Below the pieces are notes generated by a model. It saw nothing but the letters and a program-made list of their open reading frames with translations, ran no database searches and was not told the origin of the DNA. Below, one piece after another: positions 1 to 64,000 of a stretch of DNA of 64,000 nucleotides. Every line of letters begins with the position of its first letter. Positions within the stretch are counted from its first letter, which is position 1. Location of the stretch: IMG/VR virus record IMGVR_UViG_3300045988_179622; one strand, given 5' to 3'. Both the position numbers and the translations under genes were made by a program. The DNA comes from a virus.

Positions 1-901
1 CTCTCCATAGGCGTAAATTCCTGACTAACGAATCAGTACATACCTATCTATCTATCTATTTATCTTTATCAACTTAAACTGAAAGTATTATTTTTCTACT
101 TATTTTTTATAGCTTTTTATAAGATTTTTTCAACTGTTTTATTCCCCTTACTTTAATTTTCTGCTTGCTCCAGTTATCTTTATAAAAGGCTTTTCTATTA
201 AAATCGAAGGAAGATATATTTCCATATTTTGATTCCTTAATACAATTATTTTCTCTTAATTCTTGAATTGCGTTTTCTATTTCTACTCTTGAATTTGAAT
301 TGGTTTTTTCATTTTTGACCTCTCCTAACTTTCCTTACGAATTAAATTCAATTTACTTTACCTTACTGGATAACCAAAACTTTTAAACTATTAAACATTA
401 TTATTACTATTACTATTACTATTATCATCACTATAGAAAAGAGAAGAATAACAGTTAAACTATTAGAAAAATGCTTTTCTTCGGTTTCTTTTTCTATCCC
501 TTAAGTAATAAATGTCCCCCATTTTTCCTTATTTTTATCTTTATTCTTACCTTTAAAAAACAAAAAAAGAAGAAGTCCTGTATTACCATACAACTTATCT
601 TCTCACATATACATACATAAAAATACCGTATAGTGTAATTTTGTGTTGTATAGTACAGCATAGAACTTCTTCTTATTCTCGTTACTTTCACTTTTTCAAT
701 TTTTCAATTTACTTCTTTTATTTATTTGGTGTTGACTAAGATTTCCCCTCTTAGTAGGTTCTACTATACCCTTATCATTTAAGTTATAGTTATATTTATA
801 CAGTACGGGTCATATGACATTGAACACCCACAATATCAAGCAAATAAACTATCTAATCTACTAAGTTATTTGCTCTGTATGTTTTTTACTATTCCTTTGA
901 A

Positions 902-974
902 CAGGGCTAATCGGATTCGAACCGATGTAATGCAGGAGTCAAATTCCTGTGCCTTTCCACTTGGCGATAGCCCT
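902..974 (-). tRNA. tRNA-Gln (anticodon UUG)
   Basis: Reverse complement folds as a cloverleaf: acceptor AGGGCTA/TAGCCCT, anticodon stem CAGGA/TCCTG, loop ATTTGAC, T-loop TTCGAAT, discriminator G. Confidence 0.8.
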
Positions 975-1109
975 TTAATTATTTTATTTTGGTGTGCTTA
1001 TTACATCCTTTTTTAGTTGTTACCTATTTATTTAAGCATTTAATTAAGCACACCCTATATGTATATGTATGTATGTATTACTAATCCAAACTAGATACCT
1101 ATAAAGAAC

Positions 1110-1310
1110 TTAAATAGTTAGATTGTATTCCTCTATAATTTCATCTAATGTTCTATATGAATACCTACTTAAATTTTGAGTTACTACATTATAAATTACA
1201 TACTTGTATCTATGTCTACCATCTCTGCGTGTTTGTGTTACAGAAATGTAACTACCACCATTGCGAGTCTTGTTCTCTAATGCTCTCTTTACTTTTTCAA
1301 ACTTTGTCAT
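1110..1310 (-). CDS. small hypothetical protein (66 aa)
   Basis: ORF on the consensus coding strand. No recognisable motif. Confidence 0.3.
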   Translation of the reverse strand: MTKFEKVKRALENKTRNGGSYISVTQTRRDGRHRYKYVIYNVVTQNLSRYSYRTLDEIIEEYNLTI

Positions 1311-1548
1311 TTATGCTTAATCACATCCTCTTTCTTTATTTTATTGTCCTTTGTTTTACACCATATATATATAACACTTGCAAAACTCTAAAGTATGTAA
1401 GAAGGAAACAATTATTTCTACTTATACATCTTTAAATCCTCTGATGAACATACATATTTATTTATCTATGAAGGTCAATATTTAACTTATTAATTCTTGT
1501 AAACTTATGAAAAATCAATATGAAGTTGTCTTTTGTTTCTTTCTTACA

Positions 1549-1572
1549 CCCCTTAAGTATCGTATGCCCCCC
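1549..1572 (-). promoter_or_regulatory. example of the recurrent 21-bp motif CTTAAGT-N5-ATGYCCCCC
   Basis: One of about 17 same-orientation intergenic copies (listed in the findings). G/C pentamers stand out in this AT-rich DNA. Confidence 0.5.
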
Positions 1573-1733
1573 TCTTTTTACTCTGCTTTCTAGCTTGTCC
1601 GACTATTTTTAAGTGCATATAAACTAACTTTACTACTAGAAATATACTATTATATATATACTCAAATATAAAGGTGGTTTTAATTCTACTATCTATCTAA
1701 TTTTTTCTGATTTCCTTCTTTATTATTTAGTTA

Positions 1734-2504
1734 TTAATCAATCAGGCTCTTTCTTAATTTCATATAGTCTTCATACCTAGCATTTAATAACTCTATAATG
1801 AACCTTTTGCGTTCTTCACTTAGTTCTTTTGGAAGTTCCCTTACAAACTGGGCTATTTCTTTTCTATAATCTACTATGACAGGTAATTTATCTGCCAATA
1901 AACTTAATTGTCTATCCCAATCTATACTAAATGGCTTACACTTCAGTATTTTTGTTATTTTCTCTGTATATCGTGTAGGGACTGTTTTAGTGCTTAACAA
2001 AGCTGCTCCAAAGTCAAACAATGGGGCTAGTTCTAATTCCATTGTATTAGTGTTCTGAAATAATGCTAAATTTCCTAAATGCCTATCAGTATCTAGTGTT
2101 AGATATACTAACATTAAGGCTTCTTCTAAATACTTTTCTTTCTTTATACTACATAGCCAACTATAAATTTCTTTTGAATTTAACTCTGTTACCGAAAAAT
2201 AACCCTGTAATCCTAATTGCACAAAATCCACTAACTCATAATTATATTTATTAAAATCTGTACTCTCACACCCTATATATTTCTTTTGATTGTCCACATT
2301 CACAATACATAATTTATACTCACACACATTAAATCCAAGTAAACTACCTAATTTAGAAACAATTACTTCTGAATAGCTTTCATATCCATTTATTGATGTT
2401 GATAGCTTTATATATTTGTTTCCTAGCCTCCACTTTGGTACAGCTCCTGCTATTGACGGTGTATCTTTTAACATTTCTGCACTACTTACTATGTATTCAT
2501 TCAT
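1734..2504 (-). CDS. HipA-like Ser/Thr kinase (C-terminal HipA domain)
   Basis: DTDRHLGNLAL catalytic loop (the DRHxxN of HipA_C) and LAPLFDFGAAL (the aPaYDl motif). Confidence 0.55.
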   Translation of the reverse strand: MNEYIVSSAEMLKDTPSIAGAVPKWRLGNKYIKLSTSINGYESYSEVIVSKLGSLLGFNVCEYKLCIVNVDNQKKYIGCESTDFNKYNYELVDFVQLGLQGYFSVTELNSKEIYSWLCSIKKEKYLEEALMLVYLTLDTDRHLGNLALFQNTNTMELELAPLFDFGAALLSTKTVPTRYTEKITKILKCKPFSIDWDRQLSLLADKLPVIVDYRKEIAQFVRELPKELSEERKRFIIELLNARYEDYMKLRKSLID

Positions 2505-2662
2505 ATTTTTTGATTACCTTTCTAAGGATTATTACAAGCGTATTACTTAAATTTTCTACAAGCTAAAATTTGTTACTTTTCGGCTTCTCACTTAATCTCT
2601 CCAATGTTTATTTATTTATTTATTTATTGTATAACAAAACCAAAGGCTGTTAAACCCACCCC

Positions 2663-3004
2663 TTAGTCTTCTATTTCTACCCTATAGCAATCTGTCACGA
2701 CCCGTCCTTTGTTTTTTGTAATTAGAAAATCTCTATCATAGTAATCTATACCGTATATCTCTTTTAAAAGTGGCATTAAACCCACCCTATTTCTAGGCAC
2801 TACTCTCCTATTTAACCAATCTTCTGCTATCATATGTACTCTTTCGGGGTCTTTCCAAAGGTCTTCTCTTAACCTAAATAAACTAGGCTTTGCTCCATTC
2901 TGTACTAAATTCTCCATCGTATACTTTCCATTGTCGTTCAGATAAATATTCCCTACTAATTCATTTGTTAAATCACTATATATCTTATACTTCTTTACTA
3001 TCAA
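2663..3004 (-). CDS. hypothetical protein
   Basis: 113-aa ORF on the consensus strand. Confidence 0.3.
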   Translation of the reverse strand: MIVKKYKIYSDLTNELVGNIYLNDNGKYTMENLVQNGAKPSLFRLREDLWKDPERVHMIAEDWLNRRVVPRNRVGLMPLLKEIYGIDYYDRDFLITKNKGRVVTDCYRVEIED

Positions 3005-3599
3005 CTTAATTTCTTCCTTTCCTATCGCTATTGAAAAACCTATAGACTGATTTTATTTTATTTTATTTTATTTTATTTGTACTCCTTACTACACACTTTT
3101 TATACCTTATATGTCCTTTAACTTAGAAAGCATAAAAATTAAAGAGGCTTAGCTATTTCTTTACCAAACCCCTTCCACCTTATAAACATAAATTTACGAT
3201 ATAAACTAACTATCTAACCTCTACTTACTTCTTCTTTTTTCATAATGCTCAGTACCTCCTTATTATATTACATTTCATTCCCACTCATTTTTGGTTTTCT
3301 TCTCTTTTCCAGTATTTTTGTATACATTTATTGCTTTAATCTATTGATTTTCGCTCTATTTTAACACTTTTTTATTCCTGTAGTATTGTTTATAGTCTCA
3401 TTATCTTTTCTTTAAATTTGACCTAAATTAGAACGATTTATCGGGTTGTTACTCTATTCTTTTATCTTCACACACTATACACTCATAATTTTTTCTAATT
3501 GGTTGTCCCAACAATTTTCTTTCTTTATTTATTTATTACTCGAATCTTCTAAGTTTCTAAACTTTTAAACTTCCAATCACTTTTTACTTTAGTTTTTTT

Positions 3600-4283
3600 C
3601 TAATGTACTATATATTTCTTTGTTACTAATACACAAAGTCCAACACAAAGTGCAAAAAGTACAAAAATTAACATTAGTGTAATCACAATTAAACTTAATA
3701 CGGCTACTGTCTTTCCTGCTCTATTCCAACTATCCTGTACTCGGTTAAATTCCTCAGCATCTCTATACTTGCTTTTGCCGTTTTTCCAAGCCCATACATT
3801 TCCAAACATTCCACATATAATCATCATAAATAAGATTAGTGGTCTATAAAATAAACTTAGCCATATCAACAACGGTATATAACAACTATTACCTAAACCC
3901 CATATCCAAGAAAAACAAAAAGCTCCCCAGTTCCAACCTAAATTTGGTTCATTACCTTTTGCATCTTTTTCTGGGTTCATAATCTTATCAATAAACCTAT
4001 CTATTCTATCTGATAAACTAACTTTCTCTTTGGGTTGTTTCTTTTCCTTTTTAGTTTTAATACTAGTATTGACACCCTCTTTAGGATTAAGTGAACCCGT
4101 TTCTTTTGTTTCTATAGTTGCTGCCTTGGCTTGTGTTACTGTTTCTGTCCTTGCTAGATTTTCAGTATCTATAGTTATATTACTATTACTATTACTATTA
4201 CTATTACTATTACTATTACTGTCAATATTTTTGCAATTAATTGGTTCTTCTGTCATATTAAAGACCCTCCTTTCTATAGTCAA
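3600..4283 (-). CDS. membrane protein with an N-terminal (NS)n low-complexity tract
   Basis: Multiple hydrophobic segments. The NSNSNS tract is coded by an (AATAGT)n microsatellite at 4180-4225. Confidence 0.45.
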   Translation of the reverse strand: MTIERRVFNMTEEPINCKNIDSNSNSNSNSNSNSNITIDTENLARTETVTQAKAATIETKETGSLNPKEGVNTSIKTKKEKKQPKEKVSLSDRIDRFIDKIMNPEKDAKGNEPNLGWNWGAFCFSWIWGLGNSCYIPLLIWLSLFYRPLILFMMIICGMFGNVWAWKNGKSKYRDAEEFNRVQDSWNRAGKTVAVLSLIVITLMLIFVLFALCVGLCVLVTKKYIVH

Positions 4284-4485
4284 CTAATTAACTTAAGTCT
4301 TGAATACAGGTACTTATTCTTTTTAGTTGCAAACTTATGTTTATACTTATTATATTTTGTATGTCCTTTAACTTAGAAAGCATAAAAATTAAAGAGGCTT
4401 AGCTATTTATTTACCAAACCCCTTCCACCTTATAAACATAAATTTATGATATAAACTATCTAACCTCTGCTTACTTCTTCTTTTT

Positions 4486-4782
4486 TCATAATGCTTTCAC
4501 CACCTTATATCCTTTTTCTTTCATTATTATTCTGCATTTACATTCAAATTCAGTTTGTAAGTTTAACCACACTTCTATACTCATACCTAGCACAGTAGAT
4601 AGTTTCTTGGCTATCTCTTTAGACAAATTAGTCTTACCATTGATGAGTTCACCCAATGCTTTAGGCGTAATTTCTAACCTCTTAGCAAATTCTTCTTGGG
4701 TTATTTCCATCTCGTCAATAATCTCACCTATATAATATCCTGGATGAAAGGCTAAAATTTCATTATATTCTTTAATACTCAT
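4486..4782 (-). CDS. XRE/HigA-like helix-turn-helix transcriptional regulator
   Basis: ITQEEFAKRLEITPKALGELINGK matches HTH_3. A strong AGGAGG ribosome-binding site sits 8 nt upstream of the ATG. Confidence 0.6.
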   Translation of the reverse strand: MSIKEYNEILAFHPGYYIGEIIDEMEITQEEFAKRLEITPKALGELINGKTNLSKEIAKKLSTVLGMSIEVWLNLQTEFECKCRIIMKEKGYKVVKAL

Positions 4783-5140
4783 AATGTTTACTTACCTCCT
4801 TCCTGTAATTAATTTAAGTCTTGACTACGGTTACTTATTTTTTTCAGTTGCAAACTTATGTTTATACTTATTATATTTTATATGCCCTTTAACTTTTCTA
4901 CTTACTGTAACTTAAATTAAACCAAAAACATATACACACAGATAAACCAGCTAATAAATAAATAAATAAGGGACAATGTAGTGCATATAAGTGTATTCTC
5001 ATTTAGTTAGTTAATTAATTAACTTTACACACACATAAACACTTTATCATTGTCCCTGTTCATATTCCTTTGAAACTCTATGTATTACTTTACTTTATAT
5101 TTTTTTAACTTTTCTTTTTTATCCTAATCTATCTTATGTT

Positions 5141-5602
5141 TTATTCTTTCCTTACAGCTAGTATTGAACTTTTTGCCAGCTCATCGCTTCGCTCATTTTC
5201 TTCATTCCCTGAGTGCCCTTTAATCCAAATAAACTTTACCTTGTGTAACTCTAATAAAGGTAACAATCTCTCCCACATATCTATATTTAATGCAGGTTTC
5301 TTATTCTTCTTTATCCAATTATTTGATTTCCATTCATTTAGCCAACCTTTATTGACTGTATCTACCACATATTTCGAGTCACTATATATCTGTACTCTAC
5401 TAGGCTTACTCAAAGACGCTAATGATACTATTACAGCTTCTAATTCCATTCTATTGTTTGTCGTTGTCCCTTTAAAAGAACCCCTAATTTCATCTCTAGT
5501 ACCATTATTATTGCTTCCTTTGTAGATAATTACTGCACCATATCCACCAGTCTTATCTACCCTAGAATAAGAGCCATCTGTATAAATATCCACTTTTCTC
5601 AT
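5141..5602 (-). CDS. rnhA: ribonuclease HI
   Basis: IYTDGS, ELEAVI, YSDSKYVV and WIKGHSG..N.RSDELAK motifs of RNase H1. Confidence 0.8.
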   Translation of the reverse strand: MRKVDIYTDGSYSRVDKTGGYGAVIIYKGSNNNGTRDEIRGSFKGTTTNNRMELEAVIVSLASLSKPSRVQIYSDSKYVVDTVNKGWLNEWKSNNWIKKNKKPALNIDMWERLLPLLELHKVKFIWIKGHSGNEENERSDELAKSSILAVRKE

Positions 5603-6108
5603 TTAACCTTTTAAACTGTTTACTTATTTATACTACTTTATGCTACCTTTTTTTCTTTCATATAAAAAGTAAGAAAGAACCTACTTGACAATTTACTTTG
5701 TAGTATCTCTCAATACAACTTAACTGAGAAAAAAATATTATAAAACTTTATACATTATCTATATCAAATAAAAAAGGAGGTGATAAAATCCATTGTCTTT
5801 CGTATTCTTTCTTACGCCCCTTAAGTATCGTATGCCCCCCCCTCTTTTACTACTGTATAAACACAAAAACGAGTGCTAAACAGTTACATTATACTAGAAA
5901 GAATTATTTTTTTAAAAAAAAGAGAGTACCCACTAATTACCTGTGAGCCTCTCTTACTTACTTAGCTTGTTCTTTCTTAACTTATTATTATTTCATCAGC
6001 AATATTTCTAATACTGTTACTATGTAACTTATAAAGATACTTAACTTAATAGAAAGTATTTTCTACTCTATCATACTTTTCTGTATAGATAAGCGTTATC
6101 TACTATAT

Positions 6109-7770
6109 CTATAGCTTTTTTTCTTCGTGGTTTCCCTCTGTAGTATCTTTTGTATTTGTTTCCTTTTCTTCTGAAGTTTCTTTTCTGTCTTCTGATGGTG
6201 TTGGTGTTGCTGTTTCCGTTGTTGTCCTTTTTGAATCCAAATAAGATTGAGCTAATTCATTAAGTTTAGCTGGATTTAGCATATTTTCGTTATTTGTGTT
6301 GTTATTGTTATTTGCTGTGGCTAACTTACCACCTAATAACCCTGTCAATAATGCGTTTACATTAATTCCTGTTGCCTCCTGTACACCACCTGTTACCTGT
6401 GACATAGTATTCACAATATCCTTAATCATCTTAGTATTATTTCCATCGCCATACATTGTGATTTTATCTACCTTAGATAAAGGCTCTGCTACATTCTTTG
6501 CTACCTCTGGTAATGTGTTGAAGTACATTTCAAGAACAGCCGCTTCTGTCATTTTTGCCATAGCCTCTGCTTTCTTCTCTGTTGCTTCTGCTTCTGCTAA
6601 ACCTTTTGCCTTGACTGCTTCTGCTTCAGCTAAACCTTTTGCCTTGACTGCCTCTGCTTCGGCTAAACCTTTTGCCTTGACTGCCTCTGCTTCTTTCGCT
6701 TTTGCGTATAAGTCAGCATCTGCCTGTGCCTTTTTTGCTTCGGCTTCCTGTACTTGCTCGTATTTCTTCGCCTCAGCTTCACGCTGTCGAGTAAACAATA
6801 ATGCTTGTGCTGTCTGTTCTTTTTCGTATCTTTCTGCATCAGCTTTCTTCCTAATTTCAGCATTAAGAGCTTGTTCCTTAACTTCTGCTTCTTTCTGCTT
6901 TAAAATTACTTCCTGCTGTTGCTTTGCAATATCAGCATTTGTCTTCGTAACTTCGATTGTCTTTCTTTGTTCTTCTTTTTGAATTTCATATGCTGCATCA
7001 GCTTCTGCTTTCTTGCTATCTGCTTGTACCTTTAGTTCAGATACCTTTATATCTAGTTCATTCTGCTTTTCTGCAATATCTCTCTGGCTTGATACCTTAG
7101 CTTCATTTGCTTCTCTATTTGCCTCTGCCTGTGCGATTGCAATATCTCTATCACCATTAGCTTTAGCTATCGCAGCCTGTTTTGTAACTTGTACTGCATT
7201 ATCTGTACCTAATGCTTCAATTACACCATTACTATCATAGAAATTCTGTACATTAAATGAAACTAAATCTATACCCATCTTAGCTAAATCAGGTACTGCA
7301 TTTTCGGATACTTGCTGACTAAACTTTTGACGGTCTGAAATCATAGCTGTTAATTCCATCTTACCAATAATTTCTCTCATATTGGCTTCAAGTACACTTT
7401 GACACATCTCTCTTAACTTTTCAGGTTTACAGTTCAAGAAATGTCTCGCAGCTATCTCTAATTTATTTGGGTCTACACTTATCCTTACATTTACTACACC
7501 ATCACATCGAATTGGAATGTAATCTGCTGTTGGAATTTCAGCCTCAGACTTTACATCAATATCAATAAGCTCTAAATGTAAAACATCCTTTTTTTCAAAA
7601 AAAGGTATTCTAAATCCAGCCCTACCTATAAGTACCTTTGGCTTTTTTCTCAACCCTGTGATTATATAAGCTGTATTTGGAGATGCCTTAACATACCCTA
7701 CAACTACAATGAAAGCTAATAAACCTACTATTATTAGTACTAGGCTTAACAATACACCTATACCTACCAT
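6109..7770 (-). CDS. SPFH/Band-7 (flotillin-like) membrane protein with a coiled-coil and AKGLAEAEAV repeats
   Basis: N-terminal TM segment, PHB-domain-like region, a long A/E/K-rich coiled coil with 3x AKGLAEAEAVK, and a T/N-rich tail. Confidence 0.65.
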   Translation of the reverse strand: MVGIGVLLSLVLIIVGLLAFIVVVGYVKASPNTAYIITGLRKKPKVLIGRAGFRIPFFEKKDVLHLELIDIDVKSEAEIPTADYIPIRCDGVVNVRISVDPNKLEIAARHFLNCKPEKLREMCQSVLEANMREIIGKMELTAMISDRQKFSQQVSENAVPDLAKMGIDLVSFNVQNFYDSNGVIEALGTDNAVQVTKQAAIAKANGDRDIAIAQAEANREANEAKVSSQRDIAEKQNELDIKVSELKVQADSKKAEADAAYEIQKEEQRKTIEVTKTNADIAKQQQEVILKQKEAEVKEQALNAEIRKKADAERYEKEQTAQALLFTRQREAEAKKYEQVQEAEAKKAQADADLYAKAKEAEAVKAKGLAEAEAVKAKGLAEAEAVKAKGLAEAEATEKKAEAMAKMTEAAVLEMYFNTLPEVAKNVAEPLSKVDKITMYGDGNNTKMIKDIVNTMSQVTGGVQEATGINVNALLTGLLGGKLATANNNNNTNNENMLNPAKLNELAQSYLDSKRTTTETATPTPSEDRKETSEEKETNTKDTTEGNHEEKKL

Positions 7771-7985
7771 ATACTTTATTTCCTTTCTACTTTTTTCTCT
7801 TTTTTGTTTTTAACTGTTGTCTTCTTATTTTACAAACAAATCTTTCTCTTTTTAACTACCCTTAACTTTAATTACTTATTTGGTGGTTCTCTTGTCCTCT
7901 GCAAAATTTTCTCAATCCTTTCAAGTATATTTCTTCTTATTTATTCGTATATGTATATATGTATACTGTAACCCTTTAAGTTAAA

Positions 7986-8059
7986 TGAACCCCACGAGAC
8001 TCGAACTCGTGACCTATCGCTTAGGAGGCGATTGCTCTATCCTACTGAGCTAGAGGTTC
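7986..8059 (-). tRNA. tRNA-Arg (anticodon CCU)
   Basis: Cloverleaf on the reverse complement: D-stem GCTC/GAGC, anticodon stem ATCGC/GCGAT, loop CTCCTAA, T-loop TTCGAGT, discriminator A. Confidence 0.8.
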
Positions 8060-8560
8060 TTATTGCTTAGCTTAGCCTTGTTCTGACTAAGCTAACTTAT
8101 TTTTACTTTATATGTATAAATTTGAAAACTTTGATTTTTAACTAGTCTATATTGATAATTTCAGTCACTATACCTCACTGACATTAACCTAATAAACAAA
8201 GCTAAACAAAATTCTTAACTTTTTAAGTCATCCATTAAGTGTTGAATGTCCCCCTACCTTATAAACGCATAAACTCATCTAAATACCAGAAATTATATCC
8301 CTTTTTAAAGAAAGCTCTACCGTCTTTGTTGTACTGTATCTTACTCCAAGTCTTCCTACTACTCTTAGCTTCTCCTAATGTTACATATGCTGATAACACC
8401 CTCTCATCTTCAATCTTATATATTACGATTGCTGTTGTATTTGTTAGTCCACAAGATGCTATTGGTTTTAACATATTTTTTCATCACTCCTTTTTATATT
8501 TATAGTAATTAAGTCGGTTAAGTTAATTAGTTAATTCGTCTGTCATATTTTTAATTTAAT

Positions 8561-8845
8561 TTAATTATAGTACACTCTATATATTGCTATTTGAATACTG
8601 TCTTCTACTTCCCAAGCAATTACATAGCAAGACATATCATAGTTTGGACTTTCATCTAATCCTTCACTAAGTTGTGTAGAATATTTAATATCTCTATATT
8701 TGAAGAAGTTATAAACAGCCTGCTCTACTCCTTCCATTGTCTTTAGACTTCCATATCCATCTGTGAATGGTGCTAGTGTCCTATGTAGTCCTCTTTCTAC
8801 ATCCTTGATTTTTGAATTACTATCTTGTTCCATTATCCTCATCAT
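8561..8845 (-). CDS. hypothetical protein
   Basis: 94-aa ORF on the consensus strand. Confidence 0.35.
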   Translation of the reverse strand: MMRIMEQDSNSKIKDVERGLHRTLAPFTDGYGSLKTMEGVEQAVYNFFKYRDIKYSTQLSEGLDESPNYDMSCYVIAWEVEDSIQIAIYRVYYN

Positions 8846-9052
8846 ATTTTTTTATTTCACCTCCTTTACCTTTTTACCTAATCCTTTTCTATTCATATCG
8901 TAGCATATACCTGTATCTTCTTTACTTTAACTTACTAATAAGAAATAACTTACTTACTTGCTTACTTACTTGCTTATTCTCTTTCTTTTCTTTAATTTAA
9001 TCTAATCTCTTTCTCACTACACTTATATTTCCTTATATTCCTTTTAGGTTTT

Positions 9053-9877
9053 TTAATTGAGTGTAGACAGCCTATTTTTTATTATATCTATGTAACTAGG
9101 TTCTTTCTCCACTAATAAACAATTCCTGTTATGTTTCTGACACGCAACCCCCGTTGTCCCACTTCCTGCAAAACAATCTAAAACAAAATCCCCTTCATTA
9201 CTGTGCTTTAGCACTAAATCCTCTATTAATTTTATTGGCTTTTGTGTTTGGTGCTTTGTCCTCTCTTTTCCGTGTACTATAGGTAAATAATATGTGTCAC
9301 AATTTTCTATATTCTTATCTTCTAAACCTAAATCTAAATTTGACATATAAACTTTACTTCCATAAATATCTGAGCTACCATTATTATCATTTTCATTTCC
9401 ATTATCTGGATAGTAATAATTTCCTGTATCATAGCTTGAATTAAATGTTGGCTTACTTTTCTTAACAAAGGTTATAAAGAACTCCTTGCTATTAGTTAAA
9501 TAATTAAGCTTTGAATTTATCGGTACTGGATTTGTTTTATTCCATATCCCTAACCTAGTTTGCTTAAAATGTATTTTCTCTGCACATTCTTTCAATTCTT
9601 GCATTTTCCAAAAATCATAAAATAATATTAATGTGCCTTGTGGCTTTAGTACCCTATAGAACTCTTTTAAAACTATATCTAACCTTATTTGTTCTTTTGT
9701 TGGATTGTCCCAACTTCCAAAGTCTATCGTATGCTTTCCATATTTCTTAATATATTCCTTTTTATCTGGTGCATTGTTTATATACCCACTATTCCTACTA
9801 ATAAAATATGGTGGGTCTGTTAGTATAAGCTCTACACTATTATCTTGTAAACTATTTAAACAGTCTATTGCATCCAT
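9053..9877 (-). CDS. DNA methyltransferase (N6-adenine/N4-cytosine class, DPPY motif)
   Basis: ILTDPPY motif IV and C-terminal CFAGSGTTGVAC motif I (permuted MTase architecture). Confidence 0.75.
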   Translation of the reverse strand: MDAIDCLNSLQDNSVELILTDPPYFISRNSGYINNAPDKKEYIKKYGKHTIDFGSWDNPTKEQIRLDIVLKEFYRVLKPQGTLILFYDFWKMQELKECAEKIHFKQTRLGIWNKTNPVPINSKLNYLTNSKEFFITFVKKSKPTFNSSYDTGNYYYPDNGNENDNNGSSDIYGSKVYMSNLDLGLEDKNIENCDTYYLPIVHGKERTKHQTQKPIKLIEDLVLKHSNEGDFVLDCFAGSGTTGVACQKHNRNCLLVEKEPSYIDIIKNRLSTLN

Positions 9878-9881
9878 TTGT

Positions 9882-10073
9882 CTATATTCTACTATTTCTT
9901 ATACACCTACCTATTGTCCTTTTACCGTCCTCTTTATCTGATTGTAACTTACCTAAAACTTCTAACTCCATTAGCTCTCTTTTATATAAAGAACAATTAT
10001 TCGGACAACATATATCGTTATGATAAGTACAATACTCCCCGTCTAAAGTTGCTAATATACAACTCATACTCAT
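9882..10073 (-). CDS. small Cys-rich protein
   Basis: 63-aa ORF with multiple Cys (CxxxC...CC...C). Confidence 0.3.
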   Translation of the reverse strand: MSMSCILATLDGEYCTYHNDICCPNNCSLYKRELMELEVLGKLQSDKEDGKRTIGRCIRNSRI

Positions 10074-10387
10074 TCCTTCTACCTACTTTCTTTTCAAACC
10101 ATATCCATAACATAACTTAACTTAACTTATATTAAATTAAAATTAACTTAAATTAGCTTAGACTAAATCAAATAAACTACCTAGCTACCTACACTTGCAG
10201 TTTAACTTTTTATCTCTACTACTTAAGTTGTAAATGCCCCCTGCAACACTTCTACCAAATAAATTTATAAATAAAAAAAGAGACTACCTAATACTCTTTG
10301 TGTAGTCTCTAACCTTCAATATTATCTTTTATGTGCTAACTTAATAAATGAATTTATATCCACCTAACCTTATTACTACCAACGACA

Positions 10388-20383: not shown

Positions 20384-21226
20384 TTAATATGACACAATCT
20401 TACCTTTTTCTAATTTATAGTATTTATTTTCTTTATATTTAACACCGTCTACATATATTGCTTTTATATCTATAATTTTACCTATTTCATTTTCATCATC
20501 TCTCTCTACTAAAACTAACCAAGAACCTACCTTTCCACAAGCATATGACCTTACCCCATAGGATATAGCTACTGAATCTACATTCTCTGCAAAAGCTAAA
20601 CTTTCTGCCCCAAATGCGAGTGCCATTGAACCTTCTCCCTTAGCAGTAGCAAGAGATGCCTCAGCTAAACTTAATGCAATAGAGTCCTCTTTTTTTACAG
20701 TTGCTATAGAACCTGGGCTATTTGTTATGCTTCTTCCATCTTCCCTTTCTGCACAAGCAATACAACTCTCTCCTAGTGTAACTGCAATACTCTCTGGTTG
20801 TTTTACATTAGAGATAGACCAATCTCCCCCAGCTACAACAACTTTTCCACTAAAGTACACACTTTTATCTATATCATCAGCTTTCACATTTTTATAATCT
20901 GCTGTATCTACTGTAACAGAATATGGTACTCTTTCATCAGCTTCTTCCCTAGTTCTTACAATAATCGGATATTGTGCTACTTCATCCCAACCTAACTTTT
21001 TTAACACACTTATTTTGTTGCATATATAATTTCCTTGTTTATTTCTTTCTATATTACTTAATGGTACAACAAGATATATAGCTTCTGCCACACCCCAAGC
21101 ATAATTAGTCATAATATCTGTTGGATTTGTATACAGCGTAAATCCTTTTGCATACTGTAGTTCACTGTGAGTATAAGTTTCTCCTACACTAACACTAAAT
21201 TCCTTTAAAGCAACATAATATTCCAT
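20384..21226 (-). CDS. hypothetical protein (possibly structural)
   Basis: 280-aa ORF rich in G/A/S/V, suggesting beta structure. Confidence 0.4.
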   Translation of the reverse strand: MEYYVALKEFSVSVGETYTHSELQYAKGFTLYTNPTDIMTNYAWGVAEAIYLVVPLSNIERNKQGNYICNKISVLKKLGWDEVAQYPIIVRTREEADERVPYSVTVDTADYKNVKADDIDKSVYFSGKVVVAGGDWSISNVKQPESIAVTLGESCIACAEREDGRSITNSPGSIATVKKEDSIALSLAEASLATAKGEGSMALAFGAESLAFAENVDSVAISYGVRSYACGKVGSWLVLVERDDENEIGKIIDIKAIYVDGVKYKENKYYKLEKGKIVSY

Positions 21227-21731
21227 TATACATAACTTCCTTTCTTCTATATAAAAACTATTAACTGTATACTAATTTTGTGTGTATTCTAACTCCAGTT
21301 CAATCTTTTGTCAAGTATTTTTAGTAATAAAATAACTATTTAATTTTAATCAAGCATATATTTTATAAGTATTAAATTTATTACTATAACCTATATATAA
21401 ACATACTTTTAAATTTACATATTATTATTTATCTCCATTTCCAATTAAATACCAACATATAAACTTAGCTTTAAACTATTTTCTGATATTTCATTATATT
21501 TCTACCCATTTTTGAATGTTTTATTTTCTATGTAGAATTATACCATTTTCTATATTTCATTGAAATTTGAGCCAAAAAACACATAAAATACACAAAATTA
21601 AAAAGAGCCTACTAAAGACTCTTTCATCTAAAAATTTTTATTTTAATTGTCAACTAACTAACTAACTAACTAACTAAATAAATAAATAAACTCCACCACA
21701 TTTGCTGTATAGTTTATATTTTTCTACTAAT

Positions 21732-22076
21732 TCAATCCCTAAGTTTAATATCGTCCCATTTTGCATTGTCTCCCTTAAACCTCAGCCAGTAGAAATCATC
21801 ATTCTGTAATCCTCTAGTTTTCTTTACTATTCCTAAAGGTGTATAGTGTGTCAATCCTAATGCTTTTAATAAATCTTTTGCATTTGCACGAGTTCTAGGA
21901 AAACATCGACTTTCCAATAAATGGTGTAAACTTTCTGCATTTAAACCAAAGGGGAGAGGATTATCCATAGGGTCTGTTGTATACCTATCACAAGTGATTG
22001 TTCCGTCTGAATAAACTACTATATGTGCTACAGGCTTCTCTTTCCACATATAATCAAACTCTAAATTAACTTCCAA
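21732..22076 (-). CDS. hypothetical protein overlapping the end of the HipA-like gene
   Basis: 114-aa ORF with a 16-bp overlap with the upstream gene, suggesting an operon. Confidence 0.35.
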   Translation of the reverse strand: MEVNLEFDYMWKEKPVAHIVVYSDGTITCDRYTTDPMDNPLPFGLNAESLHHLLESRCFPRTRANAKDLLKALGLTHYTPLGIVKKTRGLQNDDFYWLRFKGDNAKWDDIKLRD

Positions 22077-22948
22077 TACAATCCACCACTTTCTCTATTA
22101 TCGTTATCTCTATTACTGTTATTAGAATTGAAATGGTTATCCCAGTTTTCGCTACATTCCAACTGCCATCTAAGTATATCCTTACATCTCTGTACCTGAT
22201 ACCTTGGATATAAGTCATTTGTATAATTATTTAGTAGTCTGTATACCTTAGTTTTATTTATAATTAGTTTCTTATTTGGGTACTTTTTTCTCAATGCACG
22301 AACTTGCTTGTTACCAAAAGGCATATATCTTACTCTATTTAGAGCATAGACAATATCCTCGTACTTCCCCCAAACTTCTTCTCTAGCAAGAAAACTAAGT
22401 CCATTGTCGAATATAGGGGCTATTGCATAGTTACCATTTGCTTTTCTTATTACACCTAGATTATTTATGTGTCTATCTTCATTTGCTACTAGTTTGTCAA
22501 AGTATAGTGTATTTATTAAATAATCAGTTATATCCAACATATAATGTGTTTTAACAAACTCTATCACATTTTCTATAATTTCTATAGATGGTTGTGTTCT
22601 TCGACTTCTTTCTAAAACTAAGCCATAAGTCTCATATAACCTTGAAATAGAATAAAAACTATCGCCTTTCTCATACATTGTCTGACTACAACAGCCTCTA
22701 TACTTTCCTTGTGAAGTTTCTATCAAACAAGTTTTATATCTTACATGAGGTATTTGGGTGCAATCTAATACCAATGATGCAAATTCTTCTGCCAGTCCTT
22801 CATATCCTTGCATATCAGCCTTTATCCACAAGTTTCCTTTTCGCCACTTTATTTGGTTTCCTTTACTTGTACTTGCTGTTATCCCTGTTATTCCTTTTAC
22901 ATTGACTTTTAACTGTTCCTGACCTTGTCCCTTTTCATTTAGTTGCAC
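22061..22948 (-). CDS. HipA-like Ser/Thr kinase (second paralog)
   Basis: ANEDRHINNLGVI catalytic loop and APIFDNGLSFL motif. Confidence 0.55.
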   Translation of the reverse strand: MQLNEKGQGQEQLKVNVKGITGITASTSKGNQIKWRKGNLWIKADMQGYEGLAEEFASLVLDCTQIPHVRYKTCLIETSQGKYRGCCSQTMYEKGDSFYSISRLYETYGLVLERSRRTQPSIEIIENVIEFVKTHYMLDITDYLINTLYFDKLVANEDRHINNLGVIRKANGNYAIAPIFDNGLSFLAREEVWGKYEDIVYALNRVRYMPFGNKQVRALRKKYPNKKLIINKTKVYRLLNNYTNDLYPRYQVQRCKDILRWQLECSENWDNHFNSNNSNRDNDNRESGGLYWKLI

Positions 22949-23137
22949 CCTAACCTCACCAACCTTTCCTTACAAATAAACAGCTAACTTATAATATACT
23001 TCCTACCTACCTTATTTATTTATCTGTTTATTTATTTGTTTGTTTATTTATTATTTCCTTTTTCTTTTTGGCTCTAATCCAATTTTTTTCGCTTGTCATT
23101 TTATCATATTCCTAATTCAGTTTCAACTTTTATTTGT

Positions 23138-24079
23138 CTATTCCTTTTTTAGCTTGTGAGTTTCTTGCTGTAGCCTTGATACAGCTGTATTATAATACTT
23201 ACTATCTAACTCTATCCCTATAAACTTCCTATTTGTACGCATACACCCTACACCTGTTGTTCCTGAACCCATTGTGAAATCTAAAATTGTATGTCCGTCC
23301 ATTGAAAATAATTGCAGTAAATATTCTATAAGCTCTACTGGTTTCTCTGTTTCGTGATAGGTGTTTTTACCTTTTCTTGCATACGAAAGTATGTTAGACG
23401 GTATTTTATTTGAACTGTTTATTGGACAATTAAACCCTCCTAAACCTGTATTAAGAACACAGTCTGTTAGAGTTCCTCTATACGGTTTAATCGCATAGAT
23501 TATAGGCTCATAATACGGAGCTAAATTCCCTAACCTATAATTCCTGTATAGTTCCTTGCATATTTCTAATTCTTTCTCATTATCCTTTTTTCTTATTCTT
23601 TTTTCCAATACATTTTCTAGCTTCTGTGCTTTCGCATTACATCTATCTTTCTGCCAAATCAAAATATCTTTTATTATAAACCCACTATCTTCTAATGCTG
23701 TGCATACCCTGTGTTGCATACGCCTACTGCTAAATATAAGAATTGGACTTGCTGGCTTAGTTATTCTATACAATTCCCTTGCCCAACTATTACACCAACT
23801 CTCATATTCATACGGAATTTCCTTGTCGGCTTTAGACCAACCATTCAAAGGTTTACCTCGCCTTTTAAAACTCGTCTTTGTTGCTTGATTTAGGCTACTT
23901 CCACCTAAAGCACTATTTTTATTGCTATGTAGAACATCCCAACTAGCATAATCTATCCCATAAGGAATATCTGCTAAAACAACATCTATACTAACATCTT
24001 CTAATGTTTTTAATATTACTCTACAATCGCCTTTATACAGTATATAGTCTTTTTCTCTTTTAGTCTCTATCCTTTCCAA
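23138..24079 (-). CDS. DNA methyltransferase (ParB-less N6A/N4C class)
   Basis: VLADIPYGIDY (DPPY-like) and C-terminal DFTMGSGTTGVGC motif I. Confidence 0.7.
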   Translation of the reverse strand: MERIETKREKDYILYKGDCRVILKTLEDVSIDVVLADIPYGIDYASWDVLHSNKNSALGGSSLNQATKTSFKRRGKPLNGWSKADKEIPYEYESWCNSWARELYRITKPASPILIFSSRRMQHRVCTALEDSGFIIKDILIWQKDRCNAKAQKLENVLEKRIRKKDNEKELEICKELYRNYRLGNLAPYYEPIIYAIKPYRGTLTDCVLNTGLGGFNCPINSSNKIPSNILSYARKGKNTYHETEKPVELIEYLLQLFSMDGHTILDFTMGSGTTGVGCMRTNRKFIGIELDSKYYNTAVSRLQQETHKLKKE

Positions 24080-24124
24080 TTTGACTATTTACTCACCTCT
24101 ATTTATCTTCCTGCTTTCTTTTTA

Positions 24125-25024
24125 TTACATATTTCTTCCTGCAATACATCTCAGATAAACTTCTTTTAACTTAGCAAGTACATTATCTTGTACTTCTTTT
24201 TTAGGTACTCTGCTTCCATTTATCCATCTTGAGATTGTCGTTTTAGAAACACTTAAAACTTCTGCAAGTGTTTCTTGGGAGCAACCTAAAGCAGCTTTCC
24301 ACTTTGTAATTTGAAATGCAAATCCCTCAAAATAAGCTCTTTCTTTTCTATAATCCCCAAAAATATCCCAGCCTTTTTGTTTTAGAATATCGGCTTTCTC
24401 TTTTACAGAATAAAGTTCCATTGAACTTCCTTTCCCATTTTTAAAAACTTTAAACCATAAATTAATTAGCTCCCCATCACACAAAACTGATATATCTTCA
24501 TTTAATAGTTTAGCAAGAACTTTTATTTCATTTAGTTCTTGCTTATATTTACTTACAAACTGGCTATATTGTTTATTGTCTGCGTTAGACTTTACATTGG
24601 TTTTTGAAAAAATATAATCCCTTGGAATATTATATTTCATAGTTTTATGCTTAACCATAGATTTTTCAGTTAATAATTCTACATCTGTTTGTAGCATCTT
24701 TATGAGTTTATTTGTATGATACGCAACTGTTACCTCATCGTCTACAATTCTACAATAGGGTGTGGGTATTCCTAGATAACTAATTTTATAAGTATATTTA
24801 TGTGGCACTTTCTTTTTTGCTCCATAAACCTCATATACACGAGGATTATCTAATTTGTTTTCAGCCTGTAAACATTCAATGTATTCACAACATAAATATC
24901 TATTCATAGACATAGCTACTAAATTAAATATGCTCCTTCTATCTGTATGCTCTATAATATAATACTGTTCATCACCATCAACTTTAAACATTATTTTCAT
25001 AGCTTTTCTTCCCCCTTTTTTCAC
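24125..25024 (-). CDS. protein with a C-terminal XRE-type HTH
   Basis: LGCSQETLAEVLSVSKTTISRWINGSRVP. Confidence 0.5.
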   Translation of the reverse strand: MKKGGRKAMKIMFKVDGDEQYYIIEHTDRRSIFNLVAMSMNRYLCCEYIECLQAENKLDNPRVYEVYGAKKKVPHKYTYKISYLGIPTPYCRIVDDEVTVAYHTNKLIKMLQTDVELLTEKSMVKHKTMKYNIPRDYIFSKTNVKSNADNKQYSQFVSKYKQELNEIKVLAKLLNEDISVLCDGELINLWFKVFKNGKGSSMELYSVKEKADILKQKGWDIFGDYRKERAYFEGFAFQITKWKAALGCSQETLAEVLSVSKTTISRWINGSRVPKKEVQDNVLAKLKEVYLRCIAGRNM

Positions 25025-25047
25025 TAATGTAATTCTAAAATAATTAG

Positions 25048-25494
25048 TTAATTGAAATGTTGTTTTGACAACTTAAACTTCTTTAAATCGTGCTTGTACA
25101 GGTAGCTTATTGCTTTTTCTACACTATCGAAACTTCTTTGAAAATGATAACTTCCTCTATGTCTTCGAAAAACAAATAAATTCCCGTGATATAAATTAAT
25201 CTTATCTCCACTACTTGCTTCCTCTATTATCCAACAACTCAGCTGTGATTTTATATAATAATCTCCGAACTTGTACTCATATTCCAACCCTAACCTTTCA
25301 CATAAGGTAGGTACTGTAGACTTTAATAACATTTCCTTTAAACAGTTACATCTAAAGTGTTTATCCTTTATATCTATCTGTCTTCTCTGTATATTTCGTA
25401 TCTCACATTTATGTGTATCGACAGTTCCATTATGTAAGAAAACACAGTCCTTAGAGTGATACTTTTTCGTTACTGTATTGTATACTAGCTCCAT
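25048..25494 (-). CDS. Cys/His-rich hypothetical protein
   Basis: 148-aa ORF with several Cys and His. Confidence 0.35.
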   Translation of the reverse strand: MELVYNTVTKKYHSKDCVFLHNGTVDTHKCEIRNIQRRQIDIKDKHFRCNCLKEMLLKSTVPTLCERLGLEYEYKFGDYYIKSQLSCWIIEEASSGDKINLYHGNLFVFRRHRGSYHFQRSFDSVEKAISYLYKHDLKKFKLSKQHFN

Positions 25495-25798
25495 ATAAAC
25501 GCCTCCCTTCTAACAGCTTAAAGTATTCAAAATTAAACTAACAGCCAAAACTATCTGTATATTGTCACTTTCTCCTGTTTCATTACTTAAGTAAAAAATG
25601 TCCCCCTACCGTTTTAGCAGGGAGACTTATATTTGATAGGAGAAAAACTAAATCTAGCTACATACACCTACTACTACTACTACTACTACTACTACACACA
25701 CATAAATATATACATTTTCTCGTGTACTGTTTTTTTGTTACAATGTTCTTTCTGTGTACTAGGTGAATAAATAAATAAATAAATAAATAACCTAAAAA

Positions 25799-26695
25799 TC
25801 AATAGTTTACTATTAACACTTCCTTGTCCTCACTCCTATCTTTCTTATGATAATTACACCTTGTGTGTTGGCTTCCTAGCTGATAAACGGTGTACTTTTC
25901 TTTCCATTTATCCAGTAACCTATTTTCATACTTCAAATTATTACTTAGTGCAAATTTAACACCTTTCTTATCTAACTCGTCTAACTTGCTTAATAATATT
26001 TTCTCATATTCTTCTCCCCAACCGTCTTTTCCAGTTCTGTATTCATTATATGTAGCTACAGAATTTAAGTACGGTGGGTCTGCATAAACAAAATCTTTAT
26101 CAGTTAAATCCTCCAAAAGTTTAAGTTTATCAAATTGTTCGTTCATAAACACGCAATTAATACTGTGTAATCTATCGTTGAATAAACTAAACCTTTCCCT
26201 TAGTTTCGAATTGAATGAGCTTCTTTCCAATCCAAACGGCATATTGTAATCACCATTTTTATTAAACCTTATTTGATGGTTGAATGAATAACAAATTAAT
26301 ACATACAACATTAACGGGTGCTTTTCTTTTTCATTGTTATACACTTCCCTTAAACTTAAATATCCCTCTCTATTTTGCTGAGTTAAGCTATATTCTTTAA
26401 TTAAGCTATCTATATATTCAAGGGAACTTTCTGTAGGTGTGTTCTTTAAATATTGTAATAGTTCAACTACCTGTGTTAAAACATCATTATATATAATCTT
26501 TTCAGCTATTACATTGGCACCTACATTGAACCCCCCCCCGAAAAAATCCACAAATATCCCTATATTACTAGGAAACTTAGACATTATCTGAGGTAATATT
26601 TTATACTTTCCTCCTGTATAATTTAATGGGCTTTTTACATATTTGTTCACACCCTTGTTTTGCTTTGAGTTTATTTCTTCTGTATTTTTTGACAT
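25799..26695 (-). CDS. Dam-family (D12 class) N6-adenine DNA methyltransferase containing a G9 homopolymer
   Basis: NYTGGKYKILPQI, FVDFFGGGFNVG (motif I) and YADPPYLNS (motif IV). The GGG GGG GGG codons plus the preceding C make a C9 run at 26531-26539. Confidence 0.75.
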   Translation of the reverse strand: MSKNTEEINSKQNKGVNKYVKSPLNYTGGKYKILPQIMSKFPSNIGIFVDFFGGGFNVGANVIAEKIIYNDVLTQVVELLQYLKNTPTESSLEYIDSLIKEYSLTQQNREGYLSLREVYNNEKEKHPLMLYVLICYSFNHQIRFNKNGDYNMPFGLERSSFNSKLRERFSLFNDRLHSINCVFMNEQFDKLKLLEDLTDKDFVYADPPYLNSVATYNEYRTGKDGWGEEYEKILLSKLDELDKKGVKFALSNNLKYENRLLDKWKEKYTVYQLGSQHTRCNYHKKDRSEDKEVLIVNY

Positions 26696-27169
26696 TTAAT
26701 CTTTTTTTTGTTGTTGGGCATATTATGTATCTACATACAAGTAAGTAAATAAGTTTTATTGGACTGATAACAAACTTAATATACAAAATCTAAACTACTT
26801 ATCTTATTTTGACCCTTAATTAACTCCCTTTTTAATATTTCAGTCCCACTTATATACATCTATATGCCCTTGCTGGTAACTTCTGCTCTCTTTACCTATT
26901 TATTTATTAATTAGTTGATTGATTATTTATTTATTTAACTCTGTTCGGCAGTTCGTTCTAATAAACTTAATTCCTAATACTTCTTTATTTTCTTGTCCCT
27001 ATTTCTATTATTTCGGTATACTTCTTAATACACCCAGTTTTCTAACTAACTTACTTACCTTTATTTTTTAGGCAATTTAAAAGGGAGACTAAAAAAGCCT
27101 CCCTATCTATATCTGTACAGTTATATTTATTTATGTATTTTCTATTTCTACTTAGTTTATATACAAATC

Positions 27170-29560
27170 TTATAAGTATTCAGCCATATAAACATCTAAA
27201 TCATATGGTGTTATATCACCATCCACATCAAAGATAATATCAGCTTCCTCTTTATCATCTACCATTAATCCTCTTGCTCTTGTGTTTAAAGCAATTAAAT
27301 CGTATAAAGTAGGCTTTTGCATATTTACAACACTATAACATACGGCTGCTACAGTATCTAAATTACTTTCTACATTATTTCCACCAACTCTAGTATAACA
27401 ACTACCTAAGGATACACCCATATCGCCCCAAATTATTTCTCTGTTTACACAGTCAAAAATAACTGGAATACTGATACAACCATTTGTGGTTAAATCCATT
27501 TTCTGTTCAACTGTTTTTGGCTCATAAATTTCTCCTGACTTTACACTTTTTCTATTCATCCAGCCGAAACTAGCGTGTGGTAGTTCAGATAAAATCTGCT
27601 GTGTATAGCTGTACACCTGATAAACAACATATCTTCCTCCATACTTTACTACAGAGTCAATATCAATATCAATGAACTCACTTACACCTTTTCCATTTAC
27701 ATTTCCACCGTCTGTAATATCGCCTGAGTGACAAGCTCTATATTTCTTAGAGCGTAAGTTTGTGTATGAAATATGTTCCATATAATTCCAGTTTTCATCA
27801 AAGATAGCACCTGATAAGTCTAAGTCTACTCTACTCTTTTTATCATTTGTCCACCAAATAAACCCTCTTAATACTTTTGTGCTTGCTGGAATAGGTACTC
27901 TTGAACCTCTTACCATAGTCTTTAAAGTTTTGTTGGCACTTCTCTGGCTGAAAGGTACAATATAATTCTTAAACTCTTTTGACACATAAACATTACCTAA
28001 CCAGTCTCTCTTGCTATAATTTGTTACTAAAGCGTTTTCACAAATTCTTACTATAGACTTACAAGCCTTTTCTGAGATAGCTTCTAGCTTATTTTCTACA
28101 TTATAGCTATTTGCTAGTCTGCCCTTAGGGAAGAAAACCCTATACTTAGTGTCTTTAACTTCATTTGAAGCCTTATCTTCCTTTTCGTTATTGTTACCAG
28201 GATTGCTATCACTAGTTTCAACTTCAACTTCAACCTCAGCTGATTGATTTCTGTGTTTGAAATGCTCCCTTACCTGTAATAAAACAGGTGTAGCTACTTC
28301 TACTGCTACTTCTCTGAAAGCATTGACAATTTCAAATTCATTTTCCTTATAAAGTCTTAATAAATAATCTAATTTTCTTGCTAGTTCACCTGGACGCTTC
28401 TTTAATAAATTGATTGCTGCGAGTTCCTTTGTTGCAAGTAACTGCTCTACCTTAGATGCGTAAGTTTTTATCTCTTTAGGACAATTTCTTAACTTTCTAT
28501 AAGCTTCATTTACTGTAGGATATGAATTTTTATATTCAGCAGGGTGTAACTTTTCTCCTACTCTAATCCACTTACCCTTGTGGCGTAACATATCTTCTTC
28601 AATACCTTTACCACAACTTTCAAGCAACTCCATAATTAATCTGCGTTCCTTACGGTTGAAGTTTCTATACTTAGTTGTCCCAGCTAAACTTACATCACCA
28701 CCTGACATCTCTGTAATAAGTCTAAGGACATCTGTTGCTGTCTTAATGTATCTTTTTAATAGAAAATTAAGTTCTCGTTCTGATAAATAATTACATTCTG
28801 TTATTAAGATTTTACATATCAAAGCTACATTTTCTTTTAATAAAATTTCTTTAGGTAGCATACAGAATACATCTGCGTTTGTTAGTAACCACTCTAAGTC
28901 TTTCTTATCTGTAGACGATAGAGAAGTTTTTGAATTACATAAATTTAAACCTATCTCTAATAAATCAAAATAATTTCCTACTTCAATTACCTTTAATTTA
29001 TTTGTTACTTCTTCTTCTAAAGGCAATCTCTCTTTCTTTTCTGATTCTGGATAATATGTGCCTAATGAGAGGTAATGTAAGATTGCATTAAGATATAATT
29101 CTACTTCTTCTGCTTCCATTACTTCTTCTGGAAAGTTTGGATAAAGAGGCTTGTAAACTACATTTGCACCTACAAGTTTCTTTAATACAGACACTACTTC
29201 TAAATACATTTTCTTTAGTTCGTCTACATTCTTTTTCTTTAAAATTTCAATAGCTTCTTCTGAAAATGTATAACCTAAACTCCCAATATTCTTTAATAGA
29301 GTTGCTACATAAACTTCTTCTTTAGTAACAGCACTTTCAGGTGTTTTTGCTTCTATTACTGCCTTTATTTCTGCTACTCCATCCTTTTCTTCTGCTTCTG
29401 CTTTCAAACCACTTTCATTCTCTAACCCTAACAAAAGTTTATTTCGTCTTCTTAACAAGATTTCAAGAGCCTTTGGCTCTGCTAAACTTCCTGGTTTAAA
29501 TATTGTCTTTCTTTGGTTGTTTGTTGCCTTTTCTTTCATAGTATCTGCATTAATTCCCAT
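27170..29560 (-). CDS. large protein (796 aa) with a C-terminal TerD-like domain
   Basis: VDLDLSGAIFDENWNYMEHISYTNL and SGDITDGGNVNGKGVSEFIDIDID resemble TerD VDLDASAFLLD and GDNxTGEGDGDDE. Confidence 0.4.
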   Translation of the reverse strand: MGINADTMKEKATNNQRKTIFKPGSLAEPKALEILLRRRNKLLLGLENESGLKAEAEEKDGVAEIKAVIEAKTPESAVTKEEVYVATLLKNIGSLGYTFSEEAIEILKKKNVDELKKMYLEVVSVLKKLVGANVVYKPLYPNFPEEVMEAEEVELYLNAILHYLSLGTYYPESEKKERLPLEEEVTNKLKVIEVGNYFDLLEIGLNLCNSKTSLSSTDKKDLEWLLTNADVFCMLPKEILLKENVALICKILITECNYLSERELNFLLKRYIKTATDVLRLITEMSGGDVSLAGTTKYRNFNRKERRLIMELLESCGKGIEEDMLRHKGKWIRVGEKLHPAEYKNSYPTVNEAYRKLRNCPKEIKTYASKVEQLLATKELAAINLLKKRPGELARKLDYLLRLYKENEFEIVNAFREVAVEVATPVLLQVREHFKHRNQSAEVEVEVETSDSNPGNNNEKEDKASNEVKDTKYRVFFPKGRLANSYNVENKLEAISEKACKSIVRICENALVTNYSKRDWLGNVYVSKEFKNYIVPFSQRSANKTLKTMVRGSRVPIPASTKVLRGFIWWTNDKKSRVDLDLSGAIFDENWNYMEHISYTNLRSKKYRACHSGDITDGGNVNGKGVSEFIDIDIDSVVKYGGRYVVYQVYSYTQQILSELPHASFGWMNRKSVKSGEIYEPKTVEQKMDLTTNGCISIPVIFDCVNREIIWGDMGVSLGSCYTRVGGNNVESNLDTVAAVCYSVVNMQKPTLYDLIALNTRARGLMVDDKEEADIIFDVDGDITPYDLDVYMAEYL

Positions 29561-29950
29561 AACACATAGCCCTTTCTTTTTTATATCTTCTTGTTTCTTT
29601 TTATTTTATTTTTCTTAACTTATACTAATTTACTTTCATTTAATCTCTAATCTAATATCTTTCATACTATTCTCTAGTTTTATCGCATTAAAAAAGGTAA
29701 CAGATTGTCTTAGGTATCAATTAGCCAGTTTTATGTACATTCAACTAGTTAATCTCTTTAACACTTAGACTTTCTGTCACCTATATTTTAAATTTCCTTT
29801 AGCCTTTCCTGTGGTTTTTTTCGCCTTGGTTAAGTTCTAAGGTCTTTCCACTTAGTGCAAAACTAAACTAAACTAAACTAAAGAAAATAATTTCAGGGTA
29901 ATCGAAAATTCTAGTTGTTTTCTTGTTCTTCAATAATCTAATAACTTACA

Positions 29951-30266
29951 TAGAAGGAAGAATTTTCATAGCCCGTTTTAGGAAACCGTTAAAGCTATCC
30001 ACTATTATAATCAGTATTTATTATAATCAGTATTTTGTTCAATTAGAAGGAAGCTTTAATCATAGCCTAAACATTTATTTTTTCTTTTTTTTTTAACTTT
30101 GTAGACTTAGGAAACTATTAAAACTATTCGGTATGTTTTAATTTTTCAATAATAAATTAATAGAAGGAAGTCTTAATATAGCCTAAGTCCTATTGTATTA
30201 TATTGGAAATAAAGAAAACTAATCTATTTACCTTTATCTTCATCTACTAAAATAACTAGAAGGAAG
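29951..30266. repeat. four iteron-like direct repeats TAGAAGGAAG-N8-9-ATAGCC
   Basis: Copies start at 29951, 30044, 30161 and 30257. Confidence 0.6.
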
Positions 30267-30348
30267 CCTTCCTATAGCCAATATAATGGTTTTTTGGTTT
30301 TTATCGAGATTTTCTTATATTTTTAAGAGTGAAACCCTAACACCCTCA

Positions 30349-30419
30349 AGCACTAGATGGGAGTCGAACCCACCACTTCAGATTGGAAGTCTGATGTTTT
30401 ACCGATAAACTACTAGTGC
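30349..30419 (-). tRNA. tRNA-Gly (anticodon UCC)
   Basis: Acceptor GCACTAG/CTAGTGC, anticodon stem TCAGA/TCTGA, loop CTTCCAA, T-arm GTGGG-TTCGACT-CCCAT, discriminator U. Confidence 0.75.
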
Positions 30420-30462
30420 AGTTTATTTTACATTTTTCTAAAGGTATAGGTTTATACCTGTA

Positions 30463-30498
30463 GGTTTACACCTGTGTCATTTCGCATCCTTCTAAAAC
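30463..30498 (-). CRISPR. single CRISPR-like repeat (plus a partial copy at 30448-30462) next to leader-like element copy 1
   Basis: ggtttacacctgtgtcatttcgcatccttctaaaac. This is the same family as the 36-bp array repeat. Confidence 0.4.
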
Positions 30499-30499
30499 C

Positions 30500-30703
30500 T
30501 CAAAAGTTCTTTAGATTATATGCTTAACTTATATTTACAAGTGCTTTATGACTTTTTAGTTTCAAAGGACAAAACCCTTGCCCTCTACTTGCTTCGCTCT
30601 CTTACCTTAGATTAAACTAAGTAATAAGTAATAAGAAGTTCCACCAAACACTTTTCCTTTTCTTTTAACTTTTTATACACCCCTTAAGTATCGTATGTCC
30701 CCT
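30500..30703 (-). other. conserved leader-like element copy 1 (about 200 bp), ending in the promoter-like motif
   Basis: Near-identical copies lie at 31192-31414 and 31739-31929. All contain acaagtgctttatgac...caaaggacaaaacccttgccctctac...ccccttaagtatcgtatgYcccc. Confidence 0.6.
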
Positions 30704-30893
30704 CTAATAACTAATTCTATCTATATAAACCACTAAATTAATTATTTAATTGGGGCTTTATTTATTTGTTTACTCAACTTGTCGGTTTTTCCGACAGGTT
30801 CAAATGTATATTTTGTATATTTAGGTTTTACACCTATGTTATGTTTGCTTCCTCATAATCACTTTGGTTATAAGATTATTGAAATTCCCTCAA

Positions 30894-39842: not shown

Positions 39843-41027
39843 TTATGTATTATATACCTTAATTTCTACTTTAAACGGAGCCCAGTTATCGACTTGGTGT
39901 TCTAATATATCTTGTAAGAGAACCTTGGCTTCATCTACTGGTATTTCTTTTGACACTCTAAAGCAAAACTCATCGAACCTATAGTAATAGAAATGGATTT
40001 TATCTGATAAGCCTCTTTTATTAAACTCATTATTTGCGTGTTTTAGCATAATAGACATTATATCGGAGGCTGTTCCTTGAATTGGTTTATTTATGCACCT
40101 GTTGGTAGTTCTTCTACCATCTTCTTCTAACCTTGTCCCAAAGAAGGTCTCTTGTGGAACTATTCTTTTGGATGCTATATAGGCGTAATTCTTATATCTC
40201 TTTATCTCTGGTATTGAATTAAAGTATCTATATACCCTATCTACCACTTCATCTTCTAATCCACAACCACAGTCCATTAGGCTATTCAATGTAGCTCCAT
40301 AAAGTAACATAATCCATAAACCTTTAAAAGCCTTTCTTTCTACTACTGTTACTAGGGGTTCTTCTTCTTCTTTTTCTTCACCTTCTCCTCTTTCTCCCTC
40401 GCCTTCTCCTAATATTGCTTTGCTTAATTCTGTATAAAAATCTGTATTTGGTTGTGCTAATAAATCGTGTAATGCTTTTGCACCCATAACCTCTGCATAG
40501 ATTAATGGTTCTTGATTATGTATATCTACACATACCGTATATTCCTTATTACTATTTAAGGGTAATATGCTTTCATTTGGTAGCTGATGTATGTTTGGAT
40601 TTTTATAATATATCCTATTTGTAGCTGATATACTAATTTTGGGGTAAACCAACCCCTTTTCCTTTCCTTTATAAACTAAGGAACATAAAGAGCGTATTTC
40701 TTGTATGTCATTTGCTATCTGATGCCCTTTTTCAGCTAACCTACTTACTTCCGTTTTACCTAACTTAAATCTGTCTTTGAAGCATATTATATAGTCGGGG
40801 TGCATATTAGCCCTAAACCATTTCTCTAGTTCTTTATTACTTCTTGCATTTATACCATAATCTTCTTTGAATCTTTCTAACTTTTGTTGTAAGCTATTTT
40901 TTAATTGTAAAGTTTCTTCCTCTGTATAAACACTTCCTATCCTAATACCTGCCTTTGCACTCTCGTTTATACACCTGTACAGGTATCCTATATCAGGCTT
41001 GTCCTTTAAACTATCTATATGGTACAC
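39843..41027 (-). CDS. family A DNA polymerase, polymerase (palm/fingers) domain only
   Basis: ISATNRIYYKNPNIHQLP (the TGRLSSxDPNLQNIP of Pol I), motif A CVDIHNQEPLIYA, motif B RKAFKGLWIMLLYG, IQGTASDI, and motif C YRFDEF. No exonuclease motifs. Confidence 0.65.
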   Translation of the reverse strand: MYHIDSLKDKPDIGYLYRCINESAKAGIRIGSVYTEEETLQLKNSLQQKLERFKEDYGINARSNKELEKWFRANMHPDYIICFKDRFKLGKTEVSRLAEKGHQIANDIQEIRSLCSLVYKGKEKGLVYPKISISATNRIYYKNPNIHQLPNESILPLNSNKEYTVCVDIHNQEPLIYAEVMGAKALHDLLAQPNTDFYTELSKAILGEGEGERGEGEEKEEEEPLVTVVERKAFKGLWIMLLYGATLNSLMDCGCGLEDEVVDRVYRYFNSIPEIKRYKNYAYIASKRIVPQETFFGTRLEEDGRRTTNRCINKPIQGTASDIMSIMLKHANNEFNKRGLSDKIHFYYYRFDEFCFRVSKEIPVDEAKVLLQDILEHQVDNWAPFKVEIKVYNT

Positions 41028-41112
41028 TTTTTTCCTTTACCACCTTTACTCTTTACTGTTATTTATTCCTAATTTATCTTATCTATCTATCTATAGACCC
41101 CTTTGATTTAGC

Positions 41113-41913
41113 TTAAAGGGTCTTATATAACGGTAAAGGTAAAATTGACTTCTGATATTTTTCTAGTGTTCTACATACAGTTGCTACCTCCATACTAGCT
41201 AAATTAGTTACCTCATCTGTAACCGTATTTAAAAACGGTCTTGCAATTCCATTAACTTTCCTATACAGATAAACATTATCTAATACATATTCTGTATCTG
41301 CTACTCTGAACTGTACAGGTAAAATTTCGCCCCTTGGTGTAAGCCTTAAACTTACACCACTTATCTTGAACTTCTCTCCATATGCTTCTGCTGGGTACTG
41401 TAAGTCTGGAATATTTACATTTGTCCCGTAACTTATCAATACTGTACAAAGTATTTGCTTGTTTACTACCTTTACTTTGTAGCCTACTAATGAACCTAAT
41501 CTTGACTTTAATTCTATTCGAAGATTTCTATATAAATCTTTATTTGTAAATGGTAGCACAATCCAATTATCCTGTAACTGCATTAACTTTACTACAGCTC
41601 TTTTCTGCTCCTCTACTGTGTATTCCTCTGCTACCATATAATCTAATAAATTCTTCTTTAATTCCTCAAACTGCTTCTCTGTAAACCTCTTTATTGTCTC
41701 CACTTTTCTACTTGTAAGTATCTGTGTGGGATTGCAAGTAAACCTATAGTCTAATCCATTTATGTATAGTGTTTCTGCTCCTGTTTTACCTTTGCTCTCT
41801 CCCTGCACCTTATACATCTCATTCTCTGCTAAGTATCTTAAAATCGCTTCTCCCTTAGCTCTTGTTGTTACTGTTATCTTATTCTTCTGCATATTCTTTC
41901 TTTCCTCCATCAT
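41113..41913 (-). CDS. hypothetical protein in the replication module
   Basis: 266-aa ORF. Confidence 0.4.
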   Translation of the reverse strand: MMEERKNMQKNKITVTTRAKGEAILRYLAENEMYKVQGESKGKTGAETLYINGLDYRFTCNPTQILTSRKVETIKRFTEKQFEELKKNLLDYMVAEEYTVEEQKRAVVKLMQLQDNWIVLPFTNKDLYRNLRIELKSRLGSLVGYKVKVVNKQILCTVLISYGTNVNIPDLQYPAEAYGEKFKISGVSLRLTPRGEILPVQFRVADTEYVLDNVYLYRKVNGIARPFLNTVTDEVTNLASMEVATVCRTLEKYQKSILPLPLYKTL

Positions 41914-42020
41914 CTTGCTTACTTATATTATTACTATTACAGCTATCTATCTATCTATCTATTTATATTACTTATTCAGCTATTTTCGCTTATTTGCTAT
42001 TATTCTCTTATTCTCTTAGC

Positions 42021-43628
42021 TTAGAATAAATTATCTAATTGCTCTATTGCTGTAATTTCACTTTCATTTTTATTGTCATTGTCATTGTCATTGTCCTGTT
42101 GTTCCATATTTACACCCATAAACTTAGCTCTATTATTATTACTATTACTATTACTATTACTATTTAATTCTTTAACACTCGCTTCATAAACTTCATGCAC
42201 AAACTTACTCTGCTTCTGTGATACTCTGCGTGTACTGTGTACGGTTTCTATAATCTTAGAATGGAATAAATATTTTCGACTTGACAATAATGTTGCTAAT
42301 TTATCCTTATTCCCATAAACATAATCTACTTCAGCTAATATTCCTTCGTTGCCTAAACCCTCTACTGCTTTCTTTAAATACTGTATCTGTGCTATTGTCA
42401 ATACCCTTGTTTTACCCTTTTTAGCAATATCCTTGGCTCGCTCCATAAACTCATTCGCAGGTGTTATATTCTCTAATTTGGATATTAATTTCATTATCTC
42501 GGCACTATTCTTTATAACTACTCCATCTGTGCCTTCTTTTTGAACTGCCACTCCCTGATTTTCTCTCTCTTTTTCCTTTTCTCTCTCCCAAAACTCTATA
42601 TCCTTTTCAAAACCTTTTTGGAAGTCTTCTTGCTCAAAAATTGACATTAGCTCTGTTAAACAATCTAAAGACTCCTGTGTTAAACCTTCATATACAATAG
42701 TGTCTTCAAAATCAAGTATATTCTTCTTTTCCTCTGTCTTTCCTGTTAGCATCCAATGTATAATCTCGTACTCTGGCTTTGTACTTTTATATATATCTTT
42801 AAAATGCCTTCTATATTCAAACTGTTTAAAAAATTTATGTGCTTGTTTAAGTAAGTCTACACTACCTAAAACTATTTTTTCATTATCTTTATCTTTATCT
42901 TCATCTTTATCTTTTAAACTTGGACTTCCTTCTCCTCCACTTGATACTATAGTATCTAAGCATACGGCTGTTAAAAATATATCTCTATATTCCTTTACTT
43001 TATCTAGTAAACTAGCATATTCCTTTGACTCCCTACATTTATTGTAGACTCCTAACATATAATCTACTCTATAATATCTATATAACTTATCCATTCCTAA
43101 ATATGATGGACTAGATAGAGGTAAACCTATTGTATCTCGTAACTCTATATACTTCCTTAATACCTCCACTTGTTGCTTTCTTAGATACTTCTCAAATACT
43201 TCTAGCAACAAGTCTAAATTTGAATACCTATTCTTAAACCATTCTGGCTTTCCATCTGTTTTTGTATATGCAAGCCATTTTAAATCCTCTATATACACCG
43301 TTTCTATCTTCTTTAATAATGTGTATACTTCTTTGTCATACCTATCTTCGGCATCTCTTAGTGTTATGTATACGGGATTTCCGTTTTCTATTAAACTAAA
43401 CTGTATATTGGCTACTCTACCTGTAGCTTTACTTACAAAACCTAATTTCTTCGGTCTGTATTCTATACCCTGTAACTCTAGCTCATTGTTTATTACCGTC
43501 TTGTACAAACTCTTATATGCGTTTATATACTCTATTTCTGCACTACTAAACACCTGTAATAAACTATCTCTATTTAAGCCCTCTTTAAACTTCCTATATC
43601 CCTCTGCAATTTCTCCATATATTTCCAT
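42021..43628 (-). CDS. hypothetical protein (535 aa) with an (NS)n tract
   Basis: Large ORF. NSNSNSNS coded by (AATAGT)n at 42130-42175. Confidence 0.45.
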   Translation of the reverse strand: MEIYGEIAEGYRKFKEGLNRDSLLQVFSSAEIEYINAYKSLYKTVINNELELQGIEYRPKKLGFVSKATGRVANIQFSLIENGNPVYITLRDAEDRYDKEVYTLLKKIETVYIEDLKWLAYTKTDGKPEWFKNRYSNLDLLLEVFEKYLRKQQVEVLRKYIELRDTIGLPLSSPSYLGMDKLYRYYRVDYMLGVYNKCRESKEYASLLDKVKEYRDIFLTAVCLDTIVSSGGEGSPSLKDKDEDKDKDNEKIVLGSVDLLKQAHKFFKQFEYRRHFKDIYKSTKPEYEIIHWMLTGKTEEKKNILDFEDTIVYEGLTQESLDCLTELMSIFEQEDFQKGFEKDIEFWEREKEKERENQGVAVQKEGTDGVVIKNSAEIMKLISKLENITPANEFMERAKDIAKKGKTRVLTIAQIQYLKKAVEGLGNEGILAEVDYVYGNKDKLATLLSSRKYLFHSKIIETVHSTRRVSQKQSKFVHEVYEASVKELNSNSNSNSNNNRAKFMGVNMEQQDNDNDNDNKNESEITAIEQLDNLF

Positions 43629-43640
43629 TGGCTTTTTCTG

Positions 43641-46289
43641 TCACTTCCATTCTGCTATATTATCTAGTATTTTACCTAATTGTCCATTTGGTACTGGTAC
43701 TCTATCTAGTGTCTTATTCCCTGTTACCCCTATATCTAGCGTGATTACATCTTTCTTCGCTTTCTTTATTAACTTACTCACATTTGGATTTACTACATTT
43801 GTTTTACTTCTGTTTAATACCCAATAAACACTATCTAGTGCAAATCCATAGTGTGCTAGTTTTAAGCACATTCCCCTCACATCACTTACTTCATTTTGTG
43901 TGACTACCAAAGGTACTGTGCTTGCTCTAAGTATACTTGTTACCACAATATCTGTTAAACTGTTACTCATCCCTAATTTTCCTAAATCTATGATTATGTA
44001 GTCATATTTAGTTGCATATGCTGTTAATAACCCTCCTATATCACTTGTTATTAACTTTGGAAGTAGCTCAGGTGCATATAAACCACTAAAGTAATCTAAC
44101 CTCTTTACCTGTCTCGTCTCTACATTCTGTACTATATCCTCTAATATACTGGTGTTTGTACTATCTACTCCCTTTGCTAAGTAATACCCTAGACTAGTGC
44201 GTTGCATTGGTTCTTGTAAGTCTAATTCCAATATAGGGTTCTTCTGCATATATTTATCTAACTTTGGACTGTCTAAGTCAAAATCCATTACTAACACATT
44301 CCCTAATGTTAAAGACTTGGCTATACTTGCTGTTATGTTACTTACTCCATAACTACCTGTCCCTATTACTGCTATTATCTTAGCTTGTCCTGTGTATTTA
44401 CATACCATATTCCCTGCTTGTCCTGCTAGTTGCTTATAATATGCTACACTCTCTTTTAATTTCGTGTTTTCGTTCTGTATCTTACTTATGCTTGTCTTTG
44501 CATTTGCTACAGCTCTTATATCGTCTAACTGTTCTTGTAACTTTATCTCTAACTGTGATACCCTTTCCTCAGCCTCTTTCTTCTGAGTTTCTATTACTTC
44601 TTTTTCACTAGCTAAACTATCTATTTCCTTTTTTGCAAGCTCTAGCTCTTTTTTCGCTTCATTTAAACTTGCTTCTTGTTCTACCTTATATACTGAAATG
44701 CTTTCATAGTCGTTCTGTATCTTCGCTTTACTTTCCTTTAACTGAATATTCTCATTCTCTAAATCTGTATATCGGCTCTCTCTTTCCTCTAAATATTTAT
44801 TCCTATCCTCTAACTCCTTGACTGCCTCCCTTACATTTCTTTCTCCTATGTTTTTCGCTTCAGTTAAACTTACTCGTAACTCTTTAATTTCTTCACTCGA
44901 TTTTTTTACTCTATCTTTCTCTTTTTCATATCTTTCTTCTAACCCTTTTTTCTCACTCTCTATCTTCTCTATTTTATTATTTAACTCGTTTAAACTATCC
45001 CTTAAACTATCTATCTCTTTATTCGCTCTATCTAACTTTGTTTTTAGCTCTACTCTGTTTTCTTGGAATATATCTAACTGTGCAACTGCTTTTTTCCTTG
45101 CAGTTGTTTCTTCTGTTAAACGCTCCTCTAAATCCCTATTGTCCTCTGTTACAAGAGATATTTTGGTTTCTAAACCACTTACTTTTGCATCACTATCACT
45201 AAGTTGCTTTCCTATTCTCTCTAACTCAAACTTTAAACTCGCTACTTCTTTTTCTTTTCGCTGTATTTGTTGCTGTAACTGTATCTGTATTTGTTGCTCT
45301 TTCTGTTGTTTTTCTTCTTCTTCTTTCGCTTCTTCCTCTTTTATACTTCCTCTTTCACTTTCACTTTCACTTTCACTTCTCTTTTTATATTCTTCATATT
45401 CTTTTATCTTCTCACTTAAGTCTTTTTCACTTACTCTTGCTCTATCTAACTGCTGATGTAAACTATCTATCTCTGCGTTTAATCGCTTAAACTCTAATTC
45501 TATTTCTGTATTATTATTATTATTGTTGTTGTTGGTAGTAGTAGTAGTAGTTTTATTATCGGTGTCTACACTAACACAAATATCTTCATTTTCTTCAGCA
45601 TCTTCTTTATTTAGGTTCTTTTCTGATAAACTATCTTTTTCGTATTTCCCTAATACCCTATTGTCTTTCTCGTTTTCGACTTCTACTTCTACTTCTTTAG
45701 TTTTGACATCTGCTTCTACTTCGGCTTCTGTTTTAACTTCTGTGTTTATATCTATATTTGTACTAGAAATATGCTCTAATAAGGCTGTTTCTGTGTCTAT
45801 CCCTGTCACTGTCCCTGTCTCTGTCCCTGTTTCCGTTGTTGAACCTGAACCTGAAACTGAACCTGAAACTGAACCTGAAACTAAATCTATGTCCAAATCT
45901 AAGTCTAAACCTAAACCTAAATTGTCCTCTCTTTCAATTCCTTTGACAGCACTATGCTCCGTATCTGTACTCTGATAAACTAATTTCTCTATCTCTGCTT
46001 TATCTGAAGTACAAATGTCACACATTTCTACTAAGCCTTCTAACTCCTCTTTTGCTATCTTCTCTGTATAAACATATATAGGGACAGCCTTTTCTCTTAA
46101 CTTGTTAAACAACTTCTTTGCTATCCCTTTTTCTATTTCTTCTGTATGCTCCACTATAAGTGTCGCTCTATACTCTGCCTGCTCCATTAACTTCTCTACT
46201 TCTTTATATGTCAAAGCTCTCTGACACTTTACTTGGGGTAGGTAGAGCATTACTTTATTCCCTACTTTGAATATATATTCCAAATTCAA
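43641..46289 (-). CDS. large coiled-coil protein with a degenerate MinD/ParA-like (TadZ/CpaE-like) C-terminal domain
   Basis: N-terminal receiver-like region, about 400 aa of E/K coiled coil, then KIIAVIGTGSYGVSN (degenerate deviant Walker A) and VLVMDFDLD. Confidence 0.45.
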   Translation of the reverse strand: MNLEYIFKVGNKVMLYLPQVKCQRALTYKEVEKLMEQAEYRATLIVEHTEEIEKGIAKKLFNKLREKAVPIYVYTEKIAKEELEGLVEMCDICTSDKAEIEKLVYQSTDTEHSAVKGIEREDNLGLGLDLDLDIDLVSGSVSGSVSGSGSTTETGTETGTVTGIDTETALLEHISSTNIDINTEVKTEAEVEADVKTKEVEVEVENEKDNRVLGKYEKDSLSEKNLNKEDAEENEDICVSVDTDNKTTTTTTNNNNNNNNTEIELEFKRLNAEIDSLHQQLDRARVSEKDLSEKIKEYEEYKKRSESESESERGSIKEEEAKEEEEKQQKEQQIQIQLQQQIQRKEKEVASLKFELERIGKQLSDSDAKVSGLETKISLVTEDNRDLEERLTEETTARKKAVAQLDIFQENRVELKTKLDRANKEIDSLRDSLNELNNKIEKIESEKKGLEERYEKEKDRVKKSSEEIKELRVSLTEAKNIGERNVREAVKELEDRNKYLEERESRYTDLENENIQLKESKAKIQNDYESISVYKVEQEASLNEAKKELELAKKEIDSLASEKEVIETQKKEAEERVSQLEIKLQEQLDDIRAVANAKTSISKIQNENTKLKESVAYYKQLAGQAGNMVCKYTGQAKIIAVIGTGSYGVSNITASIAKSLTLGNVLVMDFDLDSPKLDKYMQKNPILELDLQEPMQRTSLGYYLAKGVDSTNTSILEDIVQNVETRQVKRLDYFSGLYAPELLPKLITSDIGGLLTAYATKYDYIIIDLGKLGMSNSLTDIVVTSILRASTVPLVVTQNEVSDVRGMCLKLAHYGFALDSVYWVLNRSKTNVVNPNVSKLIKKAKKDVITLDIGVTGNKTLDRVPVPNGQLGKILDNIAEWK

Positions 46290-46626
46290 ACCCTCACTTA
46301 AATTTATTTTATATTGACTCTATCTCTATCTCTATCTCTCTCTACTAAACTACTTAATAATATACTTAAACCTCTACAATACATACATAAATAAATACCA
46401 ATAAACATACTAAAATAAATTCATTAAATATATATTGTCTGTATTCTTAGTTCTTTTCTCTACCCTATAAGCATTAAATGTCCCCCTCTTTTACATATTT
46501 TCAACTAAAAAAGACAGGAATTTATATCCTGTCTTAAAAAATTTTTCTGATTTAGTTTTGCTTACTTCAATTCAACTTAGCTTAACTTAACTTAACTCAA
46601 CTCAACTCAACTTAATTTAATTTAGT

Positions 46627-47298
46627 TTAGTTTATGTATTCTACACTTTCGCCTGATTTTGCTCGACTATCCTCTCGTATAATAGATATTAATTCTGATA
46701 CCCTACTCCTAATTGTTATCTTCTGTTCCATACTTGGTAACTCTGGTAACTTTAGTTTTGTATAATCTAACATAGGAGAATATTTTTCATACTGTGTATC
46801 ACTTACCTTATATGTTTCTCCTGTTCTCTTTATCTCCTTTACTGTCTGTGGGAAGCCATCAAACTCTACCCACCTAATCATATCAGTATCATAACTTCTA
46901 TTATCATATTTCATATATTGCTTAGTGTAGAAAAATAACACTTTCTTGAATACACCATCACATACGCTTAGTAATTCTTGTATGTCCTTTCGTGCTTTTC
47001 CTGTATATAGCTCGCCCATTCCTTGTTCTATGATAACTAGCCTTACAGCTTGTTTATGTGTAAGCATATAAACATTTACATCATCTATGTTATAATAAAC
47101 TTTCTCTGCATATATTCCTTGCTGGGCAAAATATTCCGTTAATAATCTGTTCGGACTCTCTGTTAAGATAACTAAACTAATATCCCCAGAGTCTACAGGT
47201 ATTCTATTAGCCTCTATCTGCTCCTCTATGCTCTGTGGTGGTCTGAAATACCTTTTAATTACTTGTTTTACCTTTTCAAGCATATATTTTCTATTCAC
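46627..47298 (-). CDS. hypothetical protein
   Basis: 223-aa ORF. Confidence 0.4.
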   Translation of the reverse strand: MNRKYMLEKVKQVIKRYFRPPQSIEEQIEANRIPVDSGDISLVILTESPNRLLTEYFAQQGIYAEKVYYNIDDVNVYMLTHKQAVRLVIIEQGMGELYTGKARKDIQELLSVCDGVFKKVLFFYTKQYMKYDNRSYDTDMIRWVEFDGFPQTVKEIKRTGETYKVSDTQYEKYSPMLDYTKLKLPELPSMEQKITIRSRVSELISIIREDSRAKSGESVEYIN

Positions 47299-47644
47299 CT
47301 TACCTTATTTATTCATTCATTAATTAATTCATTCATTTACTCACTTGATTAGTTGGTTTCGTTCTATCTATCTATCTATCTATCTAATCAATCTAATTTC
47401 TCCATTCTTGTTCCGTTGTCCTTAAAACACATTTCCACAAAGACTTCTATCTTTTTGTGTCCCTTGACAATATTGGTATTTTCCTTTTTCCTTCTGTTCC
47501 TCAAAGGTTTTACTACATTCACATACCCCATTTACAATATCTAAATATTCACATACTTCATCTTTAATGTGCTTCATCTTTATTTTTTTCCTCCAAAAAT
47601 CTGTTTATATTCTATTTTGTTTGGTTTACCTATCTATTTTTCTT

Positions 47645-49522
47645 TTATTCTAATTTACCAACTAATTCTGCAAACTCATTTCCTGTCATTGTCTCTTTTA
47701 ACAACAACTGCTGTGCTAATTCTTCCAATAAACTCTTATTATCAATCAACATTTCTTCTGTGCTTTTTTTTAGTTTCTTTAGTAGCTCCTCTACCTTCTG
47801 TTCGGAATTATATAACCAGTTAGCACTACAAGTATAATTACTACTCCCTAAGTAATTGCTTGGTGTCATTCCACTATATATTGTATCGGACATACCATAT
47901 GTAAGCACATATCTCTTAGCTATTGCTGTGGCTTGCTCTAAATCATTTGATACTCCTGTTGTCGTTGTCCCTATAAATAGTTTCTCAGCACACATTCCTG
48001 CTAACGATACACTTATTTGATTTTCTAAGTCCTCTGCTGTTTGTAAGTGCTGTTGTTCTTCTGTAGGCGTATGCAAAATATAACCTAATGCACCATTTGT
48101 TCTCGGTACTATACTTATTTTTGATAGCGTATTTTTTCCTGATAACTTATATTGTGTAAATGCGTGTCCTACCTCGTGATATGCTATCATTCTTCTTTCT
48201 TCTTCACTTAATGCTATACTCTGTACTTCCTTACCTGTAAGCCTTACCTCAAAAGCAGAATATAAATCACTCTCATCTACTTCGTTATTTCCTCTCTTTA
48301 ATGCAATAAAAGTAGCTTCATTGACAATGCTCTGTAAATCTGCTCCTGATAAACCAGCACTTATTACAGCTAAATGATGTACATTTAAACCTTCTTTACA
48401 TTTAATTCCCTTTAAATGAACTTTAAGTATATCTTCTCTACCTTGTACATTAGGTAATTGCATAACTACTTTTCTGTCAAATCGCCCTGGGCGTGTAAAT
48501 GCTGGGTCTAATTCCTCTGGTCTATTTGTTGCTGCTATTACAACTATGCTAGAACTCTCCGTAAATCCATCCATTTCCTTCAGTATCTGTGTTAATGTAC
48601 TATCTCTCTCTGAATTACTGTCTGATGTTCTGCGTTGTCCTACACTATCTACTTCGTCTATAAATACTATACAAGGACTGTTTTTTCTAGCTTCACTAAA
48701 TAAACTCCTTACTCTTGAAGCTCCCACACCCACAAACTTCTCTACAAAGTCTGAGCCAGCTACTTGTATGAAATTTACTCCTGCTTCACCTGCAACTGCT
48801 TTAGCTAATAATGTTTTTCCTGTTCCTGGAGGTCCGACTAATAATACTCCTTTTGGACTTTTCGCTCCTATTTCTCTATATTTTTTAGGTGCTTTTAAGT
48901 AATCTACTACCTCCTGTACACTCTCTATTGCTTCCTCTTGTCCTGCTACATCGCTAAACCTTGTACTTACACTTGTGCAGTCTGTTTTCTTTACTCTATG
49001 TGGTAACATATTCTGTATTAGTATAAGTAACAATAGTAGGGGGAATAGTATTCCTAAAAACTGCATTATGACCATTAGAAGACCTTTTCCATTACTATTA
49101 ATATCCACGGTTCTATAGAACTTTACATTGTGTTCTAGTAGTTTGTTATATACATCTTCATAATCTAAATATCCACAACTTACTTTCTTTCCGTCTTTTA
49201 ATGTGATTTCTAGGGTCGTTGTCGTAGACTTTGTGGCAAAATTACACTCAGCTACTTTATCTTGTTCGATTAAAGATATAAACTCTGAATATCCTATCTC
49301 TGTTGGCTGTAAAGTTGTTGTATTTGTACTTGTTTCTGCTTCTTCTGCTTCTTCTTCTGGTGTTGTTATTGTCGTTGTTGCTGTCGTTGTCGTTGTCGCT
49401 ACTCCTACTACTGACTCCTTAACAGTAGACTCGGCAAATACATTACTTATAATACAACAGATAAACAGCATTGTTGTAATTATTATCTTAAATAACGGCT
49501 TAGTTACATTTCTCTTATACAT
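47645..49522 (-). CDS. ftsH: FtsH-like AAA+ zinc metalloprotease
   Basis: N-terminal TM segment, Walker A GPPGTGKT, second region of homology, and HEVGHA zinc site. The extracytoplasmic region carries a poly-Thr linker. Confidence 0.8.
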   Translation of the reverse strand: MYKRNVTKPLFKIIITTMLFICCIISNVFAESTVKESVVGVATTTTTATTTITTPEEEAEEAETSTNTTTLQPTEIGYSEFISLIEQDKVAECNFATKSTTTTLEITLKDGKKVSCGYLDYEDVYNKLLEHNVKFYRTVDINSNGKGLLMVIMQFLGILFPLLLLLILIQNMLPHRVKKTDCTSVSTRFSDVAGQEEAIESVQEVVDYLKAPKKYREIGAKSPKGVLLVGPPGTGKTLLAKAVAGEAGVNFIQVAGSDFVEKFVGVGASRVRSLFSEARKNSPCIVFIDEVDSVGQRRTSDSNSERDSTLTQILKEMDGFTESSSIVVIAATNRPEELDPAFTRPGRFDRKVVMQLPNVQGREDILKVHLKGIKCKEGLNVHHLAVISAGLSGADLQSIVNEATFIALKRGNNEVDESDLYSAFEVRLTGKEVQSIALSEEERRMIAYHEVGHAFTQYKLSGKNTLSKISIVPRTNGALGYILHTPTEEQQHLQTAEDLENQISVSLAGMCAEKLFIGTTTTGVSNDLEQATAIAKRYVLTYGMSDTIYSGMTPSNYLGSSNYTCSANWLYNSEQKVEELLKKLKKSTEEMLIDNKSLLEELAQQLLLKETMTGNEFAELVGKLE

Positions 49523-49620
49523 TTCTTTTTCTTTTAGCTCTCTTTCTTTTTATTTTATTATCTATCGTTTTAGTTTTATTTTTAGTTTTGTTTCTTTCTA
49601 CATATATCTATCTCTATCTC

Positions 49621-50859
49621 TTATCTTGTTATTGAGAATACTATCCTACCTGTTTCTCCATTTGTAGAACTTGTATCTCCTCCACCTGTCATCTCTCCTA
49701 ATGAATTTTCTAGCTTGTATTTATTCGCTTGTCCTGCTAGGGCTTCGCCCTCTGCATTAGCATCTTTATAACCTCTTGCACCAGATACTTGCTTTCCACC
49801 GTCCCATAGCATTTCTTCATCAGTCACTCTGTCTGTGTTCGGTGTATATTCACCACTTACCTCTCTTTCTGCACCATATGCACCACTTAGCATCCAAGTA
49901 GCAAATCTTCGCCAAGGTGTAATTCCTTCATACCTTATAGGTACTTTATATGTCAAATATGCTACCATTGCATACCTTTCATTATCTATAGAGTCTTGTA
50001 TCTCTGTATCTGTATTTGTTAAGGCATTGTCACTAAATACCTCTCCTGCACTTATATGCAATGTATCTGAATAAACTTTCATATCTTCTTCTGAGTTCAT
50101 ATCTAACAGTTTATAATTTACCTGTACCTCTAACTCGTCTATGTAAATTCGAAAACCTTTCCATAAGATATACACACCTTTATTATCTCTGTGTAGATTT
50201 GTTATTGTCTGCTTTGTTCCATTTGTCCCGTCTAACAATCCACTTGTTGCTTCACTATCTAAGTTTGCTATATGCTTACCCTCACTCATTAGCTCTGTTA
50301 CCATCCATTTAGACATTCCTGTTATTGTGTTAGGCTCTAGGTATGGTATCCCTAAGTTCATCGGTGTATAGTGATAGTCTCTATATATTTCTCCGATAAA
50401 CGAATCTTGAAGTAAATAATTCAAGTTTATAAAATAATCTTTGGGCATTACTACACTTCCTGCAGTATTTGTTACTCCTGTTCCGTTTGCAAACTGCTGT
50501 ATTGTATACCCTGCATTACTATATAAATAATTCCATATAGCTTCCTCAGTCGTATTTCCACCATATATTTGATTAGCAACATTTAGAGTTGCTCCATTAT
50601 ATCCACTTGTATAGGTATCATCACTACCTTCCTTTGTGCCATATAGTATTGGAAAATAGGTTTGTGGGTTTCCACACCTTGCAAAGCTCTCATCAGAAAA
50701 AAGTAAACAAGATTGGTAAATTCCTGTTTTCATATATCCCTTAATTCTATGTGCATTTGTCTGTACATTTAAGTATTCCAACACCACCGTACATAAAGTC
50801 ATTACAAGAAACATTATGAAAAATACCCTAAATACATCTCGTACTACCTTACTCGACAT
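49621..50859 (-). CDS. membrane-anchored or secreted protein (possible TadG-like or pilus-associated)
   Basis: N-terminal hydrophobic segment and position at the end of the tad-like cluster. Confidence 0.35.
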   Translation of the reverse strand: MSSKVVRDVFRVFFIMFLVMTLCTVVLEYLNVQTNAHRIKGYMKTGIYQSCLLFSDESFARCGNPQTYFPILYGTKEGSDDTYTSGYNGATLNVANQIYGGNTTEEAIWNYLYSNAGYTIQQFANGTGVTNTAGSVVMPKDYFINLNYLLQDSFIGEIYRDYHYTPMNLGIPYLEPNTITGMSKWMVTELMSEGKHIANLDSEATSGLLDGTNGTKQTITNLHRDNKGVYILWKGFRIYIDELEVQVNYKLLDMNSEEDMKVYSDTLHISAGEVFSDNALTNTDTEIQDSIDNERYAMVAYLTYKVPIRYEGITPWRRFATWMLSGAYGAEREVSGEYTPNTDRVTDEEMLWDGGKQVSGARGYKDANAEGEALAGQANKYKLENSLGEMTGGGDTSSTNGETGRIVFSITR

Positions 50860-50950
50860 TTCCTCTTTGTCACCTCACTTCACTTCACTTCACTTCATTT
50901 CACTTTATCTTTTCAGTTAATTTCCTTCTCCTATTTTTTTATTGTTATAT

Positions 50951-51661
50951 TTACTGTAAGTCTGGATAATACTTTGTTCCTACAGTTACATCTTGTAACT
51001 TTATTAAAGTTAATTCATCTAAACCTACCTTATAATAATCCCTGTCTACATTTCCATCTCCCCACATATGTAGAAAACTTTTTAATCTACCAAAAGTCTT
51101 CCCTAATGTCAATGTTACATCGGTTTCTATAACTACGGGACTTCCACATTGTCTCCTTAGTGTACCTGTATCTTCATCTAACAAGATTACTCTATCATCA
51201 CCTTGTATTACTCCCATAAACGGTATTTCAATACCCTCTGTTGAAACTACTGAACCTATATGTTTTAAATCTGTTTCTGATACTAAATTCTTAACTTGAC
51301 TGTCTGTGTATCTTGCTGTTGTAAAGGTACTTCCTCCTCCTCCAGTCGTTTCTGTCGATGGCACTAAAGTATCTGTTGTCATTGTCGCTCCTGATGTATT
51401 AGCCCATACATCGACACTTAAGTTAGACATCATACTACCTTCACTAGGTAAATCCTCTGCTAAACCCTTAAATATACTGACAATTTCTTCCCTCGGTAAA
51501 TAATTATACTCTGTGGCTACATCTATCAACTGTCTATGATATGTGTGTATTATATGTAACATATAAGCTGTCATTATTCCATACGAGATAAACATTATGA
51601 TAAATGTGTATGCAAAGGTCTTAAATAACACTTTAAATGTACCTGTAACTAAATCTGTCAA
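50951..51661 (-). CDS. membrane-anchored protein, paralog of 51827-52537 (possible minor pilin or pseudopilin)
   Basis: N-terminal TM. The C-terminus YYPDLQ is shared with the paralog (YYPDRQ). Confidence 0.4.
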   Translation of the reverse strand: MTDLVTGTFKVLFKTFAYTFIIMFISYGIMTAYMLHIIHTYHRQLIDVATEYNYLPREEIVSIFKGLAEDLPSEGSMMSNLSVDVWANTSGATMTTDTLVPSTETTGGGGSTFTTARYTDSQVKNLVSETDLKHIGSVVSTEGIEIPFMGVIQGDDRVILLDEDTGTLRRQCGSPVVIETDVTLTLGKTFGRLKSFLHMWGDGNVDRDYYKVGLDELTLIKLQDVTVGTKYYPDLQ

Positions 51662-51826
51662 CTTTTTCTACCTCCTCCCTTTTTATATTTATTTAACTAA
51701 TTGTCTTTGTCTTATTTTCCATTATTTCTTTCATTTTCTATTGTCTATTGTCTTACAACAACAAAAAATAGTTTACTCTGTAAATGTATTTGCACCTGCA
51801 CCTACCACCTACAACTGTTAATTTAT

Positions 51827-52537
51827 TTATTGTCTATCTGGATAATACCTCAAACAAGGAAAAGCATATTTACTCACTATCTCAAACCTAGAATTGCGAT
51901 AACCTATATCCTTTCCATTAAACCCTCTTTGTAATCTATTTGTACCATATGTGCTAAATAAACCTGTGTATTGTGTGATTGGTGTATCTATTCCTTTCCA
52001 TTCACTTACACCACCTACTCCCTGCATATCAGTTGAACCACTTCCATTCTCTCCATACACCGTATTTACTGTTGCATATGGTATGTAAGGCACAAACTTC
52101 CAAGTAATATATACTGGGTATACATCCCCAAATTGGTAATCTATTTGGTTCTCATCTGAATATACATTGACTGTCACATTATACTTTAAGTCTGTATCAT
52201 CTTCTGTTGTATAATTCCTATATCTTGTTGTCATAATGTTACAGTACCCGTCTTTTGTAATAGTAGTTGTATTCTGGTTGTAGTCACTCCCACCTATTAA
52301 CTTAATTTCAGACACATTCGCATTTAAACACTTTAACTGCATTGTCGCTAAGGCTGGAACATATTCTTTCTTTATTGTATTGTTCTCTGCAACTATCCTT
52401 TGTACTTGATACGCATAATCACTTAACTTAATTGAATTATTTACAAAAGCAACTACATTTAAAAACAAATAAACCAAAGCTATTACAACAGGTATTCGCC
52501 ACAAGGTCTTAAATACTACATATATAAAGTTGCTCAC
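51827..52537 (-). CDS. membrane-anchored protein, paralog of 50951-51661
   Basis: N-terminal TM and C-terminal RYYPDRQ. Confidence 0.4.
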   Translation of the reverse strand: MSNFIYVVFKTLWRIPVVIALVYLFLNVVAFVNNSIKLSDYAYQVQRIVAENNTIKKEYVPALATMQLKCLNANVSEIKLIGGSDYNQNTTTITKDGYCNIMTTRYRNYTTEDDTDLKYNVTVNVYSDENQIDYQFGDVYPVYITWKFVPYIPYATVNTVYGENGSGSTDMQGVGGVSEWKGIDTPITQYTGLFSTYGTNRLQRGFNGKDIGYRNSRFEIVSKYAFPCLRYYPDRQ

Positions 52538-52734
52538 TTATACCTTAACCTCCTTACTTAATAAATTTAACATTGCTGTTACTACTAATCATTCCACTAT
52601 AGTATTAGCTACATAGTATATGTAACATATGCCCTCTACTTAATTCCCCTCAATTATTAATTATTGCAAAATAAAAAAGCAGGTGGAAAACCACCTGCTT
52701 AAATGTTGATTGACTATCTATGTAATAGATTTAA

Positions 52735-52998
52735 TTAGCTATTCCATTCACTAGCACCACCTACTGAGAGTGTATCATCGGCTGCTGTAGACTTAGCTGC
52801 AGATGTAGCACCTGCTGCACCATCACCATTAAGGTCAATAGATGTACCTGTACCTGCCTTAATACCAGCTTCAACTTTACCTACAATCTGACCGATAAAG
52901 TTAGGGAATAAAACATTAACACCGAAAGCTACTAAGAGGATACAGATAATTGCTGTACCAAGAATCTTAAAAATATTCTTTACCATTTGGGTTTTCAC
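52735..52998 (-). CDS. small pilin-like protein with an N-terminal hydrophobic helix
   Basis: 87 aa. The hydrophobic segment IFKILGTAIICILLVAFGV is followed by a G/A/T-rich region. The promoter-like motif lies 36 bp upstream. There is no canonical Flp G/XXXXEY motif. Confidence 0.4.
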   Translation of the reverse strand: MKTQMVKNIFKILGTAIICILLVAFGVNVLFPNFIGQIVGKVEAGIKAGTGTSIDLNGDGAAGATSAAKSTAADDTLSVGGASEWNS

Positions 52999-53175
52999 CT
53001 CCTTTGAATTTTTATTTCACTATAATGAAACCTAATGCCCCCTAACAAAGGAAGTGCGAAACTCAATATTCAGTTGTACGATATATTGTATAATAAAAAA
53101 TCTACCCCTCTTTATTCGTCAAGGGATAGATTTACATTTAGTATCTTTATTTTATTTACTTTTTATGTATTTTAG

Positions 53176-54255
53176 CTACATAATTCCACTCATACCACCT
53201 ACTAAATCTGGAATATATATAGCCATAGAAGAAACTACTGCTTGAAAAAGTAAAACCATAATTATTGCTCTTAGTACCATATTTACTTTTTCTATGATTT
53301 TATCCCCTCTATCCTCTAACTCTGCCTTTCGTGCTGCAACTAATTCTTTTCTAAAACCTATAAGCTCTTGCTTTACATTAGCACCGTCATATATCTGCTT
53401 TATTAATCTCATTAATGTACCAACTTCTGCTATTTCTCGGTAGTCCCTAGCTATAGGCTCTGTTGCATTATATTCACCTAATGTGTCTATATGGTTTGTC
53501 CATATTTCAACCATTTCGTGCATTTCTGGTGAATCTGTTGTCTTCCTATAAGAAGCTAGAAGTGTTGGTATAGGAGTTTCTCCTCCCATATATAAAGAAT
53601 AGTGCAATACCAAATAAACATCCATAAAATTAGCTCTAATTTCTGCATCCTTAGAGGTTACTATTCCTCTTATAATTATCATTGGCATTGTTAGTATCAA
53701 CCAAATTGACACTACTGCCATTATTATTCCTACTGATGCAGATACAAAAACTGCTATAAATATTGATATTGCTAACAAAACACCCAAAGTAAACACCTTT
53801 AAAGCATTATATTCCTCTAAGTGTAACGAATTTCCGTTTGGCAATTTAAACCCTGTTCTTTTTAAGTTATAGTCCATATAGTCTTTTAACTGTTTATTAC
53901 TTCTAAAGATTGACTTTTCAGTCCACTCTGTAATACTGTTTATAAAAGACATACTTCGCATTACCATTTCATCTTTTCTTCTTATTCTAGCCCTAATTGA
54001 CATAGCATACTTAACACCATTTCTGCTTAGTGTTGTTATGTTATATTGCTTTGCTATCATTATAACTAGAATTGCTATTAAAAGAACGGCTATACCAAGC
54101 ACAATAAACGGAATAGCATTACTCATATCCACCATACGCCAATTCACAGCATTTGTTCTCTGACTTACCTCGACACTTTGATGTAAAATTTCTCCTCCTG
54201 CTCGCTCTCTAGCTACTGTTTTAGCTAATAAATTAATCATCTCTTGTTTCCTCAC
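53176..54255 (-). CDS. TadC-like (GspF-family) pilus assembly membrane protein
   Basis: Polytopic membrane protein immediately after the TadB-like gene. Confidence 0.5.
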   Translation of the reverse strand: MRKQEMINLLAKTVARERAGGEILHQSVEVSQRTNAVNWRMVDMSNAIPFIVLGIAVLLIAILVIMIAKQYNITTLSRNGVKYAMSIRARIRRKDEMVMRSMSFINSITEWTEKSIFRSNKQLKDYMDYNLKRTGFKLPNGNSLHLEEYNALKVFTLGVLLAISIFIAVFVSASVGIIMAVVSIWLILTMPMIIIRGIVTSKDAEIRANFMDVYLVLHYSLYMGGETPIPTLLASYRKTTDSPEMHEMVEIWTNHIDTLGEYNATEPIARDYREIAEVGTLMRLIKQIYDGANVKQELIGFRKELVAARKAELEDRGDKIIEKVNMVLRAIIMVLLFQAVVSSMAIYIPDLVGGMSGIM

Positions 54256-54313
54256 CGTCCTATTTTTATGTTTTTTCTTTTTTCTTCTTTATTTATATTT
54301 ATTCATTCTTTCT

Positions 54314-55324
54314 TTACAAAGCTATAGCCCTTGCTCTAGTTACATTTACGAACTGGAATATAATCAATAAAGCATCTATTAACAAGATAATCTGTCCTGC
54401 TGGATTATGTAGATAAAATTCCCTTAAAAACGGAAAAATAATTAATCCTGCTAACAAGAATATCCCAATACCACCAGCAGCTAAAGCAAATTCCTGCATT
54501 GCTTTTTCAAATTTTCTTTTCATTGTATTTCTGATACCTGTTTTTATAGTATTAATTTCTACTATATCTTGAAATGTTCCCAATAACCCTTTTACTTCTT
54601 CTGTTTCAAATACAATACATTTCTTAATAAACTCATCTGCAACTGAACCTAATACTGTATTTAATTCTTGTAATGCTGTTTTAATGTGATAGTTTTTATA
54701 CTCTACATTGTCAATAAAATCTCTAAATTCAGCTCTTACTTCCAAAGGCATAAGGTCTATAGAGTTCTTTACTGCTACCAATGTACCGTCCTTAATATTA
54801 TTACAGATTATATTTTCGCTTTCTATTATCGCTTCTATTCTAATATCGTGTGATACATTAGCCTTTGTATATAAACCACAACCTATCCCTATTAATGCAA
54901 TAGGAAACACAAAAATAGTTAAATAAACTGCATTAAATACTAAAGTTGAAACTGCATATGATACAGCTAAAGCACTAAACAACAATATCCACATAAACTC
55001 ATATGGTGTGCAACCTTTTGCTTTTAACCCTAAATCAATTATCATATCATTCAAAAACCTATACAGCTTTACCTTTTTTTCTTTTTCGTGTATCCTTCCT
55101 ATTAGTATATCTCTCTGTAACCTAGTTTCTTGTCGATTAATTAATACCCCTAAATATTTAAACCCACCTAAACTAAGTGCTACAGTTATCTTTCCTAAGT
55201 TTACATCTAATACCTTAACTATTGCAATTAAGCATATAAAAGCAAACATTATTGATATAATTACTGTTAAACCACTAAAACTAATTCCTTTAGCTAATAG
55301 TGCAAACAAACCATTCTGTAACAT
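54314..55324 (-). CDS. TadB-like (GspF-family) pilus assembly membrane protein
   Basis: Polytopic membrane protein downstream of the CpaF ATPase. Confidence 0.5.
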   Translation of the reverse strand: MLQNGLFALLAKGISFSGLTVIISIMFAFICLIAIVKVLDVNLGKITVALSLGGFKYLGVLINRQETRLQRDILIGRIHEKEKKVKLYRFLNDMIIDLGLKAKGCTPYEFMWILLFSALAVSYAVSTLVFNAVYLTIFVFPIALIGIGCGLYTKANVSHDIRIEAIIESENIICNNIKDGTLVAVKNSIDLMPLEVRAEFRDFIDNVEYKNYHIKTALQELNTVLGSVADEFIKKCIVFETEEVKGLLGTFQDIVEINTIKTGIRNTMKRKFEKAMQEFALAAGGIGIFLLAGLIIFPFLREFYLHNPAGQIILLIDALLIIFQFVNVTRARAIAL

Positions 55325-55354
55325 TATTCATTCACCTACCCCTAGTTTCTCACT

Positions 55355-56869
55355 TTACTTACCATAATTTATACCATATCCTCGTATATTTTCTCCTGTA
55401 TATGTTTCAGGAAGTTCATCTTCGGTAGGTGGTTCAGATATAAAATCAAATTGTGACTTTGTAACACCTTCTAATGCCATTCTTTCTTGCAATTCTTGTG
55501 TTAAGCAACCTACTCTCTTGTGGTAGCCTTTTATATCTTTTACAAAGCCATTCTCGTCAAACTCTGTTCCAGTTACAATAAACTTGTATAAGTCGTTTAT
55601 ATCAGCTGCATTTGGGTTATCATCCTTTACACCCACAACTTCACTTATCTGTATAATCTTTCTTGTACCATCCCTCATTATCTTCTGTACGATTACTAAG
55701 TTACACAGACTTGTTATATTATATAAAGCTAGGTCTGAGGGTTCATTCCCACTCTCAGCTAAGTATGCTGTCAAAAATCGTTTTATTGCACCTTCACTAC
55801 TTCCTGCGTGGAAGGTACAGTTAATTGGGTGTCCTGCCTGCATTATCTGCATCCCTAACTTAAATTCTATATTAGTACGCAATTCACCAAAACATACAAA
55901 TGTAGGCGATAATCTTAAAATATGTGTCATAATATTCTGCATTGTTGGGTCTTTAGGTGTTGGGTTTTCTACTTCCTTCGCCTCCAAATGAAGTACATCG
56001 TTATACACACGACCTGTAGCTGTCTTAAATCTAAGGTCGATTTCAGATGGGTTCTGTGCTAATACAGTTCTTGTATCTGCTGGCATTTCCTGTAATATTG
56101 CATTATTCATTGTTGTCTTACCTGATGATGTAGGTCCAACTGTCATCCAAGTTAATCCACCTCTTGGGCATAAGGACAATAATCGTGCCATATTATCGCT
56201 TAATGTACCAAACTTAACAATATCTCCTAAACCCATCTTGTCCTTTTTAAACTTTCTAAGTACAAAGGAATTATATCTAGGTGCATTAGGCTCTTGTGGG
56301 TCTGGTGACATAGCTGTAAAATGTACGGCTGCAATTCTATAACCCTCTACTGTTCGTGCATTAACCAAAGCATCTTTCGGAGTTAGTTTTACATCACCCA
56401 ACAGCTTACGCATTATGATTTCTTGCTGTTCAGGAGAGTCAAAAGAAACAATATTCCCCTCTGTGTCAGTTAAATCTTTAACCCTACCTTTTATTTCAAC
56501 TTTTATCTCTTTACCATTTGCTCGAATTTCATATACATCTGGATTTTCCATAGCTTTTGAGAGAATACCATAGTCTGTAATATCCTCTACTAATTTATCT
56601 ATTACTTTACCTACTTCCATTCTATTCCCAGAAGTATAGTTTTCTATGCTTACGCTTTGATTTTGATTTACATAATCTGTAATTAGCTTTTTAATAGCAT
56701 CTTTTTTGGCTTCTACTTCTAAATAACGATAATCATTACTATTATTCTTTATAAACTCTCTACATCTAGTAGTGTAAGCTTCCATTGTCATACTCTGTGT
56801 TGCTTCTTGCATTGACTTAGAATCTGCACCTCTAGCTACCTGTAGTCCTATCAACCTTTCTTGGTTCAT
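55355..56869 (-). CDS. CpaF/TadA-type secretion ATPase (VirB11/GspE family)
   Basis: Walker A GPTSSGKTT, CFGELR Asp/Walker B box and His box. AGGAGG ribosome-binding site. Confidence 0.8.
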   Translation of the reverse strand: MNQERLIGLQVARGADSKSMQEATQSMTMEAYTTRCREFIKNNSNDYRYLEVEAKKDAIKKLITDYVNQNQSVSIENYTSGNRMEVGKVIDKLVEDITDYGILSKAMENPDVYEIRANGKEIKVEIKGRVKDLTDTEGNIVSFDSPEQQEIIMRKLLGDVKLTPKDALVNARTVEGYRIAAVHFTAMSPDPQEPNAPRYNSFVLRKFKKDKMGLGDIVKFGTLSDNMARLLSLCPRGGLTWMTVGPTSSGKTTMNNAILQEMPADTRTVLAQNPSEIDLRFKTATGRVYNDVLHLEAKEVENPTPKDPTMQNIMTHILRLSPTFVCFGELRTNIEFKLGMQIMQAGHPINCTFHAGSSEGAIKRFLTAYLAESGNEPSDLALYNITSLCNLVIVQKIMRDGTRKIIQISEVVGVKDDNPNAADINDLYKFIVTGTEFDENGFVKDIKGYHKRVGCLTQELQERMALEGVTKSQFDFISEPPTEDELPETYTGENIRGYGINYGK

Positions 56870-56924
56870 TTATCTTATTTTCCTCCTCTCTTTTCGCTTT
56901 TAATTAATATTCTAATTACTTTAT

Positions 56925-57983
56925 CTATTTATCTTTAGTTTCTAATTCTTCCAATTTATCTACATCAACCTTTTTCTTCTTTTCCTTTTTAACGGATTTT
57001 TCCTTACCTAAATCTTTAACAATTCTTTCATATCCACCTAATCTCAATATTTCATCTAAAATGTTACCTAAATTAGTACAATAAGTTTTAGACTGAGGTG
57101 TGAAATTTGTACCTTTCTCTAAGTAAATCTCACTATTTAAACCACTTTCGATTATTTTCGTATCAAAAGGCAATACACCTAATAAAGGTAATTCTAGTGT
57201 GTTAAATATCCTTTTCGGATAAAATACATCTGTTTTTTTATTTAATATAACTTTAAATCTCTTTGGCGTTACGCCTTGGGCTGCTAAACTTCTACTTAAT
57301 GTATCAAAGTTAGCCACACAGTTAATCCCTTCGTCCCAAACTGTATAATAAGCATCTGAGTGATATAGTGCTGTACCTACAATATCAAAGGATAAATCCA
57401 AAGGACAGTCTAGCATAATAACATCAAATTGATATTTTATCTTTCGAAATGCTCTCTCTAAATTCTCAGACGCATTTTTAGAGTCTAAGTCCAAATAGTT
57501 ATATAACACTCTATCGTGTGATGCTAGTATAGACAGATTTCCTTTATTCACAATACTTTCACCTATTTCATTCTTTCCTTGTAAAAACGAAACTAAGTCT
57601 GGTTGGTTTTCTGTATATCTAATATCAAACAAATAAGGTATTGTCGGAAACATAATATTTAAGTCTATGAGTAGAACTGTTAAACCTTGCTTAGATGCTA
57701 AATAAGCTAGATTAGAGACTACTGTACTTGTCCCTACTCCTCCAGCACTTCCAATAAAACCTAAGATGTTATCTACTAACTTTAACTTTGTATCTGTGCC
57801 TTTTCCTGATAACACTTCCAAAGAAGTTTTTAATAAATCATCGGCTCTTTGGCTAAATGTCTTATTACTATTTTCGCTATCTTTATTGTTGTTATTGTTA
57901 TTATTACCACTAAATAAACGCATTTCTTTTTTCCTCCTTCTCTCTTTCTTTCTGTTATTTACTGCCAATACTACTACTGCCAA
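56925..57983 (-). CDS. CpaE/TadZ-like MinD/ParA-family ATPase
   Basis: GFIGSAGGVGTSTVVSNLA deviant Walker A. AGGAGG ribosome-binding site. Confidence 0.65.
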   Translation of the reverse strand: MAVVVLAVNNRKKERRRKKEMRLFSGNNNNNNNKDSENSNKTFSQRADDLLKTSLEVLSGKGTDTKLKLVDNILGFIGSAGGVGTSTVVSNLAYLASKQGLTVLLIDLNIMFPTIPYLFDIRYTENQPDLVSFLQGKNEIGESIVNKGNLSILASHDRVLYNYLDLDSKNASENLERAFRKIKYQFDVIMLDCPLDLSFDIVGTALYHSDAYYTVWDEGINCVANFDTLSRSLAAQGVTPKRFKVILNKKTDVFYPKRIFNTLELPLLGVLPFDTKIIESGLNSEIYLEKGTNFTPQSKTYCTNLGNILDEILRLGGYERIVKDLGKEKSVKKEKKKKVDVDKLEELETKDK

Positions 57984-58049
57984 TACTACTACTACTACTG
58001 TTGGTATTGTTTTGGTATTTGTTTACCGTTTATTTTATTTTGTTTTGTT

Positions 58050-58919
58050 TTATTCTGCTGAACGCTGTGGTAATGCACATTCAAATGTAGCTTGTTTATT
58101 CTTATAGTAATAATACCTTTCGAGTTCCTCTGGTGATAACGCTACTAACAATGTAGATGGTGTTGTCTGTGCCTTCCACGCAGTATCATTATCTAAAGCT
58201 GATTGTTGTGCTGCTGGTAAACTATTATAATATGTATATAAATCCAACACAGAGTCTCCTGAACCATTTAACATATCAGCTATCATAATGTCATTGAAAG
58301 CTAATTCTGACTTAACTGTCTGTAAACTTTTATCTGTAGATACTTTGTTACCATACCCATCATCTACACTACTGCTAGACTGAATACTATATGTTGCATA
58401 AATATTTACTGTGTCCCCAGGAGATAGATAACTCTTGTATGTACTTAATATATCGTTTGCAATATCGAAACTTACTACTTCTTTCCCTGGGTAAGCATAT
58501 AAAACTGTATTTTTATTACTACTCTTTGCACTAATAAACTCTCTATACTGTGCGTAATCTCCTTGCATTAACGGATATGCTGCGAACTTACCTACTACAT
58601 CTGGCACTTCTGAATATAACATTATTCTTTTCTTTGTTGTTCCGTCTTTCTGGTCTACAACTGCTAAGTTCTCATATTCTGTCTTTAGCATATCGTATCT
58701 AACGAACATATCCTCTGTTATTGCTTGGTTTTTATATACATTTCTATTGAGTACAGCTACTGTAACCTTTTGCTGTGTTAAAAATGCCATCCAAGACACC
58801 CATATAATTAAAGCTCCTGTTACGACAATTAAACCTGCTATTGTCATATTTTTTCGCATTGTATTCGCACCTGGACTTGTTATACCTGCAAGCCTATTTC
58901 GTTCTCTCTTTATCTTCAA
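58050..58919 (-). CDS. CpaB/RcpC-like pilus assembly protein
   Basis: Single N-terminal TM then a beta-rich SAF-like region. First gene of the cluster. Confidence 0.45.
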   Translation of the reverse strand: MKIKRERNRLAGITSPGANTMRKNMTIAGLIVVTGALIIWVSWMAFLTQQKVTVAVLNRNVYKNQAITEDMFVRYDMLKTEYENLAVVDQKDGTTKKRIMLYSEVPDVVGKFAAYPLMQGDYAQYREFISAKSSNKNTVLYAYPGKEVVSFDIANDILSTYKSYLSPGDTVNIYATYSIQSSSSVDDGYGNKVSTDKSLQTVKSELAFNDIMIADMLNGSGDSVLDLYTYYNSLPAAQQSALDNDTAWKAQTTPSTLLVALSPEELERYYYYKNKQATFECALPQRSAE

Positions 58920-59216
58920 CTTTTTATTCCCCCTTCAATAAATTAATATTTGCTATAACTAACAAACTAGCTAGATAAACTGATTTATTATTAATAATCA
59001 TAATTTATTATAAGACATATTTTTCTTCTTCTTCTTCTTTTACCTAGCTAGTTGGCTTTCTATCCCTATTTCTTTTCTATAAACCTAAATCTAAATCTAA
59101 ATATTTTGGCATTTATTTCCTTTTGTTCTTTTATGTATTTATCAATATCTTTATTGCTAATATTGACTTACTTACTTACTTAATCTTCTTTCTTTTTCTC
59201 TGTTTCTATCCATCTG

Positions 59217-60764
59217 TTAGTACAATTCCTTTGCATACACTACTAAACCTGAGATACTCCACTCTGGATATAGCAATATATATTCACTCTTTAATTCTAT
59301 GAAACCCAAACAGCCTATTCCATATATATCATATCTATATATTGTCTTATTTGTAATTGTCTTTTCTTCCTTAAATGGAAATTGTTTGTTTTTAAGCACT
59401 ATCTGTACTTGTTCAGCTGAGCATAATTTAGCGTTCATTAATGCGAGTTCATATATACTATGTGTTCTAATAAACACATCTAAGTCCTCCACATTTATAT
59501 GAAATTGTCCCTTTTCTATACCATCTCCTAGTGTAACAAGCCATTTTGTTGATATATTCTGTTCTTCTTCATAAACTACTTCAGCTATTTCTTCTAACTT
59601 ATTTGCTGGTAATTTATAACCAAATGCACCTTGATGTCCACCTACATAATAGCCTTGTGTTGGGTACTTTTCCTCTATGTATTTATTTATCGCATCATAG
59701 TAATTTACAGGGTATCTCCCTCTAAAACTACCTAAAGCACAACCATCGACTACAGAATAAACAAATGCACTCTTATCATATTTATCCTTTACCTTACTCG
59801 CTATTATTCCGTTATATGCCCCAGACACACCTTTGCCTGTCATATCTATAAATGTAGAAGTTTTGTATTCATTAGTCTTTTCAGCCTTTAATACTGCTTC
59901 TTCTTGTAACTTTTTATACTTCTCTTGCATTAGTTTATTTATATTTTCGGGTTCATTAACTGTCAAGTTTAATGCTATTGCACTATCCCCAGCCCTTATT
60001 GCTCTGTTTATTAAAGGAGCAAATGAATAATTTACATTAGACTTACTTAATGTTTCTCCATAAGCGTGTATAGTTTCTAATATAGCCTTTAAATTCTTTT
60101 CTAAATCTATTGCACATATTGACCTATCCAAGTAAAACTGATTTCTCTTTGTATCTAATGTAATTACATCTGTAAATAATGTAACTACTGCCCATTGATA
60201 CAGTTTATCTTCATATATCCACTCTGCTTCTCCTCTATATGCTAGATACGCCCTCAAAAACTCATAAACTACCAACCCACAACTCATTGTCTCTTTGTAA
60301 TTTTCTACGCTATTTATTATTGTAAAGTTTTCTTTTCTAAGTTCTCCTGTTGGGTTATGATGGTCTATTACTAATACAGGACAATTAAATTTACTTAATA
60401 TATCTTGCTTTCCTGAACTACTGTCTAAGACAATTAACAAATCTAGTTTCATTCCATTTACAGTCTCTACATATTTTTCTGTAATTCCGTGCTTCTTGTC
60501 CTTATTAATCATTAATATAGGCTTTATTCCATAATGCTTTAGGAACTTATTCATTATGTAGCCACTACCTATACCATCTACATCTACATCACTATGTATT
60601 GCTACTTGACTTAACCTACCTTTTCTAAGAACCATATCCAATAAATCAAATGCTATATCTTCATACCTAAAATTACATATGCAAGGTCTTTCTTGTGTCA
60701 TTCCTACAAGGCAATCATATTCTTTGTATATTCCCCTTAAAAACTTTTCAAATTCTTTTTCCAT
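59217..60764 (-). CDS. DHH-family phosphoesterase (RecJ/NrnA-like)
   Basis: DVDGIGSG, VIDHHNP (DHH) and GGHQGAFG (GGGH of DHHA1). Confidence 0.65.
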   Translation of the reverse strand: MEKEFEKFLRGIYKEYDCLVGMTQERPCICNFRYEDIAFDLLDMVLRKGRLSQVAIHSDVDVDGIGSGYIMNKFLKHYGIKPILMINKDKKHGITEKYVETVNGMKLDLLIVLDSSSGKQDILSKFNCPVLVIDHHNPTGELRKENFTIINSVENYKETMSCGLVVYEFLRAYLAYRGEAEWIYEDKLYQWAVVTLFTDVITLDTKRNQFYLDRSICAIDLEKNLKAILETIHAYGETLSKSNVNYSFAPLINRAIRAGDSAIALNLTVNEPENINKLMQEKYKKLQEEAVLKAEKTNEYKTSTFIDMTGKGVSGAYNGIIASKVKDKYDKSAFVYSVVDGCALGSFRGRYPVNYYDAINKYIEEKYPTQGYYVGGHQGAFGYKLPANKLEEIAEVVYEEEQNISTKWLVTLGDGIEKGQFHINVEDLDVFIRTHSIYELALMNAKLCSAEQVQIVLKNKQFPFKEEKTITNKTIYRYDIYGIGCLGFIELKSEYILLYPEWSISGLVVYAKELY

Positions 60765-60870
60765 TACTTACCTTTTCACACACTCTCTTTCTTTTTTCTT
60801 CTTTTGTTTTATTCTTTAGTCTAACAATTATATTAGTTATGCTTTATATATCTAATACTTTATATGCCCC

Positions 60871-61713
60871 CTACAACAAATGACTTTCTCTTAAATTATT
60901 GAGGTTAAATACTACATAATTATTACTTTTGCCCTCTACACCTTTTAATTCTAATAAACCATAGGTATTTTCTTCTTCATCTAAAGTTGTTCGGCACTCT
61001 TTATAATCTGTTATGTACAAATCTTCATTTAGTAAACTCTTATACTTATTAATTACTATCTTCTCTATATCATCATCATCATTATTATTATTTTCTTCTT
61101 GTGGTTGTTGCTGTTGCTGTTGCTGTTGCTGTTGTTGTTGAGGTAACTTACCTGTATATCTATCTTTGTTTCCTCGATATGTATATAGGTCATTTACATA
61201 TATCTCATTTGTCTTTGTATCTATAATACACAATACATTTATAATACCTTTACTTGTTTTGTACTGTCCTAAATATCCGTTATCCATATAGTAAGCATTT
61301 ATCAATACTGGCTTTTCATCTAAAATTACTTTTCCTGTACTCTTACTATTAACTGTAGTATCTCTATTATTCTTTCCTCTTAAAGCATACACTTGTCCTT
61401 GTTTTTCTGCATATTTCTCAGCATATACAGGTAAGGCTGCTAAACTATATCTCCTATCAGCCATAATATTTTTTTCTTTCCCTTGTATATTTCCTTGTTC
61501 TTTTTCTTTTACTACTTCTCTTTCTGTTGTTGCTTCTTCTTCTTCTTCTTTTGTTGTTGTTATTGTTGTTACATCTACTACTACTTCTTCTTCTACTGCA
61601 TTTACAGGTTTTGCATTGATATAACATCCTCCACATATACTAATAAACAACAATGTCAGCATACTAATTCCAAACTTTATCTTATTGGCTCTTATTCCTT
61701 TATGTAACTTCAA
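60871..61713 (-). CDS. secreted protein with a poly-Gln tract
   Basis: Signal-peptide-like N-terminus. Q13 is coded by (CAA/CAG)n at 61105-61145. Confidence 0.4.
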   Translation of the reverse strand: MKLHKGIRANKIKFGISMLTLLFISICGGCYINAKPVNAVEEEVVVDVTTITTTKEEEEEATTEREVVKEKEQGNIQGKEKNIMADRRYSLAALPVYAEKYAEKQGQVYALRGKNNRDTTVNSKSTGKVILDEKPVLINAYYMDNGYLGQYKTSKGIINVLCIIDTKTNEIYVNDLYTYRGNKDRYTGKLPQQQQQQQQQQQQPQEENNNNDDDDIEKIVINKYKSLLNEDLYITDYKECRTTLDEEENTYGLLELKGVEGKSNNYVVFNLNNLRESHLL

Positions 61714-61783
61714 AATATCTGCACCTCTGTCCTTTCTACCTACTTATTAGGTTGTCCTTATTCTTGTTATTTTTGTTATTGTA

Positions 61784-63520
61784 TCAGTTCTTTGATTTTC
61801 CCCATATATATTCATCTGGTAAACTCTCTGTAACTAACTCTAATATTTCTTCGGCATTTAACTCTGTAATGGTTTTATTATCTTTGACTTTTGTGTCATT
61901 GTCCTTATATGGTTTTGCTAACCTACCACCACCTGCTCCTAAACTATCTAAATTTAATGTGTTTACACATATACTTTCATCTATGTTTCCAATTAATTTA
62001 TTGTACTTTTTTGCTAATGCCTTTGCATTTTGTATATCTTTGGTATTCGCTCCTGTAATATAATACACACCTAGTTTTACTGTATATGATGTACTTTCTA
62101 CGGCTATATAAACATTAGGTGCATACTTTCCTACTATACAAATAACATGACTACTCCAATTTGCTATGTCTCCTGTTTGTAAATCTGTTAAACTGACTGG
62201 TTCTAACCCTCCATTACTTACAAACCCACTTGCTGAACTGTCATATATTCTTGAAGTATCTATTTGATTGTATAACCAACTACAGAAACCACTACAATCT
62301 AAACCTTCTAACTGATGTATTGATATTCCATTCTTTACTAATACCTCATTGTCACATACATCTGACATATTCATAACACCCTTCCAATAAACTGAGTTTC
62401 CAAATATATCTTTTCTCGCTTTTCTATAATCTGTCGCTGTTCTTACAACCTCGCCTCTATACGCACAATTTCCTGTACTTCCGTGTATAGGACACCAAGT
62501 ATTTCCACTTGGACTTATATTACTGGCTTCATTGTCTTTATATTGCTCGTTAAATACAAACCATATAGGACTATATCCGTGGATAGAATGTATTCCGTGT
62601 CCTCCACCCCATACATACCTTACTTTACCCACTAAACCTATTCCTGCTTTCATCATATTGTATCTACTGGTTTCTCCATATACATATGTCGTCTTTTTTA
62701 GTGGTGCATCTTTTATTGCATACTCACTAGCTGACTGCAATAACTTCTCATCTAAACTTAATGCCTGTGCTAGTATTTCTGTATTTTCTATTCCGTACTT
62801 CTTAAATATTGGTATAAACTTCTCATTTATTGTATAGTTTCCTTCCTCCGATATATCTACTACACACTCGTCTTTCTTTTTTGTATTCAATAAATCTGTA
62901 TATAACTGTGCTATCTTTGTTATATCTACATCGTAGTCATATAAACTTTCGTATGCTTCATAAAAGATTATCCTTTCTCTATCTGCTGTATATATTAATT
63001 CTAAATCTTTTCTGTTTTTTGACCTTTTTTCTATTGTTTCTTTTAAATGCTTACTTAATGTCCATAAACAATCAGGTAAATAGTATTCTGAACCCCTTAA
63101 CTGTGCATTTACATTTGTCACAAATGGGCATATTTCAACTTTTGTTGTGTTAAGTAACTTATTCTCAGTCTTTTCAGTATATATATCTGCATCTCTATAT
63201 AAGTAACTTGCATTAAGCCTTATTGCTATTGCTCTTATATAATCTTCACTTAGCCCTAAGTTCTTACTAATTTCAGATATTAAACTTTCTAATCCTGTTG
63301 TATAAATTAGCCTTTCTCCCTCTCCTGAAACATAATAAACCTTACCTTTATCGTTGTTGTTGTTGTTAGTGTTAGTGCTATTGTCCACATTAAAGCTGTA
63401 TTGTCCTTTTTCTTCACTCTCTAAATCTAGTTCTGAGCTTGTCGCACCATATATTACTGTGGAAATTGGGTTGCTTAATATCCCTATAAACAGTAGCACC
63501 GTCATAGCCTTTTTAAACAC
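61784..63520 (-). CDS. secreted cell-wall hydrolase with a C-terminal NlpC/P60-like peptidase domain (lysin)
   Basis: Signal peptide. C-terminal DCSGFCSWLY (catalytic Cys) and SSHVICIVG (His). Confidence 0.6.
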   Translation of the reverse strand: MFKKAMTVLLFIGILSNPISTVIYGATSSELDLESEEKGQYSFNVDNSTNTNNNNNDKGKVYYVSGEGERLIYTTGLESLISEISKNLGLSEDYIRAIAIRLNASYLYRDADIYTEKTENKLLNTTKVEICPFVTNVNAQLRGSEYYLPDCLWTLSKHLKETIEKRSKNRKDLELIYTADRERIIFYEAYESLYDYDVDITKIAQLYTDLLNTKKKDECVVDISEEGNYTINEKFIPIFKKYGIENTEILAQALSLDEKLLQSASEYAIKDAPLKKTTYVYGETSRYNMMKAGIGLVGKVRYVWGGGHGIHSIHGYSPIWFVFNEQYKDNEASNISPSGNTWCPIHGSTGNCAYRGEVVRTATDYRKARKDIFGNSVYWKGVMNMSDVCDNEVLVKNGISIHQLEGLDCSGFCSWLYNQIDTSRIYDSSASGFVSNGGLEPVSLTDLQTGDIANWSSHVICIVGKYAPNVYIAVESTSYTVKLGVYYITGANTKDIQNAKALAKKYNKLIGNIDESICVNTLNLDSLGAGGGRLAKPYKDNDTKVKDNKTITELNAEEILELVTESLPDEYIWGKSKN

Positions 63521-63790
63521 TCTTAAATCTAAACTCCTTTCTTTTTTTGTTTTGTTTTCTTTCTTTTTTTCTTATTATTTTTTTCATCTGGTTCATTTTT
63601 ATATACCTACCTTATATATCCGATATATGTCTCTCATACTAAATGGAAATTCTTTATTTTATTTAATTTTACTTGTATTTTCTTAACCAACCCTAAGCTA
63701 ATGCTTTTAAAAGCATACAAAAAAGCACATCAGATAACTTAATACCCAATGTGCTTCACATCCAATATAGAAATATATAATAAAATTACT

Positions 63791-64000
63791 TTAATCAACT
63801 TCTAATGCAATTACCAAGTCATTATAACAAGTCAACAAGCTGCCTAATAAACCCATATACTGTTCAACTTCAGATAAAAGTGACGATACTTCACTCCCAA
63901 CATCCTTACTTTCACGCAACTTAGCTATATCTACAGGCAAACTCAATAACATTCTCTTTAATTCACTATACTTTACATACTTTTGTTCTATCTCATCTCT
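63791..64000 (-). CDS. 3' end of a gene truncated by the window edge
   Basis: Open frame from the window end to TAA at 63791-63793 (...ELKRMLLSLPVDIAKLRESKDVGSE...). Confidence 0.3.
   Translation of the reverse strand, partial: RDEIEQKYVKYSELKRMLLSLPVDIAKLRESKDVGSEVSSLLSEVEQYMGLLGSLLTCYNDLVIALEVD

Follow-up and report, generated by a model that had tools for sequence, protein, structure and literature searches.

Between the genes of a phage-like element from the human gut, a 28-bp motif recurs in a single orientation and, judged by its position, is most likely a promoter whose sequence belongs to a new class. The probable reader is a bacterial multi-subunit RNA polymerase guided by a specificity factor that is not the housekeeping sigma, and we assign this explanation a probability of about 0.65. 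The element has a size of at least 375 kb and a G+C content of 30%; the window analyzed here is a stretch of 64 kb (64,000 nucleotides). Knowledge of huge gut phage-like elements comes almost entirely from metagenomes, and little has been learned about how they are transcribed. With more than 40 copies, a well-defined signal of 28 bp would provide a map of transcription units as well as a bait for the recognition factor.

A recurrent 28-bp motif on one strand

The core sequence ATGYCCCC occurs 17 times on the plus strand of the window and never on the minus strand, against about one occurrence (1.03) expected by chance, and none of 100 shuffled sequences equaled the count of 17. These numbers bear out a preliminary description of the same DNA, which had reported a motif in one orientation at about 17 sites. 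The longer form CTTAAGT-N5-ATGYCCCCC, with up to three mismatches allowed, gave 13 matches in the window, again on the plus strand only (shuffle expectation: 0.69). A 28-bp weight matrix detected 15 matches on the transcribed strand and none on the opposite strand, with 0–1 in shuffles (Table 1). All 17 previously listed sites were recovered, 14 of them at the given coordinates; three were about 10 bp off and are corrected from 20197-20217 to 20187-20207, from 39705-39715 to 39717-39725 and from 60872-60881 to 60864-60872, and one weak copy had been missed.

In gene direction the element reads GGGGGRCATWYRnnACTTAAGGRnTRnA. It is contiguous and tripartite: a G5 run that passes directly into RCAT is followed by 5 bp under loose constraint and then by ACTTAAG-GRnTRnA. 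Weaker copies carry an A/T-rich block similar to TTATAT or TATAGT in place of this last part, and four of the 17 sites (18368, 39717, 53035 and 60864) form a half-site class that consists of GGGGGRCAT and an A/T-rich second half only. From the strains of the element and from Eubacterium sp. CAG:274 we collected 40 non-redundant copies, and their information profile shows conservation at positions 1–28 only. RNAalifold analysis of the 40 aligned sites identified no consensus secondary structure (mean single-sequence z-score: +0.18). A search of the full-text literature for the motif strings returned unrelated papers only.

Table 1. Copies of the 28-bp motif in the 64-kb window. Distances are given from the motif.
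Position	Strand	Copy	Context
493..520	-	full, GGGGGACATTTATTACTTAAGGGATAGA	matrix score 37.2; terminator-like hairpin 49 nt upstream
1545..1572	-	full, CATACGATA subfamily	upstream of 66-aa ORF and tRNA-Gln
5813..5840	-	full	RNase H gene (5141-5602) 217 nt downstream; terminator 82 nt upstream
8227..8254	-	full, ACTTAAT here vs ACTTAAG in other strains	tRNA-Arg 174 nt downstream
10215..10242	-	full, position 1 = A	terminator 38 nt upstream
13275..13302	-	full	ORF 12691-13143 138 nt downstream
14624..14651	-	full	ORF 14244-14558 72 nt downstream
15334..15361	-	weak, GGG only (aaGGGACATT..GAGATATAGTGTAG)	absent from the preliminary list
18349..18376	-	half-site, GGGGGGCAT and A/T-rich half	ORF 17411-18292 63 nt downstream; terminator 38 nt upstream
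20180..20207	-	full	RAGATH-18 RNA (19993-20067) 119 nt downstream; terminator 118 nt upstream
25579..25606	-	full	ORF 25048-25494 91 nt downstream
30676..30703	-	full	heads leader of repeat unit, then tRNA-Gly
31387..31414	-	full	heads leader of six-repeat CRISPR-like array
31902..31929	-	full	heads leader of two-repeat array, then tRNA-Gly
39698..39725	-	half-site, GGGGGACATATAAAAGGTTAATAGTGTA	–
46459..46486	-	CTTATAG for CTTAAGG	upstream of 882-aa coiled-coil gene; terminator 27 nt upstream
53016..53043	-	half-site	pilin-like gene 36 nt downstream; terminator 58 nt upstream; overlapped by TTGTTA-18-TATAGT (53048-53019)
60845..60872	-	half-site	overlaps stop codon of ORF 60871-61713; DHH exonuclease gene 87 nt downstream

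Position relative to genes and terminators

Although about 77% of the window is coding, each of the 17 core sites is intergenic, as the preliminary description had claimed, with minus-strand ORFs or RNA genes on either side. The 40 copies from element strains and host are at a minimum of 32 nt (median: about 180 nt) from the next start codon and in no case inside an ORF. The three start-codon distances quoted earlier (36, 67 and 73 nt) reproduce as 36, 63 and 72 nt. At many copies the next ORF is 200–800 nt away, so that leaders would have to be long or RNAs must have escaped annotation. Behind the motif lie not only protein genes but also tRNA-Arg, tRNA-Gln, a RAGATH-18 RNA and three repeat arrays. 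Since copies precede RNA genes as well as mRNAs, we argue that the motif is a signal for transcription rather than translation. As noted before, three copies head the conserved leaders of CRISPR-like repeat arrays. However, these are only three of 18 copies in the window, while the remainder precede protein, tRNA or sRNA genes. The motif is therefore not specific to repeat arrays, and we rejected the possibility that it is a CRISPR leader element.

Within 300 nt upstream of the motif we found 20 hairpin-plus-T-run matches, distributed over 18 of the 40 sites and often 18–80 nt away, as opposed to only two weak matches downstream. In host loci with genes on both strands, the motif is oriented toward the gene that follows it. 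Since the motif contains neither a hairpin nor a U-tract and the real terminators lie upstream, an intrinsic (Rho-independent) terminator is not supported. The earlier suggestions of an attenuator or a packaging site are likewise unsupported, and the copies are far too numerous for packaging. A miniature mobile repeat (MITE/REP-like) was rejected because conservation stops at the limits of the 28 bp and there are no terminal inverted repeats. Apart from an S-layer cassette, the similarity between host and element is confined to the motif itself (23–30 bp).

These observations are consistent with a motif that marks the start of transcription units. Transcription would begin either at the G-rich stretch (positions 21–23) or near the conserved A (position 28), and either placement would result in leaders of at least about 25–30 nt. 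The units opened by the motif would close at ordinary hairpin-plus-U terminators. Since the terminators are ordinary and the motif also occurs at host S-layer genes, a multi-subunit RNA polymerase is the most likely reader. This polymerase would be directed by an alternative sigma or by a box-binding activator, encoded by either the host or the element.

Known promoter classes and candidate readers

To our knowledge the motif fits no known promoter class, so that the assignment of a polymerase is indirect. A housekeeping sigma-70/sigma-A promoter was rejected because the 40-site profile contains no pair of TTGACA-like and TATAAT-like hexamers at a spacing of 16–18 bp, with A at -11 and T at -7, inside or around the motif. 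Upstream, sigma-A -35/-10 pairs scoring at least 9 of 12 were found at three of the 40 sites, compared with about five in shuffles, and a sigma-70-like reading is possible in a five-site subclass only. Consensus sequences of Bacillota alternative-sigma promoters were reportedly compiled by Haldenwang in 1995. Measured against these sequences, the resemblances are short and partial: CATAnnnTA is similar to the -10 region of sigma-K/E, GGCAT-N5 to the -24 element of sigma-54 and, at one host copy, GGGTAT to sigma-B. No paired element and no spacing agrees; the -12 GC, the -35 AC and GTTTAA are missing and the spacers are too short. Spacing and missing invariant bases led us to reject sigma-B, -D, -E, -F, -G, -H, -K and sigma-54 promoters alike. 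A sigma-54 promoter has GG at -24 and GC at -12, exactly one helical turn apart; here, positions 13–14 after GG are TT instead of GC, and 26 of the 40 sites contain A between GG and CA.

Could the motif serve a dedicated RNA polymerase encoded elsewhere in the element, either single-subunit (T7-like) or multi-subunit (jumbo-phage type), as its promoter? The host copies would then be imports, and they do lie within a cassette common to both. Single-subunit polymerase promoters span -17 to +6; those of the T7 group (T7, T3, SP6, K11) are 23 bp long. Like these, the motif is one contiguous conserved block (20–30 bp; here about 28 bp) with an A/T-rich segment directly before a G-rich stretch and conservation beyond it. 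It shows no sigma-70-type geometry, occurs in many same-orientation copies ahead of gene clusters, and is inherited in diverged form by a relative with a G+C content of 41%. In contrast to the T7 group, the sequence is unrelated except for a chance ATACGA in one subfamily, the carrier is an element of at least 375 kb and not a 40-kb podovirus, and the motif is also present in the host chromosome. The jumbo phages share a huge phage-like genome and a non-sigma-70 intergenic motif, but their non-canonical promoters (phiKZ: TATG-type; AR9: AACA-N6-TW) are short, A/T-rich and unlike the present one.

The preliminary description had raised the possibility that a sigma factor or RNA polymerase is encoded by the element. 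We detected no gene for either, whether among the roughly 40 proteins of the window that were scanned or in about 1 Mb of redundant related loci. In these loci there are also no split beta/beta-prime genes and no DFDGD or HDSFG catalytic motifs, and a phmmer comparison of E. coli RpoD regions 2–4 with all their ORFs gave no match. Together with the canonical intrinsic terminators at the end of the units and the presence of the motif at the host S-layer locus in every strain examined, these results make a dedicated polymerase unlikely. It is possible that the element encodes the recognition factor outside the scanned window proteins and loci.

Phage T4 provides another comparison. Its middle promoters combine a MotA box at -30 with a sigma-70 -10 element, and its late promoters (TATAAATA) depend on gp55. 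As in T4, a phage-type upstream box replaces the -35 hexamer, and weaker copies as well as the relative L142 carry a TATA(A/T)AT-like block downstream. In contrast to T4, the box is only 7–11 bp away from the A/T block, and full copies have AGGRnT in the place of the -10 element.

Several HTH proteins are encoded in the window, and a repressor or activator might bind the motif as an operator laid over weak housekeeping-sigma promoters. The AGGGGGCAT subclass, with TTGTT before the motif and TATAGT at positions 20–25, admits a reading as -35/17-18/-10 in which the G-run falls within the spacer (for example TTGTTA-18-TATAGT at 53048-53019). The main class, however, shows at no fixed offset a TTG-type -35 or a -10 box with A(-11)/T(-7), and the motif is asymmetric except for the 6-bp CTTAAG. 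We consider an operator in place of a core promoter quite improbable.

Even less probable is an RNA-level function in transcripts that begin further upstream, whether as a conserved 5' leader, as a stability element or as a site of processing. The untranslated location and sense orientation would be compatible with such a role, and long S-layer leaders stabilize mRNA. Nevertheless, upstream of the motif there is neither a promoter-like signal nor conservation, this region often contains terminators 18–80 nt away, no structure is predicted, and the unit shared between host and element begins at the motif.

The motif might instead act at the DNA level, as a terminator, a packaging signal, a site of recombination or cassette exchange, or a strand-specific nick. 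Such a role would account for the strict confinement to one strand and for the host homology block, whose two ends lie close to motif copies, and T5 and phiKMV-like phages do contain site-specific single-strand nicks with a consensus of roughly 20 bp; yet the exclusively intergenic, promoter-like placement relative to terminators and start codons, the orientation that follows the gene in mixed-strand host DNA, the lack of hairpin, U-tract, inverted repeats or flanking homology, and a copy number far too high for packaging make this the least probable reading.

Host chromosome, shared S-layer unit and relatives

In the chromosome of Eubacterium sp. CAG:274, the same motif (28–30 bp) heads the S-layer-homology genes and one further gene. 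A genome-wide scan found single matches in unrelated taxa; two matches, both with the extended consensus, occurred in CAG:274 alone, which argues against a chance origin of the host copies. Eubacterium sp. CAG:274 is the probable bacterial host, and the motif provides an independent link to it. The promoter interpretation put forward in the preliminary description is the best supported one, by position, orientation, terminators, the 32-nt minimum to start codons, the copies ahead of RNA genes and a shared unit that begins at the motif. The qualifier "element-specific" is not supported, since the motif is present in this chromosome.

Homology between the host and the S-layer region of the element (L147) starts about 8 nt before the G-run, spans the S-layer-homology gene with its terminator, and ends about 110 nt past the stop codon. 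The entire promoter-to-terminator unit is therefore common to both, which suggests that surface-protein cassettes are exchanged between element and host. Such an exchange would have a bearing on phage receptor variation. The host copies are few and cluster at a locus with DNA exchange between host and element, and the element may simply be their source.

If the motif is indeed a promoter, its significance depends on the reader. A sigma-like factor or polymerase of a new kind would extend the list of promoter classes; a host factor would define a small regulon of the host, copied by the element many times over. More speculatively, the extrachromosomal element of at least 375 kb could carry a self-contained non-sigma-70 transcription system in gut Clostridia that drives the S-layer cassettes exchanged with the host. 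We regard this as distinctly unlikely; if true, the presence of the element would reprogram the host's choice of surface-layer proteins.

No relative was found among GenBank phages. Hodor megaplasmids have a G+C content of 44–47% (PMC12934698), and with 30% the element was rejected as a member of this group. A set of loci found by way of a 796-aa protein (L016-L035) does not contain the motif. Since these loci share only this one gene with the window, the absence says nothing about conservation. The 796-aa ORF lies beside the arrays, and we rejected it as a polymerase or Cas effector because it matches NF041916, the MXAN_6230/SCO0854 RING family (E = 2e-125). Against solved structures, a profile search with this protein gave insignificant matches only (E = 0.64). 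The strains of the element are 93–100% identical around the motif sites, which is too close for informative conservation statistics. The syntenic relative L142 (52% amino-acid identity; G+C 41%) contains the diverged motif aaGGGCAWT-N5-yTTATAT-AG at five intergenic sites, 54–80 nt before start codons.

Occurrence of the motif

The recurrent intergenic motif of the window is highly non-random. The 21-bp pattern of the preliminary description, allowing up to three mismatches, has 13 matches in the window, all on the plus strand (0.69 expected), and the ATGYCCCC core occurs 17 times on this strand and never on the other (1.03 expected). A search with a weight matrix of 28 bp returned 15 matches on the transcribed strand of the window, none on the opposite strand and zero to one in shuffled sequence. 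The motif is real and one-stranded. All 17 core sites are intergenic, as originally claimed, in a window of which about 77% is coding; three of the coordinates first reported are off by about 10 bp and the remainder are correct. At four sites only the G-run half is present.

By scanning metagenomes for GGGGGRCAT-N5-ACTTAAGGG we found many further copies elsewhere in the same genome, on contigs of 204, 125, 210, 195 kb and others, with all copies within each contig on a single strand. Two more copies lie in the 10 kb past the low-coordinate end of the window, 44 and 36 nt ahead of genes. After removal of strain duplicates, 40 non-redundant sites gave the 28-bp profile G1 G2-5 R6 C7 A8 T9 W10 Y11 R12 n n A15 C16 T17 T18 A19 A20 G21 G/T22 R23 n T25 R26 n A/C28. 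The flanks of this element, over 30 nt on the 5' side and 23 nt on the 3' side, show no conservation. The half-sites (n = 13) retain T18, T25, G26 and A28, and mostly carry TTATAT or TATAGT in place of the CTTAAGG of full sites.

Copies in the probable host and in relatives

Several loci from the metagenome scan belong to a bacterial chromosome (33–34% G+C) with genes for S-layer-homology (SLH) proteins, a dicarboxylate symporter, RmlD, ClpB, LepA and PBP2. When one genome per species was scanned, single matches, evidently due to chance, appeared in many taxa; only Eubacterium sp. CAG:274 had two in one genome, at these same loci. In this probable host the SLH locus adjoins the S7/EF-G/EF-Tu operon, on chromosomal contigs reaching 633 kb. 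Both SLH paralogues are headed by motif copies some 240–590 nt upstream, which does not support the element-specific promoter that had been proposed. A GGG-type copy precedes the small gene between the paralogues, and a fourth host copy, ahead of a gene for a 104-aa membrane protein, equals an element copy in 30 of 30 bases. In host loci with genes on both strands the motif points at the downstream gene in every case; over the 21 kb read, neither EF-Tu nor any other housekeeping gene has a copy ahead of it. The presence of the motif at the SLH locus in all host strains examined speaks for a signal functional in the host, and the more than 10-fold higher copy number in the element for the latter as its home.

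A 178-kb element contig (L147), which shares 99.6% identity with an element locus where the two overlap, carries an SLH gene followed by a TnpB gene. This SLH gene is 79% identical in protein and 83–92% in DNA to the chromosomal S-layer genes of Eubacterium sp. CAG:274. Since the homology extends from about 8 nt before the G-run to about 110 nt past the stop codon, beyond the terminator, a whole promoter-to-terminator unit has moved between host and element, with the motif as its upstream edge.

The nearest relative (L142: 52% amino-acid identity, 41% G+C) contains aaGGGCAWT-N5-yTTATAT-AG with the same internal spacing at five intergenic sites, 54–80 nt before start codons. This diverged version indicates that the motif class predates the present lineage, in which it has expanded and sharpened. 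More distant relatives (~36% identity) have canonical TTGACA-17-TATAAT promoters, with no more than a lone GGGCAT-type site.

Probable promoter function and recognition

The best explanation for the motif is a promoter, of a sequence type that we could match to no known class. Its position argues for this function: none of the 40 sites is internal to an ORF, and the next start codon always lies at least 32 nt from the 21-bp core (median ~180 nt). Besides protein genes, the motif stands ahead of tRNA-Arg, tRNA-Gln, the RAGATH-18 RNA and each of the three repeat arrays. In the 300 nt upstream of the motif, a search for hairpins with a T-run found 20 terminator-like matches, spread over 18 sites; the 300 nt downstream held only two weak ones. 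The order is thus gene, terminator, motif, next gene. The promoter reading of the preliminary description thus stands.

Given the canonical intrinsic terminators and the copies at host S-layer genes, we favour as the reader of the motif a bacterial core polymerase directed by a non-housekeeping specificity factor, which either the host or the element may encode. The main rival is a dedicated polymerase encoded by the element. A scan of about 40 window proteins revealed neither a sigma factor nor an RNA polymerase, and a catalytic-motif search detected no polymerase in about 1 Mb of redundant related loci. Likewise, phmmer searches with RpoD regions 2–4 against the ORFs of these loci gave no sigma factor. 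T7-type promoters have only the general layout in common with the motif.

The motif is not a housekeeping-sigma promoter: its 40-site profile contains no -35/-10 pair, and a -35/17-18/-10 reading with the G-run in the spacer is possible only for a five-site subclass (TTGTT, then AGGGGGCAT, then TATAGT). Neither is the motif a leader behind a conventional promoter, since sigma-A-like matches in the 70 nt upstream are no more frequent than in shuffled sequence. Promoters of sigma-54 and sigma-B, -D, -E, -F, -G, -H and -K were rejected on spacing and invariant bases of the published consensus sequences. At least two classes of promoter are probably in use in the element; two good housekeeping-type promoters occur in motif-free intergenic regions (Table). 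Finally, at 8246 and 60864 the motif adjoins or overlaps the stop codon of the upstream gene, so that it does not belong to a terminator. No common secondary structure emerges from the aligned sites, which fold no more stably than shuffled sequences.

Gene content and other repeats

The window (30% G+C, GC skew strongly negative along its whole length) holds every credible gene on the minus strand. Apart from the features in the Table, it encodes a family-A DNA polymerase fragment, RNase H, FtsH, several DNA methyltransferases, a TnpB/Cas12f-like protein and four tRNAs. This content is consistent with a large phage-like element. Human-gut contigs as long as 374,984 and 260,067 bp encode identical proteins, and one 61-kb IMG/VR contig is 95% identical to the window. 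GenBank phages include no relatives. The term phage follows the IMG/VR label and gene content, because no capsid or terminase gene was seen in the parts of the element read.

Features of the window and of related loci
Feature	Coordinates	Strand	Remarks
Dispersed repeats	3071-3212 / 4321-4462; 4285-4374 / 4806-4895; L147:9091-9249		90–160 nt, 87–92% identity
Weaker eighteenth motif copy	15334-15361		
RAGATH-18 RNA	19993-20067	gene strand	Rfam RF03064, 51 bits (threshold 44.9); motif copy 119 nt upstream
TTGACA-17-TAGAAT	21286-21314	minus	housekeeping-type promoter
TTGAAA-17-TAAAAT with TG	23098-23126	minus	housekeeping-type promoter
Tetranucleotide runs	21649-21700, 34063-34106, 38965-39000, 39371-39414 and others		intergenic; ACTA/AATA on plus strand
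796-aa ORF adjoining arrays	27170-29560		NCBIfam NF041916 (MXAN_6230/SCO0854 RING-domain family), E = 2e-125
Three CRISPR-like arrays	30349-31929		1, 6 and 2 units; 36-nt repeat GGTTTAGAGGAATGTGAAATAACACAGGTGTAAACC (gene direction), 66-bp period
Anaerobic ribonucleotide reductase (1264 aa)	34294-38088		interrupted by two apparent inteins
DHH exonuclease, 289-aa protein, ParA/CpaE-like ATPase, T2SSE ATPase, two membrane proteins, pilin-like gene	52735-60764		syntenic in L142, L143, L145, L146
SLH gene in a strain of the element	L147:5734-9073		
Hypervariable host locus	L149:7513-11510		74–100% identity among strains; inserted genes differ by strain

The DHH-ParA-T2SSE-pilin module is kept in a large clade of 100–600-kb gut contigs, which suggests that these elements encode a Tad-like pilus. 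One of the apparent inteins carries a LAGLIDADG homing endonuclease and the other is HINT-only. Homologues of the 796-aa ORF (25–57% identity) occur in the unrelated jumbo phages Xanthomonas XacN1, Rhodococcus Weasels2 and Lactobacillus LpeD; this protein of the RING family is neither a polymerase nor a Cas protein. Each CRISPR-like array is preceded by a conserved leader of about 170 nt, two of the three are directly followed by tRNA-Gly, and no cas gene adjoins them. One family of dispersed repeats adjoins TnpB genes and is found in several parts of the element; it may therefore be the transposon end or the guide-RNA region of IS605-type elements. The tetranucleotide runs read (TTAG)n/(TTAT)n in gene direction, and the (TTAG)n runs place stop codons in all three frames.

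Follow-up and report, generated by a model that had tools for sequence, protein, structure and literature searches.

In the phasevarions of Haemophilus, Neisseria and Helicobacter, a repeat within the open reading frame of a Type III mod methyltransferase gene toggles methylation by frameshift. Contingency loci of phages were first described as such only in 2025, in laboratory T-even phages (10.1101/2025.10.21.683753). In phage T2, an A9 repeat in agt switches a DNA-modification enzyme and thereby trades TgvAB against McrA/BC restriction (Gomez, Barrick & Waters, bioRxiv 10.1101/2025.10.21.683753). The T2 frameshifts are reversible, and the ON and OFF states are each favoured against a different restriction system (10.1101/2025.10.21.683753). 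In the Fletchervirus phages of Campylobacter, coding poly-G tracts of 7-11 residues give rise to ON and OFF subpopulations, as outlined in Sorensen et al. 2021 Cell Rep. Liu et al. 2004 noted a poly-G run within a methylase gene of the Bordetella phage BPP-1, with no further study described in the account that cites it (10.1101/2025.10.21.683753).

We found a G9 tract in a Dam-like methyltransferase gene carried by a large, uncultured element, whose assemblies derive from human metagenomes and human-associated samples. The stretch of DNA analysed here (the window) is 64 kb long and has a GC content of 31%. Like T2 agt, the locus is a coding homopolymer with +/-1 frameshifts in a phage DNA-modification gene. 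Unlike it, the tract is poly-G rather than A9, the enzyme is an adenine methyltransferase rather than a glucosyltransferase, and the element is uncultured and its tract known from natural allelic variation alone, whereas agt belongs to a cultured coliphage in which reversion rates were measured. The Fletchervirus tracts, in the same outline, alter host range from within receptor-binding protein genes, whereas the present one falls in the part of a methyltransferase gene that encodes the cofactor-binding motif. The likeness to BPP-1, as far as the citing account goes, is a poly-G run within a phage methylase gene. With phasevarions the locus shares a simple, frameshifting repeat inside a methyltransferase reading frame. 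However, phasevarion genes are chromosomal Type III (or Type I) mod genes, usually with a partner res gene and a bacterial regulon, whereas the present one is D12/Dam-like, an orphan, and carried by a mobile element.

A Dam-like methyltransferase with a G9 tract in motif I

The gene product matches the family profile PF02086 (E 7e-34, 118 bits against a cut-off of 22), TIGR00571 'dam' (145.9 bits, cut-off 114.85) and the T4 Dam structure 1yfj (E 3e-43). By these matches the gene is a member of the Dam/D12-class family, and the family and gene boundaries proposed in a first-pass annotation, made from the sequence alone, were both right (Table 1). Motif I lies N-terminal to motif IV, which is the order of the alpha group. 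The N-terminal GGK motif is present as YTGGK (residues 26-30) and is invariant in 21 aligned homologues. Across the 21 aligned family members, residues F52, G53, G54, G55, F56, N57, V58 and G59 of motif I and D206, P207, P208 and Y209 of motif IV are likewise invariant. The best solved relative is T4 Dam (PDB 1yfj, 1q0s), which aligns over nearly the full length; the equivalents of its K11, F111, R116 and P126 and of its motifs I and IV are conserved here. F138, R143 and P153 align with T4 Dam F111, R116 and P126 and are invariant in the family alignment. These correspond to Y119, R124 and P134 of EcoDam, which we take to be the recognition-hairpin residues reading the ATC of GATC. The role of R124 in EcoDam recognition has been described (PMC4417163). 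Between clades, pN/pS of the gene is 0.15-0.20, so the protein is under purifying selection and is maintained.

Table 1. Features of the methyltransferase locus, with positions in the 64-kb window
Feature	Position	Strand	Remark
Dam-like (D12 class, alpha group) N6-adenine DNA methyltransferase gene	25799..26695	-	298 aa, intact, ON (in-frame) allele
Motif I (AdoMet-binding FxGxG loop), FFGGGF	26528..26545	-	residues 51-56
G9 homopolymer (C9 on +)	26531..26539	-	GGG codons of G53-G55, motif I
Motif IV, catalytic DPPY	26069..26080	-	residues 206-209, read in sequence
Sigma-70-like promoter match, weak	26722..26749	-	just upstream of start codon; consensus only, 9/12 positions
Terminator-like hairpin	27082..27104	-	between upstream 796-aa gene and methyltransferase gene
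Terminator-like hairpin	25600..25626	-	downstream of methyltransferase gene
(CTA/TAG)9 intergenic microsatellite	25668..25695	.	downstream of gene
(AATA)6 intergenic microsatellite	25766..25790	.	adjoins stop codon
Second methyltransferase gene (N6_N4 class)	23138..24079	-	313 aa; PF01555 E 1e-33
13-bp tandem duplication in N6_N4 methyltransferase gene	23580-23605		TRF

On the gene strand the tract reads GAT TTT TTC GGG GGG GGG TTC AAT, encoding DFFGGGFN; its earlier placement inside motif I was exact in coordinates, strand and coding. The corresponding motif of T4 Dam is FCGGLS, with no GGG and no homopolymer, and a G-run longer than 5 at motif I occurs in none of 80 genome homologues. The G9 tract is the longest G/C run of the window, and no other coding G-run there reaches 6; the other C6-C8 runs all lie between genes, as copies of a single repeated motif. 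Base composition by itself predicts about 0.04 runs of 9 or more (arithmetic from counts). In synonymous-codon resampling of 14.5k codons, in which GGG makes up 14.5% of Gly codons, the probability of any coding G-run of 9 or more is 0.023 (expected count 0.03). The same resampling predicts about 3 coding G6-G8 runs and 7.3 A-runs of 8 or more, against 0 and 2 observed. The G9 tract thus stands out from coding DNA in which runs are otherwise depleted. Lying within an open reading frame, it reaches the length at which G/C tracts are prone to slippage (about 7-8 or more).

Tract-length alleles among assemblies of the same element

At least 11 alleles of the tract occur in near-identical public assemblies of this element: the uninterrupted G7, G8, G9 and G10, and the interrupted GnAGGG with n = 5, 7, 8, 9, 10, 11 or 12. 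Alleles were read directly in the DNA of at least 25 contigs from independent samples and three sources (IMG/JGI, ENA and Logan). We found G7 in contigs L001/L012 and L014, G8 in L016, G9 in the window and many other contigs, G5AG3 in L011, L020, L021 and L029, G8AG3 in L026-L028, G9AG3 in L023 and G12AG3 in L022. The alleles trace to samples such as SRR31850548 (G8), SRR18491254 and SRR14493406 (G9), ERZ28618979 (G7), ERZ28616250 (G12AG3), ERZ28617733 (G9AG3) and ERZ28594197 (G8AG3). Further alleles were decoded from the proteins of 15 of the 79 members of the protein cluster. Among these members, G8 occurs on two backgrounds (57 aa; at least 10 and at least 6 contigs), and G10 (64 aa), G7AG3 (58 aa) and G10AG3 (59 aa) occur in at least 4 contigs each, while G11AG3 (300 aa) occurs in at least 5. 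The out-of-frame alleles end at 57-65 aa, within or just past motif I, as the first-pass annotation had predicted for a frameshift at this site. Since DPPY lies downstream of the tract, motif IV is lost from every one of them. A comparison of related genomes for tract-length variants had been set as a check beforehand, and its outcome, with alleles in and out of frame recurring on different haplotypes, supports the proposal of a phase-variable switch.

Three or more haplotype backgrounds have given rise to out-of-frame alleles. One contig with G8, L016, has 0 SNPs relative to the window over 6.3 kb. In a neighbour-joining tree the length changes fall in three clades, indicating at least six independent events, and the alleles are clade-specific. 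Homopolymers are error-prone and several contigs have low coverage (L012, for example, about 5.7x), so that the length differences might be sequencing or assembly errors at a G homopolymer that is in fact invariant. We regard this as very improbable, because the same clade-specific alleles appear in several independent samples and through three pipelines (Logan, ENA and JGI), the changes include -2, +3, +4 and +7 and thus go beyond +/-1, and there are no coding indels at A/T or other homopolymers of the same contigs. In the well-aligned coding DNA scanned for indels (the partial 796-aa gene and the Dam, 148-aa, HTH and N6_N4 genes), just one further indel of the region shifts a reading frame, namely a deletion in the 13-bp repeat of the second methyltransferase. 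All others are changes in microsatellites or N-gaps of scaffolds; such N-gaps account for the split genes of L027 and L028, which were rejected as frameshifts.

Two look-ups that did not select on the methyltransferase gave about 4 OFF contigs out of 23 and about 4 out of 24, and 15 of the 79 cluster members comprise at least 28 OFF and at least 82 ON contigs. The OFF share is thus roughly 15-25% of contigs, which are not independent population samples, as the look-ups collapse similar places. By these counts, ON clearly exceeds the share of one third that a neutral frame would give, and OFF is far too common for a state that is simply deleterious. When the tract is repaired in silico, every OFF allele becomes an intact open reading frame with 0-1 extra amino-acid changes. 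With about a fifth of contigs frameshifted, and the neighbouring methyltransferase frameshifted (L017) or absent (L001/L012) in some lineages, the OFF copies might be taken for young pseudogenes of a gene that is being lost, rather than for a reversible state. This is very unlikely: in each of the three clades the OFF alleles are tips, whereas the ON form has been retained over 1-2% divergence; none of the OFF alleles carries a second lesion; and the protein is under purifying selection.

The first-pass annotation had named an interrupted tract with a conserved protein as evidence against a switch. One abundant clade has exactly this, an apparently stable GGGGGAGGG version with the protein conserved. 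Among 15 of the 79 cluster members, the G5AGGG protein form accounts for the most contigs (at least 37). Hypermutability is therefore not indispensable; a locked-ON state (G5AGGG) does well, and hypermutability itself may not be selected. In clade C2, the run 5' of the G-to-A interruption is again 7-12 long. The in-frame alleles with four or five Gly may be inactive, as they insert residues into an invariant motif.

Gene neighbourhood and the element

The two terminator-like hairpins that flank the methyltransferase gene suggest a monocistronic unit, in which a frameshift should not be polar. Promoter matches like that upstream of the start codon are no more frequent in the window than in shuffles. 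An A8 run also precedes the start codon. Microsatellites are generally plentiful on the element. The (CTA/TAG)9 repeat has one unit fewer in L013 and L018, and (AATA)6 has one unit more in L017; all three are 0-SNP contigs. L017 has also lost one copy of the 13-bp repeat, which frameshifts the N6_N4 gene in an otherwise identical contig. In L001/L012 the N6_N4 gene is absent and unrelated sequence stands in its place.

The D12 and N6_N4 methylase genes lie 1.7 kb apart. A DpnII-type Type II restriction-modification cassette was considered and rejected, as no cognate endonuclease stands beside the methylases: Pfam, NCBIfam and PADLOC searches detected no endonuclease family in the two genes between them or in either flanking gene. 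Neighbours of the methyltransferase include a SCO0854-family RING protein, an orphan 148-aa protein and an HTH protein. The 148-aa protein forms a single 90% cluster among 5.8 billion proteins, the representative of which is on a 1.2-kb contig that lacks the methyltransferase. The same three resources (Pfam, NCBIfam and PADLOC) revealed no res or hsd gene near the methyltransferase. The term phasevarion, under which the tract was initially discussed, is not supported in its strict sense for an orphan D12 Dam-like gene, which is not a Type III mod gene.

Contigs of 0.26-0.9 Mb represent the element, the largest reaching 0.84-0.9 Mb. It is probably a phage, and in the best explanation a huge phage, though this is unproven; the label comes from IMG/VR membership, from jumbo-phage homologues of the 796-aa protein and from PHROG matches of replication and metabolism genes. 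No hallmark phage structural gene turned up in the window in three PHROG scans and two Pfam scans. A megablast search with 24-29 kb of the window gave no match among GenBank phages, indicating that the element has no cultured close relative, and a flank-pattern search of the contigs of GTDB species representatives was empty, so the element is absent there. A 625-aa ATPase proved uninformative as a marker of the replicon and was rejected, since it is a ubiquitous FtsH-like protease. Alternative genetic codes with TGA or TAG as sense gave no meaningful gain in ORF coverage, and code 11 was retained.

Absence of GATC and the target of the enzyme

The window contains no GATC site, against about 107-185 expected, and none occurs in 217 kb of related loci. 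T4 DNA, by contrast, has GATC sites. Almost no 4-bp palindromes are present in the DNA of the element. A GATC-specific enzyme would thus have no site in the DNA seen, and for such an enzyme the idea that the tract toggles immunity of the element itself to restriction is undercut. The strongest PADLOC match is not the T4-Dam-like model but the C-terminal half of a 646-residue model of a two-domain Type II methyltransferase. Together with the absence of GATC from the window, this casts doubt on GATC methylation. The model could be FokI-like, a lead from model length only; in the FokI-like methyltransferase, the C-terminal domain targets CATCC (PMC3985630).

Alternatively, the methyltransferase might act on the host chromosome instead of the DNA of the element, from which GATC and most other short palindromes would have been cleared, with the poly-G tract as a bet-hedging switch of a host-directed epigenetic weapon. 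The ON state would then mark host DNA, for example for a methylation-dependent nuclease of the host itself, or alter host regulation or repair, and the OFF state would escape methylation-sensing defence. We consider this scenario quite improbable. If true, it would provide a natural population-level switch on an element with contigs of 0.84-0.9 Mb.

A candidate contingency locus

The explanation we favour, with a probability of about 0.6, is that the G9 tract is a hypermutable simple-sequence contingency locus within a functional Dam-like gene, a natural ON/OFF switch. Slipped-strand mispairing in replication would add or remove G residues, presumably at a high rate and reversibly. The lengths that keep the frame (G9, G5AGGG and possibly G8AGGG with four Gly and G11AGGG with five) would yield the full, presumably active enzyme, and all other lengths, stopping before the catalytic DPPY, would be null alleles. 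The population would always hold methylating and non-methylating variants. Selection would usually favour ON, yet OFF could reach the majority in some samples. Most plausibly this would be because the methyl mark shields against classical restriction in one set of hosts but becomes a drawback in another, where restriction depends on methylation.

The tract might instead be a chance mutational hotspot, with OFF alleles as neutral or mildly deleterious noise in a marginal accessory gene and no selected bet-hedging. With no GATC in the window and related loci, there may be little for the enzyme to do on the element's DNA; the G5AGGG form, interrupted and stable, is common; other microsatellites of this microsatellite-rich element vary too among 0-SNP contigs; and the region is accessory, as the replacement of the N6_N4 gene illustrates. 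These points give a chance hotspot appreciable weight, but we judge it unlikely. The low pN/pS shows that the protein is maintained, and secondary lesions are absent from all OFF alleles. Since runs are depleted in all other coding DNA, one would expect a tract of this kind to have been removed. In clade C2 the 5' run has a length of 7-12 again after its interruption. Moreover, OFF is the consensus in about 15-25% of contigs, more than mutation-selection balance would allow for a deleterious allele.

As a contingency locus, the tract is comparable to, and adds to, the known cases of T2 agt, the Campylobacter-phage poly-G tracts and the phase-variable methyltransferases of bacteria. It is puzzling that purifying selection maintains a Dam-like enzyme on an element free of GATC and almost without 4-bp palindromes. 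Gene callers split the gene in about a fifth of assemblies, so annotation under-counts it unless gene calling is tract-aware. Because the full allelic ladder is spread across the metagenomes of many people, the idea is testable with existing read archives and methylome data. The locus provides evidence, from uncultured human-associated populations, that a large mobile element keeps a DNA-modification gene in a slippery state.

A G9 tract in motif I of a Dam-like methyltransferase gene

We found nine consecutive C residues on the plus strand at 26531-26539 (...cctacattgaaCCCCCCCCCgaaaaaatcc...), which confirms the homopolymer that the first-pass annotation had reported in a Dam-family gene. In a scan of all homopolymers, no other G/C run in the window (31.4% GC) is as long. 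On the minus strand, it forms the GGG of motif I in an ORF of 298 aa (GAT TTT TTC GGG GGG GGG TTC AAT, D-F-F-G-G-G-F-N). The product matches PF02086 (D12 class N6-adenine methyltransferase, E 7e-34) and TIGR00571 'dam' (145.9 bits, cut-off 114.85), and its residues 24-297 match the phage T4 Dam structures 1yfj and 1q0s (E 3e-43). The YTGGK (26-30), FFGGGF (51-56, motif I) and DPPY (206-209, motif IV) motifs are invariant in an alignment with 20 homologues (56-62% identity). The protein belongs to the Dam/D12 family on every sequence criterion tested. Two flanking terminator-like hairpins and a weak promoter-like match suggest that the gene is probably transcribed alone.

GGG makes up only 14.5% of the glycine codons in the 40 large ORFs of the window. 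By synonymous-codon resampling, the expected count of coding G-runs of nine or more is 0.03 (P = 0.023 for any such run). Coding G6-G8 runs are absent (about 3 expected), and both G5 runs (5 versus 11.6 expected) and A runs of eight or more (2 versus 7.3) are scarce. Slippery runs are avoided in the coding DNA of the window, and the G9 tract is the sole exception. Among 80 Dam-family loci from GTDB genomes (39-58% identity), no G-run at motif I exceeds 5, so the tract is specific to the lineage of the window.

The C6-C8 runs elsewhere in the window (1567, 5835, 13298, 14646, 18371, 31409 and 31924) all belong to copies of one repeated intergenic motif, and none lies inside an ORF of 120 aa or more. 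On the gene strand, this motif of about 30 nt reads GA-GGGGGG(GG)-CATACGATACTTAAGGGGTGT, with a G-run of 4-8 among the copies, several of which are located 270-600 nt upstream of tRNA genes. Promoters of single-subunit phage RNA polymerases have the form ATACGA...GGG. The motif loosely resembles them and may be an element-specific promoter.

Coordinates of features in the window
Feature	Coordinates	Strand	Remarks
Intergenic motif copies	505, 1557-1572, 5825-5842, 13287-13303, 14636-14652, 30688, 31399-31414, 31914-31929	minus	
Microsatellite (TATTAC)7	4178		
Methyltransferase-like gene	9053-9877		
Rfam RAGATH-18 small RNA match	19993-20067	minus	51.3 bits, gathering threshold 44.9
Variable island	~20000-23000		
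Microsatellite (AACT)9.5	21652		
N6_N4 methyltransferase (methyltransferase-like gene)	23138-24079	minus	13-bp tandem duplication at 23580-23605
Terminator-like hairpin	25600-25626		flanks Dam-like gene
Microsatellites beside Dam-like gene	25668-25695, 25766-25790		
Dam-like methyltransferase (methyltransferase-like gene)	25799-26695	minus	contains the G9 tract
Weak promoter-like match	26722-26749		Dam-like gene
Terminator-like hairpin	27082-27104		flanks Dam-like gene
796-aa upstream neighbour	27170-29560	minus	MXAN_6230/SCO0854 RING-domain family, E 2e-125, below curated cut-off; phrog_33734
Microsatellite (TGT)18	32255		
Methyltransferase-like gene	32472-33092		
NrdD	34294-38088	minus	anaerobic ribonucleotide reductase, 1264 aa, large insertions
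Microsatellite (ACTA)9.8	39375		
T2SSE-family secretion ATPase, adjacent ParA/AAA_31-like ATPase, weak NlpC/P60 match	55355-57983, 61784-63520	minus	

Tract-length alleles in relatives

Relatives were sampled by exact-protein look-up, by pattern scans that fixed the flanks and left the gap free, by look-ups of neighbouring genes, and through the members of the 90% protein cluster. The exact-protein look-up (98% cluster) returned eight contigs, all with G9, as expected because it selects intact genes. The pattern scans revealed G7 in IMG/VR contig 3300029546_000088 and in ERZ838827, which are identical in sequence and count as one observation, and GGGGGAGGG in ERZ773224. Look-ups through neighbouring genes avoid selecting for the methyltransferase itself. 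The one through the 148-aa neighbour gave G9, G7 (contig L014) and G8 (L016). The one through the HTH neighbour gave G9 and tracts of n G's, one A and three G's (GnAG3): G5AG3 (L020, L021, L029), G8AG3 (L026-L028; 299 aa, four glycines), G9AG3 (L023) and G12AG3 (L022, a 260-kb scaffold).

Further alleles were decoded from truncated proteins among the 15 of 79 cluster members listed. These are G8 (...FFGGGSM*, 57 aa; two backgrounds, 10 and 6 contigs), G10 (...FFGGGVQCRCQCNS*, 64 aa), G7AG3 (...FFGGEGSM*, 58 aa) and G10AG3 (...FFGGGEGSM*, 59 aa), the last three in 4 contigs each. A 300-aa five-glycine form in 5 contigs of the same listed members is consistent with G11AG3. In total, there are at least 11 length alleles, both in and out of frame. 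Every out-of-frame allele meets a stop at 57-65 aa, ahead of any catalytic motif. The comparison of relatives proposed in the first-pass annotation therefore supports its candidate phase-variable switch, and out-of-frame changes of tract length do truncate the product as it had claimed.

Independence and accuracy of the alleles

A neighbour-joining tree of the coding sites in the flanking 4 kb, built without the tract, has three clades. Clade A contains G9 and one G7, and clade B (the window type) contains G9, one G8 and one G7. Clade C has the interrupted tract; its subclade C1 is all G5AG3, while G8AG3, G9AG3 and G12AG3 occur on nearly identical backgrounds in subclade C2. Including the cluster fragments, at least six independent length changes are needed. 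The G8 contig (L016) has no SNPs relative to the window over 6.3 kb, and in the G7 contig (L014) the tract is the sole difference within the methyltransferase gene.

As an internal control, we listed every indel in the aligned region. Besides the tract, only two coding indels occur in the well-aligned genes: L017 lacks 13 bp of the second methyltransferase, and the 796-aa gene has a hexamer-repeat change that keeps the frame. Other 'split genes' were rejected as frameshifts, being runs of N in scaffolds. Six contigs with no SNPs differ only at the G tract, the 13-bp repeat and the intergenic microsatellites (CTA)9 and (AATA)6, indicating that the assemblies are accurate elsewhere. This accuracy, the recurrence of the alleles in different samples and in Logan, ENA and JGI assemblies alike, and steps of -2, +3, +4 and +7 all argue against an artefact, which we judge very improbable.

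Selection on the gene and its frame

When the tract is reset to G9, all out-of-frame (OFF) alleles become intact ORFs with 0-1 extra amino-acid changes. The pN/pS ratio of the gene between clades is 0.15-0.20, so the protein is maintained; ongoing loss of the methyltransferase gene is a highly unlikely account of the alleles. Between clades, the Dam-like gene has diverged by 9-13% at synonymous sites, far above the neighbouring 148-aa, HTH and N6_N4 genes, whose values are about 0 (L002, L011, L026). In one clade its amino-acid differences cluster in the N-terminal half, and in another they cluster in the C-terminal half. This pattern suggests mosaic recombination or old alleles at the gene.

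Under neutrality, one third of the tracts should be in frame (ON). We counted about 19 of 23 and 20 of 24 ON in the two neighbour-anchored look-ups, and 82 ON versus 28 OFF contigs among the 15 of 79 cluster members listed; the counts are rough, as similar places are collapsed in the look-ups. By these rough counts, ON is favoured, while roughly 15-25% of contigs were assembled with OFF as the majority state, a frequency far above mutation-selection balance for a harmful allele. On the other hand, the protein form of the interrupted G5AGGG allele is found in the most contigs (37) among the 15 of 79 members listed, and its tract length is identical in 4 of 4 DNA contigs. Both count against adaptive hypermutability. 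That the tract is an incidental hotspot without selected switching is a rather unlikely but serious alternative.

Absence of GATC and the target of the enzyme

F111, R116 and P126 of T4 Dam (Y119, R124 and P134 of EcoDam) align with the conserved F138, R143 and P153. In EcoDam, R124 is the contact enforcing the C:G pair at position 4 of GATC (PMC4417163). These T4 Dam-like recognition residues suggest GATC specificity. However, GATC is absent from the window (107 expected from a Markov model, 185 from composition) and from 217 kb of related loci, so a GATC-specific enzyme would have no target in this DNA. The window also lacks ACGT, CCGG, CGCG, GCGC, GGCC, GAATTC, GATATC, ATGCAT, GTTAAC and TCTAGA, and has only 6 CATG (138 expected). 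This extreme avoidance of short palindromes exists despite four methyltransferase-like genes. CACTG/CAGTG (4 versus 49 expected) and GAATC (20 versus 70) are depleted as well.

One lead is that the enzyme may have another specificity. Its best PADLOC match is to positions 350-641 of a 646-residue Type II methyltransferase model (296 bits; T4-Dam-like model, 146 bits). In length, this model recalls the two-domain M.FokI, whose C-terminal domain methylates CATCC (PMC3985630). GGATG/CATCC occurs 47 times in the window (55 expected). Alternatively, the enzyme might act on host DNA.

Nature and variability of the element

The large ORFs of the window are all on the minus strand, with a GC skew of about -0.3 throughout. 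The window also encodes a family A DNA polymerase fragment, a RecJ-like exonuclease, an FtsH-like ATPase, a TnpB-like transposase and four tRNAs. The PHROG matches of NrdD fall in three blocks (1-406, 784-959 and 1120-1261), suggesting that NrdD contains two inserted elements, for example inteins or homing endonucleases. Homologues of the 796-aa protein are found in the jumbo phages XacN1, Xoo-sp13, SCTP-2 and Weasels2 and in a 485-kb uncultured phage, and one viral contig of IMG/VR is among the relatives. Neither a capsid nor a terminase gene was found in the 64-kb window. We consider the element likely to be a huge phage. The combination of secretion ATPase, ParA-like ATPase and NlpC/P60 match is typically seen in pilus or conjugation modules too, and thus the element may instead be giant and plasmid-like. 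Contigs with the gene reach 260 kb among those read (L022), and 844,575 and 899,507 bp in database tables (protein entries P0001, P0123 and P0122). Provided that these contigs are neither chimeras nor copies integrated in a host, the size of the element goes far beyond that of typical jumbo phages.

Microsatellites with units of three to six nucleotides abound at many intergenic sites of the element, and those beside the Dam-like gene show one-unit changes among contigs with no SNPs. In the N6_N4 gene, the 13-bp duplication (GAAAAAAGGATAA twice, coding EKRIRKKDN) is in frame in its two-copy state. One copy is lost in L017, otherwise without SNPs, and the gene is frameshifted. L001 and L012 lack the N6_N4 gene and have unrelated sequence at that position. 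A variable island, immediately downstream of the methyltransferase cluster (HTH and N6_N4 genes), differs in gene content among contigs (L022, L026, L001). It includes an AAA_15/AAA_23 ATPase with DUF6661 in L026, and in the window a 295-aa gene matching the PADLOC candidate defence family PDC-M03A.

A candidate contingency locus

A contingency locus is our best explanation for the tract, with a probability of about 60%. We infer that replication slippage in the G run would reversibly toggle a functional methyltransferase between full-length and null states, with ON usually favoured and OFF favoured or tolerated in some settings. The likeliest selective cause would be a methyl mark whose value differs in sign between classical and methylation-dependent restriction. 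The nearest known parallel is the A9 repeat of phage T2 agt: DNA glucosylation switched off escapes TgvAB, and switched back on escapes McrA/BC (10.1101/2025.10.21.683753). That preprint mentions a methylase gene of Bordetella phage BPP-1 in which a poly-G tract had been noticed but not studied. Campylobacter Fletchervirus phages are a second phage precedent, with poly-G tracts of 7-11 in receptor-binding genes. Bacterial phasevarions work in the way proposed here, but this gene does not qualify as one. It encodes an orphan D12 enzyme, whereas phasevarions are regulons switched by Type I hsd or Type III mod methyltransferases.

The locus is unusual in that the tract sits inside the invariant GGG of motif I and in the breadth of its natural allelic ladder. 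It is also unusual for a second methyltransferase 1.7 kb away to have its own repeat-mediated frameshift variant, and for a Dam-like gene to reside on DNA wholly without GATC.

Follow-up and report, generated by a model that had tools for sequence, protein, structure and literature searches.

A stand-alone family A DNA polymerase reduced to the polymerase domain in a very large gut phage

What does a family A DNA polymerase (PolA) do in a phage when it consists of the polymerase domain alone, and do the neighbouring genes supply what it lacks? The question is raised by a 394-aa ORF in a 64-kb stretch of viral DNA (64,000 nucleotides, IMG/VR record IMGVR_UViG_3300045988_179622; called the window below). 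An earlier note, made from the sequence of the window, had described the product as carrying Pol I motifs, no exonuclease region and a low-complexity insertion between motifs A and B. It proposed that the 266-aa and 535-aa proteins encoded just upstream contribute exonuclease or accessory domains to a split polymerase or, alternatively, that the enzyme is a minimal PolA. The three ORFs were confirmed, all on the minus strand, and are listed with the other features of the locus in Table 1.

Table 1. Position, strand and supporting evidence of the features discussed in the text.
Feature	Position	Strand	Evidence or remark
RNase H1, candidate primer-removal partner	5141-5602	-	Pfam RNase_H 5e-41
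HU-type DNA-binding protein, next gene downstream of PolA	38992-39267	-	Pfam Bac_DNA_binding 1.7e-22
PolA, 394 aa, polymerase-domain-only family A DNA polymerase	39843-41027	-	Pfam DNA_pol_A match
GE-rich low-complexity insert GEGEGERGEGEEKEEEE, aa ~206-224 of PolA	40356-40412 (approx.)	-	between motif A and motif B
266-aa ORFan, next gene upstream of PolA, 85-nt gap	41113-41913	-	no family match
535-aa ORFan with NS/DN/DK dipeptide repeats	42021-43628	-	no family match
882-aa protein	43641-46289	-	first gene after terminator-like site
Terminator-like hairpin and T-run	46511-46535	-	consensus match only
RecJ-like DHH/DHHA1 protein	59217-60764	-	Pfam DHH and DHHA1; TIGR00644 recJ 1.5e-41, under the equivalog cut-off

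The description of the 394-aa protein in the earlier note was borne out. The Pfam profile DNA_pol_A (PF00476) matched it above threshold and over most of the domain (60.2 bits against a curated cut-off of 34.3 bits, E=2.2e-16, profile positions 16-375 of 381), and the PHROGs family phrog_17, 'DNA polymerase', matched at 6e-11. A TNR motif (R138), motif A (VCVDIHNQEP, with D168 and E173), motif B (ERKAFKGLWIMLLYG, with R231, K235 and Y243), a QG motif at residues 317-318 and motif C (YRFDEF, with D352-E353) were all present, and the metal-binding residues (D168, E173, D352, E353) and dNTP-binding residues (R231, K235, Y243) are intact. Six of these residues (D168, E173, K235, Y243, D352 and E353) are unchanged in 13 of 13 aligned relatives, while R231 is not invariant, being absent from P0004, P0005 and P0007. 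Position B3 of motif B is Ile239; this position is non-aromatic and variable, with Leu or Asn among the relatives.

The N-terminus leaves little room for anything else. Residues ~12-30 align with the first polymerase-domain helix of Klenow-type fragments, family-profile positions 16-160 align with residues 209-357 of PDB chain 6vdc_A, and the protein starts only about 12 residues ahead of that helix. No match to DNA_pol_A_exo was obtained with Pfam, and no 3'-5' or 5'-3' exonuclease region was found; the N-terminal 3'-5' exonuclease(-like) domain of the Klenow-like core on which the 19 clusters of PMC10201439 are based is missing. As judged from these alignments, PolA is a complete polymerase domain (thumb, palm and fingers) and nothing further. 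It resembles the Pol I polymerase domain (PF00476) of the Klenow, Bst and Taq large fragments in its full thumb, palm and fingers, its motifs A, B and C, a TxxGR-like motif and QG, but it lacks both a 5'-3' exonuclease and any trace of a 3'-5' exonuclease(-like) domain. It also differs from bacterial and phage Pol I in motif C (FDE rather than HDE), in the Ile at B3 and in a very divergent sequence. A PDB search with the single sequence gave a best match of only 2e-4; a family profile retrieved bacterial Pol I structures (M. smegmatis, Geobacillus, Taq and E. coli) at ~1e-20, and T7 polymerase was not among the best 60 of its 66 PDB matches. A tblastn search of 50,697 GenBank phage records (E<=1e-5) found only two unannotated records, at 23-24% identity.

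By sequence comparison, PolA is a member of a small, divergent clade of polymerase-only PolAs of very large phages. All members share an M-x-x-I-D N-terminus and lie on phage-size contigs of 200-670 kb, and the short forms measure 366-406 aa. The polymerase-only architecture and the N-terminus are kept among aligned relatives at 30-50% identity, which supports the minimal-PolA alternative of the earlier note. PolA residues 1-391 are also matched, with the same N-terminus, by two IMG/VR versions from jumbo phages (L004 and L007; 403 and 406 aa). An identical PolA protein occurs in 192 blocks of an assembly index, on contigs of up to 375 kb, a strong conservation across samples that speaks for purifying selection; the contigs read came from gut-metagenome cohorts.

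This conservation bears on whether the ORF is a remnant of a full-length polA gene, cut for instance by an intron or homing endonuclease and either non-functional or spliced to an exonuclease exon. Such interruption has precedents: group I introns and endonucleases frequently interrupt genes of the Jug (jumbo gut) phages, that for DNA polymerase included (PMC12880540), and the NrdD encoded near PolA has inferred inteins. A decaying fragment is nevertheless hardly credible here. The 13 aligned relatives, L004 and L007 all share the conserved start, every catalytic residue is intact, and the same protein recurs across the assembly index. The gap to the upstream gene is only that given in Table 1, the upstream ORFs have no exonuclease similarity, and no group I intron was found in the window with Rfam. 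A second, complete polA gene bearing Exo I-III motifs, which the earlier note had named as telling against its reading, was likewise not found in the window or in 10 kb on each side.

The low-complexity insertion was present between motifs A and B, in the loop immediately ahead of the O-helix (motif B), and is encoded by TTC / TTCTCCTCT tandem repeats at 40359-40397. It is lacking in P0002, a 48% identical relative, and differs even in the 99% identical P0001 (EGEEKEEE versus EGEGGEEE). It is one among more than 200 tandem-repeat arrays in the genome sequence inspected, where 9 of 46 ORFs contain simple peptide repeats. Relatives of 521-529 aa from megaphages carry an insert of ~135 aa at the same site, which matches a Big_4-type Ig domain. 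We read the GE-rich insert as a microsatellite that expanded recently and that a surface loop of the fingers tolerates, not as a functional domain.

Next we consider whether the upstream neighbours could complete the enzyme. Neither the 266-aa nor the 535-aa protein had a match in Pfam, PHROGs, NCBIfam or PDB sequences, and no exonuclease or clamp signal was obtained for either in any of the libraries. A search of 1.84 billion representatives found only two relatives of the 266-aa protein; the 535-aa protein has only near-identical relatives, ranging from 527 to 535 aa between samples, and a syntenic protein in the related contig L001. The AF2 models (pLDDT 46 and 41, respectively) were too poor for fold comparison and gave no fold match. 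They show helices and an all-beta C-terminal half in the 266-aa protein and a mostly helical 535-aa protein, which, at this low model confidence, seems unlike the mixed alpha/beta (RNase H-like) pattern of DEDD exonucleases. The exonuclease folds that the earlier note had thought worth seeking in these proteins thus did not appear in profile and PDB sequence searches. The two proteins are lineage-restricted ORFans, most likely candidates at most for lineage-specific partners and not for the missing exonuclease; a lineage-specific, non-exonuclease partner role is possible for them.

The 882-aa protein begins with a conserved N-terminal domain, continues with a low-complexity region and a long coiled coil, and ends in a ParA/MinD-like domain with a lysine-free Walker A motif (GTGSYGVSN). 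Its only matches were SMC/crescentin-type coiled coils, and its C-terminal domain also matches a 473-aa protein encoded 6.4 kb upstream of PolA in L007. The terminator-like site upstream of its gene (46535-46511) is the sole one on the minus strand in 38000-47500 and possibly marks the upstream boundary of an 882-535-266-PolA transcription unit. The operon assumed in the earlier note is no more than plausible; shared gene direction is a property of the whole 64-kb window. Downstream, PolA is followed by an AT-rich spacer of 575 nt, with no ORF of at least 60 aa on the coding strand, and then by HU.

The locus could be read as encoding a multi-subunit replicase, with the minimal PolA as the main replicative polymerase and proofreading, processivity or stabilising subunits supplied by its neighbours (the 266-aa and 535-aa proteins, perhaps also the 882-aa protein or HU). 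The four genes lie downstream of one terminator-like site, and the order 882-535-266-PolA is kept in L001, with identities of 50/34/42/48%. A small uncharacterised protein directly adjoins PolA in every lineage, and in L035 a 160-aa gene overlaps the PolA end. Split exo/pol PolAs and the CcPol-MP complex of a PolA with a partner provide precedents (PMC10201439), and it has been argued that loss of the exonuclease domain should bare a surface needing a partner (PMC10061031). The replication-related genes around PolA, NrdD and HU, would also suit a main replicase. However, the synteny with L001 covers the whole 20-kb region and is thus not specific to these four genes, and co-direction is equally general. 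Genes upstream of PolA are unrelated between lineages, also by profile-profile comparison. The order PolA then HU is kept in L001 and L035 (PolA ~33% identical), the comparison in L035 being confined to the downstream side by the end of the contig 189 nt upstream of PolA. No exonuclease-like gene adjoins PolA in the window or in L001, L002, L004, L007 or L036. Together with the lack of exonuclease or clamp signals and the predicted secondary structures, this makes a replicase assembled from the neighbouring genes unlikely.

Known exonuclease-less polymerases offer a second comparison. In S-SBP1-like T7-like cyanophages, PolA is split between exo and pol by a recent frameshift, with the T7-type exonuclease gene adjacent (Czernecki et al. 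2023, PMC10201439). PolA shares with these a polymerase domain in a gene of its own, without an exonuclease domain, but has no adjacent matching 3'-5' exonuclease gene in any of five lineages and is not T7-like, a type marked by Tyr at B3 and a thioredoxin-binding-domain region (B3 is Ile239 here, and the nearest solved relatives are bacterial Pol I). The TV-Pol or PolA-S3H polymerases of virophages and polinton-like viruses likewise combine a viral PolA palm and fingers with the absence of an exonuclease domain; these are fused or tightly linked to a superfamily 3 helicase or to a characteristic N-terminal domain (PMC11161782; Iyer et al. 2008 as cited in PMC10061031). In contrast, PolA stands alone, the polymerase domain takes up its full 394 aa, and no helicase is adjacent. 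In phiKZ-type jumbo phages, PolB is the defined main replicase and the exonuclease is encoded elsewhere (Iyer et al. 2021, PMC7824862). Here too a jumbo phage has a polymerase to which no proofreading domain is fused, and the case is a precedent for proofreading in trans from a distant gene, although this polymerase belongs to family B and not family A.

The CcPol-MP or PolA-SSB primases, described from SCCmec and other Bacillota mobile elements (Bebel et al. 2020, as cited in PMC10061031), suggest a further role, in which a truncated PolA and a small single-strand-DNA-binding partner would start DNA chains de novo. PolA resembles CcPol-MP in the lost exonuclease function, the mobile or viral carrier and the small flanking proteins without recognisable domains. 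In SCCmec and related elements such exonuclease-truncated PolAs with small beta-rich partners are primases (PMC7581432 as cited in PMC10061031; PMC10061031), and the all-beta half of the low-confidence 266-aa model, the overlapping 160-aa gene of L035 and the absence of a primase among the genes of the ~84 kb inspected would agree with this. Against it, in CcPol the partner is bound by three retained exonuclease helices or by other N-terminal segments (Rice 2023, PMC10061031), and PolA has no such remnant. CcPol loci run Pol, SSB, helicase, with a serine recombinase nearby and Bacillota hosts (PMC10061031); none of this applies to the present locus, and the spacer and HU stand where a small OB-fold protein would immediately follow Pol. 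Neither a COG3378/DUF927 helicase nor a site-specific recombinase turned up in the window and its flanks; the nearest helicase, ~25 kb away, is of the UvrD type. The quality of the 266-aa model does not permit an OB-fold call. We regard a primase of this kind as improbable.

A role in lesion bypass, end-joining-type synthesis or the copying of modified DNA, as for Pol theta, Pol nu or DpoZ-type enzymes, appears very improbable. The absence of exonuclease activity and the tolerance of large inserts in the fingers loop would fit such a specialised polymerase, as would the variable, non-aromatic B3, a position that governs dNTP sugar choice and affects polymerase activity (PMC10201439). Yet ordinary phage PolAs, for instance those of the SPO2-like cluster, commonly have Leu at B3 (PMC10201439), and the gene has no link to repair loci. 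DNA methyltransferases are abundant in the window, which would also suit modified DNA, but genes of a base-modification pathway (purZ-like, for example) were not seen there.

We propose instead that PolA actively performs template-dependent DNA synthesis without proofreading and would serve as a Pol I-like accessory enzyme, filling gaps after primer removal and in repair synthesis. A polymerase without proofreading is unlikely as the sole replicase of a ~375-kb genome, and the bulk of replication would fall to another, proofreading polymerase encoded elsewhere; with Pfam, neither a DEDD exonuclease nor a second polymerase could be detected among the ORFs of the window and its 10-kb flanks, a total of ~84 kb out of at least 375 kb. 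Separate proteins would carry out the nuclease steps. RNase H1 and the RecJ-like protein, which we take from its family's known activity to be a 5'-3' single-strand DNA exonuclease, are candidates in the window; in related jumbo phages a FEN-type 5'-3' exonuclease gene lies near PolA (3.5 kb upstream in L007, with an orthologue in L004). The exo-facing surface of PolA is normally covered by the exonuclease domain, so that a partner protein is plausible and the 266-aa neighbour is a possible one. This account, of a stand-alone accessory polymerase with separately encoded nucleases in a phage compatible with the Jug group, seems to us about evenly poised between right and wrong.

PolA is carried by a phage that measures at least 375 kb, has ~31% G+C (28-35% within the window) and recurs in many gut-metagenome assemblies. 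Jug phages have genomes of 360-402 kb, ~30% G+C and a high prevalence in the human gut, and are described as T4-like; their nrdD is interrupted by inteins or endonucleases, and RNase H and NrdG are among their core genes (PMC12880540). In the present phage the neighbouring NrdD is 1264 aa long and probably contains inteins, to judge from Hint and Intein_splicing matches on its 66% identical L001 homologue, and an RNase H and a radical-SAM protein are encoded. The 'DNA polymerase' marker gene of Jug phages, for which the polymerase family is not given, is often split by endonucleases (PMC12880540), whereas PolA is intact. Megablast against the GenBank phage set gave no match. The carrier fits the published Jug phages by matching properties rather than by sequence comparison, and may belong to them.

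More speculatively, the clade may constitute a PolA subfamily confined to huge phages and outside all 19 clusters of the 2023 reclassification, set apart here by published descriptions and not by a clustering run. Its exonuclease domain would have been lost entirely rather than split off, and the exposed surface and the fingers loop would act as docking or insertion sites for lineage-specific modules, which would be the ORFan neighbours in the present phage and the Big_4 Ig-like domain in megaphages. Such an enzyme would amount to a modular replicase or primase, with partners of its own in each lineage. We offer this tentatively and think it rather doubtful.

The 2023 family survey knew PolAs without most or all of the exonuclease domain only as special cases, the T7-like cyanophage exo/pol split and the CcPol primases (PMC10201439); to these the PolA-helicase fusions of eukaryotic viruses, described elsewhere, can be added. 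The clade described here is stand-alone and polymerase-only and is kept from ~200-kb jumbo phages to contigs of more than 600 kb. Its short forms are naturally minimal PolAs, with a loop that accepts inserts up to a whole domain, and could interest polymerase engineers. The finding overturns nothing, and the likeliest role is ordinary gap filling; it does raise the questions of how a bare PolA domain is stabilised and how labour is divided between replicative and accessory polymerases in huge phage genomes.

The 394-aa protein, PolA, matched positions 16–375 of the 381-position Pfam profile DNA_pol_A (E = 2.2e-16; 60.2 bits against a threshold of 34.3), and also matched phrog_17, 'DNA polymerase'. 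When PolA alone was searched against PDB sequences the best match reached only 2e-4; a 13-member family profile found bacterial Pol I structures (M. smegmatis, Geobacillus, Taq and Klenow) at ~1e-20. Positions 16–160 of this profile aligned with residues 209–357 of the 605-residue chain 6vdc_A, indicating that PolA starts at the first polymerase-domain helix and retains no remnant of an exonuclease domain. The functional residues are present. The TNR motif has R138, motif A has D168 and E173, and motif B has R231, K235 and Y243, with Ile239 at position B3; these are followed by Q317–G318 (QG) and by the D352–E353 pair of motif C, in which the customary His is Phe. The Pfam span, the motif residues and the 6vdc_A alignment uphold the earlier note's description of a protein with Pol I motifs and no exonuclease region: PolA is an intact, conserved polymerase domain that has no exonuclease. 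That a frameshift or an intron connects PolA with the upstream ORF was rejected, given an 85-nt gap, differing frames and a start that is conserved in the family; Rfam found no group I intron in the window, which also counts against an intron.

A protein search with PolA returned 20 relatives in two forms, short (366–394 aa) and long (521–529 aa), the latter on contigs that reach 262, 600 and 673 kb. IMG/VR contained two further short forms, of 403 and 406 aa (viral contigs 295 and 200 kb long), and two long forms, whose contigs measure 250 and 268 kb; its farther matches were ordinary PolAs of 600–960 aa. All members of the clade have the N-terminus M-[YFL]-x-I-D-[SR]-x-x-D-x-[PA] and invariant catalytic columns, indicating that the polymerase-only architecture is ancestral and selected in the clade, and is not a local truncation. 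That PolA is a decaying polA fragment is at odds with this conservation and scarcely credible. A tblastn search (E ≤ 1e-5) of 50,697 GenBank phage records gave only two matches to PolA, both unannotated and 23–24% identical. A scan of genome contigs with PolA gave no match, nor did megablast of 20 kb against GenBank phages.

The low-complexity insertion that had been noted in PolA was confirmed and could be placed just before the O-helix (motif B). It is a GE-rich stretch at residues ~206–224, in the loop immediately ahead of that helix, and is encoded by TTC / TTCTCC repeats. The stretch is absent from a 48%-identical relative, and a 99%-identical relative diverges from the window exactly there. 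TRF found more than 200 short tandem-repeat arrays in the window, many of period 6, and simple peptide repeats (SN, DT/NT, GE, NS, DN, VSGS, SE, N8 and Q12) occur in 9 of its 46 ORFs. The orthologue in contig L001 lacks those window repeats that were checked, and the 535-aa protein upstream of PolA varies between samples from 527 to 535 aa. The abundance of arrays, the number of ORFs affected and this length variation mark the GE-rich insert as part of a genome-wide microsatellite phenomenon rather than a polymerase-specific feature. At the same site, the long PolA forms carry a ~135-aa insertion that matches a Big_4-type Ig-like domain (beta-galactosidase 8q2h at 6e-19, family profile against PDB); the precomputed Pfam annotation of these forms also assigns Big_4. 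An Ig domain before the O-helix in the fingers loop is not known from any described PolA.

For the 266-aa and 535-aa proteins encoded directly upstream, Pfam, PHROGs, NCBIfam and PDB sequences gave nothing credible, whether exonuclease or another family, and the suggestion in the earlier note that they supply an exonuclease was not borne out. Their sole signal was a PHROG 'thioredoxin domain' at 0.0026, with no single stretch above threshold. A word-indexed homologue search returned near-identical proteins only, an exhaustive HMMER search across 1.84 billion representatives yielded just two relatives of the 266-aa protein, and IMG/VR scans with alignments of both proteins found none. To judge from syntenic homologues (42% and 34% identity) in L001, a 21-kb contig whose PolA is 48% identical, both are real genes. 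This synteny spans the region from the FtsH-like gene to NrdD, and so is not specific to them. AlphaFold2 models, made from 2- and 4-sequence alignments, had pLDDT values of 46 (266 aa) and 41 (535 aa). The former was predicted to have helices at its N-terminus followed by an all-beta half, and the latter to consist largely of helices, plus a single small alpha/beta unit at residues 41–123. These predicted patterns are unlike the mixed alpha/beta (RNase H-like) pattern of a DEDD exonuclease, which is weak evidence because the models are poor. Foldseek searches of the PDB with them gave no match at E < 0.1, with TM-scores of ~0.1; this null is uninformative and would not be evidence of a new fold.

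Genes adjoining PolA in other lineages differ from the 266-aa and 535-aa genes, and upstream neighbours of different lineages were without homology by BLAST, phmmer and profile–profile hhalign, giving no universal PolA partner. A multi-subunit replicase, in which PolA would act together with its ORFan neighbours, is an unlikely reading. The only exonuclease domain found among PolA neighbours in other lineages was of the FEN type (5'–3'), 3.5 kb upstream of PolA in contig L007 and with an orthologue in L004. Pfam searches of 20 neighbour proteins (L004, L007, L035 and L036) yielded FEN, a below-threshold AAA_5, and two cell-wall-type domains, a choline-binding repeat (below threshold) and a 3D domain. 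The most conserved neighbour is the downstream HU gene, present in the window, L001 and L035, whose PolAs are 33–48% identical, and this linkage is more widely kept than that to the upstream ORFans. Farther upstream in the window lies an 882-aa protein, a homologue of whose C-terminal domain is encoded 6.4 kb upstream of PolA in the jumbo-phage contig L007. The Walker A motif of the 882-aa protein is GTGSYGVSN, which lacks the lysine, in the window as well as in L001; the protein may therefore be a pseudo-ATPase.

The 2023 reclassification of PolA defined 19 clusters and compared cores as Klenow-like fragments comprising exonuclease and polymerase domains (PMC10201439). It includes two exonuclease-less cases, the S-SBP1-type split, which has an adjacent exonuclease gene, and CcPol; PolA–helicase fusions of eukaryotic viruses have also been described without an exonuclease domain (PMC11161782). 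By its sequence the present clade would work as a PolA polymerase domain, but it lacks the features that define each of these special groups. A primase like CcPol-MP, the PolA-based primase of SCCmec, is very unlikely here, since nothing in the window corresponds to that enzyme's order of genes, its helicase linkage or its N-terminal remnant.

Of the assembly collection, 192 blocks contain the identical PolA protein; those contigs that were read belong to gut-metagenome cohorts, with lengths of up to 230, 318 and 375 kb. On the contig WANY21-1_SAMN17126033_METAG-scaffold_14 (ENA ERZ28658916; 374,984 bp), PolA lies at 317.9–321.1 kb. At ~31% G+C, the window shows a strongly negative GC skew along its whole length, and virtually all of its genes lie on the minus strand. 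Its NrdD appears to contain two inteins, inferred from the 66%-identical L001 homologue, which has Hint and Intein_splicing Pfam matches inside NRDD; one inserted segment itself contains a DT/NT repeat. The Jug phages of Bacteroides/Phocaeicola are described as T4-like and as having a 'DNA polymerase' marker gene that endonucleases often split; RNase H and NrdG belong to their core genes (PMC12880540). The carrier phage fits the Jug phages in size, G+C, prevalence, intein-bearing nrdD and RNase H/NrdG, a match of properties only. The window also encodes several DNA methyltransferases, four tRNAs and, unusually for a phage, cell-like accessory genes: the FtsH-type protease, the CpaE/CpaF pair, flotillin and the MXAN_6230-family protein. 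A homologue of the TnpB-like protein adjoins PolA in contig L006. The 1057-aa fusion in the flank looks like an RNA-repair enzyme.

Features of the window, its flanks and related contigs
Feature	Location	Strand	Details
RNase H1	5141-5602	-	5e-41
Flotillin/SPFH protein	6109-7770	-	
TnpB-like protein	15965-17281	-	438 aa; OrfB_IS605 + Cas12f1-like TNB domain
RAGATH-18 RNA	19993-20067	-	51 bits, above gathering score; 2.7 kb from TnpB-like gene
MXAN_6230/SCO0854-family RING-domain protein	27170-29560	-	796 aa; 2e-125
Stretch without ORF ≥60 aa on coding strand	29560-32024		2.4 kb
Duplicated tRNA-Gly(tcc) genes	30349-30419, 31539-31609		follow two of three GGTTTAGAGGAATGTGGAATAACACAGGTGTAAACC clusters
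Repeats	30453-31738	-	nine copies of ~36-nt repeat GGTTTAGAGGAATGTGGAATAACACAGGTGTAAACC
PHP/PHP_C phosphoesterase	33147-33998	-	CehA/McbA-type; weak RNase RNM similarity
NrdD, anaerobic ribonucleotide reductase	34294-38088	-	single 1264-aa ORF
HU-type DNA-binding protein	38992-39267; L001:11575-11850; L035:2252-2533	- (window)	
PolA	39843-41027	-	394 aa
266-aa protein	41113-41913	-	
535-aa protein	42021-43628	-	
882-aa protein	43641-46289	-	conserved N-terminal domain, long SMC-like coiled coil, C-terminal ParA/MinD-like domain
FtsH-type AAA protease	47645-49522	-	M41 peptidase domain
CpaE-like (AAA_31) + CpaF-like (T2SSE) ATPase pair	55355-57983	-	
RecJ-like DHH/DHHA1 protein	59217-60764	-	TIGR00644 1.5e-41
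Tandem-repeat examples	4178-4220, 36246-36287, 42064-42164, 42883-42914, 45260-45830		TRF
UvrD-type helicase	L030/L031:7167-9290		707 aa; flank just outside window
Kinase (AAA_33) + metallophosphatase + T4 Rnl1-type RNA ligase fusion (Pnkp/RNA-ligase)	L032/L033:14921-18094		1057 aa; flank
Long PolA forms with Big_4	L002, L005, L006, L036 (e.g. L002:10001-11581)		P0003, P0006, P0008-P0020

The GGTTTAGAGGAATGTGGAATAACACAGGTGTAAACC repeats near the tRNA-Gly genes have a 64–68-nt spacing with unrelated ~30-nt spacers between them, and fall into three clusters (2, 6 and 1 copies); next to the lone copy is a partial one. A conserved ~250-nt unit precedes each cluster in minus-strand orientation, and repeat degeneracy rises with distance from it. 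In this geometry and degeneracy gradient the clusters look like mini-CRISPR arrays with leaders. Rfam matched no family to the repeat stretch; the repeat core was matched exactly in none of 185,579 species genomes and had a single match in IMG/VR, on contig L034 (61 kb).

The window contains three stand-alone nucleic-acid hydrolases: RNase H1, the PHP phosphoesterase and the RecJ-like protein. Neither a polymerase nor a DEDD exonuclease was found in the 10-kb flanks. That PolA is a specialised polymerase, serving lesion bypass or unusual substrates, is less probable still than a CcPol-MP-like primase. We put at about an even chance the reading of PolA as a Pol I-like accessory polymerase, which would fill gaps after primer removal or in repair, with another, proofreading polymerase replicating the ~375-kb genome. 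The nucleases are encoded apart from PolA, as genes of their own.

What the first reader, a model, noticed from the sequence alone, without database searches (positions are those of the whole stretch)
49621..58919. Complete Tad-like type IV filament (Flp-pilus-type) secretion cluster on a phage or plasmid-like element, flanked by FtsH and a lysin
The minus-strand gene order is: CpaB-like, TadZ/CpaE-like ATPase (GGVGTS), CpaF/TadA ATPase (GPTSSGKTT), two GspF-family membrane proteins (TadB/TadC), an 87-aa pilin-like protein, two paralogous membrane-anchored proteins ending YYPD(L/R)Q, and a 412-aa membrane protein. Lacking a secretin fits a monoderm host. The putative pilin lacks the canonical Flp G/XXXXEY processing motif. 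No prepilin peptidase (TadV) is visible. An FtsH protease gene follows directly. The structural proteins may therefore be a divergent or new pilin family. The apparatus could serve adhesion, DNA uptake or transfer, or host-range functions for the mobile element.
Basis: partly seen in the sequence, partly recalled or inferred. Interest (0 to 1): 0.65.

Follow-up and report, generated by a model that had tools for sequence, protein, structure and literature searches.

The report
Tad-like pilus machine on giant gut element
A nine-gene set for building a Tad/Flp-type surface filament is a conserved core module of a large family of giant (up to about 720 kb) gut, rumen and other metagenomic DNA elements, and its filament-subunit candidates lack the cleavable leader and the processing enzyme that all known systems of this kind need.

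The parts
58050..58919 (-). CpaB/RcpC-like bitopic protein (289 aa, one N-terminal TM segment)
   Evidence: The family profile A7 matches the PGAP-annotated CpaB of plasmid pMU3262 by hhalign (probability 93%, E 2.6e-7, 192 columns). Pfam RcpC and SAF and TIGR03177 hits are all sub-threshold. The gene is conserved in every related locus.
56925..57983 (-). TadZ-like MinD/ParA-family protein (likely true start at 57923)
   Evidence: Pfam AAA_31 E 1e-14, CbiA and ParA. Best PDB match is MinD 1g3q, E 4e-10. The Walker A reads AGGVGTST, with no P-loop Lys, like KGGVGAS in the Vibrio harveyi TadZ. There is no Shine-Dalgarno sequence before the TTG at 57983.
55355..56869 (-). CpaF/TadA-type secretion ATPase (504 aa)
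   Evidence: Pfam T2SSE E 4e-18. PDB: CpaF 8rkd and 9e24 at E 7.5e-24 over residues 72-468, then archaeal GspE2 6e-15, FlaI 3e-12, VirB11 1e-7. More than 440 homologues, at 60-98% identity, on contigs up to 720 kb.
54314..55324 (-). TadB-like platform protein with a GspF/PilC-fold cytoplasmic domain (336 aa, polytopic)
53176..54255 (-). Probable TadC-like second platform protein (359 aa, 4 TM segments)
   Evidence: Assigned by its position after the TadB-like gene. hhalign gives 47% (E 2e-4) to the pMU3262 protein in the TadC position, which itself has a weak T2SSF hit. No profile similarity to the 336-aa family. No structure was predicted.
52735..52998 (-). Major-subunit candidate: small pilin-like protein (87 aa; likely start at 52986, MVKNIFKIL...)
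   Evidence: One N-terminal hydrophobic helix, the conserved motifs LPN and DLNGDG, and a variable C-terminal tail. Its N-terminal module is homologous to that of the 412-aa family (hhalign 92%, E 5.5e-7). It lacks both a conserved Gly(-1) and Glu5.
52677..52700 (-). Intrinsic terminator-like hairpin directly after the 87-aa gene
   Evidence: A 10-bp stem with 6 G-C pairs, followed by TTTTATTTTG. An equivalent strong hairpin plus T-run, of different sequence, follows the homologous gene in all nine other loci examined.
51827..52537 (-). Minor-subunit candidate, DUF4320/TadE-like N-terminus (236 aa, ends RYYPDRQ)
   Evidence: hhalign of family A5 against the pMU3262 DUF4320 pseudopilin gives 70% (E 4e-5), with Lys10 aligned to its Glu5. 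DUF4320 hits are sub-threshold in 2 of 11 members. The N-terminal module is homologous to the 412-aa family (90%).
50951..51661 (-). Second minor-subunit candidate (236 aa, ends KYYPDLQ)
   Evidence: hhalign to the profile of the other 236-aa family gives 79% (E 1.7e-5, 88 columns). Pairwise BLAST is not significant. A second copy is also present in L006 and L007.
49621..50859 (-). Large minor-subunit or tip candidate in the TadG position (412 aa)
46627..47298 (-). Conserved downstream companion of unknown function (223 aa)
   Evidence: Homologues directly follow the 412-aa homologue in L004, L006, L008, L001, L017, L021 and L023. No Pfam, PHROG or PDB match. Its association with the module is inferred from synteny only.
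43641..46289 (-). Conserved downstream companion: long coiled-coil protein with a degenerate MinD/BY-kinase-like C-terminal domain (882 aa)
   Evidence: Homologues lie downstream of the module in L004, L006, L008, L010-L021. The C-terminal 258 aa match VpsO only weakly (E 0.044). Its association is inferred from synteny only.

Best explanation
The cluster encodes a divergent Tad/Flp-type (type IVc-like) type IV filament machine adapted to a single-membrane (monoderm) host.

Proposed parts:
- a CpaB-like envelope protein;
- a TadZ-like, non-hydrolysing MinD/ParA organiser;
- one CpaF-type hexameric ATPase;
- a TadB/TadC-like membrane platform;
- one small, highly expressed subunit (87 aa);
- three larger subunits (236, 236 and 412 aa), all four sharing one N-terminal helix module.

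Shown here: the identity of the ATPase, the GspF fold of one platform protein, the CpaB and TadZ affinities, the shared N-terminal module, the absence of the canonical prepilin signal, and deep conservation of the whole block in a clade of giant extrachromosomal elements.

Inferred: the ATPase and platform extract the subunits from the membrane and polymerise them into a surface filament or short pseudopilus. The 87-aa protein would be the major subunit and the larger proteins would form a priming or tip complex.

The subunits are made essentially 'pre-matured': about 2-5 residues precede the position where prepilin peptidase would cut, and Lys/Arg or a variable residue replaces Glu5. The system would therefore need no prepilin peptidase.

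The most likely role is cell-surface attachment or cell-to-cell contact that benefits the spread or persistence of the giant element. That role is the least certain step.
For: **ATPase.** It is CpaF-like. Top PDB hits are CpaF at E 7.5e-24; Pfam T2SSE.

**TadZ-like partner.** It has a Walker A without the P-loop Lys, as in a canonical TadZ.

**CpaB-like protein.** hhalign gives 93% to an annotated CpaB.

**Gene order.** It equals the canonical cpaB..tadZ-tadA-tadB-tadC..tadE-tadF-tadG order. It also matches Clostridia plasmid loci that carry canonical Flp and DUF4320 pseudopilins.

**Subunit candidates.**
- The four proteins share a homologous N-terminal module.
- The 412-aa model has a 53-residue N-terminal helix plus a beta-sheet.
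- Glu28 of the 412-aa protein sits 17 residues after the conserved Lys. This is the Glu5-Glu22 spacing seen in Vibrio TadE.
- A terminator follows the 87-aa gene in all 10 loci examined.

**Missing processing parts.** No Gly(-1) or Glu5, and no A24 peptidase or other polytopic ORF, in the window or within 10 kb in 10 relatives. The one exception is an extra polytopic ORF in L008.

**Conservation.** The whole block is conserved down to 46% ATPase identity.
Against: - No sequence profile (Pfam, NCBIfam, PDB) recognises either membrane protein as T2SSF.
- hhalign to Vibrio TadB, TadC and TadG finds nothing.
- The second membrane protein has only weak support.
- The 412-aa model has no significant PDB fold match.
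- No model was made for the 87-aa or 236-aa proteins.
- In known type IV filaments, uncleaved prepilins with a positively charged N-terminus do not assemble, and Glu5 is usually needed in the major subunit. Filament formation from these proteins is therefore mechanistically unprecedented.
- A peptidase could be encoded elsewhere on the element or by the host.
- Nothing here shows that a filament exists or what it does.
Confidence: 0.6

Rival explanations
1. The same machine acts as a conjugation-like mating or DNA-transfer apparatus of a giant plasmid. The Tad-like filament would bring donor and recipient together, or form the conduit, for transfer of the element's DNA.
For: The closest annotated analogue, Thermoanaerobacterium plasmid pMU3262, carries the same gene order directly beside an FtsK/SpoIIIE protein and a replication-relaxation protein. 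MOB-suite types it as MPF_T. The ATPase also hits the NCBIfam model 'TadA family conjugal transfer-associated ATPase' (E 4e-14). Related loci carry an actin-like (ALP/ParM-type) gene downstream, a plasmid-like trait. The element is absent from isolate genomes and is not chromosomal.
Against: No relaxase, FtsK/T4CP or VirB4 was found among the ORFs scanned in the 64-kb window or in the gene tables of the relatives. Relatives are catalogued as viral in IMG/VR. Window genes have jumbo-phage homologues.
Confidence: 0.2
2. It is not a filament. The ATPase and platform power a membrane-anchored complex of the four bitopic proteins, which stay in the membrane. Such a complex could serve protein export, envelope remodelling or egress, comparable to a T2SS-like piston or an archaellum stator.
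For: The subunits keep a short, Lys-rich N-terminus with no cleavage site, which in known systems blocks extraction from the membrane. The 412-aa globular part matches no pilin fold significantly. Secreted cell-wall hydrolase genes lie upstream in several lineages.
Against: One small gene with a conserved terminator followed by larger genes sharing its N-terminus is the typical pilin / minor-pilin layout. The variable C-terminal tail of the 87-aa protein fits a surface-exposed subunit.
Confidence: 0.13
3. It is a VirB11-type type IV secretion (conjugative T4SS) module or a SpoIIIA-like sporulation channel, not a Tad system.
For: The ATPase gives weaker hits to VirB11, TrbB and DotB models. SpoIIIAB is among the fold matches of the 336-aa protein.
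Against: CpaF scores about 16 orders of magnitude better than VirB11. No SpoIIIAA model is hit. CpaB-like and TadZ-like genes flank the ATPase. No VirB4, VirD4 or relaxase was found among the ORFs scanned. SpoIIIAB itself has the GspF fold.
Confidence: 0.03
4. It is an ordinary bacterial chromosomal tad operon, and the window is a piece of a bacterial genome rather than a mobile element.
For: One homologue is deposited as 'CpaF family protein [Lachnospiraceae bacterium]' from a MAG. The window also holds FtsH, flotillin and NrdD.
Against: A scan of one genome per species (185,579 species) found the ATPase only on two short contigs of one MAG. Most window ORFs have no family match. There are four orphan DNA methylases, scattered tRNAs, an intein/homing endonuclease and jumbo-phage-type genes. 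Relatives sit on 85-720 kb contigs, some of them IMG/VR viral.
Confidence: 0.04

Closest known systems
Tad/Flp pilus (type IVc pilus) systems, for example the Vibrio harveyi plasmid pvh1 tad locus (NZ_CP150468) and Caulobacter Cpa
   Same: - A CpaF-type ATPase, which is the best PDB match.
- A TadZ-type MinD/ParA protein with a Walker A that lacks the P-loop Lys.
- A CpaB-like protein.
- A GspF-fold platform.
- The gene order cpaB..tadZ-tadA-tadB-tadC, followed by three pseudopilin-position genes.
- An acidic or Asn residue at the +22-equivalent position of the N-terminal helix.
   Different: - No Flp pilin with G/XXXXEY, no Glu5 and no leader peptide.
- No TadV peptidase.
- No secretin, RcpB or TadD.
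- The platform and subunit proteins are unrecognisable by sequence profiles.
- The major-subunit candidate is about 83-87 aa, with a conserved DLNGDG loop.
- The system is carried by a giant extrachromosomal element.
Tad-like loci with DUF4320 pseudopilins on Clostridia plasmids (Thermoanaerobacterium pMU3262, NC_017998; Oscillospiraceae plasmid CP141730)
   Same: - A monoderm host and no secretin.
- The same order: cpaB, AAA/MinD-like gene, T2SSE ATPase, two roughly 300-aa polytopic proteins, a small subunit, then a DUF4320-type anchored protein.
- These loci give the best profile matches to the window's proteins.
   Different: - The plasmid subunits keep the canonical class III signal (ERG/ALTLLEW, KG/DLTIEL), and an A24 peptidase is present in CP141730.
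- ATPase identity is only about 27-29%.
- The window's anchored proteins are much larger (236-412 aa against 118-176 aa).
Type IV pilins and pseudopilins in general (PilA, GspG, ComGC, TadE/F/G)
   Same: A shared conserved hydrophobic N-terminal helix across several proteins of one locus. A long (about 53-residue) alpha-1 helix followed by a beta-sheet in the 412-aa model. A small, abundant subunit gene followed by a terminator.
   Different: No Gly(-1) cleavage site and no Glu5. Probably no N-terminal processing. The globular domain has no significant match to any solved pilin.

Membership tests
Tad/Flp (type IVc) pilus system | CpaF/TadA-family secretion ATPase | tested here: met
   Best PDB matches are CpaF at E 7.5e-24 over residues 72-468, against VirB11 at 1e-7. 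Pfam T2SSE E 4e-18.
Tad/Flp (type IVc) pilus system | TadB and TadC platform proteins, each with one GspF (T2SSF) domain | tested here: inconclusive
Tad/Flp (type IVc) pilus system | TadZ/CpaE: a MinD/ParA-family protein with a deviant Walker A | tested here: met
   AAA_31, CbiA and ParA hits. MinD is the best PDB match. AGGVGTST compares with KGGVGAS in the Vibrio TadZ. The N-terminal receiver-like domain of TadZ is absent.
Tad/Flp (type IVc) pilus system | CpaB/RcpC protein | tested here: met
   hhalign gives 93%, E 2.6e-7, to the annotated CpaB of pMU3262. The curated models are hit only below threshold.
Tad/Flp (type IVc) pilus system | Flp-family major pilin with a leader ending in Gly and a mature G/XXXXEY start | tested here: not met
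   In the 87-aa family, the longest possible ORF leaves at most about 6 residues before the helix. The Gly is not conserved (4 of 11 members) and there is no Glu5.
Tad/Flp (type IVc) pilus system | Dedicated prepilin peptidase (TadV/CpaA, A24 family) | tested here: not met
   No polytopic ORF other than the two platform proteins, and no tblastn hit, in the 64-kb window or within 10 kb in 10 relatives. The rest of the element and the host could not be searched.
Tad/Flp (type IVc) pilus system | TadE/TadF/TadG pseudopilins sharing the pilin N-terminal motif | tested here: inconclusive
   Position and number of genes match. The N-terminal module is shared among all four proteins. There is a weak DUF4320/TadE link. 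The processing motif is absent, and there is no profile match to Vibrio TadG.
Type IV pilin superfamily | Class III signal peptide cleaved after Gly, and a hydrophobic alpha-1 helix with Glu5 | tested here: not met
   The consensus of 136 diverse members of the 412-aa family is MSVKTIFKTLIGT..ExxN, with Lys at the Glu5-equivalent position. The 87-aa and 236-aa families behave likewise.
Type IV pilin superfamily | Lollipop fold: a roughly 50-residue N-terminal helix packed on an antiparallel beta-sheet | tested here: inconclusive
Conjugative type IV secretion system (VirB/Trb type) | VirB11 ATPase together with VirB4, a coupling protein and a relaxase | tested here: not met
   The ATPase prefers CpaF. 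No such genes were found among the window ORFs scanned or in the gene tables of the relatives.
SpoIIIA sporulation channel | SpoIIIAA ATPase with SpoIIIAB-AH | tested here: not met
   No SpoIIIAA model appears among the 17 NCBIfam hits of the ATPase. The SpoIIIAB fold match reflects the shared GspF fold.

The most novel reading that the evidence does not exclude
This would be a type IV filament system that needs no prepilin peptidase. Its subunits are translated already 'mature': about 2-5 residues precede position +1, and Lys or a variable residue replaces Glu5. It would serve as a core organelle of a very large, so far undescribed clade of giant (about 200-720 kb) gut, rumen and other metagenomic elements. 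Possible uses are cell-to-cell contact or transfer of the giant genome, or, if the elements are phages, the first phage-encoded pilus machine.
Probability: 0.3. Interest if true: 0.8.

Novelty: new variant of a known kind. Interest (0 to 1): 0.6.

Why it matters
All known type IV filament machines (pili, T2SS, competence pili, archaella, Tad) depend on a prepilin peptidase and on a conserved Gly(-1)/Glu5 subunit N-terminus. A conserved and widespread system that keeps the motor, platform, CpaB and TadZ but has replaced that signal would test which of these rules are truly required for filament assembly.

The module is also a universal marker of a large clade of giant elements that are common in human and animal guts (contigs up to 720 kb). 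Their nature, phage or plasmid, is unsettled.

A surface filament encoded by such an element would be a direct handle on how it spreads or how it changes host adhesion. Specialists currently treat CpaF-type genes as evidence against a phage origin (PMC13623518). The classification of these elements therefore matters too.

Tried and rejected
- **Alternative genetic code.** Recoding TAG, TGA or TAA barely changes coding density, so the standard code is kept.
- **Nucleotide similarity to GenBank phages.** None found.
- **Single-protein scan of IMG/VR.** Nothing found. The alignment-based scan worked.
- **Sequence profiles for the two membrane proteins.** Pfam, NCBIfam and PHROGs found nothing. 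A PDB profile search found nothing. hhalign to Vibrio TadB, TadC and TadG found nothing. hhalign between the two membrane-protein families found nothing.
- **Small subunit against plasmid Flp-like proteins.** hhalign found nothing.
- **Defence-system models (PADLOC).** Nothing relevant.
- **Idea that the 223-aa protein is a receiver-like domain split off from TadZ.** No PDB or Pfam support.
- **C-terminal domain of the 882-aa protein as ParA-like.** Only E 0.044 to VpsO.
- **Link to the oral 'Inocle' giant plasmids (PMC12340149).** Untestable, because no sequences or supplements are held. The main IMG/VR group has 46% GC, against 24-32% for Inocles.
- **Extra 172-aa polytopic ORF in L008 as a possible peptidase.** No Pfam hit.
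- **AFDB fold libraries.** Not available.
- **Word-index search with the 412-aa protein.** Only two hits, so the exhaustive search was used instead.
- **Literature searches.** Searches for Tad or pilus genes in huge phages, and for DUF4320, found no description of this module.

Full report
**1. The observation**

The whole 64-kb window has about 31% GC and a strongly skewed base composition, and essentially all its genes are on the minus strand. The standard genetic code fits; recoding any stop codon hardly changes coding density. FtsH follows the cluster at 47645-49522. The 'lysin' at 61784-63520 has only a sub-threshold NlpC/P60 hit. It is separated from the cluster by a RecJ-like DHH gene (PHROG RecJ-like, 1.8e-44) and a 280-aa secreted protein.

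**2. The surrounding element**

The window carries:
- four scattered tRNAs;
- an NrdD gene interrupted by an intein with a LAGLIDADG endonuclease, a family A polymerase fragment and a TnpB;
- four orphan DNA methyltransferases, a radical-SAM protein, RNase H, a PHP phosphoesterase and HipA-like kinases;
- a 796-aa ORF that matches phrog_33734 (2e-95) and has homologues in the jumbo phages XacN1, Xoo-sp13, SCTP-2 and Weasels2.

Most other ORFs match nothing. No virion gene, relaxase, coupling protein or VirB4 was found among the window ORFs scanned. The ATPase has more than 440 homologues, the best 120 at 60-98% identity. They lie on metagenomic contigs of up to 720,900 bp from human gut, rumen and other animal samples. 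The window's own 412-aa protein occurs unchanged on at least 24 contigs; the collection records it on contigs of up to 378 kb. More distant relatives (46-56% ATPase identity) sit on 12 IMG/VR 'viral' contigs of 85-295 kb with 32-47% GC.

A scan of one genome per prokaryotic species found the gene only on two short contigs of one Lachnospiraceae MAG. The module therefore belongs to a large clade of giant extrachromosomal elements. Whether they are huge phages or giant plasmids could not be settled. Downstream actin-like (ALP) genes in relatives are plasmid-like. The IMG/VR listing and the jumbo-phage-type genes are phage-like.

**3. Conservation of the module**

tblastn and blastp of the window proteins against all fetched loci show one constant order:

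DHH, CpaB-like, TadZ-like, ATPase, 336-aa membrane protein, 359-aa membrane protein, ~90-aa protein, one or two ~180-236-aa proteins, a ~320-420-aa protein, usually a 223-aa-type protein, sometimes an actin-like protein, then a ~720-880-aa coiled-coil protein.

FtsH lies next to the cluster only in the window's own lineage. Other lineages have a TnpB, a sigma factor or nothing there. FtsH is therefore probably not part of the system.

**4. Motor and accessory proteins**

- *ATPase.* It matches Pfam T2SSE (4e-18). Among solved structures it matches Caulobacter CpaF best (E 7.5e-24, residues 72-468). Archaeal GspE2 (6e-15) and FlaI (3e-12) follow, and VirB11 (1e-7), DotB and GspE come only later.
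- *TadZ-like protein.* Its neighbour is a MinD/ParA-family protein (AAA_31 1e-14; MinD 4e-10). Its Walker A, AGGVGTST, lacks the P-loop lysine, like KGGVGAS in the TadZ of a canonical Vibrio harveyi tad locus. It lacks TadZ's N-terminal receiver-like domain.
- *CpaB-like protein.* The first gene gives only sub-threshold RcpC, SAF and CpaB hits. Its family profile, however, aligns with the annotated CpaB of plasmid pMU3262 at 93% probability over 192 columns.

**5. Platform proteins**

Neither polytopic protein is recognised by Pfam, NCBIfam, PHROGs or a profile search of PDB sequences. None of 120 listed homologues of the 336-aa protein carries a Pfam domain.

An AlphaFold2 model of the 336-aa protein, built on 30 homologues (pLDDT 80), gave these results:
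- The only compact Foldseek matches were EpsF, PilC, OutF and SpoIIIAB.

This protein is therefore a GspF/PilC-fold platform protein, TadB-like. The 359-aa protein is called TadC-like only from its position and from a 47% hhalign match to the pMU3262 protein in the TadC position, which itself has a weak T2SSF hit. It shows no profile similarity to the 336-aa family.

**6. Subunit candidates**

Shared N-terminal module:
- All four remaining proteins have a single N-terminal hydrophobic segment.
- Profile comparisons show that their N-terminal regions are homologous: 87-aa family against 412-aa family 92% (E 5.5e-7); 236-aa family against 412-aa family 90% (E 1.5e-6); the second 236-aa protein against the first family 79%. 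Pairwise BLAST of the two 236-aa proteins is not significant.
- A shared N-terminal helix with unrelated C-terminal parts is the signature of the pilins of one type IV filament system.

The 412-aa protein:
- Its model (pLDDT 76.5, pTM 0.75) has a 53-residue N-terminal helix followed by a beta-sheet domain.
- The family has 166 clusters at 50% identity and no Pfam family.

Gene position and expression signal:
- In the canonical Vibrio locus, tadE, tadF and tadG follow tadC. This is exactly where the 236-, 236- and 412-aa genes lie.
- The 87-aa gene is followed by a strong hairpin plus T-run (52700-52677). An equivalent hairpin of different sequence follows its homologue in all nine other loci examined. 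This fits a highly expressed major subunit.
- Its N-terminal 60 residues are conserved, including LPN and a DLNGDG loop. Its tail is variable.

**7. What is unusual**

Canonical systems, including the Clostridia plasmid loci with the same gene order, have subunits with a leader ending in Gly and with Glu at +5: ERG/ALTLLEW, KG/DLTIEL and QKG/VTAIEF. One of those plasmids also carries an A24 peptidase. The window's proteins differ in several ways:
- The longest possible ORFs leave only a few residues before the helix, and Shine-Dalgarno sequences support these starts.
- In 136 diverse members of the 412-aa family the consensus is M-S-V-K-T-I-F-K-T-L-I-G-T...E-x-x-N, with the Met usually 2-4 residues before V-K.
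- The invariant Glu lies 17 residues after the conserved Lys. This is the spacing between Glu5 and Glu22 in Vibrio TadE; TadG also has Glu22 and TadF has Asp22. In that register, Lys occupies position +5 and only about three residues precede +1.
- hhalign independently aligns Lys10 of the first 236-aa protein with Glu5 of the pMU3262 DUF4320 pseudopilin.
- The 236-aa and 87-aa families have Asn at +22, as that DUF4320 protein does.
- No Gly is conserved at a cleavage position across the families.
- No prepilin peptidase-like or other polytopic ORF lies in the window or within 10 kb in ten relatives. The exception is an unmatched 172-aa ORF in L008.

**8. Interpretation**

The best-supported reading is a divergent Tad-type type IV filament machine for a monoderm host. 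It has no secretin, and its subunits are made without a cleavable leader.

- *Shown:* the identities of the motor, the CpaB-like and TadZ-like proteins and one platform protein; the shared subunit N-terminus; the loss of the canonical signal; the deep conservation of the block.
- *Inferred:* that a filament is built, that the 87-aa protein is its major subunit, and that it serves attachment or cell contact for the element.

Rival readings:
- *A conjugation-like role.* This is a serious alternative, because the closest plasmid analogue sits beside FtsK and relaxase-like genes.
- *A non-filament membrane complex.* This cannot be excluded, because uncleaved, positively charged N-termini block assembly in known systems.
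- *VirB11-type T4SS, SpoIIIA-like channel, or ordinary chromosomal operon.* These are disfavoured.

**9. Novelty**

Literature searches found no description of a Tad-like module in huge phages or of this protein set. A 2026 comment treats a CpaF-type gene as atypical for phages. I rate the finding as a new variant of a known kind: a Tad-type machine with non-canonical, apparently peptidase-independent subunits, fixed in a large clade of giant gut-associated elements.

Noticed in passing
window 19993-20067 (-), with ORFs 20384-21226 and 15965-17281: A RAGATH-18 RNA (51 bits, above the gathering score) lies about 320 nt downstream of a 280-aa DUF7666 ORF. It is not next to the TnpB-like ORF (OrfB_IS605 + Cas12f1-like TNB), which is 2.7 kb away. 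RAGATH-18-derived guide RNAs are reported with IS607 TnpBs, so this pairing looks atypical.
   Followed up: no
window 34294-38088 (-): A 1264-aa anaerobic ribonucleotide reductase (NrdD) carries an intein splicing domain and a LAGLIDADG homing endonuclease. A radical-SAM (NrdG-like) ORF lies at 10388-11281.
   Followed up: no
window 29560-32024: A 2.4-kb stretch without ORFs of 100 aa or more holds two tRNA-Gly(TCC) genes 1.2 kb apart (30349-30419 and 31539-31609). This may be a duplicated unit.
   Followed up: no
window 9053-9877, 23138-24079, 25799-26695, 32472-33092 (-): Four DNA methyltransferase genes (N6_N4_Mtase twice, D12 class, and an Eco57I/Dam-like gene) have no visible restriction partner. 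This fits the anti-restriction methylation typical of large mobile elements.
   Followed up: no
window 43641-46289 (-) and 46627-47298 (-); actin-like genes at L004:17119-18375 and L008:17879-19039: Conserved companions lie downstream of the module. One is a 720-880-aa coiled-coil protein with a degenerate MinD/BY-kinase-like C-terminal domain (GTGSYGVSN in place of a Walker A). Another is a 213-315-aa protein of unknown fold. In several lineages there is also an ALP/ParM-type actin-like protein. Together they could be a segregation or positioning system, possibly linked to the pilus module.
   Followed up: partly
L008:11522-12040: One rumen-derived relative has an extra 172-aa, five-TM ORF inserted between the ATPase and the TadB-like gene. 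It contains FIDIL and IGDIV motifs that are faintly reminiscent of the two Asp motifs of aspartic prepilin peptidases. It has no Pfam hit.
   Followed up: partly
window 27170-29560 (-): A 796-aa ORF of unknown function matches phrog_33734 (2e-95). It has homologues in the jumbo phages XacN1, Xoo-sp13, SCTP-2 and Weasels2 and in a 485-kb uncultured phage (LR745208). It could serve as a marker linking this element to jumbo phages.
   Followed up: partly
window 47645-49522 (-), 60871-61713 (-), 43641-46289 (-): Secreted or membrane proteins carry long homopolymeric runs (poly-Thr in the FtsH ectodomain, poly-Gln, poly-Asn and poly-Asp in the 280-aa protein, and poly-Asn and poly-Thr in the 882-aa protein). 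This is unusual for bacterial homologues of these proteins.
   Followed up: no
window 6109-7770 (-), 1734-2504 (-), 22061-22948 (-): A flotillin/SPFH protein and two HipA-like kinase-domain ORFs are encoded by the element.
   Followed up: no
phage record MW495066.1 (Microcystis phage MaAM05), hits H5 and H53: This 274-kb 'phage' record carries both a CpaF-like gene (27% identity) and an FtsH gene (47% identity). A 2026 comment (PMC13623518) argues that the related PhiMa05 genome is largely of cellular origin. That is a caution for classifying CpaF-bearing giant contigs as phages.
   Followed up: partly
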